Under the pieces are notes generated by a model, which was not told where the DNA came from, searched no databases, and worked only from the letters and a program-made list of their open reading frames with translations. Position numbers and translations under genes: made by a program. This document shows, in pieces, positions 1 through 64,000 of a stretch of 64,000 nt of DNA (the first letter of the stretch is position 1; each line of letters opens with the position of its first letter). The stretch is from positions 32,001 to 96,000 of the forward strand of contig BTVJ01000010.1 in NCBI GenBank assembly GCA_045863395.1. Reading direction: 5' to 3'. The stretch comes from Myxococcales bacterium (GTDB lineage: Bacteria; Myxococcota_A; UBA9042; JABWCM01; BTVJ01).

Positions 1-102
1 CATGAGGCGCACGGGGCGGGGCAAGCGCTGCGCGAGGGCGGCGATGTCGCGCGCCAGCCAGGAGGCGACGGGGCGCCGGAGATCGTCGAGCACGGCGCTC
101 AT
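1..102 (-). CDS. hypD: Hydrogenase maturation protein HypD, 5' fragment (runs off window)
   Basis: Translates MSAVLDDLRRPVASWLARDIAALAQRLPRPVRLM, matching the HypD N-terminus before the EVCGxH motif (motif itself is off-window). ATG overlaps the hypC stop; hypC-hypD order is canonical. Confidence 0.7.
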   Translation of the reverse strand, partial: MSAVLDDLRRPVASWLARDIAALAQRLPRPVRLM

Positions 103-359
103 CGCTCCCCCAGCAGGCGCACGGGCACACCGGACTCCGCCTCCCAGCGGGCGGCGAGATCGGCGAACAGGCGCAGGCGGGCCGCCGCCTCCTCGGGATC
201 GAGCCGCTCGATGGCGTAGCCGGCGTGGACGATGAGCACATCCCCCACCGCTGGGGCCTCGATCAGGTCGAGGTGGACCGAGCGTCGGACGCCCTCGAGC
301 TCGACGACGCCGACGTCTCCATCGATCGACACCAGCGTCATGGGGACTGCGAGGCACAT
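99..359 (-). CDS. hypC: Hydrogenase maturation chaperone HypC/HupF
   Basis: MCLAVP N-terminus and VGDVLIVHAGYAIERLDPEEA motif; start overlaps the upstream TGA. Confidence 0.95.
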   Translation of the reverse strand: MCLAVPMTLVSIDGDVGVVELEGVRRSVHLDLIEAPAVGDVLIVHAGYAIERLDPEEAAARLRLFADLAARWEAESGVPVRLLGER

Positions 360-3199
360 CAGGGACACCTCCCGGCGATGACCGCCTGCCCGAGCGAGAT
401 GCCGCCGTCGTTGGGCGGCACGAGGGCGTGCTCCAGCACCGTGAAGCCCGCCGCCGCGAGGCCCTCGCGCACGAGCTGCGCGAGCAGCCGGTTCTGGAAC
501 ACTCCGCCCGTGAGCGCCGCGGGCAGCGGGCCCGTGCGCGCCATTCCCCGGCGAACCAGCTCCACCGCCGCCCCGGCGAGGGCACCGTGGAGGCCGAGGG
601 CGGCTGCCCCGCGGGCCCCTGGCTCCGCGCTGAGCAGCCCCCGGAGCACCGGGCGCCAGTCCACGACCAGGAGGTCACCGTCGCACACCGGTGCGCACAG
701 GGGCATCGCGGGGCCCCGACACTGCCGCGCCGCGGCCTCCAGCCGGACCGCCGCCTGCCCCTCCCAGGTCAGCGGCTCGGGAGCAAGGCCCAGGGCCGCC
801 GCCGCGGCATCGAAGAGGCGCCCGACGGCGTGGCTCGCCGGGGCGTTGACGCCTCCACGACACTGCGCGGTCCACGCGTCGAAGGCGCCCGGAGCCACGG
901 GGAGCCACGCGGGCGCAGGGTCTCCCAGCACGAACAGGCGCCCCACGAGCTGGCGGAGCGGCTCCCTCACGGCGGCGTCTCCACCCGGCAGCGGTGCCGG
1001 CGCGAAGGTGCCGAGGCGGCGCGCTCCCGCTGGGCTCACATGGAGCAGCTCACCACCCCACAGCGCGCCGTCGACGCCCAGGCCCACGCCGTCCCACGTC
1101 AGCGCGAGGGCCTCTGGGACGCCGTGCTCCGCCATGCAGGCGGCCGCGTGGGCGTGGTGGTGCTGCACGCGCTCCACGGGCACGCCCAGCTCCGCCGCGA
1201 GGCGCTCCCCGAGGCGGGTCGCCCCGAGGTCCGGGTGCAGGTCCACGGCGACGACGTCCGGCCGGCGACCCAACCGCTCCGGGAGCGCCCGGGCCAGCGC
1301 CTCGCAGGCGTCCAGGGTGGCCGGGTCGTCCACGTCACCGATGTGCGGTGAGAGCACGATCTGGTCGTCGAATCCGAGTGCAACGGTGTTCTTCAGCCCG
1401 GCGCCGAGGGCGAGTACGCACCGGTCGAGCGGCCTCCGCAGGCTGAGCGGCCCCGGAGCGTGGCCCCGGGCCCGGCGCAGGACCTGGGGCCCCCCGCTCT
1501 GCACCTGGACCACCGAGTCGTCGCAGCGCCATGCGATGTCCCGGTCGTGGGTGAGCAGCAGGTCCGCGAAGCCGAGGCGCTCCAGGGCCTCGCCGTCGTC
1601 CATGCAGAGCGGCTCGCCGCGTCGGTTCCCGCTCGTGACCACCAGCCAGTCGAAGGGCGGGGTCGGGTCGCCGGGCAGCGGCGTGAGCAGCAGGTCGTGG
1701 AGCGGAGTCGTGGGCAGCATCACGCCGAGGGTGCGCGTGTCGGGGCTGAGGTCACCGAGCGGCAGCCCACCCGCCCCCTCGCGCACGTCCAGCAGCACGA
1801 TGGGGGCCGCGGGCCCTGCCAGGGCGGTGCGCGCGGCGTCCGGCACCAGGCAGGAGCGCTCTACGGCGCCCAGGGACGCGGCCATCACCGCCAGCGGCTT
1901 GTGGGGGCGGGCCTTGAGGCGACGCAGGCGCTCGATGGACTCCGGGCGCCGCGCGTCCACGAGGAGCTGGAAGCCCCCGAGGCCGCGAAGGGCCACGACG
2001 CCGCCCCCGGCCAGCGCCGCCCGGGCGAGCCGAAGCGGGTCCCCGCCCAGGGGAGCGCCGTCTGTCCGCAGCGCCGCGAGCCGCGGACCGCACGCCGGGC
2101 AGGCGATGCTCTCGGCGTGGTGGCGCCGGTCGCCCGGGTCCTCGTACTCCGCCCGACACGCGGCGCACAACGGAAAGCGCGCGAGCGTGGTGCGTTCGCG
2201 GTCGTAGGGGGTGCGCTCCACCACCGTGTAGCGGGGCCCGCAGGCCGTGCAGGTGGTGAACGGGTAGCCGTACCGGCGGTCGGCAGGGTCTCTCACCTCC
2301 GCGAGGCAGGCGGGGCAGACCGCCAGGTCTGGTGGCACCACCACCGCGGGGGGCTCACCGTCGTCGCTCGGGAGGATGCGAAACGTGTCCACCTGCCCCA
2401 CCGGCTCCTCGGCGACCACCACCACCGCGTCCAGGCGCGCGTGGGGTGGCAGGCGGTCCGGCAGCGCCTCCACGAAGCCACCTACGGTGGAGCGTGGCCC
2501 CTCGACTCGCAGCAGCAATGAGCCCACCCGGTTCTGTGCCCACCCGCCGAGCCCCGCGTCCCGCGCCAGGCGCGCCACGGTCGGGCGCATGCCAACCCCC
2601 TGGACCAGGCCCCGCAGCACCACCGTGACCCCCACCAAGCCACCGCTCGGGCCCACCGGCCCCACGAGGCCAGCGCTCGACCCCACCGGCCCCAAGAGGC
2701 CAGCGCTCGACGCCACCGCCCCTACCGCGTCCGCCGCGGCGGGTCCCCACCCCACTCCCACCGCGTCCCGCAGCGCCCGCTCCAGCCCGTCCAGAGCGCC
2801 CTCGAGCCCCTCGCTCAGCTCTCGACGCCCGGGCCCCACGTCGAAGGGCTGGACCCCGAACACCCTCACCTCCCGCTCGCACCCCAGCGCCCGGGCGAGC
2901 CGAAGGGCATCCGCCAAGCCAAACCCGTGGGTGGAGACGGTGTCCCGGTGGTCGCGCGCCACCCCTTCGCCGAGCAGGCGCCAGGAGCCCGGCGGCAGCC
3001 CCATGTCGGCGCAGTCGACGAGCACCACCGGCCCTGCGCCCTCCAGCAGCGCGCCGGCCACGTCCAGGGCGTCCCGGTCCTCCCAGAGCGCGACGTCCAC
3101 CCCCGCGTCCCCTCGCAGCCGCTCGGCCAGCACGAGCCCCACCGCGTCATCACCGCACGCCCGGCTCCCCACCGCCGCGACCAGGACGCGGGCGCTCAC
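359..3199 (-). CDS. hypF: Hydrogenase maturation endopeptidase (HyaD/HycI family) fused to carbamoyltransferase HypF, 946 aa
   Basis: GTG at 3199 overlaps the large-subunit stop. N-terminal ~150 aa carry GSRACGDD, VLVD and STHGFGL. No stop follows before the acylphosphatase domain (GLVQGVGMRP), two Zn fingers (CPAC..CTACGPRY; CAAC..CPACGP), QHHHAH and PPNDGGISLGQA. Confidence 0.88.
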   Translation of the reverse strand: MSARVLVAAVGSRACGDDAVGLVLAERLRGDAGVDVALWEDRDALDVAGALLEGAGPVVLVDCADMGLPPGSWRLLGEGVARDHRDTVSTHGFGLADALRLARALGCEREVRVFGVQPFDVGPGRRELSEGLEGALDGLERALRDAVGVGWGPAAADAVGAVASSAGLLGPVGSSAGLVGPVGPSGGLVGVTVVLRGLVQGVGMRPTVARLARDAGLGGWAQNRVGSLLLRVEGPRSTVGGFVEALPDRLPPHARLDAVVVVAEEPVGQVDTFRILPSDDGEPPAVVVPPDLAVCPACLAEVRDPADRRYGYPFTTCTACGPRYTVVERTPYDRERTTLARFPLCAACRAEYEDPGDRRHHAESIACPACGPRLAALRTDGAPLGGDPLRLARAALAGGGVVALRGLGGFQLLVDARRPESIERLRRLKARPHKPLAVMAASLGAVERSCLVPDAARTALAGPAAPIVLLDVREGAGGLPLGDLSPDTRTLGVMLPTTPLHDLLLTPLPGDPTPPFDWLVVTSGNRRGEPLCMDDGEALERLGFADLLLTHDRDIAWRCDDSVVQVQSGGPQVLRRARGHAPGPLSLRRPLDRCVLALGAGLKNTVALGFDDQIVLSPHIGDVDDPATLDACEALARALPERLGRRPDVVAVDLHPDLGATRLGERLAAELGVPVERVQHHHAHAAACMAEHGVPEALALTWDGVGLGVDGALWGGELLHVSPAGARRLGTFAPAPLPGGDAAVREPLRQLVGRLFVLGDPAPAWLPVAPGAFDAWTAQCRGGVNAPASHAVGRLFDAAAAALGLAPEPLTWEGQAAVRLEAAARQCRGPAMPLCAPVCDGDLLVVDWRPVLRGLLSAEPGARGAAALGLHGALAGAAVELVRRGMARTGPLPAALTGGVFQNRLLAQLVREGLAAAGFTVLEHALVPPNDGGISLGQAVIAGRCP
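2641..2730. repeat. Three imperfect 30-bp tandem repeats encoding the protease-HypF linker
   Basis: caccgctcgggcccaccggccccacgaggc / cagcgctcgaccccaccggccccaagaggc / cagcgctcgacgccaccgcccctaccgcgt; encodes ..ASSAGLLGPV GSSAGLVGPV GPSGGLV.. Confidence 0.85.
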
Positions 3200-4491
3200 T
3201 CGCTGAACTCCACGTCCAGCATGTGGACCGAGCAGGAGATGCAGGGGTCGTAGGCCCGCAGCAGCATCTCCATGTGCAGCGTCAGCGCGTCGCGGCTCAG
3301 GTCCCGCAGCATGGCCGGCGCGAAGGCCCGCATGTCCGCCTCGATGTTGGCCACGTTCTGGCTGGTGGGGATGACCGCGTTGGCGGCGACGCAGCGGCCG
3401 TCGTCGCCGAACGTGTAGTCGTGGAAGAGGACACCCCGCGGCACCTCCGTCGCCCCCACCCCGCGGCCGCCCCCTGGCCGGAACGACAGGTCCTCCACCC
3501 GGAGCCCCCCCAGCGCCTGGTCGAGCAGGGCCAGCGCCTCGTGGGCGCAGTGGACGATCTCCACCACCTGGGCCAGGTTGTTGGCGTAGGGGTTGTGGCA
3601 CGGGGGCTCCACGCCCAGCTCCCGTGCCACCTCCTGCGCCGCCGGGTGGAGGTCCTCGAAGCTGTTGTTCAGGCGCGCCAGCGCGCCCACCGCGTAGGAG
3701 TCCCGGTGCCACCGCGACCACTTGGTGGTGGAGTGGGGCACGACGTGCTCGTTGCAGACGGCCTCGTACTCCGCCACCGGCACGCTCGCCCGCGTGTCGG
3801 AGCTCCAGACCTCGCCGTCGTAGAGCGCGTAACGGCCCGGCGCCTTGAGGGACACGTACTCGGTCTCCCGCTCGTAGGGGGGAAGCGGCAGGGACCGCAC
3901 CACGTCCACCGTCGCCCGCAGGTCGGGCAGCGCCTCCACCAGCCGCTCGCGGATGCCCGCCAGCGCGTCCAGGTCCGGCAGCCGCCGCCACCCGAGCAGG
4001 GTGTTGGCCATGGGGTGGAGCGTCCGCCCCCCCACCACCTGCGTGAAGTCGTTGGCCAGCTTCTTCAGGCGCAACGCCCGTCGCACCACCTCGGGGTGCG
4101 ACTTTGCGAGCGGCAGCACGCTCTGCACCCCGAGATAGTCCGGCACGGCCAGGAAGTACACGTGCAGCACGTGGCTCTGCAGGAACTGGGACAGGTTCAG
4201 GAGCTCCCGAAGCAGCACCGTCTGCGCGCTCGCCCGGAGCCCCAGCGCCGCCTCCACGGCCTTGGTCGCCGCGAGCTGGTGGCCGACGCAGCAGATGCCG
4301 CAGATGCGGCCGACGATCCAGGGGATCTCGGCCGCCTCCATGCCGCGCACGAAGCTCTCGAAGAAGCGGTGCGCCTCGACGATGCAGAGCTTCAGGTCCT
4401 CGACGGCGCCGTCCCGCACGTTGATGCGGATGCTCCCGTGCCCCTCGACCCGCGTGACGTGGTTGACCGCGATGGTGTAGGTGTCGGTCAT
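3196..4491 (-). CDS. [NiFe]-hydrogenase large (alpha) subunit, group 3b-like
   Basis: MTDTYTIAVNHVTRVEGHG start, L1 RICGIC, EVPRG, L2 DPCISCSVH followed by an 8-aa cleavable tail (MLDVEFSE). Confidence 0.95.
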   Translation of the reverse strand: MTDTYTIAVNHVTRVEGHGSIRINVRDGAVEDLKLCIVEAHRFFESFVRGMEAAEIPWIVGRICGICCVGHQLAATKAVEAALGLRASAQTVLLRELLNLSQFLQSHVLHVYFLAVPDYLGVQSVLPLAKSHPEVVRRALRLKKLANDFTQVVGGRTLHPMANTLLGWRRLPDLDALAGIRERLVEALPDLRATVDVVRSLPLPPYERETEYVSLKAPGRYALYDGEVWSSDTRASVPVAEYEAVCNEHVVPHSTTKWSRWHRDSYAVGALARLNNSFEDLHPAAQEVARELGVEPPCHNPYANNLAQVVEIVHCAHEALALLDQALGGLRVEDLSFRPGGGRGVGATEVPRGVLFHDYTFGDDGRCVAANAVIPTSQNVANIEADMRAFAPAMLRDLSRDALTLHMEMLLRAYDPCISCSVHMLDVEFSE

Positions 4492-5267
4492 CGCTTCTCC
4501 AGGCGGCGCCGGTCCGAGGCGCAGAACAGGTCGTAGCGGCTGTCCACCTGCGCATCGCTCAGCCCCGAGGCGCACAGCAGCGCCCGGTGCGAGGCCAGGT
4601 TGGCGTCCGGAAGGAAGCCGCGGCACCCGTCGCAGCGGTAGCCCTGGGTCACGCACACGGCGTCGCAGCCGGCCCACGTGACCTGCCCGAGGCAGGTGTC
4701 TCCGCGCTCGAACACGCACAAGTTGCCGGCCCGCTTGCACTCCGTGCACACCGGCGCGCGGACCGTCCGGGGTCCGGCACCCGCGAGGATCGCGGTGACC
4801 AGCCGCAGGAACTCCGCCGGCACCACCGGGCAGCCCCGCAGCGTGAAGTCCACGGGGACGACCTCGCTCACCGGGCGGACCCGCGTGTGCGCCCAGAGCT
4901 GCCACCACTCCGGGTCGGTCTGCGCACGGTCGCGCCCCTCCTCGCCGTAGACGCGGGCGAAGTGAACGGCTGGCGCGGTCGCGTTCGCGCGGGCCTGGAC
5001 GTTGCCGATGGCGGCGCAGCCCCCGAGCGCCACCAGGATGCGGGAGCGGGAGCGGATGTCCCGCAGGCGCTCAGCGTCCTCCTCCCGGTTGACGCTCCCC
5101 TCGATGAAGGCGATGTCGTAGCGGGGCGCCCTCTCGGACAGGGCCTCGCGGAACTCCACCAGGTCGACCAGCTCCAGCAGGTCGAGGAGCGCGTCCTCGC
5201 AGTTCAGGATCGCGAGCTGGCAGCCCTCGCAGCTCGCGAAGTCGAAGAAGGCGACCTTCGGCTTCAT
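4488..5267 (-). CDS. [NiFe]-hydrogenase small (delta) subunit
   Basis: MKPKVAFFDFASCEGCQ, EGSV, GGCA, GCP and C-terminal CTECK..CLG..C..C..CDGCRG; no Tat signal, so cytoplasmic. Confidence 0.93.
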   Translation of the reverse strand: MKPKVAFFDFASCEGCQLAILNCEDALLDLLELVDLVEFREALSERAPRYDIAFIEGSVNREEDAERLRDIRSRSRILVALGGCAAIGNVQARANATAPAVHFARVYGEEGRDRAQTDPEWWQLWAHTRVRPVSEVVPVDFTLRGCPVVPAEFLRLVTAILAGAGPRTVRAPVCTECKRAGNLCVFERGDTCLGQVTWAGCDAVCVTQGYRCDGCRGFLPDANLASHRALLCASGLSDAQVDSRYDLFCASDRRRLEKR

Positions 5268-6079
5268 AGCGCCTCCGGGAGTCCGGCCAGGGACGACAGC
5301 CGGAACACCGGCCCCTGCCGGCAGCAGGTCACCTCGTTGATCTGGCAGTGGCCGCACTTGCCGACCCCGCAGCGCATGCGGCGCTCCAGGTCCACGAAGA
5401 TGCGGTCGCCGCCGATGCCCCTCCGCGCGAGCGCCATCACTACGAACTTGTACATGACGGGGGGACCACACAGGGCGGCGACGGTGCGCTCCGGGTCCAG
5501 GTCCAGCCCGGGAATCGGCGCCGTCACCAGGCCGACCCGGCCCGCCCACGGCTGGTGCCGCGTCTCGTCGACGAGCCGGATCACCTCGACCCCGTCCACC
5601 TCTGCCCACGCCCGCAGATCCTCCCTGTAGAGCTCCGCGTCCGGCGTGCGGCACCCGCTGATGATGGTGATGCGCCCGAAGCGGGCCCGCTCGGCGATCA
5701 GGGCCTGGATCAATGACCGGAGCGGCACGAGGCCGAGCCCGCCGCAGACCAGCAGGACGTCCTGCCCCTCGAAGTCCGAGAGCTGGAAGCCCGAGCCGAA
5801 GGGCCCGCGCACGCCGACCGTGTCACCGGGCCCGAGCCGGTCCATGGCGCCGGTCACCGTGCCGATGCGGCGGATCACCATCTCGAGGACGTTGTCCTGC
5901 CGCGGCCCGCACGAGATGGAGATGGGCGCCTCTCCGACGCCGAGCACGGACAGCATCACGAACTGGCCAGGCCGGTGCCCGAGCGGGCGGTCGAGCTCCA
6001 CCCGGTAGAAGCGCTCGCGCTCGGTGAACCCTTCGACGGCGACGATGCGGGCCGGCCGCGGCACGTAGAGCGTGTTCAT
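5264..6079 (-). CDS. Sulfhydrogenase gamma subunit (FAD/NAD(P)-binding, 2Fe-2S; HydG/AsrB-like)
   Basis: PGQFVML, GEAPISI, RGPFG, GGLGLVPLRS, CGPPVM and ERRMRCGVGKCGHC motifs. Confidence 0.92.
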   Translation of the reverse strand: MNTLYVPRPARIVAVEGFTERERFYRVELDRPLGHRPGQFVMLSVLGVGEAPISISCGPRQDNVLEMVIRRIGTVTGAMDRLGPGDTVGVRGPFGSGFQLSDFEGQDVLLVCGGLGLVPLRSLIQALIAERARFGRITIISGCRTPDAELYREDLRAWAEVDGVEVIRLVDETRHQPWAGRVGLVTAPIPGLDLDPERTVAALCGPPVMYKFVVMALARRGIGGDRIFVDLERRMRCGVGKCGHCQINEVTCCRQGPVFRLSSLAGLPEAL

Positions 6080-7113
6080 GGGTCACCCAGCAGGTCCCGC
6101 GCGATGCTGAAGATGTCGATGTCCACCGTGCACTGGGTCCCGCAGCGCCCGCACCCGGTGCAGAAGGGCTCGCCGTGCTGCCCGGGCAGGTACTGGAACT
6201 TGCGCTTGACCCGGTGGCGCTGGCGCGCGGCGACCCCCTTGCGGAAGTCGTGGCCGTCGGCGACCGACGCGAACTCGGAGAGCATGCAGCCGTCCCAGGT
6301 GCGGCAGCGGTGCCCGCAGGTGGGCGCTGCCAGGTCCACCTCGTCGTGGGTGTCGAAGCAGTAGCAGGTGGGGCAGACCAGGTTGCAGGTGCCGCAGCCG
6401 AAGCACGCGGTGGAGTGCCGCTCCCAGACCGGAGACTGCCAGGTGCGTGAGAGCACGTCCGACAGCTCCGCAGGCGTGCCCGGGAGCTGCCGCCCGAAGG
6501 GACTCGGGCGACTCTCAAGGTACTCGCGCCGCGCGGCCCCCGGGTCATCGCACGCCGCGGCGTCCAGCGACGAGACGAGCGCCTCGCCCAGCTCCGTCTG
6601 CGCCTCCACGAGGACGGCGCCGCCCACCGGGGTCAGGAGCACGTCGGCGCCTTCCCTGTGGTCCAGCGAGCCCGTCGCCTGGCAGAAGCACCGCTCACCG
6701 CACGGGGTCCGGCAGGCGTAGGCGATGATCGCCGCCGCCTCCCGTCGCGCCAGGTAGTGGGGGTCGGGCTCCCCCTCGCGGTTCACCCGGTCCATGAGCG
6801 TGATGCCCTTGAGATCGCACGGCCGCACGCCGGCCAGGACCCGCTCGCAGTCGTCGATCACCGGCTCGGCGTGAAATCCCCCATCAGGGAGGCGGCGCCA
6901 CGTGAACAGCACCTCCCGCCCCGGCGAGAACGCCTTGCCGGGCGGCAGCACCGTGGGGCGGTAGCCCTCGAAGACGAGCGCAGCGCCCGGAGACACCGGG
7001 AGGAAGCGCAGGCCCCCATCGGGAGCCTCCTGGGGGAACAGGACGAGGCGGGTCGCGGCAAGCTCCGCGATCCACGCCAGAACGGCCGCTTCCGGTGCCA
7101 GACTGGGGCGCAT
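6076..7113 (-). CDS. Sulfhydrogenase beta subunit (4Fe-4S dicluster; HydB/AsrA-like)
   Basis: GVRPCD, CFC, CFGCGTCNLVCPTCYCF, RTWDGC and CTGCGRCGTQC motifs; start MRPSLAP at 7113 follows a purine-rich RBS. Confidence 0.9.
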   Translation of the reverse strand: MRPSLAPEAAVLAWIAELAATRLVLFPQEAPDGGLRFLPVSPGAALVFEGYRPTVLPPGKAFSPGREVLFTWRRLPDGGFHAEPVIDDCERVLAGVRPCDLKGITLMDRVNREGEPDPHYLARREAAAIIAYACRTPCGERCFCQATGSLDHREGADVLLTPVGGAVLVEAQTELGEALVSSLDAAACDDPGAARREYLESRPSPFGRQLPGTPAELSDVLSRTWQSPVWERHSTACFGCGTCNLVCPTCYCFDTHDEVDLAAPTCGHRCRTWDGCMLSEFASVADGHDFRKGVAARQRHRVKRKFQYLPGQHGEPFCTGCGRCGTQCTVDIDIFSIARDLLGDP

Positions 7114-7257
7114 CCCTCGACCACCTCCCCTCCCCCGCTTCGAGTATCCACCAACGGGGGCTCCTGGCAATCCACCGCCGGCCGTCCGCGTCAGGCGACG
7201 ACCGGGGCGTAACCCTGGCTGGCCTGCGTGCGCAGGCTCCGCTATGCTCCCCGGTCC

Positions 7258-8232
7258 ATGACGCACGCCATGACACGTCCGAGGCTGGGGGAGCGCCTGC
7301 GCAGGCGCGCAGGTGGCCTGGCGCTGCGCGCGTTCTTCGAGGGGCTGGCCCGGGGGACGGCGCTCCTCCCCGCGGCCCGGAAGGCCATCGCCGGCGTGGA
7401 CGTGGTACGGGACGTCCCGTACCGGGCGAGCGGGCTCGACGCGCACCGCCTCGACGTCTGGCGCCCGCGAGAGTCACACGCGCCAAGGCCCGTCGTCCTC
7501 TACGTCCACGGCGGCGCCTTCCGCATCCTCTCGAAGGACACCCACTGGGTGATGGCGCTGGCCTTCGCCCGCCGGGGCTACGCGGTGTTCTGCATCAACT
7601 ACCGCCTGGCGCCGCGGCACCGCTACCCGGCGGCCATCGAGGACGTCTGCGCCGCGTGGCGCTGGGTCCTCGCCAACGCCGCGCGCTTCGGAGGAGATCC
7701 GCGGCGCGCCATCATCGCCGGAGAGTCGGCGGGCGGAAACCTGGCGACCTCGCTCGCCGTCGCCTCCTCCTATGCCCGCCCCGAGCCCTGGGCGCGCGCG
7801 GTGTTCGACGAGCCGCTTCGGCCCCGCGCCGTGGCGCCCCTGTGCGGGGTGCTCCAGGTGCGCGACTCCGCGCGCTTCGCCCGCCGCCGTCCGCTCCCCC
7901 TGTGGGTGACCGACCGCCTGGAGGAGGTGGAGCACGGCTACGTGGGACGCGCCCCCACTCCTGCGACACCTGACCTCGCGGACCCGCTGCTCGTGCTGGA
8001 GCAGGGCCCGCCGGACCGCGCCCTCCCGCCCTTCTTCGCGTCCGTCGGCACCAGTGACCCTCTGCTCGACGACACCCGCCGCCTGGGGGCCGCGCTGGAC
8101 CGCCTGGGCGTCAAGAACGACGTGCGGTACTACGCGGGGGAGCCGCACGCCTTCCAGGCCTTGGTGCACCGCCCTGCCGCGCGCCGCTCCTGGTCCGACC
8201 TGTTCGCCTTCGTCGACCCCCTCGTGCGCTGA
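7258..8232 (+). CDS. Alpha/beta-hydrolase, HSL-family esterase/lipase
   Basis: HGGAF oxyanion motif, GESAGG nucleophile elbow, DPL and HAF triad residues; start could be 7258 or 7270. Confidence 0.9.
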   Translation: MTHAMTRPRLGERLRRRAGGLALRAFFEGLARGTALLPAARKAIAGVDVVRDVPYRASGLDAHRLDVWRPRESHAPRPVVLYVHGGAFRILSKDTHWVMALAFARRGYAVFCINYRLAPRHRYPAAIEDVCAAWRWVLANAARFGGDPRRAIIAGESAGGNLATSLAVASSYARPEPWARAVFDEPLRPRAVAPLCGVLQVRDSARFARRRPLPLWVTDRLEEVEHGYVGRAPTPATPDLADPLLVLEQGPPDRALPPFFASVGTSDPLLDDTRRLGAALDRLGVKNDVRYYAGEPHAFQALVHRPAARRSWSDLFAFVDPLVR

Positions 8233-8330
8233 TCGTCCCGTGACCACGGGCCCAGGGAGGCCCCAGCGCTCCCCCCTCCCAGCGACGCGGGTGTATGCTC
8301 CGCGCCGGGACCAGAGCACAAGGAGGCCCC

Positions 8331-8872
8331 ATGCGCACCTCCCAGTGGACTCTCACCGCGGCGCTGGTCGCCGCGACCACCGTCTGCGCAGCGGACGAAG
8401 GAGCGACCATGAAGATCACGTCCCACGCCTTCGACTCCATGGGGAGCATCCCCGCGAAGTACACCTGCCAGGGCGCGGACACGTCGCCGCCCCTGGCCTT
8501 CAGCGGTCTCCCCGAGGGTACGAAGAGCCTCGCCCTCATCGTGGACGACCCGGACGCGCCGGACCCCAAGGCCCCCAAGATGACCTGGGTCCACTGGGTG
8601 CTCTACGACATGCCGCTGGCGGCGCTCGCCGAGGGGGCGGCCAAGGGGGGCCTCCCCGCCGGGACCCGGGAAGGGAAGAACGACTGGAAGCGCACGGGCT
8701 GGGGCGGCCCCTGCCCGCCCATCGGACGCCACCGCTACTTCTTCAAGCTCTACGCCCTGGACACGACCCTCGGGGACCTGCACGAGCCCACCAAGGCGGC
8801 GCTCGAGGCAGCCATGGCCGGCCAGTCCTGGCGAGGGCCGAGCTGGTCGGGACCTACGAGAAGTCGAAGTAA
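8331..8872 (+). pseudogene. YbhB/YbcL (PEBP/Raf kinase inhibitor-like) secreted protein with a 1-nt frameshift near the 3' end (possibly a sequence error)
   Basis: AGGAGG RBS, signal peptide, DDPDAP, WVHW, GPCPP and HRYFFKLYALD. The conserved tail VLARAELVGTYEK is in another frame after 8824 and ends at TAA 8870-8872; the uncorrected frame ends at 8885. Confidence 0.8.
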
Positions 8873-9048
8873 GAGGGTGTATTAAAAATGGCCCGTCGCG
8901 AGCGCGTGGGCGCGCCCGCATGGCAAGGAGCGGGCTTCCCGACGAGGGGGCGCGTACTCGTGGTACTCGTCCCCTCGTCGGGAGGCCCGCGACGCGGCCA
9001 AGCGGGATGCGACCGCGCGCGTAGCAGGGCCATTTTGAATACACCCTC
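8873..9048. mobile_element. 176-bp non-autonomous MITE with 22-bp terminal inverted repeats and TAA target duplication
   Basis: Left GAGGGTGTATTAAAAATGGCCC (8873-8894) and right GGGCCATTTTGAATACACCCTC (9027-9048) match 21/22. TAA flanks both sides (8870-72, 9049-51). Internal 20-bp inverted repeat at 8930-8949/8971-8990. No transposase. Confidence 0.85.
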
Positions 9049-9088
9049 TAACGACGCCCGCGCATGCAGGCTGGACGGCAGACCGCCC

Positions 9089-9118
9089 TTGCGCGAGACG
9101 ACCGTCGTGCGGTATCCA
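9089..9118 (+). promoter_or_regulatory. Possible sigma70-type promoter for the giant-protein operon
   Basis: TTGCGC-N18-TATCCA, about 165 nt upstream of ATG 9284; weak match. Confidence 0.3.
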
Positions 9119-9283
9119 ATGTCCGTTCCCGGCGCAATTGAAGCCCGTCCACCGCACTGATCGCGGGTGCCCGAGCGATCGCGCCCAGCCCTCTGCCCGT
9201 GAGGGCGCCGGGGCGCTTGGAGCCGAGCCATGCACACTCCCCTCCCCCCCCGCGCACCGACCGAGCGAGCCGCCGCGAGCCAG

Positions 9284-12200
9284 ATGATCCGTGGAGCGCT
9301 GCCCCTCGCGCTCGTGCTGCTCGTGGGCCTGTGGAGCGGCGCCGCCTCGGCGCAGGTGTGCGCGCGGGTCAAGATCGAGATCGTCCAGGAGCTCACGCTG
9401 GAGCGTCAGGCCTTCGACGCGAAGCTGAAGGTGACGAACGGCGCGACGGACGTCCCGCTGACCCACCTGGGGGTCGAGGTGTCGTTTCGGGACGCGAGCG
9501 GCGGCGAGGTCGTGGCGTCGAGCGACCCGAGCTCCCTCGACGCCTCCTTCTTCGTGGCGCTCGACTCCCTGGACGGGGTGGACGCCGTCGACGGCACCGG
9601 GACCATCGCGGGCGGGGGCGTCGGGGAGGTCCACTGGCTGATCATCCCCGCGCCCGGCGCCGCCGGACCGGGTGGGACCCTGTACTTCGTCGGAGCGCGG
9701 CTCACGTACCGGCTCGGCACCGAGGAGCACACCACCGACGTGGCGCCGGACACCATCACGGTGCGGCCCATGCCCGAGCTGCACCTGGACTACTTCCTGC
9801 CGGACCAGGTCCACGGCGACAACCCGTACACGGACCCGGAGGAGCCGCCCGAGCCCTTCACCCTCGGGCTCCGGGCGTCCAACCAGGGCTTCGGGGTGGC
9901 AGAGAAGCTGGCCATCGAGTCGGCCCAGCCGAAGATCGTGGAGAACGAGCAGGGCCTGCTCATCGCCTTCGAGATCATCGGGAGCGAGGTGGACGGGGCT
10001 CCGGCCACCACGAGCCTGAAGGTGGACCTCGGGGACGTGCAGCCGGGCGAGGCGTCCGTGGCGCGCTGGTTCATGACCTCCACGCTCCAGGGGAAGTTCG
10101 TCTCCTTCGAGGCCAGCTTCACCCACGCCGACGCCCTCGGCGGCAAGCTGACCTCGCTCCTGGAGGAGGTGCGGACCCACCTGCTGGTCCACGACCTGCG
10201 GGTGGACCTGCCCGGCCGCGACGCACACGTCGACTTCCTTGCCTACGACGCCGTGGGCAACCTGACCCTGTATGAGTCGGATCTCGTCGACAGTGCGGTG
10301 TGGGACGCTTCGGACGAAGCAGAGCTCCTTGCTGCCGGACCTGACGCCTGGAACCTTGCCGTCCCGCCCACCGGCGGGTTCTCCTGGGCCCGGGTCGACG
10401 ACCCCAACGCGGGGACCCGGGTCATCGCGTCGGTGGTGCGAGCGGATGGCCGTGTGCTGGCGCCCGACGCCGCCTGGCTCTCGCGCGTATGGGTGAAGGA
10501 CTCCCAGTCGTACCTCTTCTACGTCAACGTCTTCGACACGGGGAACCCCCTCGGGCTGCCCTACGTGGTGACCTTTGGCGGGATGGCGCTCGCCAACTAC
10601 CCGCCAGTGCTCGGCTTCCTGCCGGACCGGGCCGTGGCGGCCGGCGACGCCCTGGCCTACGGGGTCGCGGCCACGGACCCGGACGGGACCGTACCCACCG
10701 TGCAGGTGGGCCACGCGCTGCCGGCTGGCGCGACCTTCGCCGCGCTCGGGGGCGGGGAGGGGCGCCTCGACTGGACCCCCACCGCGGCGCAGGTGGGGAG
10801 CTACCCCATCCTCTTCGAGGCCACCGACGGCAAGCTCTTCGACAAGGCGGTGGCGACCATCCACGTGGTGCCCGCCGGGACGCCCAACAGCCCACCGAGC
10901 GCGGTGGAAGCTGCCATCCAGACCACGGTGGGCACGCCGAGCCCCCCCGTCACGCCGACGGTGGTGGACCTCGACCCCGACGACCAGCACTTCTTCCAGA
11001 TCACCGCGGCGCCCGCCCATGGGGCGGCGGTGGTGGTGCAGAACCAGCTCGTCTACACGCCGTCGCCAGGCTACAAGGGCCCGGACTCCTTCGGGATTCG
11101 CGCGGTGGACCTGTTCGGGGAGGCCGTGGACGGCCTGGCGCAGGTGCTGGTGACCGGCTACGACAACCTGGCGGTGGAGAGCCTGGAGTGGGGCCCCGAG
11201 GGCGTGACGGTCGGAGTGCGCCTCGACGGCACCGAGGCGCCGGTCACGCCCGTGGTGCTGGAGGTGCGCGCCGCGGGGTGCGGCATCGACGCGGTGGTGG
11301 GGTCGGTGGAGCTGCTGCCCCAGCCAGGGCTGGAGTCGGTGGTGGTCGCGGTGGAGCTGCCCACGGACCGGGCGCTGGTCCTGGTGGCGGTGCTGGACGC
11401 CACCGACGCGCTGCCGGAGCCCGACGAGCTGGACAACCGGGCGAGCATCCCGGTCGCGACGGGCGCGGCCTCCACTGCGACGCTCTCCATCGGGTCGAGC
11501 GGCTCCGAGCAACGCAAGTCGTGCGCGGGTCAGGCGCTGGCCATGAACGGTCGCGCGACCTGGAGCATCGCCGAGGCGAGCCCCTGCGGGGGAGTGCCCG
11601 CGGCCGGGCAGCCGATGGTGTGGGCGCTGCGGGATCTGGACGGCGCCCCGGTGCGCCAGGGGAGCGGGCAGACGGACGCCTTCGGCGCGTGGCACCTGGA
11701 GACGGGCCTGCCGGCAGAGTCCATGGCGCTCTATGACCTGGACGTGACGGTGGGCACCCAGGGGGGCACGTGGAGCACGCGGCTGCTGGCAGTGCCCTGC
11801 CCTGCCGCGGTGCCCCCGCCGATGGTGCCCGCGCCGCCCTATCCCGGGCCGAGCGGGGCTGCCGTGGTCGTGTTCAGCGACGGCACGGCGGTCATCCCGT
11901 GGCTGGTACACCCGGGGACGCCCATCCCCACCGCCGGGCACGGAGGCAGCGGCGCGAGGGGGGCCACCTGGGGCACGGGGGCCTCGGACCAGACGGCGCC
12001 GGGCGGCCCGATCCTCGGAGCCCGCGGCGGCGTGGTGGGTGCCTTCGACGCGGCGGCCGGCGCCCTCACGGCCTCGGCAGCCAAGGCGGGCGAGCCGGTC
12101 ACCCTGCGCGGCACGGTCACGGCCAACGACTCCTACTGGGGGCTGCCCGTGGGCTGGACGGCGGAGGGTCCGGCGGGGACGCTGCCCATCGCCCCCACCA

Positions 12201-15200
12201 CCTGGTTCTACGCCAACGGGACGTTGCACGTGGCTGCCACCTGGACGCCACCGGCCGGGGGGGCGTGGACCATCACGCTGCGCGTCGGGCCGGCCCTCGG
12301 GGACACCGACCCGACCAACGACACGGCCAGCCTCGTCGTGGACGTGGCACCCCAGGTGCCCTCTCTCGACGGCCTCGCGCTCTGGCTCGACGGCACGTCG
12401 GGGGTGAGCACCGACGCGGAGGGGCGGGTCGCGGGCTGGGCAGACCGCTCGGGGCGCGCCATGGACGCTGCGCAGCCCGACGCGGCGGCGCGACCGGACG
12501 CATTGGCGGGTGGCGTGCGCTTCCACGGCGCGAGCTCGCTGGTGCTGCCCGACGGCTTCGCCGCGCTCGGCGACGGGCTGACCGTGATCGCGGTCGTCGC
12601 CCCCGACCAGGCGAGCCCCATGGGGGTCCTCGATCTGGGGCCGGGGCCGATGGCGCCCAGGATCGGGCTGGGGCTCGACGCGGACGCCCGGGTGCGCTGG
12701 CAGGCCGGCGCTCGGGTGGTGGCGGGCGGCGTCGAGGCCGAGCTGGCGGCGCCCCAGGTGGTCACCGTGGTCCACGGGGGGACCCTGGCGCGGGCACTCG
12801 TCGGGGGCGTCGAGGTCCTGGCCGAGGCGGCGCGCGTGCCAAAGGGCGGCGAGCACGCGGGGAACCGCGTCGGGGCGTCCGGGGACCCCGCCCTCGCCTC
12901 CTTCCGTGGGGAGCTGCGCGCCCTGCTCGTCTACGAGCGCCCCCTCCCCGACGGCGAGCGCGCGGCGCTCGAAGCCTGGCTGGCGGACCGTCACGGAGCG
13001 TGGCACCCCGGCGCGGCCTGGGTGGAGGCGCTGCCGGAGCCTGCGCAGGCGTTGGCGGCGACCCACCACTGGAGCCAGGCCGAGGCGGAGGCGTGGGTCG
13101 CCTGGGACGCGGACAACCCCGGCGAGGCGATCCCTGGAGACGGGCTCGCGCTGTGGCTTCGGGCAGACTCGGCGGAGCGGACCGGAGGCGAGGTCATCGG
13201 CTGGCCCGACCGCTCCGCGTCGCCATCGCCCACCCCCGCCACGCCGGTCAGCGCCTCGGCGCGGCCGACCTGGGTGCCCGGCGCGCTCGGCGGTCAGCCC
13301 GCGGTGCGCTTCGACGGGGTGGACGACGCGCTCCTCCTGGCGCCGGGTCTCGCGGACCTGCGCCGGAGCGGCGTGACGGTGGCGGCGGTCGTGCGGTCGA
13401 CCGCACCCCGGCGGAACGCCCCGGTGCTGGCGCTGCGCACGGCGACGGGGGCGGGCCCTGTAGACCTGCGGCGCCGCGGCCACGGCCCCGACGCGGTGCT
13501 CTCCACGGGCGGCGCCCTGGCCGGCGACGTGGGCTTCGAGTCCACCGCCCCGCGCCTCCTCATGGCGGTGATCGGAGCCGACGCCACCCTCACGGGCCCC
13601 CTCGGGGCGGTGAGCGGCTCCCTGCCTCGTCCTGCGGGCGTCCCACGAGACGCCTCTCGCATCGGGCGCGACGCCTGGGGCGAGGCCTTCGCCGGCGACC
13701 TGGCCGAGCTGCTGGTGTGGGACCGCTCCCTGTCGACGGACGAGCAGGACGCCGTCGCCTTGGCCCTGGCCGACCGCTATGGCCTGTGGCACCCCCAGGC
13801 CGCGTGGGTGGCAGCCCTGCCCGCGGGGCTAGCGACGCAGGCCGAGGCGCACCGCTGGACCCAGGAGGAGGCCGCGGCCCAGGCGACCTTCGCCAGCGCG
13901 TGGCCGGGCGTCCCCGGCGCCGGGCTCTCCGTCTGGCTGCGCGCGGATCTGGGGCTCACCGCCACGGGGGGCGCCGTCTCCGCGTGGGACGACCAGTCGC
14001 CGGCGGGTGGAGACGCGACCCAGGCTGCGGCAGAGTCGCGCCCGGAGCTCCTGGAGCGGGGCGTGCGCTTCGACGGGGTCGACGACTCCCTGGCGCTGCC
14101 CGCGGGCTTCGGCCGCTTCGAGGGCGCCACGGTCATCGGCGTACTCCGTCCGGGTAGCTCGCCGCCGGGGGCGCACGTGTTCGAGGCGCGCACCACGGGG
14201 GGTGACTCCGTTGCCTTGTCGGCGACCCCGACGCTGCGCTGGCGCGTCGGCGGCCTGGAGGTGAGCGGCGCCGCCATCCCCGGAGCCGTCCAGGTGGTCT
14301 CCGTGACCCATGGCGCGGACGGCGCCGTCCAGGTGCGCCGCGGAGGCGCCCCCGCGGGCTCCGGGACCCTGCCCCTGCCGGCCACCACCCTGCGGGACGT
14401 GGCCTCCATCGGAGGCACGGGCGCCACCTACGCCGGGGACCTCCACGAGCTGCTGGTCTGGCGGCGGGCGCTGCCACCAGCGGAGGTCGTCGCGGTGGAG
14501 GCCGCCGTCGCGGACGCCTGGGGCGCCTGGCATCCGCAGGCAGCCTGGGTCGGCACCCTGGCCGACGTCGGCGCCACTCTAGAGGACACGGCGCTGGTCG
14601 CCGCCCACGGCTGGTCCAAGGCCCACGCGCTCTCGTGGCTCGCCTGGAAGGAGGTGTGGTCCGCGGACGGGCCGCCCGGCGTGGGGCTCGGCCTCTGGCT
14701 GCGGGCGGACACCGGCGTCGTACAGGCAGGCGGGGCGCTGACCGCATGGACCAACCTGGCGCCCGTGGAGCCCGGACCTCCGGCCCTGCCGACCACCCCG
14801 GCCGCCGCCCCGACGGTGCAGGGTGGCGTCCACTTCGACGGCGTGGACGACGGCCTGGCGCTGCCGCCAGGGCTGGCGCTCCTCGACGGCGGCTTCACCG
14901 TCGTGCTGGTCGCGCGCCCGCAGGGGATCCGGCGGTGGGAGCGGCTCGTGGACCTCCAAGGACCATCTGGAGGCGACCAAGTGTGCCTGCTCCGTAAGGC
15001 CGACTCGGCGGCGCTCCAGGTGCGGGTCGGCGCGGCGACCCTGAGCGGCGCGCAGGCCCTGGGGCCGGAGGCGCGCATCCTGTCCGTGGTCGTCGGCCCC
15101 GGCGGCGCGACCATCCGGAGCCAGGGCGTGGTCCGCGGCTCCGGCGCCCTCCCTCTGCCCACGCGGGCGCTGCGGGACCGGAGCCGCCTCGGCCAAGGCG

Positions 15201-15421
15201 CCGACGGGACCGCGGCCTATGGCGGCGACCTCGTGGAGGTCGCGGTGTGGGAGCGCCCCCTGAGCGGGGCCGAGCTCGCAGCGATGGAGATCGCCCTGGC
15301 CGACGCCCACGGGCTCTACCACCCCGACGCGGCCTGGATCGCCGCCCTGCCGCCAGAGCACGCCGCCATCGTCCACGCCAACCGGTGGAACCAGGACCAG
15401 GCGGAGGCGGCGCTGCCATGA
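9284..15421 (+). CDS. Large secreted protein (2045 aa): uncharacterised N-terminal beta domain, Ig/cadherin-like and CARDB-like domains, four LamG/ConA-like repeats
   Basis: Signal peptide MIRGALPLALVLLVGLWSGAASA/Q then VCARVKIEIVQELTLERQAFDA. Ig-like NYPPVL..ATDPDG..LPAGATF..WTP, YTPSPGYKGPDSF, and EPDELDN. Four L.LWL.(A)D..W.D.S..VRFDGVDD..GDL.E..VW.R.L repeats start at ~12365, 13140, 13920 and 14680. Confidence 0.85.
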   Translation: MIRGALPLALVLLVGLWSGAASAQVCARVKIEIVQELTLERQAFDAKLKVTNGATDVPLTHLGVEVSFRDASGGEVVASSDPSSLDASFFVALDSLDGVDAVDGTGTIAGGGVGEVHWLIIPAPGAAGPGGTLYFVGARLTYRLGTEEHTTDVAPDTITVRPMPELHLDYFLPDQVHGDNPYTDPEEPPEPFTLGLRASNQGFGVAEKLAIESAQPKIVENEQGLLIAFEIIGSEVDGAPATTSLKVDLGDVQPGEASVARWFMTSTLQGKFVSFEASFTHADALGGKLTSLLEEVRTHLLVHDLRVDLPGRDAHVDFLAYDAVGNLTLYESDLVDSAVWDASDEAELLAAGPDAWNLAVPPTGGFSWARVDDPNAGTRVIASVVRADGRVLAPDAAWLSRVWVKDSQSYLFYVNVFDTGNPLGLPYVVTFGGMALANYPPVLGFLPDRAVAAGDALAYGVAATDPDGTVPTVQVGHALPAGATFAALGGGEGRLDWTPTAAQVGSYPILFEATDGKLFDKAVATIHVVPAGTPNSPPSAVEAAIQTTVGTPSPPVTPTVVDLDPDDQHFFQITAAPAHGAAVVVQNQLVYTPSPGYKGPDSFGIRAVDLFGEAVDGLAQVLVTGYDNLAVESLEWGPEGVTVGVRLDGTEAPVTPVVLEVRAAGCGIDAVVGSVELLPQPGLESVVVAVELPTDRALVLVAVLDATDALPEPDELDNRASIPVATGAASTATLSIGSSGSEQRKSCAGQALAMNGRATWSIAEASPCGGVPAAGQPMVWALRDLDGAPVRQGSGQTDAFGAWHLETGLPAESMALYDLDVTVGTQGGTWSTRLLAVPCPAAVPPPMVPAPPYPGPSGAAVVVFSDGTAVIPWLVHPGTPIPTAGHGGSGARGATWGTGASDQTAPGGPILGARGGVVGAFDAAAGALTASAAKAGEPVTLRGTVTANDSYWGLPVGWTAEGPAGTLPIAPTTWFYANGTLHVAATWTPPAGGAWTITLRVGPALGDTDPTNDTASLVVDVAPQVPSLDGLALWLDGTSGVSTDAEGRVAGWADRSGRAMDAAQPDAAARPDALAGGVRFHGASSLVLPDGFAALGDGLTVIAVVAPDQASPMGVLDLGPGPMAPRIGLGLDADARVRWQAGARVVAGGVEAELAAPQVVTVVHGGTLARALVGGVEVLAEAARVPKGGEHAGNRVGASGDPALASFRGELRALLVYERPLPDGERAALEAWLADRHGAWHPGAAWVEALPEPAQALAATHHWSQAEAEAWVAWDADNPGEAIPGDGLALWLRADSAERTGGEVIGWPDRSASPSPTPATPVSASARPTWVPGALGGQPAVRFDGVDDALLLAPGLADLRRSGVTVAAVVRSTAPRRNAPVLALRTATGAGPVDLRRRGHGPDAVLSTGGALAGDVGFESTAPRLLMAVIGADATLTGPLGAVSGSLPRPAGVPRDASRIGRDAWGEAFAGDLAELLVWDRSLSTDEQDAVALALADRYGLWHPQAAWVAALPAGLATQAEAHRWTQEEAAAQATFASAWPGVPGAGLSVWLRADLGLTATGGAVSAWDDQSPAGGDATQAAAESRPELLERGVRFDGVDDSLALPAGFGRFEGATVIGVLRPGSSPPGAHVFEARTTGGDSVALSATPTLRWRVGGLEVSGAAIPGAVQVVSVTHGADGAVQVRRGGAPAGSGTLPLPATTLRDVASIGGTGATYAGDLHELLVWRRALPPAEVVAVEAAVADAWGAWHPQAAWVGTLADVGATLEDTALVAAHGWSKAHALSWLAWKEVWSADGPPGVGLGLWLRADTGVVQAGGALTAWTNLAPVEPGPPALPTTPAAAPTVQGGVHFDGVDDGLALPPGLALLDGGFTVVLVARPQGIRRWERLVDLQGPSGGDQVCLLRKADSAALQVRVGAATLSGAQALGPEARILSVVVGPGGATIRSQGVVRGSGALPLPTRALRDRSRLGQGADGTAAYGGDLVEVAVWERPLSGAELAAMEIALADAHGLYHPDAAWIAALPPEHAAIVHANRWNQDQAEAALP

Positions 15422-16269
15422 AGGCGACGATCGCGCTGCTCCTGCTCACCGCGACCGCCTCGGCGGAGCCCCACGTGCTGCTGGATCGAGGCGCCGGCGA
15501 GCGCACCTTCCGGCTGCGCTTCGAGGCGCAGAACCCGGGGGCCGAGCCCCTCGCCGCCTCCTTCGTGGCGCTGGTCCCGTCCCGCGGGTGCGGATCCCTG
15601 GTGCGCCTCGTGAGCTCACACCCCGGCGAGCTGGACGAGGTGGGCGGCAGCGTGGCGGCCACGGTGCACGTCGGGGAGCTGCCGCCCTACGGCGCCGCGG
15701 TGGTCACTCTCGCCGCCACGCTGGGGGATGCCCCCCTGGGAGCACCGCCTGCCGGGGTCGCGGGGGACGACGGCGACCCGATCATCGACGCCGCCCTGGC
15801 CGACCGGACCATCCAGGAGCTCGCGGAGAAGGCCCGCCGCGCCACTGCGCGGGCCACCGCGGACGCGGCCTTCGACCTGGTGGTGGCGCGCATCACCCCC
15901 GCGGCGTTCGACCCCCTCCCGCCGGACCCCGTCGGGGCGCTGCGGAGCGGGCGCGGCGACTGCTCGGACATGGCGGCCGCCCTGGTGGCCGTCTGCCGCG
16001 CGGCGGGCGTGCCGGCCAGGTACGTGGGCGGCTGGCGAGTCTCGGGCAGCGCGGTCCTCGACCCCGCCCGCTACCACAACTGGGCGGAGGTCGGTGAGGG
16101 GTGGACCCCCATGGACCCCCACGGGAGCGAGCGGGCGCCCCAGCCCGAGACCTGCCTCGTCGCCGCCGTCGGTGCCGCCCCCACGGTGACGGGCGGGAGC
16201 CCCAGGTTCCGCCCGCTGTCCCCCGGCCTCGTGGTGAAGGCCATGGCCCCCAAGGAGGGAACGAGATGA
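15418..16269 (+). CDS. Secreted transglutaminase-like (Cys-His-Asp) protein, 283 aa
   Basis: Signal peptide MKATIALLLLTATASA/E; core GDCSDMAAALVAVCRAAGVPAR, YHNWAEV, WTPMDP; ATGA overlaps with both neighbours. Confidence 0.88.
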   Translation: MKATIALLLLTATASAEPHVLLDRGAGERTFRLRFEAQNPGAEPLAASFVALVPSRGCGSLVRLVSSHPGELDEVGGSVAATVHVGELPPYGAAVVTLAATLGDAPLGAPPAGVAGDDGDPIIDAALADRTIQELAEKARRATARATADAAFDLVVARITPAAFDPLPPDPVGALRSGRGDCSDMAAALVAVCRAAGVPARYVGGWRVSGSAVLDPARYHNWAEVGEGWTPMDPHGSERAPQPETCLVAAVGAAPTVTGGSPRFRPLSPGLVVKAMAPKEGTR

Positions 16270-19200
16270 GCGCTGCGCTCCGCACTCTGATAGCGGTGGC
16301 GATGCTGGTCCCCGGGGCTGCGGCTGCCCAGAACCTGCTGGTCAACGGGAGCTGTGACGACGCCCTCGTCGGCGCCGAGATCCCCGGCTGGACCGAGGTC
16401 ACCGGCACGTCGTGGACCCGCCGCAGCTCCAGCCCGGGCGCCCGCGATGGGAGCTACTACTTCTACGCCGGCGCCAACGCTGCCGCGGAGCTGGCCCAGA
16501 GCGTCGACGTGTCGTCCATGGCGGCGGACATCGACGGCGGGGCGCACGCCTTCCGGTTCTCGGGCTTCATCCGGTCGTTCGACCAGGCGCCCTCCGACAC
16601 CGCGCGCATCGTCGTCGAGTACCGCAGCGGGGCGGGGACGGTGCTGGACGCGTTCGACACGGGGCCGACCGCCTACTTCGTCGCGTGGACTCCCATCTCG
16701 GACACGCGGACCGCCCCGGTGGGGACGCGCACCATCCGGGTGCGCCTGGAGTCGATCCGCTTCAACGGGACCAACAACGACGGGTACTTCGACGGCCTGC
16801 GGCTCGTGGCCCTCGGAGCGCCGCCGGCGGTGGCCGGCACCGCGACCCGCATCGAGGATCTGCGGGCCGAGGCCACCGAAGGGGGGGTGCGGCTCCGCTG
16901 GACGGCGCCCACTGCCGGGCTCCGGCGGGGGCTGTCGCCCGACCTGCCGGCCCTCGACTGCGTGGACGTTGCCGAGACCGGCAACACCGCCAGCGGCGTC
17001 TACTGGCTCGCGACCGAGGGCGGCCCCTCCCGCGCCTTCTGCGACCTGGACACCGACGGCGGCGGCTGGACCCTCTGCTACACCGCGACGACCACCGTGC
17101 GGCTGGCCTCGGAGACGACCTACGACCCCGCCCTGCCCTACGGCACGGACGGCTACCGCGCAGACTGCCGGGGCGTGCCCTTCCGCGACGTGCTCTACGT
17201 GAACCACGACGGCGGCGACCACGCGTGGTTCCGGCGTGACGCCGCCGGGGACGTGACGATGGGCGAGCTTGGCTACAACACCAACGGCGCGGAGCTGGGC
17301 ACGTTCACTGGCCACGGAGCGACCGACGCGGGCGTCCCCTACCAGCTCATGGTGTGCGACACGACCAACTGGTACCCCGGGCTGATGGTGAGCGGCGCCG
17401 GCTCCTGCTGGAAGTCCTGCGGCAACTGGTGCAGCGACTCGACGAGCCTCTATTACCGCATGCGGGGCCTGTCCTACGTCGGGGCGGCCTTCAACCAGCC
17501 AGGCCACCGGGACCTGCAACCGAAGCGCCTCTCCGTGGGGGTCCGGCGCCGCGTGCCCAATCCGCCTCCTGGTGCGAGCACCTACGAGGTGCGCTCCTCG
17601 GCGGTGGCCATCACCGACGCCGCCCCGTGGGAGCCCACGCCGTCACGAGGCGAGCATGACGGGACGGTCGACGACGGCGCGCTCACCCTGGCGCCCCCGG
17701 TGGCCGGCGTGGTGGACGACAGAGCCCGCGTCCTGGCCGTGGAGTCGGGCCTGACCGTACCCCTCGGCGTCGCCGTGACCGACGGCGCGTGGATCTACGC
17801 GAAGCCACAGGCCGGCAGCGGCCCGAGCATCTTCTGGAAGATCGGCAGCGGCATGGGCGGGACCGTGGCGGGCCAGGTGGAGTCGAGCGTCGGCCCCGAC
17901 ACGACGGCGTCCATGTCCGCGGCCTACCTCGATGGGTTCATCTACAACCCCATCTCCGGCAACCCCTACGCGCTGGAGCGCCTCGACGTGGCGACGGGCG
18001 TGCTGGAGACCGTCGCCGTGCCCGATGGCCTGCTGCGCCGGGACACGGGGCGGGTGGAGGCCGGGGGCGAGATCCTGATTGGCAGCGACGGCCAGCACCT
18101 GCTGTGCCTGGCCCACTCCATCGAGGGAGGGTCCCTGAACGGCTGGCGACTGCGCACCTACGGCGTGGGGCCGCTCGGTGAGCCGGATCTGCTCGACGAG
18201 TCGCTGATCTTCACGACCAGCTACGCGGCCCGGTCGGTGCTGGCCGACGGGAGCGTCGTCATCCCCATGCCCTGGGGCAACTCGTCCGGCACCGCGCGGA
18301 TCCTGGCCGTGCTGGACCCGGCGACGCTGGCTCAGGTGCGGACGAGCTCGATCATCCAGTGCTCCTCCTGCTGGGACTTCGACGCGCCTGCCGGCGGCGG
18401 CTACGACCCGCTGCATGGGTTGTTCTGGGTGGGCGACGGCGTGCGGCCGCGCCTCGCGGCCTTCCCGGCGACGCGCGTGACGAGCGCGGGGACCTTCACG
18501 TCGGAGGCCCACGACTTCGGAGCCCCGGTCACCCTCGGGTCGATCACCTGGGACGCGGAGATCCCGGCCGGGGCCTCCGCCACCGTCTCCGCCCGCACGA
18601 GCCAGGATCTCGCCACCTGGAGCGCCTTCGCGCCAGTCTCTGCCTCGGGCGGCACCCCAGCCGTCCCCGCAGGCCGATACGCCCAGGTGCGCGTCACCAT
18701 GAGCCGGGGGAGCAACGCGCCGCGCGTGCGAGGGCTCCACGTGAGCGCGTCCGGTGAGACCTGGTCGGCAGCCACGCCGGTCACAGGCGCCCCCGAGCCG
18801 GGACCGCCCGGCACCCCGCAGGAGATGGTGGTGCCCGTGGCCCCCGGCGAGGCTTGGTTTGCCATCCGCGCGGTCACCACGGCCCCGGGCCCGGCGTCCG
18901 TCCCCGCCCACCGGCCCGCGGGCACGGCGATAACCCTCGACTCCCCTCCCGACGGAGCCACGGTGGCGGGCCTCGTGCCCGTTCAGGTCACCGCCGCCGC
19001 GACGAGCGTGGAGCTTCGCGTGGACGGCGCGCTGGTCGCGACCCTGGAGGCCCCCTCGGCGCCGGCCGCGCAGGCGGCGAGCCCCCGCTGGCGCCTCTCG
19101 CGGACCGTCCGGGTCGATGACGCGGGCCCGGGCCTGTCCGCGACGACGACCGTCTCCGTTCCCCTGGACGTGGCGGACCTGATCCCGCGGGGCTTCGTGC

Positions 19201-22200
19201 GGCCTGACCTCTCGGACCTGCGCCTCCTTGGCTCCGAGGAGCTCCCGCGGCTCCGCCACAGGGACGGGACCCTTCGCTTCCGCCTGCCTCGCCCCATCCC
19301 GCCCGGCGGCACCGACACCTTCACGCTGGTCATGGGCGGAGACCCGAGCGGCCCGGCGCCGGACAGCCCCGGCTCCGTCGCGCTGTTCCACGACGACTTC
19401 GAGGGCGGCGACGCCCGGTGGACCAACCTGCAGGGCCCCTGGGCCGTCGCCGAGGTCGGCGGACGCACGGCCATGCAGCGAGCAGTGACCTCCGAGACCC
19501 TCGGGGGAGGCGTTCGGGCGTGGCTCACGCAGGCAGAGCCAGGCCCCCTTCCCCAGAGCTTCGACCTGGAGGCGCTGGTCCGCTCCCCGTCCGGGTACAG
19601 CAACGCCTACTGGGGCTTCTTCCTCTATGGGTCCGCCGTCACGGTCAACGACGCGACCTACATCGGGAGCAACCACCTCATCCACCACACCTGGACCACG
19701 AACGGCGGCTACACGGAGATCCAGTCGGTGAGCGACTTCGTGCGCCTGGACCATTGGCACCGCCTGAGCGCTCACGTGCGGGGCGTCACCTTCGACACGC
19801 GCCTGGACGGCACTCTCACGGTGTTCGGGCGCCCCGGCCACGGGCCCGCGGGCACCGTCGGACTCTGGAGCGAGGCGACCTACGGCGCGGGGACGGCGCC
19901 CGCCTGGTACGACGACCTGACGATCTGGGACCGCGGCGTCCTGCCCCCGCGCGTCGTGCTCGGCCCGGAGACCCCGGCCCCCACGACGCCCTCCACATGG
20001 ACATGGGCCTGGGACACCACCTCACTTGCGCCCGGGACGCACACCATCGAGGCGCGGGCCGTCGACGCGTTTGGGAGCGCGTCTGCGACAGCCGTGGTCA
20101 CAGTGGAGGCCCCGGTCGTGAGCACACCCACGCTGACCGCTCCGGCGGACGGAGCCCTGGTCGAGGGGACGACCGTCCACGTCACCGGGACGGCCCCCGC
20201 CGGCTCCGTCGTGACGGTCACCGTGGACGGCGAGCCCGCCGCCACCACCACCGCGGCTGGTGGCACGCCGTGGGTGGTGGAGGCGGAGGCCCCGTCCAAC
20301 ACGGTGACCGGGGGCATGATCGTGGGCGGCGCCATCCACGTGGGGTCCTGGCCAGGGCCATCGACGACCAACGTTGCGCTCGGCCGGAAGGCGACGGCCA
20401 ACAAGACCTACAGCGGCAGCTACCCGGCCTCCCAGGCGGTGGACGGCCGCCCCGAGTCCGGCGCGGGCACCTACTGGCTGGCGCCCAATGGCGCCAAGGA
20501 CGCCCATGTCACGGTCGATCTGGGCGCGCCCCACGTGGTCGACCGGATCCGCGTGATCAACACGCGCAACGGCTCTTTCAACGACCGCTCCACCAAGGAC
20601 TACCGCCTGGGGATCTCGATGGACGGGGTGACGTTCACGGTGGTCGCCTCGGGCACCCTCGCCGACGACGACTGGACCACGTGGGTGACCTCGACGCTGG
20701 CACCGCCGCTGGTCGCGCGCCACGTGCGCTTCTACGCCGACACCTACTTCGGGTCCGGCGCCGGGCTGGGCGAGCTGGAGGTCTACGGGACGGAGCAGGG
20801 GGCGTGGGCGCGCGTCGAGACTCCGTGGCACGCCCTGCCCGGGACGCTCGTCTCGTTCACCGCAGACGCCAGCGGAGCCGCCCACGAGGTCTCCGTGGAG
20901 GGGGAGACGTGGCTGCCCATCTCCGCCCTGCCGGGCCTCTCGCTGCCCGCGGGTCAAGCGCGCCTGAGGACGACGCTGGTCCGCTCGAGTCTCACCAGCG
21001 ACCCCTGGGTGGACCGGCTCCAGGTCGTGGCCTCGGGAGCCGGGGGCGGGCCCGGCGCGTTCGCCACCGACGTGCCCGTGATCGGCGGGATCCACCAGAT
21101 CGCTGCCAGCGCGACGCTGGGCGCGGTGACCTCGTCGCCCTCGGCGACGGTGACCATCGACGTGGATCCGGCTCCCCCAGGCGCCGTGAACGACCTGCTG
21201 GCGACGCCGGGGGCCGCGCAGGGCTCCGTCGTGCTCACCTGGACCGCGCCAGGAGACGACGGGGCCGCCGGGACCGCGGCGGCCTACCAGATCTGGCGGC
21301 ACTCTGCGCCCCTCTCCGCAAACCTGCTCCAGGTCGCGACGGTCGTCCCCGCCCCCGCGCCGGCCGCCGGGGGCACTCCCGAGTCCCTCACGGTCACGGG
21401 GCTCGCCACGGGGACCACCTACCACTGGATCCTCCGGGCCGTGGACGACCGGGGACAGGAGGCGCCCCTGTCCAATGGGTCATCCACCATCCCGGGCGAC
21501 ACCACCGCGCCGTCACTGACCATCACGGCCCCGGTGGGTGGGGCCCACCTGCGCTCCTCTCAGACGCTCACTGCGACCGCCACGGACCCGTCCGGCGTGG
21601 CCACCGTCACCTGGAAGGTGGACGGCACGACGGTGGCGGTGGCGACGACCCCCTTCTCGGCGACCATCGACACGGCTGGCTGGGCCGACGGGCAGCACAC
21701 CATCGTCGGCGAGGCCCGGGACACCTTCGGCAACCTCACCACCAAGCAGGTCACCGTCACCTTCGACAACACCGCCCCCTCCCTGGCGCTGGACCCGGTG
21801 GCATCGCCGCGGGCGACGGCCGTGACCGTGACGTACACCACGTCCGACGCCCTGACGCCCGCCGGGCAGCTCGTGGTGCGGGACCAGGACGGGCGCGCGC
21901 CCCCGCTGGTGTACGGCGACGAGGGACCGCGCACCGTGACCGTCACCTCGACGGACCTGGCCGGAAACGTGGCCTCGGCGCTGGTGGCCTTCCTCATCGA
22001 TCAGACCGGGCCCGCGCCCATCGTGGACCTGGAGGCGACCCCCGGGGGCGGCGGAGTGGAGCTGGCGTGGACGGCGCCGTCGGACGCGCTGACGAGCGTG
22101 GCGTCCTACGAGGTGCGCGTGGCCGCGGCCGGGGGCACGGCGTTCGGGACGGGTGCCGACGGCCCCCTCTCGGTGACGGGCACGGTCACCGTGGACTCGG

Positions 22201-25200
22201 TGCGCACGCCCGTGGTGGGGGACGTCCCTGCCGGCTCGACCACGGTCCCCGTCGTGAACGCCGCGGGCTTCCAGGCAGGCGACGAGGTGATCCTCTGGGA
22301 CGCCCAGGGTCCCCTCTCGCCCGGGCGGTGGACCTCCCGGCGCCTCTCCGGGGTCGCGGGAGGCGCCTTGCTCCTGGACGCGCCGCTCGCCGACGCCCTG
22401 CCGGGAGCGACGGACCAGGTGGTGGCCCAGCGGGTCCCCCAGTACACGAACGTCACGGTCAATGCAGGAGGGATCCTGACGGCGAGCCCCTGGGACGGTC
22501 AGACCGGGGGGCTCGTGGCCTTCCGCGCGACCGGCACGGTCACCATCCTCGCGGGCGGGAAGATCGACGCCAGCGGCCTCGGGTTCCGGGGCTCCCCGGC
22601 TTCCGGTACGTGGCAGTGCCGCCGGAACCAGTCGGGCGGGGGTGGCGAGGGCCTGCTCGGGCACCTCGCCGCGGACCAGCCGAACGCCCACGTCAACGGC
22701 GGCGGCGGGGCCCTGCGCGTGACCTGCACCGACGCGGCCGGCGGCGGCGGCGGCGGCAACGCGGCCCCGGGGACACCTGGCGAGGACTGGACCTGCTCCC
22801 TCGGCGGCAAGGGAGGCGCGGCAGTAGACGACCACGGCTTCACGCGGCTGCTCCTTGGGGGCGGGGGCGGCGAGGGCGGCGCGGACAACGACGGCGGCGC
22901 CCCGGGCATTGGTGGCCGCGGCGGAGGCGCCGTGGTGCTGTCCACCGCGAGCATCCTGATCGACGGCGAGCTCACCTCCCGCGGCAAGGCAGGCGGCAAC
23001 GCCTGCCAGAGCTGCGCCGGGTGCAGCGGCAGCGGCTGCGGAATGGGCGGCGGCGGGGGCGGGGCCGGCGGCTCCGTCCTGGTGCGCGCGGGTGCCTTCG
23101 ACCTCAACGTGGGGCTCGTGGACGTGGCGGGCGGCAGCGGCGGGCTCCACGTGGGCTCGTGCGGAGGAAACGGCGGCGCGGGCGGCGCCGGCCGCGTGCG
23201 CATCGAGGCCGATACGGTGGCGGGGCCCGTTCCCGGAGCCGTCACCGGGGCGCTCAGCGCCTTCGACTGGGCCGCGGCGACCCCCGTGGAGGGCGCGCCC
23301 ACCCCAGGCGCACCCGGAGCCGCCGAGTCGATGACCGCCACGGAGCTGCCCGCGGGCTCCCTCCTCTTCGCCGTGCGCTCGCGGGACGCGGTGGGCAACC
23401 TCTCGCCGCTCTCCAACGTGCCAGGAGTGGACTCGGCGCCCCCCACGGTCACCATCGACGACCCTCTGGACGGCGAGACCGTCACGCGCCCCGTGGCAGT
23501 CCAGGTGACCGCCACCGACGACGTCGGGGTCCTGTCGGTGCGCTTCGCGGTAGATGGACAGGAGCTCTCCGTGGACACGGCGCCACCGTGGCGCCATGAC
23601 CTGGACATCCGGGCCCTGGTGCCGGGCCCCCACGAGATCTCCGTGGTGGCGACGGACACCTCCGGCATGGAGGCGCAGGCGGCCGTCACGGTGGTCATCG
23701 CGCCCGCCCCACCGGCGGCGCCGGTGATCCTGGCGCCGGAGGAGGGCGCGCTGGTCAGGACGGCCACCCCAGCCATCGGAGGCTCCGCGGAGGCCTGGAC
23801 CACGGTGCACGTCTACGCCGACGGGGACCTCGTGGCCAGCGTGCCCTCGGCGAAGGCCGCCACCCTCTCCTGGGAGGCGGAGGCCGACGCGGTCGCGCGC
23901 CACGGCCTGACCATCGACGGAGGCCAGGTCGCCATCGCCCCTGCGGGGGGGACCGCCACCAACCTGGCCCTCCTGCCCGGGACGGTGGTGACGGGCGGCA
24001 CGGACACCTCCACCGCGGTCGACGGCAAGACGACGTACTGGTGGGCGAGCTGGCGCACCAGCGCCGCCTGCACCGAGGTGCCGACCCGCCTCGGCCGGGT
24101 GGCGCTGGCCGCCCCGGCGCTCATCGATCACATCCGCCTCGGCCTCTTCGACGACGGGCGCCAGTTCTACGGCTACCGCGTCGAGGTGAGCCAGGACGGC
24201 CACGAGTGGGTCACCTGGGCGGACACCGCCGGCAGCGGCCTGGACTACACCGGGGATCAGGAGCTGAGCGGTCCTCCCCGCATGATCCGCTACGTGGACA
24301 TCTGGGTCACGGGCAGCACGACGGGCTGTGACGCCATCGTGTCCGAGGTGGGCATCTTCGCGGCCACGAGCGGGCTCGGGGGCGTCGCGCTGTTCCCGCT
24401 GGTGGCGGACCCCACCGCCACCCTGGCCACCGGGTTCGAGGCCTCCGAGAGCCCGGCGGACGGCTCCATCACCTGGGAGGTGCTGGCCACGGGGGACCTG
24501 CTGGCCGACACGTTCGAGGGCAACGCGGTGGACCCGGAGCGCTGGGTCCAGGCGGGGACCACCGTCGCCGCCGGGGTCGCGAGCGTCACGGGGACGGGCA
24601 CCTGGGGCCAGCGCTACCTCATCGGGCGCAAGCGCGCCTTCCGCACGGGTGACGTGGTGCTCTCCGCGCGCCTCTTCCCCACCACCGGCAGCCGCAGCAT
24701 GGTGGGCATCAAGGATCAAGACACCACCACCACCTACACGGCCCTGATCTACGGGCTCCACTTCGACGCGGGCACGCTCAACGTCTACGAGGACGGCACG
24801 CTGCGCGGGAGCGTGGGCACCTACACCCAGGCGCAGTGGATCGACGTGCGCATCGAGGTGGGGGACCCGGCGGGCGCCACCACCTGGATCCGCCCGGCGG
24901 GTGGCGACTGGTCCCAGGTCTACGCCAGCGCCTACAGCGCCGAGGCCGATCTGCGCCCGGCCCTCATCGTGCGGACCGGCACCGTGCAGCTCGACGCCAT
25001 GACGCTCCGGGCGCGGGCGTGGTGGCCCATGGAGCGCCTCTCCGACGCCGACCTGGCGGCCTCCCGGCTCCAGGTGCGCGCGCACCTCACGCGCCCCAAC
25101 GTCGAGGCGACGAGCCCCACCGTGGACGTGGCCTCGCTGCTGCTCTCCGACGGCGCGCTCGGAGCAGGGCCCGGCGCCTTCCGCGCCGTGGTCCCCCTGG

Positions 25201-28200
25201 CCGACGGCGCCCACACGGTCACGGCGGTGTGCGAGGATGCGGTCGGATCAGGCCCGCCGTCGCCGCCCGTGACCTTCACGGTGGACTCTGGTCCCCCCGA
25301 CGCCATCACGGACCTGACGGGCGTTGCGCTTCCGGGCGGCGTGGTGCAGCTCGGGTGGACGGCACCTGCGTCGGAGCCCGTGACCTCGTACCTGGTCTAC
25401 CGATCGAGCACACCCATCGAGGACGTCTCCCAGCACCAGCCCATCGCTACCACGGCGGCGACCGGCTTCCTCGACGCCTCCAACCAGAGCGCCACCTTCC
25501 ACTACGTGGTGGTGGCCGTCGACCTGGCAGGCAACCGCAGCGCCCCCTCGAACGCGGTGGTCGTGGTGTCCGACAAGGCGGGCCCCACCGCGACCGTCGC
25601 GACCAACCCACCGTCACCGCTTGGCCTCGGCGACGTGGAGGTGGTGTTCACCCTCAGTGAGCCGGTGCAGGCAGGCGCCGTGTTCCGCTTCGTGCCACCC
25701 GGAGGCGCCCCGGTCACGCTGAGCGCGGTGGCGGACTCCCCCCTGGTCCACCGCGCCACCCTGGCGATCACCGAAGCCATGGCGTCCGGCCAGGCGGAGT
25801 TCACCTGGAGCGGCGTGGACCTGACGGGCAACGCGGGGACAGCGGTGCCCACGGGGCGCTACGTGACCCTGGACACCGTCCGCCCGACGGCCACGATCAG
25901 CCTCACTCCGCCGCCGCCGCTGGGGCCTGGCTCCGTCGCGGTCAAGGTCCTCAGCAGCGAACCTCTGAGCGCGGTCCCGGGGCTGGCATTCGCTCCGGAG
26001 GGGAAGGGCCCGACGCCGATCCCCCTGTCCGGCGCGGGTGGCCTGTACCAGGGCACGCTGACCGTCACGCCCGCCCTGGGCGACGGCGTGGGGGTGTTCT
26101 CCTTCCAAGGGACCGACGCGGTGGGCAACGTGGGCACCACGCTCACCAAGGGCGGGACCGCGATCATCGACACGACTCCCCCGGCCCCCCCCACCGACCT
26201 CGCCGCCGTCAAGACGCCCACCGGCGCCATCAGCCTGACGTGGAGCCAGCCGGGAGATGCCTCCACCTGGCGCGTCTACCGGGACCGCGACCCCCTCACA
26301 TCGACGGCGGGCCTCACGCCCGCGGTGACCGCCACCACCACGTCGGCCCTCGACCTGCCGCCCGAGGACGGCCTCTGGCACTACGCGGTGGTGGCGGTGG
26401 ACGCGGCAGGCAACGCGAGCGGACCGTCGGACGGTGCGAGCGTGGTGGCGTCGCCTCCACCCCCGGAGGACCCCACGGGCCTGACGGTGGTGGCCGCCGG
26501 GCTGACCACCGTCACGGTGGGGTGGATCCCGTCCATCGACTCCCAGGGCACCCTGACCGGCTACCGGGTATACCGGGACGGGGCCCTGGTGCAGACGCTA
26601 TCCCCCTCCGCGACGGCGACCACGCTTGGGGGCCTCTCGCCCGCGTCGGGCGCCGCTGTGCGGGTCACCGCCTTCGACGCGGCCAACCGGGAGAGCCTCG
26701 GCGCCACCGTCCAGGCGTGGACCCTCGTGCCGAATCCAGCGGACCTCGCCGCCGAGGGTCAGGACGGCCGCGTGGAGCTGGAGTGGACACCCTCCCTGGC
26801 GCCCGCCGTGCTGCACCAGGCGATCTACATGGGTGAGGCTCCGTTCGGCACCGTCGCCGGCCTCCTCCCCGTGGCGACGGTGGCGCCAGGAGCGGCCTCG
26901 GCATCCGTCCTTGGGCTGACCAACGGCCAGCCCCTCTGGTTCGCCGTGGTCGCCGTGAACCAGTCGGGTCTCTTCGAGCCGGCGGTGACGCCCGTTGGGG
27001 CCACGCCGGCCGACCACGAGGCGCCGAACCCGCCGACCGCGCTCAAGGTGGTGGAGTCGCTCGCCACGAGCGTGGTCCTGAGCTTTACCCCCAGCACCTC
27101 CGCCGACCTCGCCGGCTACACGCTCAAGCGGAACGGCACACAGGTCGCGACCCTCCCCGCGGGGGCCTCGGGGTACACGCTCGGCGGCCTCCCCACGGCC
27201 TCCTCCAACGCCCTCGCCCTGGCGGCCTACGACGGATCCGGCAACCAGAGCGCCGCGGCGACGGTGACGGCGGTCACCCTGCTGCCGAACCCGAGCGGGG
27301 TCACCGTCACCCCCCACGACCAGTCCCTGACGGTGACCTGGGCCCACGCCCAGCCCGTGCTGCTGGTCAAGACCTACAGGGTCTACGCGGAGCCCGCTCC
27401 CTTCACCAGCGTGACGGGCCTCACGCCGCGGGTCACGAAGTGGGGGACGAGCGCCACGATCACCGGCCTCTTCAATGGCCAGCCCACCTGGGTCGCCGTC
27501 ACCACCGTCAACGACAGCGACGGCGAGACCCAGGCCGTGACTCCGGTGAGCGCCATCCCCCAGGACGACGCCCCGCCGGCCAACCCTGGCTCGGTGACGG
27601 TGACCGCCAGCGACGGCACCTCCGTGACCCTCGCCTGGACTGCCCCCCCCAACCCGACCGGCGACCTGGCGGGCACCCGCCTCTACCTGGACGGCGCCCT
27701 CGTGGCGACCGTCGGCCCGACCCTCACCACCCACACGCTGACGGGCCTCGCCCCGGGCTCGAGCTACGCGGTGCGCCTGACCAGCTTCGACGCAGCAGGC
27801 AACGAGAGCGCCGGCGCCACCCTCACCGTCTACACGACGCTGCCGAACCCGCCGGTCACCGGCGTGACGCCCGGCCACGGCTCTCTCACCCTGGCGTGGA
27901 CCCCGGCGACACCCGCATCCAACGTGGGCGGCCAGGCCCTCTACGTGGGGACGGCCCCCTTCGTGACCGTCGCGGGGAAGGCGCCTGCCCTGGTGGTCGG
28001 CCCCACGGCGACCTCGGGGAAGGTGGTGGGGCTGACCAACGGACAGGTCGCGCACGTGGCGGTGGTGACCGTCTCCAAGTCGGGGGGCTTCGATCCCGCG
28101 GTGGTGTCCGTCCCCGGGACCCCAGCCAAGGACACGGTGGGCCCCTCTCTCGCAAGTGTGACCTTCGCCGGCGCGCCTCTCGCAGACCCGGTCACGGGCG

Positions 28201-31200
28201 ACGGTGCCTTCGCCGTGGACGCGACGGACGCGGAGGGCGTCGCGTGGGTCCGCTTCCTCGTGGATGGCGAGAGCATCGGACAGGATCCCTCGTCGAGCGG
28301 GGGGTGGAGCGTCGCGTGGAGCCCGGACGCCGCCGGCAACGGGCCCCACGCGCTCCGCGTCGAGGCGCAGGACGTCCACGGCAACGGCTCCAGCCTGGAC
28401 GCGCCCTTCGTGGTGACCCTGGGCCCGCCCCCACCGCCGACGCTGACGTCCCCCGCCGACGGGGCCGTCGTCGGCACCTCGACCCTGCTGGTGAGCGGCA
28501 CGGCCAAAGCGGGCTCGCTGGTCGCGGTGCGCGCGGGAGAGGCGGCCGCCACGATCTCCGCCAACCCGTCGGGCAGCTTCACGACGGCCATCACGCTCGC
28601 GCCCGGCCCCAACGTCCTCACGGCGACCGCGACCGGTGTGGGAGGCGAGAGCGCCCCGTCCGCGCCCATCGGCGTCACGCTGGACACGGTCACCCCGCTG
28701 GCTCCCAAGGCCCTGTCGGCGGTGGGGGGGGAGGCCGGCGCCATCACCCTGTCCTGGGCCGACGCGGGCGACTCCTCGCCGAGCGGCACCCAGGGCTACC
28801 GCGTCTGGCGCGCGGCGGCCCCGTTCACGGCGGTGGGGCAGGCCACGCTCGTCACGGCGACGCCCGTGACCGCCCTCAAGGTGACCGATCTGCCCCCGGC
28901 GGACGGCGCCTGGTGGTACGGCGTCACCAAGCTGAGCAAGGCCGGCCTGGAGAGCGGCCTGTCCAGCCTCGCGACGGCCACGTCCGACTCCACGCCCCCC
29001 ACCGTTCAGCTCGTGTGGACTCCGCAGGGAGCCTCCGGCGGCGGCAAGGTGGGCGTCGGCCCCCTCGCGCTGACCGCCACCTTCAGCGAGCCCCTGCTTG
29101 CCACGCCCTTCCTCGCGCTGACGCCCGCCGGCGGCACCCCGATGACCATCCAGCTCGCCAAGGCCGGAGACACCTTCACGGGAACTGCCCAGGTCACGGA
29201 GTCCACCCCGAGCGGCACCGCGTGGGCCGTGGTGTCCGCCCGCGACCTGGTGGGCAACCGGGGGACCCAGATCACCGGGGGGGGCACCGTCACCCTGGAC
29301 ACACGGGCGCCGGAGGTCGCGTCTCTCGTCACGGACCCGCCCGCCCCCATCGCCAACGACCCGGACGCGCCGGTGACCGTCTCCGTCACCGTGACGTTGG
29401 ACGAGGCGATGCCGGCTGGTGTGGCCCCCTCCCTGACGTGGCGCCTGCTGGCCACCCACCCGGAGCCCTCGACAGTCCCACTCGCGTCACTGGACCCGCT
29501 GACCTGGGTGGGGGGCCTGACGCTCCCGACGACCGCGGGCGCTCCCCCCGAGGCCCTCGCCTTCGCGTGGCTCGCCGTGGACGAGCTCGGCAACGAGGGC
29601 ACGACGATCCATGGGCCCGCGGAGATCGAGGTCTACCAGGGCGCCCTCCCCCCACTGGCCGCGCCGTTGGGCTTGAAGGCGGAGCCGCAGCCGGGCGGGC
29701 ACATCGCCCTGAGCTGGATCCCGGTCGCAGGGGCGTCCGCCACCCGCGTCTACCGCCGGCCGCCGGGTGGTGCCCACACGCTGATCGCCGAGGTGCTCGA
29801 CCCGTCCCACACGGACCTCCCGGACGCAGACGGGCCGTGGGTCTACGCCGTCGCCTCAGTGCGCACGGTAGGCAGCGCGGTGGCGGAGAGCCCGAAGAGC
29901 CCGGAGGCGACGGCGACCTCCGACAGGGTGCCCCCGGGCGCCCCGCTGGCTCTGGCGCTGTCCCTGACGGGGCAGGGGGTGGTGGCCCAGTGGTCGCCGC
30001 CGCCCTACACGGAGCCTGTCACCTACCGCCTGCTCCGCTCAGCGGACCCGATCACCACCGCAGAGGGAGCCACGGTGGTGGGCTCAGGCATCCCGGGTAC
30101 GAGCGCCGCGGACCCCGCCCCCACCACCGCGGAGCGCACCTACGCGGTGGTGGCGGCAGACGCGGTGGGCAACCTCTCCGCCCCGAGCGCCAACCAGATG
30201 ATCAACGCAGCGCTCCTGCCCGTGGCCGCCCTGACCGCCGTCCGGGGAGCAGGGGCGCCCGTGCTGACCTGGACGCATGGCGCCTCGGACCTTGCCGGCT
30301 TCCGGGTCACCGTGGACGGCGCCACCGAGCCCGGCCTGCTCGCAGCGCCGCCATTTACGGACGCCGCCTGGGAGGGAGGCTCTCGGACCTACGGCGTCTC
30401 CGCCGTCGACGACCTGGGGGACGCGAGCCCCGAGCACCTGCTGACCCTGCCGGATCTCACCGCCACCCTGGCCAGCGGGAGCGTCAGGCGCAACGTGATC
30501 TCGCGGTTGACCTGGTCCCTGACGTCCCCCACGACGGTAGCCGGCGTGACGCTCGCGTTGGACCTGGGGGCCTCGGCGGCTGCCGCGCCGCCGGTCACGG
30601 TGGGGCCGGCACCGACGCTTGTGGACCTGGTGGTGGCGGGTGCCCCCTCCCTGCCAGACGCGGTGGACGCCACACTGGGCATGTCCGTGACGCCTGCCCC
30701 CGGCGATGGCGTGCTCATCGAGAGCGCCGCCCCCTTGACGGTCACGAACGACGGCTACCTGCTGCAGGTCCAGTCCCAGGCCCTGGTCCGGGGCGCGCCT
30801 ACCCAGGTGCGCCTCGTGCTCCAGAACACGAGCGACGTCACGGCGGAGGTGGTGACCGCGACGGGGGCCGGCTCCAAGCCCTCGGACCAGGTACGCTTCC
30901 GCCTGGAGGACCCGGACGGCAACCTGCTTGCCACGGCGGCACTCCACCAGGGCCTCGGGGAGGGTGTGGTGCAGGTGCCGAACGGCCAGACGGTAGGGCG
31001 CGCGCAGCCCGGGCAGGCGTTCACCTCGGCCTGGACCACGCTCGCCGTCCCCGAGGCCGCGCCGGACACCGTGGTCCTGCGCGCGGTGGTGGACGCGGTC
31101 CACTACGACCTGGGCAAGGCAGGCCACGTCCAGGTGCCGGGCCCGTCGTCCTCCCAGACCCTCACGCTCGTGCCGCCGCCCTACGACGCCGCCGTGACGA

Positions 31201-34200
31201 GCGCGACGCCCTCCGTTTCGCAAGGAGAGGCGCCCATCCTCATCGCCGGCAACGCCTGGCAGCCCTCCGGCGCCCCGGCCGGGAAGGTCACGGTGCGCAT
31301 CACCCTCACGCTGGCGGGCTTCGTGCGGACCTTCGACGTCCAGACCGCCGCGGACGGGACCTTCACCCTGCCCTTCTTGCCGCCGGCCGCCGAGGGCGGC
31401 GTCTATGAGGTGCGCGCCGGCTACCCGGGGCTCGGCGACACGGCGCCCGAGGCGACCTTCACGGTCAACAAGGTGGTGGTGACCCCCAAGGCACCAACGC
31501 TGACCCTCGCGACGGGCTACCCCACCACCCTCGCGCTCACGGCAGCCGCCACCCCTGGCCTGGCGCTGACGGCGCTCCGCGTGGAGGTGGTCCAGGCGCC
31601 GGCCGGCATCACGCTCGAGCTGCCTCCGCCCCAGGACGCTACGGGGACCGTCTCACTGCCGATCATGGTCACCGGCGGGGCGCCAGCCCCCACCTCGTCG
31701 TACTTCTTGCTGCGAGTCCTGAGCGACGAGGGCACCTGGGGGGAGCTGAAGGTCACCTACACCCTGACGCCAGCGGGGCCGGCCCTGACCTGGTCCCCCG
31801 CGTTCGTGCAGACCGGGGTGGCTCGGGGGGACGTGGTCAGCGAGACCGTCACAATCGCCAACGAGGGGACCCTCGTCGCCGCTGGCGTGTCGGTGTCGCT
31901 CCTGTCCTCCACCAAGACCACCGCCCCCACCTGGGCCTTCGTCCAGTCGGGAAAGCAGCTCGGCGACCTCGCCGTCGGCGCCAAGGTGCCCGTCACGCTG
32001 ACCTTCGCACCCCAGCCGTCCACCCCTCTCTCGGTGGGTGGCCCCACGCAGCTCTGGCTGCGCGTCACGGCGCTGGGTCAGCTCCCGAAGGACGTCCCCG
32101 TCTACGTGACCGTGGACGACAGCGGCGTGGGCACCGCCCTGTTCAAGGTCTCCGACATCTACACGGCGACCCTGGGCCCCGACGGGCAGCTCATCGAGGG
32201 CCTCGCGGGCGCCACAGTCAAGCTGGACAAGGTGAGCGGCACCCTCCAGACCGTGAAGGCGACCACCGACGCCACGGGAGAGGCGAGCTTCCCCAACCTG
32301 CCCGCGGGCACCTGGTCCTGGCGCGTGAGCGCCCCCGGCCACGACGCGGTGACGGGCACCCTGAGCGTGAAGTCCGGCTTGACCCTCCCGGTCGCGGTCT
32401 TCCTGCCCAAGCCCCTGGTCACGGTGGAGTGGTCGGTGGAGGAGACCACCATCGAGGACAGCTACACCATCGTGCTCTCCGCCACCTTCGAGACCGACGT
32501 CCCTGCCCCGGTGGTGGTGGCGGAGCCGGCGTCCATCACGCTGCCGCCCATGGAGCAGGGGGACGTCCTCTATGGGGAGTACACGCTGACGAACTACGGG
32601 CTCATCCGCGCGGAGGCGATCACCACCAAGCTCCCGTCGGCCAAGGACTACAAGTTCGAGCTGCTCGCGTACCCGCCGCCGGACATCGAGGCCAAGCAGT
32701 CAGTCTCGGTCGCCTACCGCGTGACGCGCCTGAGCCCCAAGGACCCAGGGGGCGACTCCTCGGGCGGCGCGAGCGGCTGCGGCCTCTACAGCTACCCCCT
32801 CGGGCACTGCTACACGTTCTCGTGCGCCAACGGCTTCCAATCGGGCGGCTGCGCGAGCGTCACCTGGGTCACGGGCGGCTCCCCCGGCAACGGATCGGGC
32901 TGCGGTGGCGGGTGGTGGTGGGTCGGAGGCCCCGGTGGGCCCGGCGGACCGATCTCGGTGGTGGGTGGCGCCAAGAAGTGCGACCCCTGCGAGGACCCGG
33001 GCATGGACGCCATCGAGCGCAAGTGCTGCAAGGAGCGCAAGAAGCAGGCGACGGGCAGCTCCGTGGACCTGGTGACCGGCGCCTACGAGGACGAGGTGGT
33101 CGACCTGTCCGTCGAGACCCTGGGGCACACGGTGACGGCGTCCCGCTTCTGGTACGGCAACGCCTGGCACTTCGGGGTCTTCGACGGCGACCTGGACCTG
33201 TCACTGGCCAAGTGCCCGGTCGTCCCCGAGGGCGCTGGCACGAGCAAGGCCGCGAAGGCCGCCATCACGCTCCTGGGCATCGTGTACGAGTCCCCCTGCG
33301 TGGGGGGCGCCTCCACCGTCTTCACGTCCGGGAGCGCCACCATCTCGCCGTCCGAGGACGGGTGGCGGTGGCAGGACGCGAGCGGCCAGTGGCGCGCGTT
33401 CACGATGGCGGGCAAGCTCCTGTCCTGGGGTGACCGGGCGGGGCGCGCCGTGTCCGTGGACCGGGACGGCAGCGGCCGCGTCATCGCGTACCGCGACCAC
33501 TTCGGCGCGCTGGCGCTCACGTGGGCGTGGGGCGCCGATGGGAAGGTGGCGGCCGCCGAGACGGCAGACGGGCGCCGCGTCGAGTACACCTGGGAGGCCG
33601 GGCGGCTGACGCGGGTCAAGGACCCGGTGGGCCGAGAGACCCTCTACACCTACGACACCAAGGGCCGGCTGACGGTGAAGCAGCACCCGAGCGGCCTCGT
33701 GCTCGCCATCACCTACGATGGCGGCGGCAACGTGGCGTCGGTGCTCGACCAGGACGGCGCGGGCTGGTTCTTCCAGTACGGCCACGACGCGGGCTCCGAG
33801 CAGGACTACGCTGCCGTGCTTGGAACGGATGGCCACGTGGACGAGCGGTGGTGGAGCAAGACCGGCGCCTTGGTCAAGCGCACCATCGACGGGGAGCCCG
33901 TACCCGAGCTGGATCCGGCGAGCGTCGTGGATCTGGGCCCCTCGGGGAACATCGAGGCGACCTGGACACTGGACGGGCAGAAGAGGGACACATGGGAGTA
34001 TGGCCCGTGGGGCCTCCCAGCGACGCGCGAGGACGCCCGCGGCACCGTGACCGCCTGGACGTGGGACGTCAACGGGGACCTGACGCGCCTGGTCAAGGCC
34101 GCCGGCACCTCCGCCAAGGACATCGTGGACCACGTGCGCGACGGCGTGGGGCGCCTCACCCAGATGGTGGCCCGAGGCGACGGCGCGGTGACGCCGCGGA

Positions 34201-37004
34201 CGTGGGCGTACACCGTCAATGCGCGGGGTCAGCGGGAGGCAACCACGGACCCGCTCGGCCTGACGACCACCACCACCCATGACGCGGCGGGCCACGTCAC
34301 GGCTCTGACGCTGACGGACGGGGCGGCGTGGGAGGCAGACTACGACGGCGCGGGGCGCCTCCTGGAGGTGCGCCGGACTCCGCCTGGTGGCGCGACCACC
34401 GCAGAGACCCACGTCTACGCGCCGCGCCTCAACGGGGACGGGGACGTCGTCGGCCAGCGCGTCACGGTCACGGACGCCACGGGAACCTGGACCCTGGACG
34501 AGGACCAGCGCGGACGGGTGGTGGGCGTGACCGACGCCGCGGGCCGCACGGTCAAGCGCACCTATGACCTGCGAGGGCGCCTCGTGGCGGAGACGGACGC
34601 GGACGGCCGGGTCACCGAGTCGACGTGGGAGTCCGTGGGCTTCGGCATGGAGCGGCAGACCCTCCGGGTGGACGGGGTCGTCGTGGAGACGACGGACCGA
34701 GACCGGGCGGGGCGCGTCGTGGGGAGGTCCCGCGCGGGCATCGAGGAGACGCTGTACTACGACGGCGGCGCGACGCGCCCATCCCAGCGCCAGCTCCCGG
34801 GGGTGACCGAGGCCACCACCTGGGACGGCTTCGGGCTTCCGGTCCAGCGCTCCCTGATCACGGACGACGCCACCTGGACCACGGTGTGGGAGAACGACGG
34901 GGGCCTCGAGATGGCCCTGACCTCGCCCTTCGGCGGCCGCTGGTCGGTCACGCGCGACCCCTTGGGCCGCATCACGAGCGCGACCACTCCCCTCGACGCG
35001 ACCACCGTCGTGACCTGGGACCCGCACGGCAACCTGGCCTCGGTGGTGGACGCCAACGGACGCCCCGTGGCGACCTTGACCTACGACGCCCTGGACCGGG
35101 TGGCCACCCGCACCGTGGGCGCGCAGACCTTCACCTACACGTGGGACGCGGGCGGGCGCCTCGTCGCCATCGAGAGCACGGCGGGCAACCGCGTCGACCT
35201 GACTCTGGACGAGCGGGGGCGCATGGTCGCGCAGGCGGCGACGGCGGACGACGCTCCTGGGGTCTCCGCCACCTACGCGTGGGACGCCCAGGATCGCGTC
35301 ATCGCCGCCCAGACCGCCGAGGTGAGCGTGGCGACCGTCTGGGACGACTCCGCGCGCTCCCGCGCCGTCACGGCGGACTTCGGCGCCTTCTCCAAGACCT
35401 GGACCGAGCGGACCGACGCGCGAGGCCGCCTCGCCTCCCTCACGCTCCCGGACGGCACGGGCGTCAGCTACGGCTTCGCCCCCGACGGGACGCTCCTGAC
35501 CGTCGCCGTGGACGGCGAGGGCGCGCTGGTCGCGGTCCAGGAGACCCCGCTCCGCCGAGCCCTGACGACCCCGGACGGCACCGTGATCACCCACGAGCAC
35601 GACGCGCTGGGGCGGCTCCTGCACACGACCGTGACTCATGCAGGCACGACGCTCCTCGAGCGCCGCTACGTGTGGGAGGCGTACCGCCTGGTCGCCATCG
35701 AGAGCGAGCACGGCGACTACGCCTACACCTATGACGCGGCGGATCGCCTGACGGAAGCGACGACCCCAGGCCTGCCCCCCTTCGAGGCGACCTACGACCC
35801 GGTGGGCAACCGCCTGACCGACGGCGCCGGCGCCTGGACCTGGGACACGGCCGGTCTCCTCGCGTCCATCGGCGACGCAACGTTCGGCTGGGACGCCCGG
35901 GGCAACCTCCTCTCCCGCACGGACATCGGCCACACCTACCAGTGGAGCGCCGCCAACCAGCTCGTGGGCGTGACCGGCTCCGTGGAGGCGAGCTACGGGT
36001 ACGGCCCGAGCGGGGAGCGGGTGCGCAAGACCGTGGACGGCCAGACGACCTGGTCCCTCTGGTCGGACCGGGGTCTCCTGGCGGAGTACGACGCCGACGG
36101 GGTGGAGCTGCGGGCCTGGGCTCCGACGCCGGGGGCGCCCTTCAACACGGCCCCGGTGCTCCAGAGGACGGGCGGGCTCATCGCATGGACGGTGCTGGAC
36201 CACCGGGGCGCCCCCATCGCCCTGGTGCGCGGAGGCACCGTCGTGTGGGCCGTGACCCTTGAGCCCTTCGGCCAGGGCCACGCCCTCGTCTCCACCGTCG
36301 ACTGCCCGCTGCGCCCGTCGGGCCAGGTCGCGGACCCGGAGACGGGCCTGCACTACAACAGCGCCCGCATGTTCGACCCGCGCCTCGGCCGCTACCTGAG
36401 CCTGGACCCCGAGCTGGAGCAGCAGGGCGACCCCAACCTCTACCAGTTCGCCGACGCGAGCCCCCTCATCCGGGAGGACGTCCTCGGCACCAAGGGCAAG
36501 TGGAGCGGCGGATGCAGCACGAGCGGCAAGTGCAACGGCGGCGCCGGCTTCAGCGCTGGCGCCTACGAGGGCGTCGGCGGTGAGGTCGGCGCAGGGGCCG
36601 AGCTCACGACGGAGGACTGCTGCAAGGACGGCCAGCCCGTGCGCAACGGCAAGACCTGCCTCAACTTCAAGGGCTCCGCGGAGGGAGGCTTCGGGCTCGG
36701 CGCCAAGGGAAGCCTCGGCGGCGTGGGCACGGGCGCGTCCGGCAAGCTGGCCACGGCGGGCCTCTCCGCCAACTGCTCGGTCTGCAACAAGTGCGGCGAG
36801 TCGACCACGGAGCGGGAGTGCTGCGGCGGCGCGTCCATCAACGGCCCGAGCATCGGCGGGAGCATCGGCTTCGTGAAGGCCGGCCTCTCCTCGGGCAGCT
36901 TCGGCACCAAGCTCTGCTACAACTTCGACAGCGGCAAGTGGACCTTCACCCCGCCGGGATTCTCGGGTCCGTCCGGCACGCTGGGGGCAGGCGGCGATCT
37001 CTGA
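16266..37004 (+). CDS. Giant secreted multidomain adhesin-like RHS/YD-repeat protein (6912 aa)
   Basis: GGAGG RBS and signal peptide MSAALRTLIAVAMLVPGAAAA/Q. Fibrinogen-like (SGVYWL..FCDLDTDGGGWTLC), discoidin-like (TNVALGRKATA..AVDG..YW), DUF2341-like, many FN3/Ig repeats, carboxypeptidase-regulatory-like domain. YD repeats run from ~33400; RHS core PLRPSGQVADPETGLHYNSARMFDPRLGRYLSLDP..NLYQF..PLIREDVLG. Confidence 0.92.
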   Translation: MSAALRTLIAVAMLVPGAAAAQNLLVNGSCDDALVGAEIPGWTEVTGTSWTRRSSSPGARDGSYYFYAGANAAAELAQSVDVSSMAADIDGGAHAFRFSGFIRSFDQAPSDTARIVVEYRSGAGTVLDAFDTGPTAYFVAWTPISDTRTAPVGTRTIRVRLESIRFNGTNNDGYFDGLRLVALGAPPAVAGTATRIEDLRAEATEGGVRLRWTAPTAGLRRGLSPDLPALDCVDVAETGNTASGVYWLATEGGPSRAFCDLDTDGGGWTLCYTATTTVRLASETTYDPALPYGTDGYRADCRGVPFRDVLYVNHDGGDHAWFRRDAAGDVTMGELGYNTNGAELGTFTGHGATDAGVPYQLMVCDTTNWYPGLMVSGAGSCWKSCGNWCSDSTSLYYRMRGLSYVGAAFNQPGHRDLQPKRLSVGVRRRVPNPPPGASTYEVRSSAVAITDAAPWEPTPSRGEHDGTVDDGALTLAPPVAGVVDDRARVLAVESGLTVPLGVAVTDGAWIYAKPQAGSGPSIFWKIGSGMGGTVAGQVESSVGPDTTASMSAAYLDGFIYNPISGNPYALERLDVATGVLETVAVPDGLLRRDTGRVEAGGEILIGSDGQHLLCLAHSIEGGSLNGWRLRTYGVGPLGEPDLLDESLIFTTSYAARSVLADGSVVIPMPWGNSSGTARILAVLDPATLAQVRTSSIIQCSSCWDFDAPAGGGYDPLHGLFWVGDGVRPRLAAFPATRVTSAGTFTSEAHDFGAPVTLGSITWDAEIPAGASATVSARTSQDLATWSAFAPVSASGGTPAVPAGRYAQVRVTMSRGSNAPRVRGLHVSASGETWSAATPVTGAPEPGPPGTPQEMVVPVAPGEAWFAIRAVTTAPGPASVPAHRPAGTAITLDSPPDGATVAGLVPVQVTAAATSVELRVDGALVATLEAPSAPAAQAASPRWRLSRTVRVDDAGPGLSATTTVSVPLDVADLIPRGFVRPDLSDLRLLGSEELPRLRHRDGTLRFRLPRPIPPGGTDTFTLVMGGDPSGPAPDSPGSVALFHDDFEGGDARWTNLQGPWAVAEVGGRTAMQRAVTSETLGGGVRAWLTQAEPGPLPQSFDLEALVRSPSGYSNAYWGFFLYGSAVTVNDATYIGSNHLIHHTWTTNGGYTEIQSVSDFVRLDHWHRLSAHVRGVTFDTRLDGTLTVFGRPGHGPAGTVGLWSEATYGAGTAPAWYDDLTIWDRGVLPPRVVLGPETPAPTTPSTWTWAWDTTSLAPGTHTIEARAVDAFGSASATAVVTVEAPVVSTPTLTAPADGALVEGTTVHVTGTAPAGSVVTVTVDGEPAATTTAAGGTPWVVEAEAPSNTVTGGMIVGGAIHVGSWPGPSTTNVALGRKATANKTYSGSYPASQAVDGRPESGAGTYWLAPNGAKDAHVTVDLGAPHVVDRIRVINTRNGSFNDRSTKDYRLGISMDGVTFTVVASGTLADDDWTTWVTSTLAPPLVARHVRFYADTYFGSGAGLGELEVYGTEQGAWARVETPWHALPGTLVSFTADASGAAHEVSVEGETWLPISALPGLSLPAGQARLRTTLVRSSLTSDPWVDRLQVVASGAGGGPGAFATDVPVIGGIHQIAASATLGAVTSSPSATVTIDVDPAPPGAVNDLLATPGAAQGSVVLTWTAPGDDGAAGTAAAYQIWRHSAPLSANLLQVATVVPAPAPAAGGTPESLTVTGLATGTTYHWILRAVDDRGQEAPLSNGSSTIPGDTTAPSLTITAPVGGAHLRSSQTLTATATDPSGVATVTWKVDGTTVAVATTPFSATIDTAGWADGQHTIVGEARDTFGNLTTKQVTVTFDNTAPSLALDPVASPRATAVTVTYTTSDALTPAGQLVVRDQDGRAPPLVYGDEGPRTVTVTSTDLAGNVASALVAFLIDQTGPAPIVDLEATPGGGGVELAWTAPSDALTSVASYEVRVAAAGGTAFGTGADGPLSVTGTVTVDSVRTPVVGDVPAGSTTVPVVNAAGFQAGDEVILWDAQGPLSPGRWTSRRLSGVAGGALLLDAPLADALPGATDQVVAQRVPQYTNVTVNAGGILTASPWDGQTGGLVAFRATGTVTILAGGKIDASGLGFRGSPASGTWQCRRNQSGGGGEGLLGHLAADQPNAHVNGGGGALRVTCTDAAGGGGGGNAAPGTPGEDWTCSLGGKGGAAVDDHGFTRLLLGGGGGEGGADNDGGAPGIGGRGGGAVVLSTASILIDGELTSRGKAGGNACQSCAGCSGSGCGMGGGGGGAGGSVLVRAGAFDLNVGLVDVAGGSGGLHVGSCGGNGGAGGAGRVRIEADTVAGPVPGAVTGALSAFDWAAATPVEGAPTPGAPGAAESMTATELPAGSLLFAVRSRDAVGNLSPLSNVPGVDSAPPTVTIDDPLDGETVTRPVAVQVTATDDVGVLSVRFAVDGQELSVDTAPPWRHDLDIRALVPGPHEISVVATDTSGMEAQAAVTVVIAPAPPAAPVILAPEEGALVRTATPAIGGSAEAWTTVHVYADGDLVASVPSAKAATLSWEAEADAVARHGLTIDGGQVAIAPAGGTATNLALLPGTVVTGGTDTSTAVDGKTTYWWASWRTSAACTEVPTRLGRVALAAPALIDHIRLGLFDDGRQFYGYRVEVSQDGHEWVTWADTAGSGLDYTGDQELSGPPRMIRYVDIWVTGSTTGCDAIVSEVGIFAATSGLGGVALFPLVADPTATLATGFEASESPADGSITWEVLATGDLLADTFEGNAVDPERWVQAGTTVAAGVASVTGTGTWGQRYLIGRKRAFRTGDVVLSARLFPTTGSRSMVGIKDQDTTTTYTALIYGLHFDAGTLNVYEDGTLRGSVGTYTQAQWIDVRIEVGDPAGATTWIRPAGGDWSQVYASAYSAEADLRPALIVRTGTVQLDAMTLRARAWWPMERLSDADLAASRLQVRAHLTRPNVEATSPTVDVASLLLSDGALGAGPGAFRAVVPLADGAHTVTAVCEDAVGSGPPSPPVTFTVDSGPPDAITDLTGVALPGGVVQLGWTAPASEPVTSYLVYRSSTPIEDVSQHQPIATTAATGFLDASNQSATFHYVVVAVDLAGNRSAPSNAVVVVSDKAGPTATVATNPPSPLGLGDVEVVFTLSEPVQAGAVFRFVPPGGAPVTLSAVADSPLVHRATLAITEAMASGQAEFTWSGVDLTGNAGTAVPTGRYVTLDTVRPTATISLTPPPPLGPGSVAVKVLSSEPLSAVPGLAFAPEGKGPTPIPLSGAGGLYQGTLTVTPALGDGVGVFSFQGTDAVGNVGTTLTKGGTAIIDTTPPAPPTDLAAVKTPTGAISLTWSQPGDASTWRVYRDRDPLTSTAGLTPAVTATTTSALDLPPEDGLWHYAVVAVDAAGNASGPSDGASVVASPPPPEDPTGLTVVAAGLTTVTVGWIPSIDSQGTLTGYRVYRDGALVQTLSPSATATTLGGLSPASGAAVRVTAFDAANRESLGATVQAWTLVPNPADLAAEGQDGRVELEWTPSLAPAVLHQAIYMGEAPFGTVAGLLPVATVAPGAASASVLGLTNGQPLWFAVVAVNQSGLFEPAVTPVGATPADHEAPNPPTALKVVESLATSVVLSFTPSTSADLAGYTLKRNGTQVATLPAGASGYTLGGLPTASSNALALAAYDGSGNQSAAATVTAVTLLPNPSGVTVTPHDQSLTVTWAHAQPVLLVKTYRVYAEPAPFTSVTGLTPRVTKWGTSATITGLFNGQPTWVAVTTVNDSDGETQAVTPVSAIPQDDAPPANPGSVTVTASDGTSVTLAWTAPPNPTGDLAGTRLYLDGALVATVGPTLTTHTLTGLAPGSSYAVRLTSFDAAGNESAGATLTVYTTLPNPPVTGVTPGHGSLTLAWTPATPASNVGGQALYVGTAPFVTVAGKAPALVVGPTATSGKVVGLTNGQVAHVAVVTVSKSGGFDPAVVSVPGTPAKDTVGPSLASVTFAGAPLADPVTGDGAFAVDATDAEGVAWVRFLVDGESIGQDPSSSGGWSVAWSPDAAGNGPHALRVEAQDVHGNGSSLDAPFVVTLGPPPPPTLTSPADGAVVGTSTLLVSGTAKAGSLVAVRAGEAAATISANPSGSFTTAITLAPGPNVLTATATGVGGESAPSAPIGVTLDTVTPLAPKALSAVGGEAGAITLSWADAGDSSPSGTQGYRVWRAAAPFTAVGQATLVTATPVTALKVTDLPPADGAWWYGVTKLSKAGLESGLSSLATATSDSTPPTVQLVWTPQGASGGGKVGVGPLALTATFSEPLLATPFLALTPAGGTPMTIQLAKAGDTFTGTAQVTESTPSGTAWAVVSARDLVGNRGTQITGGGTVTLDTRAPEVASLVTDPPAPIANDPDAPVTVSVTVTLDEAMPAGVAPSLTWRLLATHPEPSTVPLASLDPLTWVGGLTLPTTAGAPPEALAFAWLAVDELGNEGTTIHGPAEIEVYQGALPPLAAPLGLKAEPQPGGHIALSWIPVAGASATRVYRRPPGGAHTLIAEVLDPSHTDLPDADGPWVYAVASVRTVGSAVAESPKSPEATATSDRVPPGAPLALALSLTGQGVVAQWSPPPYTEPVTYRLLRSADPITTAEGATVVGSGIPGTSAADPAPTTAERTYAVVAADAVGNLSAPSANQMINAALLPVAALTAVRGAGAPVLTWTHGASDLAGFRVTVDGATEPGLLAAPPFTDAAWEGGSRTYGVSAVDDLGDASPEHLLTLPDLTATLASGSVRRNVISRLTWSLTSPTTVAGVTLALDLGASAAAAPPVTVGPAPTLVDLVVAGAPSLPDAVDATLGMSVTPAPGDGVLIESAAPLTVTNDGYLLQVQSQALVRGAPTQVRLVLQNTSDVTAEVVTATGAGSKPSDQVRFRLEDPDGNLLATAALHQGLGEGVVQVPNGQTVGRAQPGQAFTSAWTTLAVPEAAPDTVVLRAVVDAVHYDLGKAGHVQVPGPSSSQTLTLVPPPYDAAVTSATPSVSQGEAPILIAGNAWQPSGAPAGKVTVRITLTLAGFVRTFDVQTAADGTFTLPFLPPAAEGGVYEVRAGYPGLGDTAPEATFTVNKVVVTPKAPTLTLATGYPTTLALTAAATPGLALTALRVEVVQAPAGITLELPPPQDATGTVSLPIMVTGGAPAPTSSYFLLRVLSDEGTWGELKVTYTLTPAGPALTWSPAFVQTGVARGDVVSETVTIANEGTLVAAGVSVSLLSSTKTTAPTWAFVQSGKQLGDLAVGAKVPVTLTFAPQPSTPLSVGGPTQLWLRVTALGQLPKDVPVYVTVDDSGVGTALFKVSDIYTATLGPDGQLIEGLAGATVKLDKVSGTLQTVKATTDATGEASFPNLPAGTWSWRVSAPGHDAVTGTLSVKSGLTLPVAVFLPKPLVTVEWSVEETTIEDSYTIVLSATFETDVPAPVVVAEPASITLPPMEQGDVLYGEYTLTNYGLIRAEAITTKLPSAKDYKFELLAYPPPDIEAKQSVSVAYRVTRLSPKDPGGDSSGGASGCGLYSYPLGHCYTFSCANGFQSGGCASVTWVTGGSPGNGSGCGGGWWWVGGPGGPGGPISVVGGAKKCDPCEDPGMDAIERKCCKERKKQATGSSVDLVTGAYEDEVVDLSVETLGHTVTASRFWYGNAWHFGVFDGDLDLSLAKCPVVPEGAGTSKAAKAAITLLGIVYESPCVGGASTVFTSGSATISPSEDGWRWQDASGQWRAFTMAGKLLSWGDRAGRAVSVDRDGSGRVIAYRDHFGALALTWAWGADGKVAAAETADGRRVEYTWEAGRLTRVKDPVGRETLYTYDTKGRLTVKQHPSGLVLAITYDGGGNVASVLDQDGAGWFFQYGHDAGSEQDYAAVLGTDGHVDERWWSKTGALVKRTIDGEPVPELDPASVVDLGPSGNIEATWTLDGQKRDTWEYGPWGLPATREDARGTVTAWTWDVNGDLTRLVKAAGTSAKDIVDHVRDGVGRLTQMVARGDGAVTPRTWAYTVNARGQREATTDPLGLTTTTTHDAAGHVTALTLTDGAAWEADYDGAGRLLEVRRTPPGGATTAETHVYAPRLNGDGDVVGQRVTVTDATGTWTLDEDQRGRVVGVTDAAGRTVKRTYDLRGRLVAETDADGRVTESTWESVGFGMERQTLRVDGVVVETTDRDRAGRVVGRSRAGIEETLYYDGGATRPSQRQLPGVTEATTWDGFGLPVQRSLITDDATWTTVWENDGGLEMALTSPFGGRWSVTRDPLGRITSATTPLDATTVVTWDPHGNLASVVDANGRPVATLTYDALDRVATRTVGAQTFTYTWDAGGRLVAIESTAGNRVDLTLDERGRMVAQAATADDAPGVSATYAWDAQDRVIAAQTAEVSVATVWDDSARSRAVTADFGAFSKTWTERTDARGRLASLTLPDGTGVSYGFAPDGTLLTVAVDGEGALVAVQETPLRRALTTPDGTVITHEHDALGRLLHTTVTHAGTTLLERRYVWEAYRLVAIESEHGDYAYTYDAADRLTEATTPGLPPFEATYDPVGNRLTDGAGAWTWDTAGLLASIGDATFGWDARGNLLSRTDIGHTYQWSAANQLVGVTGSVEASYGYGPSGERVRKTVDGQTTWSLWSDRGLLAEYDADGVELRAWAPTPGAPFNTAPVLQRTGGLIAWTVLDHRGAPIALVRGGTVVWAVTLEPFGQGHALVSTVDCPLRPSGQVADPETGLHYNSARMFDPRLGRYLSLDPELEQQGDPNLYQFADASPLIREDVLGTKGKWSGGCSTSGKCNGGAGFSAGAYEGVGGEVGAGAELTTEDCCKDGQPVRNGKTCLNFKGSAEGGFGLGAKGSLGGVGTGASGKLATAGLSANCSVCNKCGESTTERECCGGASINGPSIGGSIGFVKAGLSSGSFGTKLCYNFDSGKWTFTPPGFSGPSGTLGAGGDL

Positions 37005-37184
37005 TCATCCGGGCCTGCGTCGGCGAAGCGCTCCTCCTCCGTCCAGAGAAAGTCGCGCCCCAGGGCGCGCACCGGGCGCCCCGGGGCGCCCACCGAACGG
37101 CTTGTACGGAACACGCACGGCCGGGGCTTCACAACGACCTGCAATTACACCACATCATCATGACGCTACCCCAACGTCATCCGC

Positions 37185-37199
37185 TGGCACAGCGCTTGC
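37185..37199 (+). promoter_or_regulatory. Sigma54 (-24/-12) promoter of the small-lipoprotein operon
   Basis: TGGCAC-AGCGC-TTGC is an exact TGGCAC-N5-TTGC consensus, intergenic and correctly oriented. Confidence 0.8.
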
Positions 37200-37352
37200 C
37201 ATGGAGTATCTCCACACTGACATCGCCTCCCCATCCGGTGGGGCGAACAGATGCTGTCCGAAGCAGGAGGGTCGGGGCGCCAACGGGGGCGCCTCGCGTG
37301 GGGCCGGGCAGACGGCCCCCATCCTCCTGCCCCATGTGGCGGGAGAGCGCGC

Positions 37353-37580
37353 ATGACTGCAACGACTCGATCCCGGTGGATGCTCCTCGGCGTGGCGTGC
37401 GCCCTGACGCTGGCCGCGGGGTGCGCGACGCCAAGGGTGATCACCCAGGCGACGTCCCGGGACGCGGAGATCAAGTTCGCCTGGAGCGACGGCGGGGACT
37501 TCGGCCTCGTCCGCTGCGCCATCGGCGACCAGGGAGCCCTGGCCGACTGCAAGGGCATCAACGTCCAGTTCAACGACTAG
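37353..37580 (+). CDS. Small lipoprotein 1 (75 aa), unknown function
   Basis: Lipobox LAAG/C; C-terminal Cys pair VRCAIGDQGALADC; GC3-rich codons. Confidence 0.8.
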   Translation: MTATTRSRWMLLGVACALTLAAGCATPRVITQATSRDAEIKFAWSDGGDFGLVRCAIGDQGALADCKGINVQFND

Positions 37581-37588
37581 GAGGCGCC

Positions 37589-37879
37589 ATGACGACCTGG
37601 ATCTCTCGGCTCGCCGGCGCCCTCACCGTGGCGGCGCTGCTCACGGGCTGCATGACGCGGCACATGGTCCGCATCGAGGATCACCCGAACCAGCCCTACA
37701 CGCTGCTCGAGTCCCTCGACCACTTCACGTACATCCCGGGCCTCTGGGAGAAGAGCGTCCACCAGTTCTGGAGCTGCAAGGACGGGGCGAGCGGCCTCGT
37801 GTGCGACAAGGCCTGCGGCGGAGACACGGGCATCGACTGTCCCGAGGGCACCATCCTCGCGACCACCAACACCCGGTAG
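37589..37879 (+). CDS. Small lipoprotein 2 (96 aa), unknown function
   Basis: AGGAGG RBS; lipobox LLTG/C; WSCKDGASGLVCDKACGGDTGIDC. Confidence 0.82.
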   Translation: MTTWISRLAGALTVAALLTGCMTRHMVRIEDHPNQPYTLLESLDHFTYIPGLWEKSVHQFWSCKDGASGLVCDKACGGDTGIDCPEGTILATTNTR

Positions 37880-37887
37880 GAGCAACC

Positions 37888-38178
37888 ATGCGCAACACAC
37901 TACGGATCCTCGCCGTGCTTGCCGCGTGCGCGTTCGCCGGCTGCGCGGTCCCCGCCGTCATGGCGGACCACTACATCGTCGGCGAGCGCTCTGTGGCCGT
38001 ACTCATGCAGCGCGCCGGCACCCTCCCCGCCGACCTGCAGAGCCAGCTCCCCGGCGACGCTGGCGCGGAGGACCTCTTCCACGTCATCGTGCGCATGTGC
38101 GACGTGCAGGCCGCCGCGGAGTCCGGCTGCAAGAGCACGCTCGTGCTGCCGAACGTCTTCCCCCAATCCATCTACTGA
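37888..38178 (+). CDS. Small lipoprotein 3 (96 aa), unknown function
   Basis: AGGAG RBS; lipobox AFAG/C; RMCDVQAAAESGC. Confidence 0.8.
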   Translation: MRNTLRILAVLAACAFAGCAVPAVMADHYIVGERSVAVLMQRAGTLPADLQSQLPGDAGAEDLFHVIVRMCDVQAAAESGCKSTLVLPNVFPQSIY

Positions 38179-38193
38179 GCCGAGGAGGAACCC

Positions 38194-38439
38194 ATGGCGA
38201 CCAGCACAAGGATCCGGGCCGCGCTCGCGCTCGCCGCGCTCCTCCTGGCCAGCGGCTGCGGCACGGCGAAGCGCTTCATCACGGTCACCCACTGGCACGG
38301 GGCCGACACGCTCTACATGGCCTACTCGGAGGACGACGGAGGCTACGCCGCCAAGGTCCTCAAGTGCCACCGGGAGGCGGACAACGCTCTGAAGTGCGGC
38401 GAGCAGAAGGCCGTCGGCGCGGTGATCAACGGCGACTGA
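38194..38439 (+). CDS. Small lipoprotein 4 (81 aa), unknown function
   Basis: GAGGAGG RBS; lipobox LASG/C; LKCHREADNALKC. Confidence 0.82.
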   Translation: MATSTRIRAALALAALLLASGCGTAKRFITVTHWHGADTLYMAYSEDDGGYAAKVLKCHREADNALKCGEQKAVGAVINGD

Positions 38440-38486
38440 CCGCTTGGGCGCCCCGAGGCGCTGGTGGGTCCGCCGCTCTGAGCGCG

Positions 38487-38783
38487 TCAGAAGCCCTTGG
38501 CGGTCGGGGCGATGAACAGCGCATGGGCGGGGTGAATCACGACGTGAGGCTCGCCGGGGAGCCCCAGCTCCGCGACGGCGGGCATCAGGCGCTCCTGGAC
38601 GAACGCGTTGAAGGCCTCGGCGCTGTCCCACACGTCCATGACGCGCATGTCGCTCCCCTCGAACCAGCACGTGTGGACCACCCCCCCGGGCGGGTGGTTG
38701 ACCTCCCAGCCGACGCGGACCCGCACCGCCTCGTACTGCTCCACCGTCACGTCCTTCCAGGTCATGTTCATCGAGATCGCCAT
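38487..38783 (-). CDS. Small dimeric alpha-beta barrel (ABM-like) protein, 98 aa
   Basis: GGAGGAG RBS; TVEQYEAV..PPGGVVH..RVMDVWDSAEAFNAF..RLMP pattern. Confidence 0.75.
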   Translation of the reverse strand: MAISMNMTWKDVTVEQYEAVRVRVGWEVNHPPGGVVHTCWFEGSDMRVMDVWDSAEAFNAFVQERLMPAVAELGLPGEPHVVIHPAHALFIAPTAKGF

Positions 38784-38891
38784 GTGCTCCTCCAAGGTTG
38801 CTGCGGCGGCACGTGAGGCCGCCTGATGTCGTCGGGATGTGAGGCATACGGGCGGCGCCCCGGGTTCGGATCGATCCTGTGTCGGATCGGG

Positions 38892-38920
38892 TTGGCATGG
38901 CCATGTCCGGCCGGTATGCT
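38892..38920 (+). promoter_or_regulatory. Sigma70-type promoter of the ABC transporter operon
   Basis: TTGGCA-N17-TATGCT, 30 nt upstream of GTG 38951. Confidence 0.6.
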
Positions 38921-38950
38921 CCACCGCTCCCACGGACGGGGAGGCGAGCG

Positions 38951-39652
38951 GTGCTGGAAGCGAGAGGGCTGCGCAAGGAGTACAGCGGGTTCGTTGCCCT
39001 GAAGGGGCTCGACCTGCGCATCGGGGCGGGGGAGGTCTTCTGCCTGCTCGGGGCCAACGGGGCCGGCAAGACGACGACCATCCAGCTCTTCCTGGGGTTC
39101 ATCGCGCCGACGCAGGGGACGGCGCTCATCCACGGGCTGGACGTGGCGCAGAGCGGGGTCGAGACGCGCAAGCACCTCGCGTACATCCCCGAGAACGTCA
39201 TGCTCTACCCGAACCTCACGGGCATCGAGAACCTGGAGTTCTTCACGCGCCTGGCAGGTAGGGAGGTGCCGACCCCGGAGCTGCGCGAGACCCTGGCGCA
39301 GGCCGGGCTGGCCCGGGAGGCGGCCGACCGGCGCGTGCGCACCTACTCGAAGGGAATGCGCCAGAAGGTGGGGATCGCCATGGCCATGGCCAAGGGGGCG
39401 TCCGTCCTGCTCCTCGATGAGCCGACCTCGGGCCTCGACCCCAAGGCGTCCAACGAGTTCTCGAAGCTCATCGAGACCATGCGCGACCAGGGGGTGGCCG
39501 TGCTCATGGCGACCCACGACATCTTCCGCTCGAAAGAGGTAGGCACCCGGGTCGGCATCATGAAGCACGGCGAGCTGGTCGCGACCCTGGACACGGCCGA
39601 GTGGAGCCACGCCGACCTGGAGGGCGTCTACCTCCAGCACATGCACGACTGA
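38951..39652 (+). CDS. ABC transporter ATP-binding protein
   Basis: Walker A GANGAGKT, signature YSKGMRQK, Walker B LLLDEPT, ATH switch. GTG start chosen from the GGAGG RBS and promoter; upstream in-frame starts exist. Confidence 0.93.
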   Translation: MLEARGLRKEYSGFVALKGLDLRIGAGEVFCLLGANGAGKTTTIQLFLGFIAPTQGTALIHGLDVAQSGVETRKHLAYIPENVMLYPNLTGIENLEFFTRLAGREVPTPELRETLAQAGLAREAADRRVRTYSKGMRQKVGIAMAMAKGASVLLLDEPTSGLDPKASNEFSKLIETMRDQGVAVLMATHDIFRSKEVGTRVGIMKHGELVATLDTAEWSHADLEGVYLQHMHD

Positions 39653-41082
39653 TGAAGCTCGGGACCCTCATCGGCACCGTCGCTCGGAAGGAGTGGCGCG
39701 AGATGGTGCGCGACGGCCGCCTCTGGCTCGCCGGCGCGGCCACCGTCGGGCTGCTCCTGGTCTCCCTGGCCTTCGGCTGGCAGCAGGCCCGCGCCGTCCA
39801 CCAGGAGCGCGCCGCCGCCTCAGAGACGGCCCGCGACCAGTGGGAGGCCCAAGGCGAGAAGAACCCGCACATGGCCGGTCACTACGGCATGTACGTGTTC
39901 AAGCCGGGCGGCGCGCTCTCCTTCGTCGATCCAGGGCTCGAGCCCTTCCTCGGGGTCTCCGTGAAGCTGGAGGCGCACAAGCGCAACCCTCCGGGGCACG
40001 CGGCCGCTCAGGATCGCACGGCGCTCCAGCAGCTCGGGGGGCTCTCGGTGGCAGGCGTCCTGCAGCTCCTGGTGCCGCTCCTGATCCTGGGGCTCGGCTT
40101 CGGCGCCTGGACCGCCGAGCGGGAGCGCGGGACCCTGCGACAGCTCGCGGCCTCGGGGGTGCGCCCGTCGGCGCTCCTCCTCGGGAAGGTGCTCGGGCTG
40201 CTCTCGGTGCTGGCGGCGCTGCTCGTGCCGGCGGTGGCCCTCGGCGCCGCGGTGGTCGCGCTGCTCGGAGGCGGCGCCGTGGACGCCGGGCGCCTCGCCC
40301 TGCTCCTCGCCGCCTACCTGGTCTACTTCGGCGTCTACGTGGCGGTGGCGCTCGTCGTCTCGGCGCTCGCGCCCAGCTCGCGCCTCGCGCTGGTGGGCCT
40401 GCTCGGGTTCTGGGTGGGGACAGCCGTTGTCGCCCCGCGGGTCGTGGCCGGCGTCGTCGACGCCGCGGCGCCGGTGCCATCGGCAGAGGAGCTGACGCGA
40501 GACCTGCGCAAGAGCCTCGCCGAGGGCCTCGCCGGAGTGCCCCGCGAGGAGCGCATCGAGGCGCTGTCCAAGGAGCTCCTGCGCCAGCACGGGTTCGAGG
40601 GCGCAGAGATGATGATGCCGGAGGCGCTGCTCCAGGGGCTGGAGCTCCAGGCCGAGGCCCGCTTCGAGGCCGAGGTCCTCGACCACCACTACGGGCTGCT
40701 CGACCAGGCGTCGGAGCGCCAGGAGCGCCTGCTCCAGTGGCTCGCGGTGGCGTCCCCGACGCTGGCAGTGCGCTCCCTGTCCATGGCGCTCGCGGGCACC
40801 GACCACGCCCACCACCGGCACTTCTCGGGCGCGGCCGAGGCCCACCGGCGCACCCTGCTGCAGATGCTCGACGACGAGTTCGCCACGAACGCCGGTGATG
40901 CGGGCTGGGACTACACGGTGGGCGCAGAGTTCTGGGCCCGGGCGCCGGCGTTCGTCTACGCGCAGCCGGGCGCTCCGTGGGCGCTCGAGCAGCAGCAGGT
41001 GGCGGGACCGGTGCTCCTCGGGTGGCTGGTGTTGGGCAGCCTGGCGGCCTGGGGCGCTGCGCGCCGCCTCCAGGTCGTGTGA
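39652..41082 (+). CDS. ABC-2 permease, DUF3526-like
   Basis: ARKEWREMVRDGR, KNPHMAGHYGMYVFKP, ERERGTLRQL; multiple TM helices. Confidence 0.85.
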   Translation: MKLGTLIGTVARKEWREMVRDGRLWLAGAATVGLLLVSLAFGWQQARAVHQERAAASETARDQWEAQGEKNPHMAGHYGMYVFKPGGALSFVDPGLEPFLGVSVKLEAHKRNPPGHAAAQDRTALQQLGGLSVAGVLQLLVPLLILGLGFGAWTAERERGTLRQLAASGVRPSALLLGKVLGLLSVLAALLVPAVALGAAVVALLGGGAVDAGRLALLLAAYLVYFGVYVAVALVVSALAPSSRLALVGLLGFWVGTAVVAPRVVAGVVDAAAPVPSAEELTRDLRKSLAEGLAGVPREERIEALSKELLRQHGFEGAEMMMPEALLQGLELQAEARFEAEVLDHHYGLLDQASERQERLLQWLAVASPTLAVRSLSMALAGTDHAHHRHFSGAAEAHRRTLLQMLDDEFATNAGDAGWDYTVGAEFWARAPAFVYAQPGAPWALEQQQVAGPVLLGWLVLGSLAAWGAARRLQVV

Positions 41083-41093
41083 CGGGAGGGACG

Positions 41094-42482
41094 ATGCTCT
41101 GGACCGTGATTCGCGTCGAGTGGCGCAACCTGGCCGGGGAGCGGGCCGTGTGGGCGGTCGTCGCGCTCTTCGCCGCGCTGGTGGCCTGGGCCGCCATCAC
41201 GGGGGGCCGGGACGCCCACGCCCGCCAGGAGGCGGCGCAGGCAGCCCTGACGGAGGAACAGGATCGGCTCGCGCGCCTGCGCGCGGAGGCTTCGGCCCCC
41301 GGCCAGGCGACGGACCCCCACATGGTCGGTCGCGAGCTGGGCCGCCGCACGGCCATCCTCTCCGAGGGGCCCCTCGCGTCGGTGGTCGGTGGCCGAGAGC
41401 CCCACGTCGTCGTTGTCTCCACGGAGAGCCGCGCCACCACCAGCGAGGCGGAGCTGGGGAGCCCGATCCGCCAGGTGGCGGGCGCCTTCGACCTGACCTT
41501 CGTGTTCGTCACGTTGCTGCCGCTGGTGGTGGTGGCCCTGACCTTCGACCTCCTCGCGGGGGAACGGGAGCGCGGCACCCTGGCGCTGGTCCTCGCCCAG
41601 CCGGTGTCGCTGACCACCTTCGCCCTGGGCAAGGCGCTCCAGCGCGCGCTCCTGCTTCTCGGGGTGGTCATGGCCGCGGCGCTGGCCGGGCCGGCCCTCG
41701 CGGGGGGCGAGCTCTTCGCCGACGGCGGCCTGCGCACGACCCTCTACGCGGCCCTGCTCGTCGCGTACACCGCCTTCTGGTTTGCGGCGGCCCTGGCGGT
41801 CAACGCCTGGGGCCAGAGCTCCGCGGGAAACGCCCTGGCGCTCGTCGCCCTCTGGCTTGGCCTCGTGGTCGTGGTGCCGGGACTGGTCGCTGTGGTCGTG
41901 GACGCAGTGTATCCCCCCCCCTCCCGGGTGGAGCTGGTCAACATGGCCCGCGCCGCCGCCGCCGAGGCGGAGGACGAGGCGAGCACCATCGAGGGAGACC
42001 ACGGCGCGCCCAAGGGCGAGACCCTCGGCGACCGCTACCGGACGACCGTGAAGCGATCCCTGGCCGTGCAGGAGGAGCTGGAGCGGCGCGTGGAGCCCGT
42101 GGTCGCCGCCTTCCGGGAGCAGCTCGACCACCAGCAGTCCCTGGTCAACCGCCTGCGCTTCCTGTCGCCGGCCATCGTGCTGCACGAGGGCCTGCACGAC
42201 GTGGCGGGGACGGGCGTGGAGCGCCGCTCGGGCTTCCACGGCCAGGTCGAGGACTTCCATGGCGCGTGGCGCGCCTTCTTCCACGAGCGCGCGTTGAGCG
42301 GGGCGCCCCTGGCGCCGGCCGACTACGACGCCCTCCCCGCCTTCCGCCACGTCGAGGAGCCGACGGGAGACCTGACGCGGCGCGTCGGCGCCGGGGTCGC
42401 CGGCCTGCTGGTCCCTGCTCTCGCCCTGCTCGGCGCCGCGGTGCTGGGCCTGCGCCGCCCCGAGGCGGCCGGCATCCGCTGA
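41094..42482 (+). CDS. ABC-2 permease, DUF3526-like (second subunit)
   Basis: GAFDLTFVFVTLLPL, GERERGTLALV, LSPA..L.DVAGT; multiple TM helices. Confidence 0.85.
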   Translation: MLWTVIRVEWRNLAGERAVWAVVALFAALVAWAAITGGRDAHARQEAAQAALTEEQDRLARLRAEASAPGQATDPHMVGRELGRRTAILSEGPLASVVGGREPHVVVVSTESRATTSEAELGSPIRQVAGAFDLTFVFVTLLPLVVVALTFDLLAGERERGTLALVLAQPVSLTTFALGKALQRALLLLGVVMAAALAGPALAGGELFADGGLRTTLYAALLVAYTAFWFAAALAVNAWGQSSAGNALALVALWLGLVVVVPGLVAVVVDAVYPPPSRVELVNMARAAAAEAEDEASTIEGDHGAPKGETLGDRYRTTVKRSLAVQEELERRVEPVVAAFREQLDHQQSLVNRLRFLSPAIVLHEGLHDVAGTGVERRSGFHGQVEDFHGAWRAFFHERALSGAPLAPADYDALPAFRHVEEPTGDLTRRVGAGVAGLLVPALALLGAAVLGLRRPEAAGIR

Positions 42483-42485
42483 GAC

Positions 42486-43196
42486 CTACTGCACGATGGC
42501 GATGAGCTCCACGTCGAACACCAGCATTCCCTGAGGTCGCCCGGCCTGCCCAGCATACGCGAGGTTCTCGGGGATCCAGAACCGCCGCTCCTCGCCCTCC
42601 ACCATGAGCTGGAGCCCCTCCGTCCAGCCGGCGATCACCCGGTTGAGCGGGAACTGGGCGGGCTGCCCGCGGGAGACCGAGCTGTCGAAGGAGCGCCCGT
42701 CGGTGGTCCAGCCCGTGTAGTGGACCCGCACCAGGCTCGTGGGCCCGGGCTTGCGCTGCCCGCTGCCGGGTGTAAGCACCTTGCTCGCCAGCCCGCTGGG
42801 CGTCCGCTCGGCGTCCGCAGGGGGGGCTGCCACGTCGGCGGGTGCAGGGGGGGCCTCCTTGGGCACGACCCCGCCCACCATGCGCGTGGCCCCCATCTCG
42901 GCCATGATCTGCGCGTAGGAGGCCACGCGGCCGTCCTGGTGGTGGCAGTGGTTCCGGTGACAGTTGAAGTAGCCAGCGGGGGGGTTCGCCGGGTCGAACA
43001 CGATCTCCTTCGCGGCCTGCGCCGCCACGAGGGCCGGGTCGACGGACTGCTCCCCGGGCGTGGACGGCGCCGGGGTGGGCGCTGCCTCGGGCGCCGCCAC
43101 GGGCGCCGGGGGCGGGGCGTCCTTCTTCGCCGGGGGCGGCGTGCCCTTGCACGCCCCGAACACGACCATGACTGCTACCGCTACCCAGATCCGCAT
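42486..43196 (-). CDS. FKBP-type peptidyl-prolyl isomerase, lipoprotein with a His/Cys-rich N-terminal module
   Basis: Lipobox VFGA/C; VHYTGWTTDGRSFDSS, VIAGWTEGLQLM, WIPENLAY, LVFDVEL. Confidence 0.92.
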   Translation of the reverse strand: MRIWVAVAVMVVFGACKGTPPPAKKDAPPPAPVAAPEAAPTPAPSTPGEQSVDPALVAAQAAKEIVFDPANPPAGYFNCHRNHCHHQDGRVASYAQIMAEMGATRMVGGVVPKEAPPAPADVAAPPADAERTPSGLASKVLTPGSGQRKPGPTSLVRVHYTGWTTDGRSFDSSVSRGQPAQFPLNRVIAGWTEGLQLMVEGEERRFWIPENLAYAGQAGRPQGMLVFDVELIAIVQ

Positions 43197-43352
43197 CGCC
43201 TCCTCCTGTGGCTCTGTCGAGAGGGGCGATCCAATACACGAACCCGTGGGCCAGGAAAAGCAAAACCGGCGCTGGAACCCGCCGTGCGCCCCGGCTCATG
43301 GATGCCTGGCCCACCCGCGGGGTTCGCGGGCAGCGCCTTCAAGGAGCGCGGC

Positions 43353-44435
43353 TCAGACGGCTCCCCGCGCCAGCGTCGCCAGCTCCGCCGCGCCGAAGGT
43401 GACCGCCTCGCGGGGGACGCGGCGCCAGTCGAACGCGGCGACCAGCTCCGGCAGGTGGGGAGAGTCGAGGCCCACGGAGCGGGCCAGCCACAGGCGGAGA
43501 CGCTCCGCCTGGACGCCCGCCTCGCGGAGCGCGGCGACGTGGAGAGACCGGTTGCGCTTGGCGAGGCGCCGGCCGTCGTCGCCGAACACCAGGGGGACGT
43601 GGACCCAGGCGGGCGGCTCCCAGGTGGCGGCTCGCTCCCACAGCGCCTCCAGCTCGGGATCCTCCTGCGAGCGCCGCCCTCCGCCACCCCGGCGCGCCGC
43701 GACGTCCCGCAGCGCACCATACACGGCGAGCTGCTGCGCCGTCGCGTCCAGCAGGTCGTCGCCGCGCACGACCTCGGTGACGCCCATGGCCACGTCGTCG
43801 ACGACGGCGGCGAGCATGTAGGCGAAGCCCCCGTCCTTGCGGCGGACGACGATGTCCCCCGAGTGGTGCGGCAGGGAGACGGTCCGCGCCCCCCGCAGCC
43901 GATCCTCGAAGGTCACGACCCCATCGGGCACGCGCAGGCGCCACGCCACGCCGAGCGCAGCGCGCCCCGCAGCCTGGGCCCGGCTCGCCTCCACCGCGAG
44001 CGCGTCCTCCTCTGCGTCGAACGCCCCCCGACACAGGCCCGGGTATGGAGTCCCCTGATCCTCCGCGTGGGGGGCGGTCGCGGCTGCCTCGATGTCCTTG
44101 CGGGTGCAGACACACGGGTAGGCGAGCCCGGCGCGCTCCATGGCCCGGAGCACGCCCTCATACACCCCTGACCGCCCGCTCTGGCGCACGCTTCGCGCCC
44201 CCCACGCGGGGTCCCACGCACCCGCGAGGAGCGGCGCCTCATCCCAGTCGAGCCCCAGCCACCGCAGGTCGGCGACCAGGGCGTCCACGTGGTCCTCCCC
44301 GGGGAGCAGGTCCTCGATGCGCAGGAAGATGCGACCGCCGACGGCCCGGGCCGACAGCCACGCGAGCAGGAGGGACCGGGCGTTGCCCACGTGCAGGAGC
44401 CCGGTCGGGCTGGGCGCGAGCCGCCCGACCACCAA
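43353..44435 (-). CDS. gluQ: Glutamyl-Q tRNA(Asp) synthetase
   Basis: GRLAPSPTGLLHVGN (HIGH-like), LRIEDL, YPCVCTRK, VVRGDDL, RLAKR (KMSKS-like); no anticodon-binding domain. Confidence 0.85.
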   Translation of the reverse strand: MVVGRLAPSPTGLLHVGNARSLLLAWLSARAVGGRIFLRIEDLLPGEDHVDALVADLRWLGLDWDEAPLLAGAWDPAWGARSVRQSGRSGVYEGVLRAMERAGLAYPCVCTRKDIEAAATAPHAEDQGTPYPGLCRGAFDAEEDALAVEASRAQAAGRAALGVAWRLRVPDGVVTFEDRLRGARTVSLPHHSGDIVVRRKDGGFAYMLAAVVDDVAMGVTEVVRGDDLLDATAQQLAVYGALRDVAARRGGGGRRSQEDPELEALWERAATWEPPAWVHVPLVFGDDGRRLAKRNRSLHVAALREAGVQAERLRLWLARSVGLDSPHLPELVAAFDWRRVPREAVTFGAAELATLARGAV

Positions 44436-44438
44436 GAG

Positions 44439-46067
44439 CTACTCCCCCATGTGCGGGTAGCGCCACCCGACGGGCGACACCAGGGTCTCCTTGATGACCC
44501 GCGGCGACGCCCACCGCAGCAGGTTCAGGGCGCTCCCGGCCTTGTCGTTGGTCCCGCTCTTCCGTCCGCCCCCAAAGGGCTGCTGCCCCACGACCGCCCC
44601 CGTCGGCTTGTCGTTGACGTAGAAGTTTCCTGCCGCGTGCCGCAGGCGCGCTGTCGCCTCAGCCACCGCCGCACGGTCCCGGGCGAGGATCGATCCCGTC
44701 AGCCCGTAGGGAGTACTCTCGTCCACGAGGCGCAGGACCGCCCCCCACTCGTGGTCGTCGTAGGGCAGCACGGTCAGCACGGGCCCGAAGATCTCCTCCA
44801 CCATGGTCTTGAAGGTCGGGTTGCTGGTCTCGATGAGCGTCGGCGCCACGAACCACCCCTCCCTGTCGTCGCACCCGCCTCCCGCGACGATGGTCGCGTC
44901 GGCGGCCTCCCGCGCGAAGTCGATGTACCGCTTGATCTTGCGGAAGGCGCGCTCGTCGATGACCGCCCCCATGAAGTTGCGGAGGTCGCGCACATCCCCC
45001 ATGGTGATCCGGTCCATCTCTCCGACCAGGCGCTCCCGCACCGCCGGCCACAGGCTCCGGGGCACGTAGGCGCGGCTGGCGGCGCTGCACTTCTGGCCCT
45101 GGAACTCGAAGGCCCCGCGCAAGAGCGCCACCACCACGGCGTCCACGTCGGCGCTGCGGTGCACCAGCACGAAGTCCTTGCCGCCGGTCTCGCCGACGAG
45201 GCGTGGGTAGCTGCGATAGGCGGCGACGTTCTCACCCACCGTTCGCCAGATGTGCTCGAAGGTGGCCGTGCTGCCCGTGAAGTGCACCCCCGCGAGCTCC
45301 GGGTGCGACAGGGCCGCCGCCCCGATGGTCGGCCCGTCTCCGGGCACGAAGTTGATGACCCCCTCGGGGAGCCCCGCCTCGTGCAACAGCCGCAGCACCT
45401 GCCACGCGGCGTAGGTGCCGGTCTCCGCGGGCTTCCACACGACCGTGCAGCCCATCAGCGCGGGCGCCGTGGGCAGGTTGCCGGCGATGGCGGTGAAGTT
45501 GAAGGGCGTGACGGCAAAGACGAACCCCTCCAGGCCCCGCATCTCCATGCGGTTCCAGAAGCCCGGGGGGCTCAGGGGCTGCCCCACCGCCAATTCCCGC
45601 GCAAAGTAGGCGTTGTAGCGCCAGAAGTCGGCCAGCTCGCACGCGGCATCGATCTCCGCCTGGAAGGCGGTCTTGGACTGGCCGAGCATCGTCGCGGCGT
45701 TCAGCGTGTCGCGCCACGGCCCGCTCAGCAGGTCCGCCGCCCGCAGGAACACGGCCGCCCGCTCCTCCCAGGGCAGCGCCTCCCAGGCCGGGCGCGCCTC
45801 CAGGGCCGCTTTGATGGCCATGCCGACGTGCTCCTCGCCCGCCTGGTGGAACACCCCGAGCCGGTGCGCGCGCCGATGGGGCATGCGCAGCTCACCGGTC
45901 TGTGCCGTGTGGATGGCGCGCCCCCCGACGATCAGCGGCACCTCCACCTCGCCCGAGGACAGCTCGTCGAGGCGCCACTCCAGAGACGCCCGCTCGGGCG
46001 ACCCCGGCGCGTAGGAGCGCACGGGCTCATTGTACGGTTGCGGTGGCTGGGTGACGGCGATGCTCAT
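44439..46067 (-). CDS. pruA: L-glutamate gamma-semialdehyde (P5C) dehydrogenase
   Basis: NEPVRSYAPGSPER, QAEIDAACE, PFNFTAI, GETGGK, FQGQKCSA, NDKPTGAVVGQQPFGG. Confidence 0.95.
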   Translation of the reverse strand: MSIAVTQPPQPYNEPVRSYAPGSPERASLEWRLDELSSGEVEVPLIVGGRAIHTAQTGELRMPHRRAHRLGVFHQAGEEHVGMAIKAALEARPAWEALPWEERAAVFLRAADLLSGPWRDTLNAATMLGQSKTAFQAEIDAACELADFWRYNAYFARELAVGQPLSPPGFWNRMEMRGLEGFVFAVTPFNFTAIAGNLPTAPALMGCTVVWKPAETGTYAAWQVLRLLHEAGLPEGVINFVPGDGPTIGAAALSHPELAGVHFTGSTATFEHIWRTVGENVAAYRSYPRLVGETGGKDFVLVHRSADVDAVVVALLRGAFEFQGQKCSAASRAYVPRSLWPAVRERLVGEMDRITMGDVRDLRNFMGAVIDERAFRKIKRYIDFAREAADATIVAGGGCDDREGWFVAPTLIETSNPTFKTMVEEIFGPVLTVLPYDDHEWGAVLRLVDESTPYGLTGSILARDRAAVAEATARLRHAAGNFYVNDKPTGAVVGQQPFGGGRKSGTNDKAGSALNLLRWASPRVIKETLVSPVGWRYPHMGE

Positions 46068-46102
46068 GGTGGTCCTCCAATCCCCCGGAAGTGGGCGCAG
46101 TC

Positions 46103-46696
46103 TCAGCGCGCCTTATCGCACGCCCCGGGGGCTACGAACAAGTCGAGGGACTCCCCCCGCTTGAGCGGGTAGCCGGTCGCCGCCAGCTCGCGCAGGTCCG
46201 CCACGGGCGCCCCCCACGCGAGGCGCGGGTCCGCTATGACCTTGACCGGGACGTCGAACTTCGGGTCCTTGTGGTGGTCGCGCAAGCCCACGCGGTGGGG
46301 CGCGCCATCACTCCAGGGGGCGGGGAGCCGCAGGGTGAGCGTGATGCCCAGCTCGGCGCCCGAGTCCGTGGTGTCGTCGCCGCCCAGCAGGACCGCGTTC
46401 CCCGCCGGCAGCGCCACGGACTCGTGGTCCACCTCCAGGCGCAACGTGAACAGCGCGACGTCCACGAGGCTCGCCCGCAGGCGGTCTCTCTCGTCGTCGG
46501 AGAGGGCGCCGTCGCCGTCCGCGTCGAAGCGCTGCCGGGCCTCCATGGAGTCGTCCCCCGCCTGGAGCGAGTAGAACACGACCACCTGGAGCGTGGTGCA
46601 GCCGGCGCGCACGGTCAGGAGCTTCGGGTGCTCGGCGGTGTGGGCCAGCGCTGCCGCCGACCAGAGGCACCCGACAACCCCAACCCAAGCCCTCAT
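46103..46696 (-). CDS. Secreted hypothetical protein (197 aa) with an EF-hand-like loop
   Basis: Signal peptide ending AALA/H; FDADGDGALSDDE; ATG overlaps the upstream stop. Confidence 0.7.
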   Translation of the reverse strand: MRAWVGVVGCLWSAAALAHTAEHPKLLTVRAGCTTLQVVVFYSLQAGDDSMEARQRFDADGDGALSDDERDRLRASLVDVALFTLRLEVDHESVALPAGNAVLLGGDDTTDSGAELGITLTLRLPAPWSDGAPHRVGLRDHHKDPKFDVPVKVIADPRLAWGAPVADLRELAATGYPLKRGESLDLFVAPGACDKAR

Positions 46697-49473
46697 GGCG
46701 CCGTGACGTAGACCGGGTTGGTGTATCCGAAGGACCCGCCCCCGAAGACGCCGCTCGACGTGCCGCTCCCCCGCGCCACGAACACGTACCAGCGGGGAGC
46801 ACCGGGCGGAACGTTCAACACCCGCTTCAGCCGCACGGGCTCCTCCGAGGGCGGAACGGCCACCCACAGCTCGCCCTCGGGGTCTGGCACCAGGGCGCCG
46901 TCCTCGTCGGTCCCGAGGCGTAGCGGGCGCCCGTCCTCGTAGACCTCGAGGCGCGCCACGTCCACCCACGGCGGCGCCTGCACCGTGACCTCCAGGGCCG
47001 CCCCCTCCTCGCCGTCGACCGGCTCCTGGTGGCCCATGCGCTCGACCCCGTCCGCCCGCACGGTCACGAAGATGCCCCCGCTGACCACCGCCCGCTGCCC
47101 TCGAATCGCGTCGATGACCATCTGGTCGGTGACCTGCGCCGGGTCGTCCGTGCCCACCCGCAGCAGGGTGCGCGGGTAGCCGGCCCGGTCCGTCCAGTCG
47201 TGCGAGTCCGAGTTGCCCATGCCCGCGATGGTGTGTCCCGCCTGGAGCAGCCCGAACCAGTCGCGCAGCCCGGGCACCTTCTCGCTGCCCGCAGCGCCGT
47301 TGGACGCCATCTTCGCGTCTGCCGCGGGCAGGTAGTCCTCGACGACGCCCAGCTCGTTGTTGACCTCCACGGCGTCGATGCCCTCCGCGAGCGTCCGCCC
47401 TGACACCGTCGCCACTCCGGCCACCGGATCGAAGCCGAGCCACGCCAGGTAGCCCATGGCCTGGGAGCGCGGGTGGTTCACCTGGAACACCGCCCCCGGC
47501 GACACCTCCTCCACGTGGTCCCGCAGCTCCTGGACCGTGCGCCCCGCCCAGAGCTTGGCGCCGATGAGGGGGTACGGGTCCTCGAGCACCGGCAGGGGGT
47601 AGGCGTTGAAGTGGCCGAGCCCGTTCACGCTGATCTCGTTGCCCGCCATGGTGTGGAGCCGCCCGCCGAGCCCGAGCGCCGTCGCCACCGGCGCGTAGTC
47701 CGTCACGTTGTCGTGGTCGGTCGACGCCGCCACCTCCACGCCCTCCGCCGCGAGCTGGGTGAGCTTCTCCGCCACGAGCATGTCCGCGTCCAGGCTGCCG
47801 GTACAGTGCAGGTGGAAGTCGCCGGCCACCCACCCCGTGGTGTCCACCACCCGGTCCACCGTCGCGCTCACTATCGTCGTCGCGGCCTCCTCGATGACCA
47901 CCTGCTCGGTGTGGAGCGTGTACTCCGGCCCCCGCGTCACGGTCACCTTCCACGTGCCAGGCTCGACGGGCCACGTCCCCGATCCATCCAGGGAGAGCAG
48001 AGACCGGGGACCGTTGGTGCGCGCGCGCTTGCCGAGGCGCGGGTCCGTGGCGGGAACGTCCACCGCCTGCAGCACGATCCGCGCGGGCCCGCCCGCCTCC
48101 AGCCCCAGGAAGCCCGGCGCGGCGATCTCCAGGTCGACGACGACGGTCTCCCCGACCTCGACCACCAGAGGCGCGGGCACCTCCGCCGCGTCCGGCCGCC
48201 CCGCCCCCGAGGCGACGAGCCCGTAGGCCACCCCGGGCTGGAGCGTCATCCGCCAGCTCCCGTCCTCCGCCGTCCGCGCCTGGTTGTAAGCGTGGCCGTC
48301 CACCATGGCCGTCACGAGGCCACCCGCCACCGGCGCCGCGGTCCCCTTCTCACGCAGGGCCCCCTCCAGCACCCACGCCGGCTCCCCGCGGACCTGGTCC
48401 AGCACCTCCATGACGCTCGCCACGTCCCCGGTCCCCACCACGAACCACCGCTCGAAGCCGTCCGTACCGCCAACAGGCAGGTCGAGCCCCGTCTCGTACA
48501 GGGCCCCCGTCCCGCTGGCGTCCACCAGGGGCAGGAGGAAGCTGCCGCTCGGGCGGGCGTACCCGTAGCTCACCCCGTCACCGACGGCCACGAGGCGTGT
48601 GACGAGCCCGGCGTCGGGGCTGCTGAAGCCCGACTCGGCATAGAAGAGCTGGAGCAGCTTCCCAAACGAGAGCAGGTCCCCCACGACGATGTCCTTCCAG
48701 CCCTTCTGCGTGTCGTTGACGACCGTGGTGCGCAGGAGCGCCCCCTGGATGCCCGGCCTCACGATGGTGTCCGAGTGGATGGTGAACCCGTAGGCCCCCC
48801 CCACCAGCGAGTCCAGGATGTCGATGATCCGCGACTTCTCGTCCGTGCCGGTCACCCGCAGCGCCGCCTCCACGCCGTCCGAGCCGTCGGCGAGCACCGT
48901 GACGGACTCCGCCGTCGGCACCCGGAAGCCCACCAGGCTGAACAGCTCCCGGAAGCGGTCGTTGCCGGGCTCGCCTTCGCCCCGCACCAGATCCGCATCG
49001 ATGAGGTTGCCGCCGTAGAGGTTGAGCCCCGCCGACACCCCGGAGTCCTGGATCAGGAACCGCGCCAGGTCGTTCTGGACGATCCACGCCCCGTCCACCC
49101 GCCCGTAGGCCGCCAGGCCGCCGATGAGCTGGTCCGCCGACGTCACCTTGAACACCTGGCCCGCGGGAGTCACCGGGCCGGCGTCCGCGTCGCCCCCCGC
49201 GTCCGCCGCTGCGTCCCCGCCCCCGCCGTCCGTGGCGCCTGCGTCGACCACGCTGGCGTCCCCAGTGGCGCCGTCGCCGACGTCGGTTGCTGCGTCGGAT
49301 GCGGCATCCGTGCCGGGACCAGCGTCCGTGACCACGTCCTGGGCCGCGTCCGCAGCGGCGTCCGCCCCTCCACCGCCCGCGCCACCGCCCGCGCCATCGC
49401 CCGCGCACGCCGCCAGCGCGACCGTCACGCCCAGACGCAGAGCCCCCGCCAGCACACCACCGGACCTCTTCAT
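46693..49473 (-). CDS. CehA/McbA-like (PHP-fold) metallohydrolase lipoprotein, 926 aa
   Basis: Lipobox LAA/C and Asp/Ala/Gly linker; GGNLIDAD, TRGPEY, GDFHLH..SLD, STDHD, GHFN, NHPR, GNSDSH, GYPRT. Confidence 0.8.
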   Translation of the reverse strand: MKRSGGVLAGALRLGVTVALAACAGDGAGGGAGGGGADAAADAAQDVVTDAGPGTDAASDAATDVGDGATGDASVVDAGATDGGGGDAAADAGGDADAGPVTPAGQVFKVTSADQLIGGLAAYGRVDGAWIVQNDLARFLIQDSGVSAGLNLYGGNLIDADLVRGEGEPGNDRFRELFSLVGFRVPTAESVTVLADGSDGVEAALRVTGTDEKSRIIDILDSLVGGAYGFTIHSDTIVRPGIQGALLRTTVVNDTQKGWKDIVVGDLLSFGKLLQLFYAESGFSSPDAGLVTRLVAVGDGVSYGYARPSGSFLLPLVDASGTGALYETGLDLPVGGTDGFERWFVVGTGDVASVMEVLDQVRGEPAWVLEGALREKGTAAPVAGGLVTAMVDGHAYNQARTAEDGSWRMTLQPGVAYGLVASGAGRPDAAEVPAPLVVEVGETVVVDLEIAAPGFLGLEAGGPARIVLQAVDVPATDPRLGKRARTNGPRSLLSLDGSGTWPVEPGTWKVTVTRGPEYTLHTEQVVIEEAATTIVSATVDRVVDTTGWVAGDFHLHCTGSLDADMLVAEKLTQLAAEGVEVAASTDHDNVTDYAPVATALGLGGRLHTMAGNEISVNGLGHFNAYPLPVLEDPYPLIGAKLWAGRTVQELRDHVEEVSPGAVFQVNHPRSQAMGYLAWLGFDPVAGVATVSGRTLAEGIDAVEVNNELGVVEDYLPAADAKMASNGAAGSEKVPGLRDWFGLLQAGHTIAGMGNSDSHDWTDRAGYPRTLLRVGTDDPAQVTDQMVIDAIRGQRAVVSGGIFVTVRADGVERMGHQEPVDGEEGAALEVTVQAPPWVDVARLEVYEDGRPLRLGTDEDGALVPDPEGELWVAVPPSEEPVRLKRVLNVPPGAPRWYVFVARGSGTSSGVFGGGSFGYTNPVYVTAP

Positions 49474-51185
49474 GACGCTGCTCCTCCGGGAAATGGCTGG
49501 CCGAGCCAGGCTTGGAATCGGGCCCTGTGCTCTTCGGTGGCGTCGGCCCTCGGGGTCACCTTCACCTCGTCCGGCGGGCGCTGACCGAGGGTCACGGTCA
49601 CCGCCACCAGACGCTCGCGGCGCGCGACCGTCACCTCCACGACCTGCCCCGCCGCCGCGAGCTCCAGGCGCTTCTGGAGCCGGGCCGCGTCCACGCGCCA
49701 CCCGTCGACCGCGACGACCTCGTCGTCCACGTAGAGCCCGTCCCGCCACGCCGGCGAGCCCTCGGGGACACCCGCGACCACCAGCCGCCCCTCCCGCGTC
49801 GCCAGGTCGGCCCCGAGCCACGCCCCCTCGCCGTCGTCCTTCTTATGCCCGCGGGTCACCTGGAGCCCAAACCAAGCGAGGGCCTCGTCGATGGGCAGCT
49901 CGTCGGTGCCGTCCACCCACCGCGCAAGCAGCTCCGAGACGTCGACGCCCGTCGCCTCCGCGATGAGCGCCGGCAGCCGCCCCTCGTCGTAGCCGGGCTT
50001 GGGCGGCGCGGTGAGCGCGTACAGGTGGCGCAGCACGTCGTCCAGGCACCGCGCGCCCCCGGAGCGCTCCCGGAGCGCCTGGTCCAGCAGCAGGCAGATC
50101 AGCTCCCCCTTCAAGTAGTAGCTGATGGTGCTGTTGCGGCTGTGCTCGTCGCGGCGGTAGAGCTTCACCCACGCCGCCATGCTGGACTCGCCGGCGCTCA
50201 TGTGCAGGCGCCCCGGCGTGCTCTCGAGCGCCTTGATGGAGTCCCCCAGCTCCGCCAGCCAGGTCTTGACGCTCACCACCCCGGCGCGGACCGGAATGAC
50301 CCCGTCGTAATAGACCGTCCCGCCCTCGTGGAGCCACAGCGTGCGGGTGTACGCCTCGCCCCCATAGTCGAAGGGGCCGAGCACCGCCGGCCGGATGCGC
50401 TTGATGTTCCAGGCGTGGAAGTGCTCGTGGGCGACCAGCCGCAGGAACTCCTCCCAGCGCCTCTTGGGGGCGAAGTCGAGGGCGCCCCAGGCCAGCACAC
50501 AGGAGTCCAAGTGCTCCAGCCCGCCCCGCAGGCCCTGCATGGCGAGCAGGATGAACAGGTAGCGCTCATAGGGCACCCCGCCGAAGAGGGACGCCGCCTC
50601 CTCGACGATGCGCGGCACGTCCCGGAGCAGCGCCTCCCGGTCCAGCACCCCGTCGCCGGCCAGCACGAAGCGGTGGGGCGCCCCCGCCGCCGTGAACGTC
50701 AGCTCCTCGTGGGGTCCCACCTCGATGGGCGCGTCGACGAGCGTGTCGAAGTCGGCTGCGTGATAGGCATCCCCCACCTCGGGGAGCGGCGTGTAGACCC
50801 TCCACCCGGGCGGTGGCTCAACGGCGACCGTGTACGATCCTGGCCACCCCTCCACCTGCATGAACGTGGCCGCCGAGGCCACGAACGCGTGGCTGCCGTC
50901 CAAGTGGTTGGTCCTTACGCTCGGCTCGTTGGCGTAGACCCGCCAGGACACGCAGGTGACCTCTCCAGCGCACGCCACCTCCCAGGCGCGCTTGTCCAGC
51001 CGCCTCACGAACCCGTCCGCGACCACGTCCTGCACGTGCCGGCTGAACTCCCGCACGAGGTAGGACCCGGGGGTCCAGACGGGCATGGCGAGACGGACGG
51101 CCCCGGTAAACCCCCGAAGCTCCGCCCGGACATGAAGCAGGTGGGTGTGGGGCTCGGGCATGGACAGCACGTAGCGGACGGCCAT
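49470..51185 (-). CDS. M61 family (glycyl) aminopeptidase with PDZ domain
   Basis: MPVWTPGSYLVREF, GGLEH, HEHFHAWNIKRIRP, LWLHEG, SYYLKG, C-terminal PDZ (GSPAWRDGL). Confidence 0.93.
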   Translation of the reverse strand: MAVRYVLSMPEPHTHLLHVRAELRGFTGAVRLAMPVWTPGSYLVREFSRHVQDVVADGFVRRLDKRAWEVACAGEVTCVSWRVYANEPSVRTNHLDGSHAFVASAATFMQVEGWPGSYTVAVEPPPGWRVYTPLPEVGDAYHAADFDTLVDAPIEVGPHEELTFTAAGAPHRFVLAGDGVLDREALLRDVPRIVEEAASLFGGVPYERYLFILLAMQGLRGGLEHLDSCVLAWGALDFAPKRRWEEFLRLVAHEHFHAWNIKRIRPAVLGPFDYGGEAYTRTLWLHEGGTVYYDGVIPVRAGVVSVKTWLAELGDSIKALESTPGRLHMSAGESSMAAWVKLYRRDEHSRNSTISYYLKGELICLLLDQALRERSGGARCLDDVLRHLYALTAPPKPGYDEGRLPALIAEATGVDVSELLARWVDGTDELPIDEALAWFGLQVTRGHKKDDGEGAWLGADLATREGRLVVAGVPEGSPAWRDGLYVDDEVVAVDGWRVDAARLQKRLELAAAGQVVEVTVARRERLVAVTVTLGQRPPDEVKVTPRADATEEHRARFQAWLGQPFPGGAAS

Positions 51186-51296
51186 GGACCACCTCGGCGG
51201 GGGTGTCGGTGCGGGTGCCTTTGCACCGGCAAGCGGCTCATGCTAACAACGTGGCCCCGCAGACCGCAAGGATGCTGGCACTCGCCACGGAGCCCC

Positions 51297-52235
51297 ATGC
51301 ACACCATCGGAAGCACCCTCGGGTGGGTCCTCTTCATCCTGTTCGTGCTCGGCATGCTGGCCGTGGACCTCCTGGTCTTCAACCGGAAGGCCCACCGCCC
51401 CTCCATGAAGGAGTCCATCGCCTGGTCGGTGGTGTGGATCGCCGTCTCCCTGGCGTTCTGCGGCGGGATGGCCCTCTGGGTGGGGCCCACGCAGGGCTTG
51501 GAGTTCCTGGCGGGCTACCTCATCGAGAAGTCGCTGTCCGTGGACAACCTGTTCGTGTTCCTGCTCCTGTTCCGGTACTTCAACGTGCCCCTGGAGGACC
51601 AGCACCGGGTGCTGTTCTGGGGAATCCTCGGCGCCATCGTGACCCGCGCGATCTTCATCCTCGCCGGCGCCGCCCTCCTCGAGGCCTTCGACTTCATGTT
51701 CTATCTGTTCGGGGGCTTCCTGGTGTTCACCGCCATCAAGATGGTGGTCCACACCGACGAGGAGGTCCACCCGGACCGCAACATCTTCTTGCGGCTGCTG
51801 CGCCGCGTCGTCCCCATGACCATGAGCTTCAGCGGCCACCACTTCTTCGTGCGGGAGGGGGGCCGGCTGCTGGCCACGCCCATGCTGGGGGTCCTCGTCG
51901 CAGTGGAGACCACCGACGTGGTCTTCGCCGTGGACTCCATCCCCGCCGTGTTCGGGGTGACCCGTGACCCGTTCATCGTGTTCACGTCCAACATCTTCGC
52001 CATCCTGGGTCTGCGGGCCCTGTACTTCGTGCTCGCGGGCGCCCTCGGCGCGCTCCGCTACCTCAAGCAGGGGCTGGCGCTGATCCTGCTGTTCGTCGGC
52101 GTGAAGATGCTGGTCTCGGACCTCTGGCATCCGCCCATCGCCCTGTCCCTCGGGGTCATCGGGGGGATCCTGGCCATCGCCACCGGCGCCTCGGTCCTGG
52201 CGGACCGCTATGACCGGGAGCACCGCAGGGACTGA
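51297..52235 (+). CDS. TerC/Alx family membrane protein
   Basis: GYLIEKSLSVDNLFVF, QHRVLFWGILGA, DVVFAVDSIPA, TSNIFAILGLRALYF. Confidence 0.95.
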   Translation: MHTIGSTLGWVLFILFVLGMLAVDLLVFNRKAHRPSMKESIAWSVVWIAVSLAFCGGMALWVGPTQGLEFLAGYLIEKSLSVDNLFVFLLLFRYFNVPLEDQHRVLFWGILGAIVTRAIFILAGAALLEAFDFMFYLFGGFLVFTAIKMVVHTDEEVHPDRNIFLRLLRRVVPMTMSFSGHHFFVREGGRLLATPMLGVLVAVETTDVVFAVDSIPAVFGVTRDPFIVFTSNIFAILGLRALYFVLAGALGALRYLKQGLALILLFVGVKMLVSDLWHPPIALSLGVIGGILAIATGASVLADRYDREHRRD

Positions 52236-52957
52236 CCGCCGTCCACGGTGATCAGCGTTCCCGTCACGAAGGGGCTCGCCCCGCAGAGGTAGAGGACCGC
52301 CTCCGCCACGTCGTTCGGCGTGCCCGCCCGCCCGGCGGGGACGGACGCGAGCACCCGCGCCCGCTCCTCCTCGCTGGCGTCGTCGGGGAACAGCACGGCC
52401 CCCGGAGCGACCGCGTTGACGGCGATGCCCTCCCGCGCGAGCGCCCGCGCGAGCCCCCTGGTCATGGCGAGCAGCCCTGCCTTGGATACCGAGTGGGGGA
52501 TGTAGCTCGGCCACGGCGCCAGCGCGGAGAGGTCCACGAGGTTGACGATGCGCCCCCCGCGTCCTCGCAGCAGCGGCAGCGCCGCCTGGACGCACCGCCA
52601 CGGCGCCGTCAGGTTCACGTCCAGGTGCAGTGCCCAGTCCTCGTCCGTGACCGCGTCGAGGGGCGTGCGGTGAAAGACCGACGCGCTGTTGACGAGCACG
52701 TCGAGCCCACCCCAGGCGGTCGCCACCTGGTCGAACATCGCGCGGATCGTGCCCTGGTCGCGGAGGTCGCCTCGCAGGAGCAGGGTCCTGCGCCCGAGCG
52801 CCTCTACGCGCCCGCACAGGTCCTCGGCCTCGTCGACGTGGGACCGGCAGTGGACGGCGAGGTCCGCCCCCGCCTCCGCGAGGCGCCACGCGATGGCGCG
52901 CCCGACGCGCACTGCGGCGCCAGTCACCAGCGCCTGCTTGCCTGCGAGCGTCTCCAT
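52208..52957 (-). CDS. Short-chain dehydrogenase, pteridine reductase (FolM/PTR1)-like
   Basis: TGAAVRVG (TGxxxRxG), LVNSAS, VNAVAPG, VTG..ITVDGG; catalytic motif reads HSVSK. Confidence 0.85.
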   Translation of the reverse strand: METLAGKQALVTGAAVRVGRAIAWRLAEAGADLAVHCRSHVDEAEDLCGRVEALGRRTLLLRGDLRDQGTIRAMFDQVATAWGGLDVLVNSASVFHRTPLDAVTDEDWALHLDVNLTAPWRCVQAALPLLRGRGGRIVNLVDLSALAPWPSYIPHSVSKAGLLAMTRGLARALAREGIAVNAVAPGAVLFPDDASEEERARVLASVPAGRAGTPNDVAEAVLYLCGASPFVTGTLITVDGGQSLRCSRS

Positions 52958-52963
52958 GGGCCC

Positions 52964-52993
52964 TGTCTACGCCAGGGGGAGTCACCGCGTCAA
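52964..52993 (-). promoter_or_regulatory. Sigma70-type promoter, probably giving a leaderless SDR transcript
   Basis: Minus strand TTGACG-N18-TAGACA-N6-ATG; no Shine-Dalgarno. Confidence 0.5.
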
Positions 52994-53013
52994 TCTGCGC
53001 GCCCCCCCTCGCG

Positions 53014-53042
53014 TTGCCCGCGCGAAGTGTTTCTGTTGTAAT
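53014..53042 (+). promoter_or_regulatory. Sigma70-type promoter (divergent from the SDR promoter)
   Basis: TTGCCC-N17-TGTAAT upstream of the AGGAGG RBS and ATG 53077. Confidence 0.5.
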
Positions 53043-53076
53043 CGAGGCGAACCGGCGGAGCCACAGGAGGAGCCGC

Positions 53077-53478
53077 ATGAAGGACGACACGATGACCTAC
53101 GACACCATCCACCCGTTCCACGCCGTCGACAACCTGCTCGACGAGCTCGCCGGCGGCCCGCTCGAGGGCGTGCCCCTGGCGAGGGTGACGACGCTCGACA
53201 ACGAGTTCGAGGCGGAGGTGATCCGCAACGCCCTGGACGACAACCAGATCTCGTGTCTCATCCAGAGCTTCCGGGAGACGGCCTTCGACGGCCTCTTCAT
53301 CCCGCAGCGGTCGTGGGGCGCCCTGATCACCCGGGAGGACCAGGCGGAGGATGCCCTGCGCATCGTCCGGGACCTTCGAGCTACGTTCGCCGTGGAGGAT
53401 GACGAGGCCGAGGACGCGGACGACGAGGAGGGGGACGGAGGAGAGGCCACCGAGGAGCCCGGAGGCACCCCAGAGTAG
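53077..53478 (+). CDS. DUF2007-like putative signal-transducing protein with acidic tail
   Basis: NEFEAEVIRNALDDNQI..F..AFDGLF..WG.L..EDQAEDA pattern; AGGAGG RBS. Confidence 0.7.
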   Translation: MKDDTMTYDTIHPFHAVDNLLDELAGGPLEGVPLARVTTLDNEFEAEVIRNALDDNQISCLIQSFRETAFDGLFIPQRSWGALITREDQAEDALRIVRDLRATFAVEDDEAEDADDEEGDGGEATEEPGGTPE

Positions 53479-53484
53479 CGCAGC

Positions 53485-54330
53485 CTACTTGAAGCTGCTG
53501 AACGCCTTGGAGATCTTGCCAGGCATCTCGGTCGCAGTGTTCGCGAGGCCCTTGGCGTCGGTCTGCACCTTCTTCGCCATGCCCTCGACCTCCTTCTTGA
53601 TGCCCTCGAACTCGCCCAGGTGACCCTGGATGGCGCCGCCGTCGGCCATGGGGTTCTTCAGCTCCACCTGGAGGCGCCCGTAGATCTCGCCCATCTTGGG
53701 CACGATGCCGCCGGCCGTCTTGAAGAGGCCCTCACCGCGGGCGGGGATCTCGCTCATCACGAGCTTGCGCAGCTCGTCCACCTGCTTGACCTTGAGGTCG
53801 ATGAAGGCGCGGGTGGCGTCGTTGGCGTTCTTCGGCAGCGCCTTGGCCTTCTCCAGCCCGGCCGGCGCGCAGGACGTCACGTTCTTGTAGGCAGCCTCGG
53901 AGGCCTTCTGCACATGCTTCAGGTCGCGCAGGCCCGCCTTCTGGTCGAAGGCGCCGGCGGCGTCCTTGAGGTCGACGCCCGCGTCGACGATCTCCTTGGC
54001 CTTGGTGACCGGCGTCTCCAGGCACTCCTGGAGGGCGGACGTCAGCTCCTTCAGCTTGAGCTGCTTGAGGTTGACCCCCTCGGGGATCTGGGCGAGGGCC
54101 TCGACCTTGGCGGTCGCCTCGTCCACGAGGCCCATGGCGAGGACGTACTCGCCCTTGAGCTCGGCGATGTAGCCGCGGGCCTCGTCCATGATGGCCTTGC
54201 CCGTGTCCTCCTTGGGGACCGCGGCGCCGACGCCGCCGAGCATCCCGCCGGTGGAACCGCAGCCGACCGCCGTCACCGCCACGCTGCCGAAGAGCGCGAC
54301 CGACGCCAGCACGCGAGAGATCTGCTTCAT
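53485..54330 (-). CDS. Helical lipoprotein, unknown function
   Basis: AAGGAGG RBS; lipobox AVG/C; Lys/Ala/Glu-rich; strongly biased codons. Confidence 0.8.
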   Translation of the reverse strand: MKQISRVLASVALFGSVAVTAVGCGSTGGMLGGVGAAVPKEDTGKAIMDEARGYIAELKGEYVLAMGLVDEATAKVEALAQIPEGVNLKQLKLKELTSALQECLETPVTKAKEIVDAGVDLKDAAGAFDQKAGLRDLKHVQKASEAAYKNVTSCAPAGLEKAKALPKNANDATRAFIDLKVKQVDELRKLVMSEIPARGEGLFKTAGGIVPKMGEIYGRLQVELKNPMADGGAIQGHLGEFEGIKKEVEGMAKKVQTDAKGLANTATEMPGKISKAFSSFK

Positions 54331-54383
54331 GACCGTCCTCCTTGCTTCACTACGATTGGGTGCCTGAGTTCAGAGCCGCGACG

Positions 54384-54412
54384 TTCCTAAACCGACCGGC
54401 CGCGGAAGTCAA
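54384..54412 (-). promoter_or_regulatory. Sigma70-type promoter of the helical lipoprotein gene
   Basis: Minus strand TTGACT-N17-TAGGAA. Confidence 0.5.
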
Positions 54413-54571
54413 TGGGATTCGCAGGCCGATCGCGGCGGGACGGCTCTCGGAACAGGGCCCCGGCCCGGGAGGGCGTCGACGGTGCGCGGCGGGTGTCGAG
54501 GTCCGCGTCGGAAGGCCGCTCCCTTGCCTGCTCAGCGTCCGGGCGTAGAGTACGTGCCCATGGAGGGCGCG

Positions 54572-55603
54572 ATGAGGGTGTGGCTGCTGGTGTGCGTGGC
54601 GACGGGGTGCGCGGGGTCAGCGGAGCCGGCCGCGCCGTGGTCCCGCGACCTGGGCGTGGTGGAGGCCGCGGTCGGCGAGCCATGCGGGGACCTCACCACC
54701 GAGGGGTGCTGCGACGGAGACGACGTGCGCTTCTGCGACGGCGGGGTCGTCGGCCGCCTCTCGTGCAAGGACGGCTGCGGGTGGGACGGCGCAAAGGGGT
54801 GGTACGACTGCGGGCAGTCCGGGGCGGATCCCTCGGGGGACCACCCACTGAGCTGCCCCGGCGGGTGCGTCGCGGCCTGCGCAGGCAAGGCGTGTGGCGA
54901 CGACGGCTGCGGAGGCTCTTGTGGCTCGTGCAGCGCGGGGGAGGCGTGCAGCGACGGGGCCTGCACCGGGGACCCCTGCGCGACCATGCCGGCAGGAGGC
55001 CAGTGCAATCGCACGACCCTCCGCTGGTGCGAGGGGGGCACGCTCCACACCTACGACTGCGCCAAGCAGCAGAAGACCTGCGGCTATGACCCGGCGGCCG
55101 GCGCCAGCGACTGCCTGGGGACGGGCGGGTGCACGCCGAGCTGCGCCGAGAGGGAGTGCGGAAGCGATGGGTGTGGCGGCTCCTGCGGGAAGTGCGGCGA
55201 CGGCGAGGCCTGCGTAGCCGGCTCCTGCGAGGGCCCCGCGTGCCAGCCCGACTGCGCGGACCGCGAGTGCGGAGACGACGGCTGCGGCGGACTCTGCGGC
55301 ACCTGCCCGGAGGGGGAGTGCGAGGACGGCGTCTGCGAGGCCGCGCCCACGTGCACCCCGACCTGCGCCGGCAAGCAGTGCGGCCCCGACGGGTGCGGCG
55401 GAGTCTGCGGCACGTGCCCGGGGGGCTACTCCTGCACCGGCGGCACGTGCCTGGAGCCGACGCCGCTGGGAGGGGGGGGAGGGCTCCAGGAGCCCGGGGA
55501 CGCAGAGGAGCCCGCCGAGCCGACCCAGGGCTGCGGCGCCAGCGCGCCGGCCGCCCCCTGGGCCCTGCTCCTGCTGTTGCGGCGGCGCCCGCGACGCGCC
55601 TGA
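54572..55603 (+). CDS. Cys-rich repeat surface protein with MYXO-CTERM-like anchor
   Basis: Four CxxxCxxxxCGxDGCGGxCGxC repeats; C-terminus GCGASAPAAPWALLLLLRRRPRRA. Confidence 0.85.
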   Translation: MRVWLLVCVATGCAGSAEPAAPWSRDLGVVEAAVGEPCGDLTTEGCCDGDDVRFCDGGVVGRLSCKDGCGWDGAKGWYDCGQSGADPSGDHPLSCPGGCVAACAGKACGDDGCGGSCGSCSAGEACSDGACTGDPCATMPAGGQCNRTTLRWCEGGTLHTYDCAKQQKTCGYDPAAGASDCLGTGGCTPSCAERECGSDGCGGSCGKCGDGEACVAGSCEGPACQPDCADRECGDDGCGGLCGTCPEGECEDGVCEAAPTCTPTCAGKQCGPDGCGGVCGTCPGGYSCTGGTCLEPTPLGGGGGLQEPGDAEEPAEPTQGCGASAPAAPWALLLLLRRRPRRA

Positions 55604-55721
55604 CGGGCGAGCCACAGACCGCGAGCGCTCGTGCCTGTCGTGGTGCCCGCCCTTGCCCCCAACCGACCCGCGGTCCATTCTGTCGGGGCGCGAGCGCGGG
55701 TCGAGCCATGCGGAGGAACCG

Positions 55722-57413
55722 ATGAAGAGCTACCTCGTGGCGGGAGTGAGCCTCGCCCTGGCCTCGGTCCTGGGCGCGTGCCCCGATGAGGCCGCAGAAT
55801 TCACCGACACGAAGCAGACCACCGACTCGGGCGTGGACGCTGGCGACGCCAGCCTCGCCGATGTGCCGGACTCCGGGGGAGTCACCCCGGACGCCAGCCT
55901 CCAAGACGCACCCGACACGGCGGGGAGCGGGGACACCGGCGAGGCGGCCGACGCGCTCGACACGGAGGTCGCTGCGGACGCCCTGGACACCTTGGACGGC
56001 GGCACCTGCTGCACGGCAGCGTCGGACTGCGCCCCGGGCAAGCGCTGCGTGGTCGGCGCGACGGGGCCCGGGTTCTGCGTCCCGGAGGAGCCCGGGCTGG
56101 GCAGGTGCTACACGAACGCGGACTGTGACAGCGGCACGGAGCTCTGGTGCGAGCAGGCGGAGCTCCCGCAGTGCGCGCCGGGCGCCCAGCCCGTCGAGGG
56201 GTGGTGCACCCACGTCGATCCCCCGCTGGACTGCTGCGTCGATGCCGGGACGTGCGAGCCCAACGATGTCTGCGTCCAGGGCAACTGCTTCCCCACGCCG
56301 CTCGTGGGCGCCTGCTTCGACGACTCCCACTGCGGCCAGGACGAGATCTGCGTCCAGGAGCTCGTGGTCCCCTGCCAGACGGGCAGCGGAGACCAATCCC
56401 ACCCTGGCTCGTGCGTCCCCAAGGACCAGGTGCCCGTCTGCTGCGGCGCCTCGTGGCCCTGCCCCGCCGGCATGACGTGCGGTCTCGTCCCGGGCGCAAA
56501 GGAGGACGGGACCTGCAAGCCGTCCGGCACCGCCGACGCCTGCTGGGGCGACGCGGAGTGCCCCACCGGCCTCAAGTGCAAGGGCGCCTTCACCTGCCCC
56601 TGCAACGCCCTCTGCGGGGTCATCGACACACCGGGGGTCTGCGCGGCGAGCCTCGACTGCTGCACCACCGACTGGGACTGCGAGCTCGGAGAGCGCTGCG
56701 TCGGCAACGGGACGGGCAACGGGATCTGCAAGCCCGTGCCCGCCTGGGGGAGCTGCTGGGACGGCAACGACTGCACCCCGACGCAGACCTGCGAGGGGGG
56801 AAGCGTCTGCTCCTGCGACGCCGACTGCGACCAGGAGGACACCCTTGGCACCTGCAAAGGCGGCGACAGCGGCTGCTGCACCGGCGCCCAGGTCTGCCCG
56901 GCGGGCTTCCAGTGCATGCCGCTGTCGGGCATCGGCTGGTCCACGTGCGTGGCGACCCCCGAGCCGGGGCGCTGCTGGAGCAACCAGGACTGCCCCTCCG
57001 GGCACACCTGCGAGGGAGCGGCCTTCTGCCCGTGCTCCTCGGACTGCGACATGAGCTACGAGGGGCCGGGCGTCTGCAAGCCCCCGACAGGCTGCACCCC
57101 GCTCGAGACCGCGTGGGTGACCGAGATCTGCGACGCCAAGAGCCTCGCCCTGTGGGATGGCACGAAGTGCGTCCAGACCTGCCCCGGGTGCTGTGGCTGC
57201 GAGCCCTTCTGCGACAAGACCTTCGAGTCCCTGGATGCCTGCCAGGCGACCTGCGGCTGCACGCTCTGGGACGGCTCCTGCGACGACGCCATCCCGCCCG
57301 CGCCCTGGTGGGCGCTGACGGCGAAGGGGTGCGAGGAGATCACGACCTGTGTGTGCGAGGGCTGCCCCGGAGCCTACCCGTCCAAGGCCGCCTGCGAGGC
57401 GTGTCTCAAGTAG
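55722..57413 (+). CDS. Cys-rich repeat lipoprotein (563 aa)
   Basis: GGAGG RBS; lipobox LGA/C; Asp-rich linker; alternating CCxxxxDC and GxCWxxxDC modules. Confidence 0.85.
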   Translation: MKSYLVAGVSLALASVLGACPDEAAEFTDTKQTTDSGVDAGDASLADVPDSGGVTPDASLQDAPDTAGSGDTGEAADALDTEVAADALDTLDGGTCCTAASDCAPGKRCVVGATGPGFCVPEEPGLGRCYTNADCDSGTELWCEQAELPQCAPGAQPVEGWCTHVDPPLDCCVDAGTCEPNDVCVQGNCFPTPLVGACFDDSHCGQDEICVQELVVPCQTGSGDQSHPGSCVPKDQVPVCCGASWPCPAGMTCGLVPGAKEDGTCKPSGTADACWGDAECPTGLKCKGAFTCPCNALCGVIDTPGVCAASLDCCTTDWDCELGERCVGNGTGNGICKPVPAWGSCWDGNDCTPTQTCEGGSVCSCDADCDQEDTLGTCKGGDSGCCTGAQVCPAGFQCMPLSGIGWSTCVATPEPGRCWSNQDCPSGHTCEGAAFCPCSSDCDMSYEGPGVCKPPTGCTPLETAWVTEICDAKSLALWDGTKCVQTCPGCCGCEPFCDKTFESLDACQATCGCTLWDGSCDDAIPPAPWWALTAKGCEEITTCVCEGCPGAYPSKAACEACLK

Positions 57414-57423
57414 ATTGCGGGGC

Positions 57424-58839
57424 TCACAGCCCCGCGAGGTGGCTCACGAAGCGGTCCTGGAGCCGGCGGGCGGTCGCGGCCGGCTCCTTCAGGTCGTTGA
57501 CCAAGACGGCGAACGCGAGCCAGCGCCCGCCCTGGGTCTTCACGTAGCCGGACAGGGTGATCACGTCGTCCAGGGTGCCGGTCTTGGCGTGGACCCGCCC
57601 GCCCGTCTTCGCCATGCGCCCCTTGAGGGTCCCGGTCTTGCCCGCCACGGGCAGCGACGCGAGGAACGGCTCCCGCACCTTCTCCAGGCCCCACACGTGG
57701 CGCAGGAAGGCGACCATGTGCCTCGGGGCCATGAACTGCCCCCCGTAGAGCCCGGACCCGTTGTGGATCTCGAAGCCCCCTGTCGCCCCCGCCGCCTCCA
57801 GGAGCTTCGTGATCGCCGCCGCCCCCTTGGCCGCCGTGCCCGGCGCACCGGCGGACGCGGCCCCGACGTGGAGCAGCAGGACCTCCGCCATGTGGTTGTT
57901 GGACCACTCGTTGCAGTCCTTGGCGAGCGCCGCCACCGTCGGCGACGGCACGGTGATCATGGGCGGCTCGGCCTCGGGGGCGCGCCCGCGGACCACGTCG
58001 CCCTCGACGGTGATGCCCCGGCGCCGCAGCGCCTCCCGGAGCACGCGCCCCGTGACCAGCCCCGGATCGTCCACGCGCCGCCGCACGAGCCCGCCCTTGT
58101 TCGCCACGCCGATGGTGCCCGTGACGGTCACCAAGGTGCGCCCGTCGGCGGTGCCCCTGGCTCGCACCGTCAGGCGCTCCTCCTTGCCCTGCACCGTCGA
58201 CGCCTGGTTGGAGAAGTCCACGTCCCCTCCGTCGGGCGCCACGGAGACCCGCGCGGGTGAACCGACCGATGCCCCAGGCTTGAAGGTCACCGCGATGGCC
58301 CCGTACTCCATGGTCAGCGCCCCGATCGAGCAGCGGTAGGCCTCGTCGGTGTCCTTCAGGTCGTACCCGGGCGGCAGGCTCGCCCCCCCGAAGAGCGAGT
58401 CGTCCACGACGACGCCTCCCGTGACCCTGCGGACCCCCGCGGCCTTGATGGCGTTGGCGATGTGGGCGATGTCCTTGGCCATGAGCTTCGGGTTGCCCCT
58501 CCCGCGGATCACGAGGTCCCCCTGGATGGCGCCCAGCTCCGGCGAGCCATACACCTCCGTGGGGAAGGTCGCGTCGGGGCCCAGCGCCAGCAGCGCGGCC
58601 GCCGTCGTCAGCAGCTTGGCGTTGGAGGCCACGTTGTAGCGACCGTCCCCGTCGTGGCCGTACCAGAGCTCACCGCTCGTCACGTCCATGACCGCGGCGC
58701 CCACCCGCGCCTTGCCGATGGCGCCGTCGGCCACGATGGCGTCGAGGGCCTTGGCGAGCCCCGCCGGGGCCTCCGCGCGGGCGACCCCCGCCACCAGTAG
58801 GAGGACGGTGATGATCGCCCGCCGCAGTGTGTTGGACAT
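57424..58839 (-). CDS. dacB: D-Ala-D-Ala carboxypeptidase/endopeptidase PBP4 (peptidase S13)
   Basis: ASNAK (SxxK), SNN, GSGL, KTGTL; signal peptide. Confidence 0.93.
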   Translation of the reverse strand: MSNTLRRAIITVLLLVAGVARAEAPAGLAKALDAIVADGAIGKARVGAAVMDVTSGELWYGHDGDGRYNVASNAKLLTTAAALLALGPDATFPTEVYGSPELGAIQGDLVIRGRGNPKLMAKDIAHIANAIKAAGVRRVTGGVVVDDSLFGGASLPPGYDLKDTDEAYRCSIGALTMEYGAIAVTFKPGASVGSPARVSVAPDGGDVDFSNQASTVQGKEERLTVRARGTADGRTLVTVTGTIGVANKGGLVRRRVDDPGLVTGRVLREALRRRGITVEGDVVRGRAPEAEPPMITVPSPTVAALAKDCNEWSNNHMAEVLLLHVGAASAGAPGTAAKGAAAITKLLEAAGATGGFEIHNGSGLYGGQFMAPRHMVAFLRHVWGLEKVREPFLASLPVAGKTGTLKGRMAKTGGRVHAKTGTLDDVITLSGYVKTQGGRWLAFAVLVNDLKEPAATARRLQDRFVSHLAGL

Positions 58840-58867
58840 GCCGGCTCCTCGGTGCTACCCGTTGCGC

Positions 58868-60568
58868 ATGACGCGCGCCCTGTTGCTGCTCGCCGCCCTG
58901 TGCGGCTGCTACCGCGAGCCCCCGACCCCGGGGGACGACGCCACGCGCCTCGTGGTCCTGCTGGACGGGGCCCCGCGGAGCCTCGACCCGCGCTTCACCA
59001 TCGACGCCACGTCCATGCGCGCCTCCCGCATGGTCTTCGAGGCGCTCGTGACCGTCGACAACCCGACCCTGGAGCCCGTGCCCCAGCTCGCCGAGGCCAT
59101 CGTGCCCGACCCGGACGACCCGCGGCTCTGGCGCGTGCGGGTGCGCCGGGGCGTCCGCTTCCACGACGGCGTGGAGCTGACCGGCCGGGACGTGGTCGAG
59201 ACCTTCCGCACGGTGCTCGACCCGGCCCTCGGATCCCCCTATCGTGCGGACTTCGCGCGCAAGATCAAGGATGTGCGCCTCGACCCGGCGGGCGACCCCT
59301 GGGACGTGCTCTTCACCGTCCAGCGCCCCTACGCGACCTTCGTGACCGACCTGGTGCTCGGCGTCGTCCCCGCCCATGCCTTGCGAGACGGGCAGCTCCC
59401 CGAGGGCCTCTACCTCGGGACGGGCCCCTACCGCTACGTGCGTCGCGACGGGGAGCGCACCCTGGTGCTGCGGCGCAACGAGGACTGGCACGGGGGCTCC
59501 GTGGGCCCCGAGTGGCTGATCTTCCGCACCATCGAGGACGAGAACACGCGCCTGCTGTCCCTGCTCGGCGGCAGCGGCGACCTGGTGCAGAACGGGGTGT
59601 CGCCCGTCCTCATCGACACGCTGGCCCAGCGCAAGGGGGTCCGCGTCGAGGCCGCCCGCAGCATCTCCTTCACCTACCTCGGGGTCAACCTGCGGGTGCC
59701 GGCGCTGGCGGACGTGCGGGTGCGCCGCGCCCTGGCGCACGGCATCGACCGGGAGTCCATCGTTGCCCACCGCTATGCCCGCCGGGCGCTGCTGGCCACC
59801 GGGATGCTCGCGCCCTTCCACTGGGCCTACGAGGGCGACGTGGAGCGCTACGAATACGACCCGGCGAAGGCGGAGGCGCTCCTCGACGAGGCCGGCTACG
59901 CGCGGGGAGCGGGCGGCGTCCGGCTGACCATCGAGCTGAAGCTCTCCAACAACCGCTTCCGGCGCAGCGTCGCCGAGCTGATCGCGCGGCAGCTCCGCGG
60001 CATCGGCGTGGACGTGCGCCTGCGCAGCTACGAGTTCGGCACCTTCTTCGCCGACATCCGCAAGGGCAACTTCGACATGTTCCTGCTCCAGCTCCCCGAG
60101 CCCGTGGAGCCGGACATGCTGCGCTGGATGCTCCACAGCATGGCGACCCCCGTGAAGGAGCCTTCGGGGGACCGGACGCCCTACGAGCGGGCCGACAGGC
60201 GCTACGTCAACCCGGGGGCCGAGGCGCTGCTCGGGGACGCGGACTGCGGCGCCTGGGCGCGGGAGGCGCTCAGGAAAGGAGAGGCCGCGAAGCGAGGCGA
60301 GCTCGACCTGGACATGGGCTCCGCCAACCGCACCTGGTTCTTCGACCCGCGCTTCGACTGCATGGTGGAGCTGGGGCTCGGCACGGTGGAAAGGGCCGAG
60401 CGGCGCCGCTACTATGCCGTGGCCCAGCGCATCGCGGCAGCCGAGCTGCCGGTCATCCCGCTGTGGCACGAGGACACTGTCGCGGTGATGCGGGACAAGG
60501 TGACCGGCTACACGCCGCTGCCCAACGGGCGCCTCGCCCCACTGACGGCCATCACGCTCCAGCCCTGA
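58868..60568 (+). CDS. ABC transporter substrate-binding lipoprotein, family 5 (peptide/nickel)
   Basis: Lipobox LCG/C; SLDPR, RRGVRFHDG, GTGPY, DVRVRRALAHGIDR, YDPAKAEALLDEAG, ELPVIPLW. Confidence 0.92.
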   Translation: MTRALLLLAALCGCYREPPTPGDDATRLVVLLDGAPRSLDPRFTIDATSMRASRMVFEALVTVDNPTLEPVPQLAEAIVPDPDDPRLWRVRVRRGVRFHDGVELTGRDVVETFRTVLDPALGSPYRADFARKIKDVRLDPAGDPWDVLFTVQRPYATFVTDLVLGVVPAHALRDGQLPEGLYLGTGPYRYVRRDGERTLVLRRNEDWHGGSVGPEWLIFRTIEDENTRLLSLLGGSGDLVQNGVSPVLIDTLAQRKGVRVEAARSISFTYLGVNLRVPALADVRVRRALAHGIDRESIVAHRYARRALLATGMLAPFHWAYEGDVERYEYDPAKAEALLDEAGYARGAGGVRLTIELKLSNNRFRRSVAELIARQLRGIGVDVRLRSYEFGTFFADIRKGNFDMFLLQLPEPVEPDMLRWMLHSMATPVKEPSGDRTPYERADRRYVNPGAEALLGDADCGAWAREALRKGEAAKRGELDLDMGSANRTWFFDPRFDCMVELGLGTVERAERRRYYAVAQRIAAAELPVIPLWHEDTVAVMRDKVTGYTPLPNGRLAPLTAITLQP

Positions 60569-60577
60569 CGGAGACCC

Positions 60578-61135
60578 ATGACCTCGCACGCGACCACGGG
60601 GGAGCGCACCCTCGACCGCCGCTCGATGTTCAAGACGGTGATCATCGCGGTCGCCGCCGGGGCCCTGGTCACGTCGCTCATCTGGAACCGGGGGCCCCGC
60701 AAGGGCGGAATGAAGCAGGGCACGGAGGCGCCGCCCTTCGCCCTGGCGGAGCTGCGCACGGGCGACACCGTGTCGCTGGCCGACCAGCGGGGCAAGCCGG
60801 TGCTGCTCGTGTTCTGGGCGACCTGGTGCGAGCCCTGCAAAGAGGAGCTGCCCGCCATCGACGCCTTGTATCGCAAGGTGGGGGACAAGGCGGCGGTCCT
60901 GACGCTGGTCAACGAGCCCCCGCCGGCGGTGCTCGGCTACCTGCGCACGGCCGCCGAGCGGGGCACGGACCTCACGTTTCCAGTGCTGCTGGACGGCTCG
61001 GGGCGCATCCACGTGTCCTACGCAGCGAAGAACATCCCCTACTCCGTGCTCATCGACCGGCATGGCGTCGTCGCCGCCAGCTTCGTTGGGGCGGTGGATC
61101 CAGGGGACCTCGAAGAGATGCTGATGGGGCTGTGA
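60578..61135 (+). CDS. TlpA/ResA-like thiol-disulfide oxidoreductase
   Basis: N-terminal TM helix; APPF, GKPVLLVFWATWCEPCKEELP, IPYSVLID. Confidence 0.92.
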   Translation: MTSHATTGERTLDRRSMFKTVIIAVAAGALVTSLIWNRGPRKGGMKQGTEAPPFALAELRTGDTVSLADQRGKPVLLVFWATWCEPCKEELPAIDALYRKVGDKAAVLTLVNEPPPAVLGYLRTAAERGTDLTFPVLLDGSGRIHVSYAAKNIPYSVLIDRHGVVAASFVGAVDPGDLEEMLMGL

Positions 61136-62013
61136 TGGCGAACGTGCTGGTGCGTGGCGTGGGGAGCGGTGGGGCCATCCGGGCCATGGCGGTCGATGTC
61201 ACCACGCTCGGGCGCGAGCTGGCGGCGATCCACGGCGCCGCCCCCACGGCGGCGGCCGCCCTGTGCCGGGTGGCGGGAGCCGCGCTGTTGCTGGGGGCGA
61301 CGGTGAAGGGGCGCGCCCAGGTGAGCATCCAGGTGAAGGGCGACGGCCCCATCGGCGAGCTGTACGCCATCGCGGACGCACACGGGTCGGTGCGGGTGTC
61401 CATCGACGACCCGAGCGTCCACATGGCGTCCCCGTTCGACGGGAGCTACTCCGTCGGGGCCGCGGTGGGCAACGGCACGCTGACCGTGACCAGGAGCGTC
61501 GGGGAGGGGGACCCCTACCGGAGCATCGTGCCCCTCGTGTCCGGCGAGATCGCCCTCGACATGGCACACTACTTCACGGCCAGCGAGCAGAAGCCGAGCG
61601 CCATGGGGCTGGGGGAGCTCCTCGATCCCAGCGGCGTGGTGGCGGCGGGCGGCTTCCTGCTCCAGACCTTCCCGGGCGTAGACGAGGCGCTGTTGGCGGA
61701 GGTGGAGGAGCGGATCGGGGCGCTGCCCAGGTTGTCATCGCTGCTGGCCGAGGGAGCCGGCCCGGAGGACGTCTTGCGGCGACTGCTGCCCGACCTGGTG
61801 GTGCTGGACAGCTACCCCGTGCAGCGCGTCTGTACGTGCTCCGTGGAGCGCAGCGAGCAGATCCTCGTGGCGCTGGGGGAGCAGGAGCTGGAGTCGCTGA
61901 TCGCCGACCAGCAGACCACCGACCTGCGCTGCCACTTCTGCAACACGGTCTACGCCTTCAGCCGCGACGACGTCCGGGCGCTGCTCCGCTCGGCGCGGGG
62001 GCTGCTGCACTAG
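61135..62013 (+). CDS. hslO: Redox-regulated chaperone Hsp33
   Basis: GDGPIG, LVSGEIALD..YF..SEQ.PS, AAGGFLLQ, Zn motif CTC..CHFC. Confidence 0.95.
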   Translation: MANVLVRGVGSGGAIRAMAVDVTTLGRELAAIHGAAPTAAAALCRVAGAALLLGATVKGRAQVSIQVKGDGPIGELYAIADAHGSVRVSIDDPSVHMASPFDGSYSVGAAVGNGTLTVTRSVGEGDPYRSIVPLVSGEIALDMAHYFTASEQKPSAMGLGELLDPSGVVAAGGFLLQTFPGVDEALLAEVEERIGALPRLSSLLAEGAGPEDVLRRLLPDLVVLDSYPVQRVCTCSVERSEQILVALGEQELESLIADQQTTDLRCHFCNTVYAFSRDDVRALLRSARGLLH

Positions 62014-62023
62014 CGTCTTGGAG

Positions 62024-62815
62024 CTACGCCGCCAGCGGCAGGCGCTTCACCCACGCGTCGAACCCACCGTCCACCGCGTCGTCGTAGACCTCCTGCAGGT
62101 GCAGGTCGAACCACCGCTCCCCGGCCACGGGGTCGAGCACGCTGTCCGTGACCCGCCCCGCACACACGAGGGGCGCGAGCCCCCCGGCGTCGTCGACGAG
62201 CAGGTGCACCCACACCCGCGTGCCGATGGTCGGCGGCGTCCGCTGGACCACCATGCGCAGCGCGCGGCGCCCGATGGAGATGACCGTGCCGCTCTCCAGG
62301 CGGCTCGGCAGCTCGGCGGACGCGGCGAGCAGCACGGGGGTGGCGGCGCTGGAGGGGCGGAGGTCCCGCGCCGGGAGGATGGGCGGCGCGGGCTCGAAGC
62401 CGCGGCAGGGGACGGGGGGCGCCAGGAACGTCAGGCGATGCAGGCACCCGACGGCCTCCGGGTCGCTGACCGGCGCGCGAAGCGTGTCGCGGACCAACGC
62501 GAGGAGGGCTGCCTCGGACTCGCTCTCGGCGGCGAGCCACCGGGCCCCAAAGCCGCCCAGTATGCCGGGCGCGGGCTGGAGCACCCACCTCACCTGGGCG
62601 CTGACGTGGACCGGGGTGCCTTGAGGCTCCGGCGTGATCGCGACGACGATGTGCTGCCCGACCGCCGGCAGCGACACCGCACGGAAGAACGCCCCGCCGG
62701 CGCTCACGTCGACGGTGGCCACCTCCTGGGTGGAGCCGTCGGGCCCCCGAAGGGTGGCCACGAGCTGTAGGTTCCTGCGAGCGTAGGCGCGAAGATCCGG
62801 GTGCCAGGTGGACAT
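62024..62815 (-). CDS. PilZ-domain protein (N-terminal PilZ, degenerate second PilZ)
   Basis: RAYAR (RxxxR) and DVSAGG (DxSxxG), AQVRW..GFGARW. Confidence 0.75.
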   Translation of the reverse strand: MSTWHPDLRAYARRNLQLVATLRGPDGSTQEVATVDVSAGGAFFRAVSLPAVGQHIVVAITPEPQGTPVHVSAQVRWVLQPAPGILGGFGARWLAAESESEAALLALVRDTLRAPVSDPEAVGCLHRLTFLAPPVPCRGFEPAPPILPARDLRPSSAATPVLLAASAELPSRLESGTVISIGRRALRMVVQRTPPTIGTRVWVHLLVDDAGGLAPLVCAGRVTDSVLDPVAGERWFDLHLQEVYDDAVDGGFDAWVKRLPLAA

Positions 62816-62903
62816 GGGCGTGCTCCCTCTCGTGGTGTGGCTCCGGCGTGCCACATCGGACGAGCGGGCGCAGACCTTGAGGGTGGAGTCGAGGCGAGGG
62901 GCG

Positions 62904-63752
62904 TCACGCCGACGCGGCGACCGCAGCAGCAGGGGCGGCGGTCATGGCTCGGACGATCCACTCCCGCAGCGCGTCACGCCCACGGCATGGGGGGACGGCG
63001 TCGGCGGCTGCCCGGACGAGGCGTCGCCAGCGTTCGGCGGCAACGTCGACGCCCAGCTCCGTGACGGCGCTCGGGCGCAGGCGGGCCGCGTCCTGCCCCA
63101 CGGGCTTGCCGAGCAGCTCTGGCGTGGCCAGGGCGTCAGCGAGGTCGTCGGCCACCTGCCACGCCTCGCCGAGGCGAGCGCCGAGGGGGAGCCAGCGCGC
63201 GGGATCGTCCCCGCACGCGGCGGCGCCCGCACCGACCGCCGCCTCGAACAGGGCCGCGGTCTTCCGGTGGTAGGCCCGCAGGTCGACGCACGGCTCGCCC
63301 TCCCAGGCCTGCCCGGCGATGATCCCGTGCGGCACGCCGACTCCCCGGGCGACCGAGAGGAGGGTCGCGGCCAGGTGCGGCGACGGGGTCTGCGCCAGCT
63401 CCTCGAAGGCCATGACGATGAGGGCGTCCCCGGCCAGGATTGCGAGCGGCTCGCCATGCGCCCGGTGCAGCGACGGGCGGCCCCGGCGCAGGGGCGCGTC
63501 GTCGAAGGCGGGCAGGTCGTCGTGCACCAGCGACGCGCAGTGCAGCAGCTCGACGGAGACGGCGGCGCTGACCGCGAGGGTTGGCGTGGGGGACGCGCAG
63601 GCCTCGGCTACCCGCAGGCACAGCCGGGGCCGGACGCGGCCGCCGGCCGGGAACACCGCATGGCGCATCGCCGCGACGAGGCGCGGTGGCGCCCCGGCGG
63701 CCCGAGCGAGCACCCCCTCCAGCCCGACTTCGATGGTTTGTCCAAGGCTCAT
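62904..63752 (-). CDS. crtE: Geranylgeranyl diphosphate synthase
   Basis: GGRVRP, ELLHCASLVHDDLPAFDDAPLRRG (FARM), GQAWE, KT, QVADDLAD (SARM), GKPVGQD; start 63752 or 63767. Confidence 0.9.
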   Translation of the reverse strand: MSLGQTIEVGLEGVLARAAGAPPRLVAAMRHAVFPAGGRVRPRLCLRVAEACASPTPTLAVSAAVSVELLHCASLVHDDLPAFDDAPLRRGRPSLHRAHGEPLAILAGDALIVMAFEELAQTPSPHLAATLLSVARGVGVPHGIIAGQAWEGEPCVDLRAYHRKTAALFEAAVGAGAAACGDDPARWLPLGARLGEAWQVADDLADALATPELLGKPVGQDAARLRPSAVTELGVDVAAERWRRLVRAAADAVPPCRGRDALREWIVRAMTAAPAAAVAASA

Positions 63753-63786
63753 CGGCACCCCTTGCATTGTGAATAGCGTTAGTCGA

Positions 63787-63819
63787 TATTTGAACACAGA
63801 ATAGACAATCCATGAACAC
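63787..63819. promoter_or_regulatory. CarH/CarA-type operator: three tandem 11-bp repeats with TnnACA
   Basis: TGAACA (63791), TAGACA (63802), TGAACA (63813) at exact 11-bp spacing in the AT-rich gap between divergent carotenoid genes. Confidence 0.7.
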
Positions 63820-63838
63820 AAATGCAAGGAGGGGAGAG

Positions 63839-64000
63839 ATGAGAGAGAGGCGCGTCATCGTCATCGGAGCCGGCATGGGCGGCCTCGCCGCCGCGCTGGA
63901 GCTTGCCGCGAGGGGCGTTGCGGTGACGGTCCTCGAGAAGGAGCGCGACGTGGGCGGCAAGGTGCGGCGGCAGGAGACAGGCGGCGCCATCGTGGACGCG
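63839..64000 (+). CDS. Carotenoid desaturase (CrtD/CrtI family), 5' fragment
   Basis: Not in the ORF track. AAGGAGG RBS, then MRERRVIVIGAGMGGLAAALELAARGVAVTVLEKERDVGGKVRRQETGGAIVDA (GxGxxG, E..GG); divergent from crtE. Confidence 0.8.
   Translation, partial: MRERRVIVIGAGMGGLAAALELAARGVAVTVLEKERDVGGKVRRQETGGAIVDA

Follow-up and report, generated by a model that had tools for sequence, protein, structure and literature searches.

Chaperone-usher pilins rely on donor-strand complementation. Streptomyces umbrella toxin particles, with their ALF-repeat subunits and coiled-coil stalk, bring together several secreted subunits, variable lectins and a polymorphic toxin that often follows Hint, and in the LapA/LapG system a giant adhesin is found beside a transglutaminase-fold enzyme.

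RHS polymorphic toxins of the Sec/T2SS class (PMC3482391, WapA, and Bcn-A, PMC7259588) carry a signal peptide, an RHS shell, a hypervariable tip and immunity genes; in the accessible text of PMC3482391 and PMC7259588 they are single chains, and no neighbourhood signature is listed. In the same parts of these papers, Zhang et al. 2012 describe transglutaminases only as inactive RHS fusions (PMC3482391), and the activity of the Xanthomonas perforans RHS bacteriocin Bcn-A requires the T2SS secretin XpsD (PMC7259588). Bacterial teneurin-like proteins (PMC13018210, PDB 9ifo) combine a Sec-exported YD shell with an adhesive N-terminus, a polymorphic tip of ~15 kDa and a relationship to surface proteins of animals, and the available portion of that paper notes no obvious delivery machinery for Sec-exported RHS toxins.

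The window (the whole 64,000-nucleotide stretch of Myxococcales DNA analysed here) holds three genes that are members of a widespread and apparently uncharacterised system. We consider it likely that they encode a Sec-exported, multi-subunit RHS polymorphic-toxin particle with an adhesin stalk, leaving the cell via the T2SS. A first-pass annotation of this DNA knew of no characterised system with such a composition, and the literature yielded no description of one, most subscription papers being outside reach and supplements left aside (those of PMC3482391 could list such loci).

A three-gene locus and its recurrent neighbours

The genes (Table 1) are linked, as the first-pass annotation had stated, by ATGA overlaps at 15418-21 and 16266-69. 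Its assignment of Sec-type starts to all three products agrees with a hydrophobic, signal-like N-terminal segment in each, as judged by a hydrophobicity rule only (11-residue Kyte-Doolittle maxima of 2.8, 2.1 and 2.3 for genes 1, 2 and 3), and no transmembrane-like 19-mer lies beyond that segment in any of them. Pfam recognizes LamG, Big_9 and He_PIG in gene 1, Transglut_core in gene 2, and Big_7, fn3, F5/8, CarboxypepD_reg and RHS_repeat in gene 3; PAAR, VgrG, SpvB/TcdB, TPS and RTX are unlisted for all three proteins, in line with the earlier claim that PAAR, VgrG, TPS and Tc-type families are lacking.

Homologues of gene 1 bear other C-terminal domains in place of the LamG-like repeats, whose putative role is glycan or surface binding, and in the C22 contig's paralogue, different repeats largely take the place of the gene 3 adhesion region. 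Gene 3 matches the RHS models PF05593, TIGR03696 and NF041261 and retains the C-terminal cleavage motif with Asp6714 and Asp6738, which, from the Rhs/TcC literature, we take to be the autoprotease aspartates; the best PDB sequence matches of its shell are T6SS Rhs effectors and Tc toxin C subunits. The 3′ end of gene 3 is poorly covered in RNA runs X2-X4, which is given no weight here, and the RNA contigs are unfit to rank expression.

Table 1. Features of the locus, in window coordinates
Feature	Position	Strand	Description
Gene 1, ‘base’ subunit	9284..15421	+	2045 aa; ORF call, GC3 0.93-0.94; signal-like N-terminus, X domain, Ig domains, four LamG-like repeats
X domain, aa 23-434 (~410 aa)	9350..10585	+	three beta-sandwiches; no Pfam family
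Gene 1 Cys26	9359-9361	+	invariant in X family
Four LamG/concanavalin-like repeats	12356..15418	+	from Pfam; lineage-specific variable part
Gene 2, transglutaminase-like enzyme, accessory subunit	15418..16269	+	283 aa; ORF call, GC3 0.93-0.94; PF01841; triad Cys182/His220/Asp233 intact
Gene 3	16266..37004	+	6912 aa; ORF call, GC3 0.93-0.94; signal-like N-terminus, adhesin region, FN3/Ig stalk, neck, Cys tail, RHS shell, C-terminal tip
Variable adhesion region	16329..25190	+	F5/8, fibrinogen-like, AgmC-N-like Gly-rich, Ig/FN3
Conserved FN3/Ig stalk	25191..32141	+	from Pfam and paralogue/homologue comparison
Neck, aa 5293-5500	32142..32765	+	conserved; directly ahead of Cys tail and RHS shell
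Neck donor hairpin, aa 5384-5414	32415-32507	+	enters X domain in model
Cys/Gly tail	32766..33047	+	9 Cys
CxNG cysteine Cys5520	32823-32825	+	invariant; proposed partner of gene 1 Cys26
RHS/YD shell	33048..36488	+	ends RYLSLD...SPLIREDVLG; both presumed autoprotease aspartates kept
C-terminal tip, 171 aa	36489..37001	+	44 Gly, 11 Cys; no known family
14-pair GC hairpin	37055..37089		50 nt past gene 3 stop; scores as terminator on minus strand only
Four small lipoprotein-like ORFs	37353..38439	+	start 349 nt past RHS stop, behind hairpin; unannotated

A cross-genome search found that the genes occur together across phyla, and a Desulfospira genome repeats the order of X gene, transglutaminase and fused stalk-RHS giant; the unit looks like a dedicated export apparatus for an RHS cargo, in keeping with the first proposal. 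In relatives, the RHS part may be fused or encoded by a gene of its own that includes a signal peptide, signal-like segments being present in 23 of 25 stand-alone RHS genes versus 2 of 103 control windows. The loci often carry a T2SS cluster, a transglutaminase of the gene 2 family and a rhodanese-like protein. T2SS genes flank 14-19 of 80 loci and belong to the locus in many Proteobacteria; in this genome, the T2SS cluster lies elsewhere, and both it and the rhodanese-like protein are unlinked to the locus. T6SS genes are also present in this genome, on other contigs. Absent from the first-pass annotation were the conserved core of X domain and neck, the polymorphic toxin family with its immunity genes, and the rhodanese-like protein and T2SS cluster as regular parts.

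The enzyme had been thought to join the two giants by crosslinking or processing them. Joining does not need it: at the paralogous C22 locus of the same genome, gene 1 overlaps the giant directly with no enzyme between, and several Xanthomonadales isolates without the enzyme family keep stalk, RHS, X and T2SS, and strand complementation together with a disulfide is predicted to lock the giants, so the transglutaminase is an accessory rather than a linker. The same gaps tell against a LapA/LapG-like switch, in which the enzyme would be a regulated protease retaining or shedding the giant adhesins as the core function of the trio. That reading draws on a triad (C182, H220 and D233) shared without exception by the 17 enzymes aligned, most of which carry a hydrophobic anchor at the N-terminus, on linkage to X (within 10 kb in 32 of 80 loci; a second set of 40 genomes, which shares locus L086 with the first, has the enzyme in 22, and no more than 24 kb separates it from X in any of the 14 with both on one contig), and on the absence of the enzyme family from 300 other genomes of the host phylum. 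It is nevertheless very improbable, as gene 2 belongs to PF01841 and not to the LapG family, and T1SS, RTX and LapD-like genes are absent from the loci read.

Similarities of X and enzyme are correlated over 30 loci (Spearman 0.64), a value set aside because shared descent explains it. A quick tree, uninformative and with a poor alignment, placed gene 2 among its own genome's unrelated transglutaminases and outside the family, whose motifs it retains despite this placement. The idea that T2SS-type and transglutaminase-type loci are mutually exclusive was rejected, since wider searches place the enzyme just behind a T2SS cluster. As for its role, covalent cross-linking or anchoring of the particle is our tentative first guess, proteolytic maturation or release is possible with less confidence, and something else is unlikely.

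The predicted neck-X clamp

The X domain defines a family of 2827 clusters at 50% identity. Of 80 loci, 29 have the neck no more than 10 kb from X, as do 23 of another 50 genomes (in the other 27, the contig ends 41-7642 nt from X), and within the host phylum, X occurs in 4 and the neck in 3 of 301 genomes, the neck always adjoining X; these counts are not independent, because the homologues are related. Single chains with the neck upstream of X make up 106 of 121 proteins, and the fusions include proteins of Saccoglossus, molluscs and Planctomycetes and a sponge adhesion GPCR.

Co-folding of fragments, suggested in the first-pass annotation, gave neck and X a score of 0.89, compared with 0.01 for the best of three controls, with at least 94% of contacts common to the runs and partner pLDDT of at least 87. 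The mark used was passed by 116 of 157 solved versus 2 of 215 mismatched pairs, which is a rough guide only for the alignments used here. In the model, the first Ig of the X domain lacks one strand and the neck provides it, so that the neck hairpin is predicted to complete this fold by strand complementation; sequences in which the two are naturally fused may, however, have taught the co-folding model this pairing. Two folding programs and the cysteine patterns suggest that the unpaired Cys5520 of the neck probably bonds to the invariant Cys26 of X. The N-terminal cysteine of X is present in 219/219 and 112/112 proteins in which the motif could be placed, and the cysteine count is odd in 20/20 stand-alone neck tails and in the window's own tail. 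Both cysteines are listed in the co-fold interface, though not as partners of each other.

In an AlphaFold2 model of a natural fusion, single PDB Ig domains align across neck and X, as 3mnm_A does over 102 residues (Z 9.7, rmsd 3.1); with X by itself the alignment covers 89 residues (Z 7.2, rmsd 3.1). Fold searches with X alone and with the fusion model returned generic Ig matches only, none standing clear and the helical cargo of the fusion barely covered; the matches to chaperone-usher pilins were likewise at the generic Ig level (e.g. CfaB, TM 0.2), and the neck profile found only weak Cna-B/SpaA-like matches in the PDB. That unrelated secreted repeat proteins have come together here by chance, to which variable gene order and unconserved repeat regions might point, is scarcely credible beside the linkage across phyla, the fusions found in nature, the co-fold and the cysteine patterns; synteny and fusions already refute it.

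Tips, immunity genes and the proposed particle

Across the family, 38 RHS ends are largely unrelated to each other. Pfam identifies PT-HINT and WHH/colicin DNase tips, with PLA2 under its cut-off, and the genes downstream of homologous tips encode SMI1/KNR4, Imm50, ankyrin, DUF4265 and DUF6714 proteins, 6 of 9 tested matching a family. Judged from sequence, this is a polymorphic toxin family, its tips toxin-like and accompanied by immunity genes.

The tip encoded in the window is 34% identical to that of the C22 paralogue and matches no other tip tested. No family was found for it in Pfam, NCBIfam or the ESM Atlas (best 0.88, no family), nor any homologue in a weak, two-sequence search (proteins of 301-2000 aa, 8000 candidates). 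A kinship to three Desulfospira tips was dropped, the alignment similarity not being significant. No recognisable immunity gene follows the tip here, at C22 or in three Desulfospira loci. The earlier claim that no small immunity ORF lies past the RHS stop holds in that there is no clear one, but it had passed over the four small lipoprotein-like ORFs downstream, which are probably a separate unit rather than immunity genes. Lacking both a known family and a clear immunity gene, this tip is a candidate toxin only; since no cytoplasmic immunity gene follows, we would cautiously suppose that the Gly/Cys tip probably acts on membranes or is directed against non-kin cells.

Because the tip lacks a family, a homologue beyond C22 and a recognisable immunity gene, this lineage may be non-toxic. 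The same clamp and stalk would then form a teneurin-like adhesin or matrix fibre with a structural RHS shell and a Gly/Cys tip serving as a binding or signalling peptide. The absence of a catalytic motif in the tip fits this reading, as do the lack of an immunity-type gene directly behind it here, on C22 or at loci L011, L039 and L055, the lack of orphan tip cassettes in the window, the versions of neck and X without RHS known in bacteria and animals, and the abundant adhesion domains of both giants. Nonetheless, the autoprotease motif is intact, the paralogous tips are less alike than the remainder (38-45% identical), and in Desulfospira neck-RHS-tip cassettes stand in arrays, with small genes downstream; we regard the fibre as unlikely. 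It is further weakened because unannotated tips can be membrane toxins: in the accessible text of PMC13018210, E. coli was inhibited by the BiTLP tip only if that tip carried a signal peptide.

In the toxin-particle reading, each subunit would cross the inner membrane by its own signal peptide. In the periplasm, the neck hairpin of gene 3 is predicted to fill the incomplete first Ig of X, with a Cys5520-Cys26 bond, and the folded particle, including the 6912-aa chain, would exit by the type II secretion system, as the gene neighbourhood suggests. The variable lectin and Ig domains of both giants may pick the surface or prey, and the RHS shell would lie beside the clamp, its C-terminal tip freed by autoproteolysis, which is established for Rhs proteins and whose motif is kept here. 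The transglutaminase, to judge by its intact triad, would be an active but dispensable accessory.

A wider reading, which we put forward tentatively, is that of an undescribed class of Gram-negative secreted toxin machine. A split-Ig clamp sealed by a disulfide would hold its adhesin stalk to its base subunit and take exchangeable cargo, be it an RHS shell, a Hint module or a helical bundle; a dedicated transglutaminase and rhodanese-like factors would mature the machine, and a T2SS of its own would often go with it. In fused form and bordered by RRKR-type sites, this clamp would survive in large sponge, mollusc and hemichordate surface proteins, including an adhesion GPCR, as a second link from bacterial toxin to animal receptor after teneurins. 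The system is a candidate machine for the route by which Sec-exported RHS toxins reach and dock on targets. It offers a predicted residue-level interface and is present in cultured strains (Variovorax, Pseudoxanthomonas, Lysobacter, Cystobacter), the complete locus occurring in Variovorax sp. W6, Pseudoxanthomonas wuyuanensis and Rhizobacter. For a domain family that numbers thousands of unannotated proteins and extends to animals, it suggests a structural role; the clamp itself would be a natural covalent protein coupler of ~600 aa.

Comparison with described systems

Gene 3 shares the RHS shell and C-terminal autoprotease motif with T6SS Rhs effectors (RhsP, Tse5, Tre23) and Tc toxin C subunits. 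It has no PAAR (Pfam, NCBIfam) and no VgrG-binding module, but a signal-like start instead, and neither an SpvB/TcdB-type N-terminus or TcB-binding module nor a TcA gene among the neighbours was found. The proposed particle resembles umbrella particles in its several secreted subunits, variable lectins, stalk and polymorphic toxin, but its hosts are Gram-negative and an Ig/FN3 stalk and RHS shell replace ALF repeats and coiled coil; the ALF family is unlisted for the three proteins, and no homology to those particles was found. With LapA/LapG, the locus shares a giant adhesin beside a transglutaminase-fold enzyme, but the enzyme is of a different family and dispensable, and no T1SS or RTX gene is among the recurrent locus neighbours, nor a LapD-like gene in the loci read.

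In chaperone-usher pilins, as in the predicted clamp, an Ig fold missing one strand is filled by a strand of another subunit; the clamp differs in being heteromeric and probably disulfide-locked, with no sequence link and no chaperone gene, and no usher is found among recurrent locus neighbours. The features listed above for teneurin-like proteins, as given in the accessible text of PMC13018210, are shared with this system, yet the similarity of gene 3 to them is confined to the YD region (E 1e-15), and the animal link runs through the clamp here and through the YD shell there. In a sequence test, gene 3 has no match to the NHL propeller that, with an FN-plug, comes before the YD shell of teneurin-like proteins, neck and Cys tail directly preceding the shell here, and no lipoprotein, S-layer or cell-wall anchor, with no lipobox at its start and no transmembrane segment.

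The family agrees with Sec/T2SS-class RHS toxins in signal peptide, shell, hypervariable tip and immunity genes, and differs in the predicted neck/X clamp, which would join two to three separately encoded subunits, and in the linked T2SS cluster, the stand-alone transglutaminase with intact triad and the rhodanese-like protein.

The three-gene unit and its surroundings

Three ORFs of 2045, 283 and 6912 aa, each sharing an ATGA overlap with its neighbour and all showing coding-type GC3, make up the unit, as the first-pass annotation had described it. By a hydrophobicity rule, each protein opens with a signal-like segment, in agreement with the N-terminal signals proposed earlier, and none of the three contains a membrane segment beyond the N-terminus. 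PAAR, VgrG, Tc and TPS families, already thought to be missing, were not found in the three genes with Pfam and NCBIfam. The RHS core of gene 3 closes with RYLSLD...SPLIREDVLG, both aspartates being kept, and is followed by a C-terminal tip of 171 aa, including 44 Gly and 11 Cys.

Features of the window and of other contigs of the host genome (G000)
Feature	Position	Strand	Families or remarks
Gene 1	9284-15421		Ig, LamG (Pfam, NCBIfam)
Gene 2 (enzyme)	15418-16269		Transglut_core (Pfam, NCBIfam)
Gene 3 (giant)	16266-37004		FN3, Ig, F5/8, fibrinogen-like, AgmC-N-like, carboxypeptidase-regulatory, RHS (Pfam, NCBIfam)
Four small lipoprotein-like ORFs	37353-38439		first begins 349 nt past the gene 3 stop
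Operon resembling soluble NiFe hydrogenase/sulfhydrogenase, with maturation genes	99-7446	minus	by eye
Gene we take to be YbhB/PEBP-like	8295-8885		usual C-terminal end apparently in another frame near 8826; frameshift or assembly error
Cys-rich repeat lipoprotein-like gene	55653-57413		C-terminal repeats look Kunitz-like; by eye
Second locus (L001, L002)	G000:C22:20352-53884		enzyme-less
Orphan of the system's rhodanese-like family	G000:C4:7111-8061

In two sludge RNA sequencing runs of one study, 93% of the words of 9200-19000 are present. A 22,121-nt contig of run X1 reaches 31192 (21000-40999 compared) and would start at about 9072 if colinear, while a second covers 31184-37149; in runs X1 and X2, the lipoprotein genes lie on contigs separate from these. 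This fits a single operon for the trio, bearing in mind that contigs cannot show transcript ends and that DNA may be present.

The host genome (8.77 Mb) carries a second locus on contig C22, where a gene 1 paralogue (45% identical) directly overlaps an 8987-aa giant with no enzyme gene between them. The two giants, which between them account for 18 of the genome's 19 RHS-repeat matches, have stalk, neck and RHS in common and differ in their N-terminal repeat region, the C22 giant placing ~4900 aa of other repeats (propeller-like units, Cys-rich myxobacterial repeats) ahead of the common stalk.

The predicted neck/X clamp

The mature gene 1 protein starts with a domain of ~410 residues, X, that has no Pfam family; it matches 2827 sequence clusters (50% identity level) with E up to 0.001, and 1848 at 1e-30, its homologues carrying very different domains C-terminal to it. 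Co-folding, a check suggested by the first-pass annotation, paired X with the neck, the gene 3 region before the RHS shell, at a score of 0.89, the highest of three controls scoring 0.01. The paired model has 268-278 contacts, its runs agree to at least 94%, and partner pLDDT is no lower than 87; the mark applied, a rough guide with the alignments used here, is reached by 116/157 solved and 2/215 mismatched pairs. Fold and profile searches of structures found no solved complex of this type, but the predicted pairing may reflect what the co-folding program learned from fused sequences.

Neck and X occur in one chain in a relative from the host phylum, in Saccoglossus LOC100371179 and in 106 of the 121 proteins retrieved with the Saccoglossus region, with carriers including molluscs, shrimp, a sponge adhesion GPCR, Phycisphaerae, Verrucomicrobia and Aquisphaera. 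A ~280-residue Cys-rich, helical insert replaces the RHS in these fusions, often with RRKR-like sites. The animal fusions (retrieved proteins P0292, P0123, P0253-P0372) include a Dysidea avara adhesion GPCR; one Saccoglossus protein has three neck + X copies, and many ENA proteins of ~2200 aa look like the sponge form.

As an independent check, one naturally fused neck-X chain, modelled with AlphaFold2, was compared with PDB Ig domains. Both 3mnm_A (102 residues, Z 9.7, rmsd 3.1; X alone 89, Z 7.2) and 2r39_A (106 residues, Z 9.4, rmsd 2.8; X alone 91, Z 6.9) span neck and X. Because single Ig domains align over both partners, the first Ig of X is predicted to lack one strand, which the neck supplies; in the co-fold model of the window proteins, a neck hairpin (gene 3 aa 5384-5414) pairs with the N-terminal strand of X and with X 250-257. 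The CxNG cysteine of the neck is invariant (28/28 aligned), the cysteine count is odd in 20/20 neck tails and in the window tail (one frameshifted gene of 21 excluded), and the N-terminal Cys of X is present in 219/219 and 112/112 proteins with the motif located (out of 251 and 120). Since the CxNG and N-terminal cysteines both sit within the modelled interface, we infer that they would form an inter-chain disulfide.

Accessory proteins and RHS tips

The Cys-His-Asp triad is invariant in 17/17 aligned enzymes; gene 2 retains the YHNWAE and N-terminal motifs of the family, and a quick tree places it among other enzymes of the host genome. The enzyme profile at 1e-30 has no match in 300 other genomes of the host phylum. 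The proposal that the transglutaminase joins the two giants is not supported, the enzyme being absent at C22 and not found in several Xanthomonadales isolates, Saezia and Comamonas genomes, which retain the other parts. Being kept in fused and split neck-RHS loci alike and lost from some lineages, it is neither the linker of the giants nor a general cutter at the neck-RHS junction; it may act in cross-linking or anchoring, or in proteolytic release.

The rhodanese-like protein has an invariant C-terminal cysteine, the usual active-site cysteine apparently being missing, and its gene also accompanies neck-Hint/X loci without RHS or enzyme. Glutaredoxin genes occur in some loci, and the two proteins may, speculatively, serve a disulfide step. 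In the host genome, the rhodanese-like homologue (C4), which likely acts in trans, and a canonical T2SS (C26) are both unlinked to the window locus.

Among flank loci with the neck's end visible, 5 have a neck-RHS fusion and 21 keep the two in separate genes, with further examples of both kinds; stand-alone RHS genes have their own signal-like segment in 23/25, against 2/103 control windows. The 38 RHS ends compared are mostly unrelated to one another. Pfam confirmed PT-HINT in 2/2 Hint-like tips tested and WHH/colicin DNase in one tip, a PLA2 match falling under the cut-off, and 6/9 tested genes downstream of RHS match families, including SMI1/KNR4, Imm50, ankyrin and DUF4265.

Several findings speak against a toxin role for the window copy: its tip belongs to no family found and resembles the C22 tip only (34%), and no immunity-type gene lies directly behind the tip in the window, at C22 or in three Desulfospira loci. 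The first-pass claim that no small immunity ORF follows the RHS is qualified by four lipoprotein-like genes (75-96 aa, 2-5 Cys apiece) beyond a 14-pair hairpin. These have no Pfam or NCBIfam family and no paralogues found in the host genome (the first ORF being outside the valid test); just downstream lie genes for an ABC ATPase and for two permeases, the first of these DUF3526.

In an RHS-less variant (L004/L104 in genome G111; L102; L103 in G305), a stalk-neck-helical segment-Hint gene precedes the X gene and rhodanese. The Hint, at the extreme C-terminus and without a toxin, suggests autoprocessing or ligation.

Distribution and relation to known systems

In the host phylum, X occurs in 4/301 genomes and the neck in 3/301, adjoining X every time. 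Scanning genome contigs gave at least 321 confirmed X matches, the best 80 of which were used as loci; within 10 kb of X, RHS is present in 36 of these 80, the transglutaminase in 32, the neck and a rhodanese-like gene in 29 each, and T2SS genes in 14-19. Of 51 loci without a visible neck, 50 were searched genome-wide (L077, with an N gap, was omitted), revealing a neck in 23 genomes; the remaining 27 say little, because their X lies no more than 7.7 kb from where the contig stops. Of 40 genomes in a second set, 22 have an enzyme of near full length and 30 have the rhodanese-like protein; enzyme and X share a contig in 14, at most 24 kb apart.

The co-occurrence anticipated for the three genes was thus found across genomes, and one Desulfospira locus repeats the window order of X, enzyme and fused giant, followed by neck-RHS-tip cassettes. 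A Variovorax locus runs stalk, glutaredoxin, RHS, small gene, X, T2SS cluster (enclosing a second RHS), rhodanese, enzyme. A Desulfospira genome, G351 (L011, L055, L115-L117), matches X six times and carries neck-RHS-tip cassettes in arrays, in which recombination appears to swap sequence from the neck onward. The Cystobacter fuscus locus (L023) is fragmented by several frameshifts, which fall in its stalk and X genes.

The system is real and widespread, and the trio probably encodes a clamp-assembled adhesin-RHS particle. Donor-strand pili and umbrella particles are comparison systems. Tests for T6SS Rhs, Tc toxins and LapA/LapG were negative for the window system. T6SS genes lie elsewhere in the host genome; a VgrG-like OB-fold gene and a PAAR-like gene (G000:C90:17080-18324) are apart from the VipB gene on C11. 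Tests for teneurin-like proteins (PMC13018210) were likewise negative. Omnitrophota giant genes are reported to adjoin T2SS loci, and the available part of that source (10.1101/2023.11.21.568195) does not mention a neck/X module. The literature searched gave no description of neck/X, in keeping with the first-pass view that no characterised system has this composition, and the system is apparently undescribed. At family level, it belongs to the Sec/T2SS-class RHS polymorphic toxins, which work alike (PMC3482391, PMC7259588), and there is a fair chance that it represents a new class of delivery machine.
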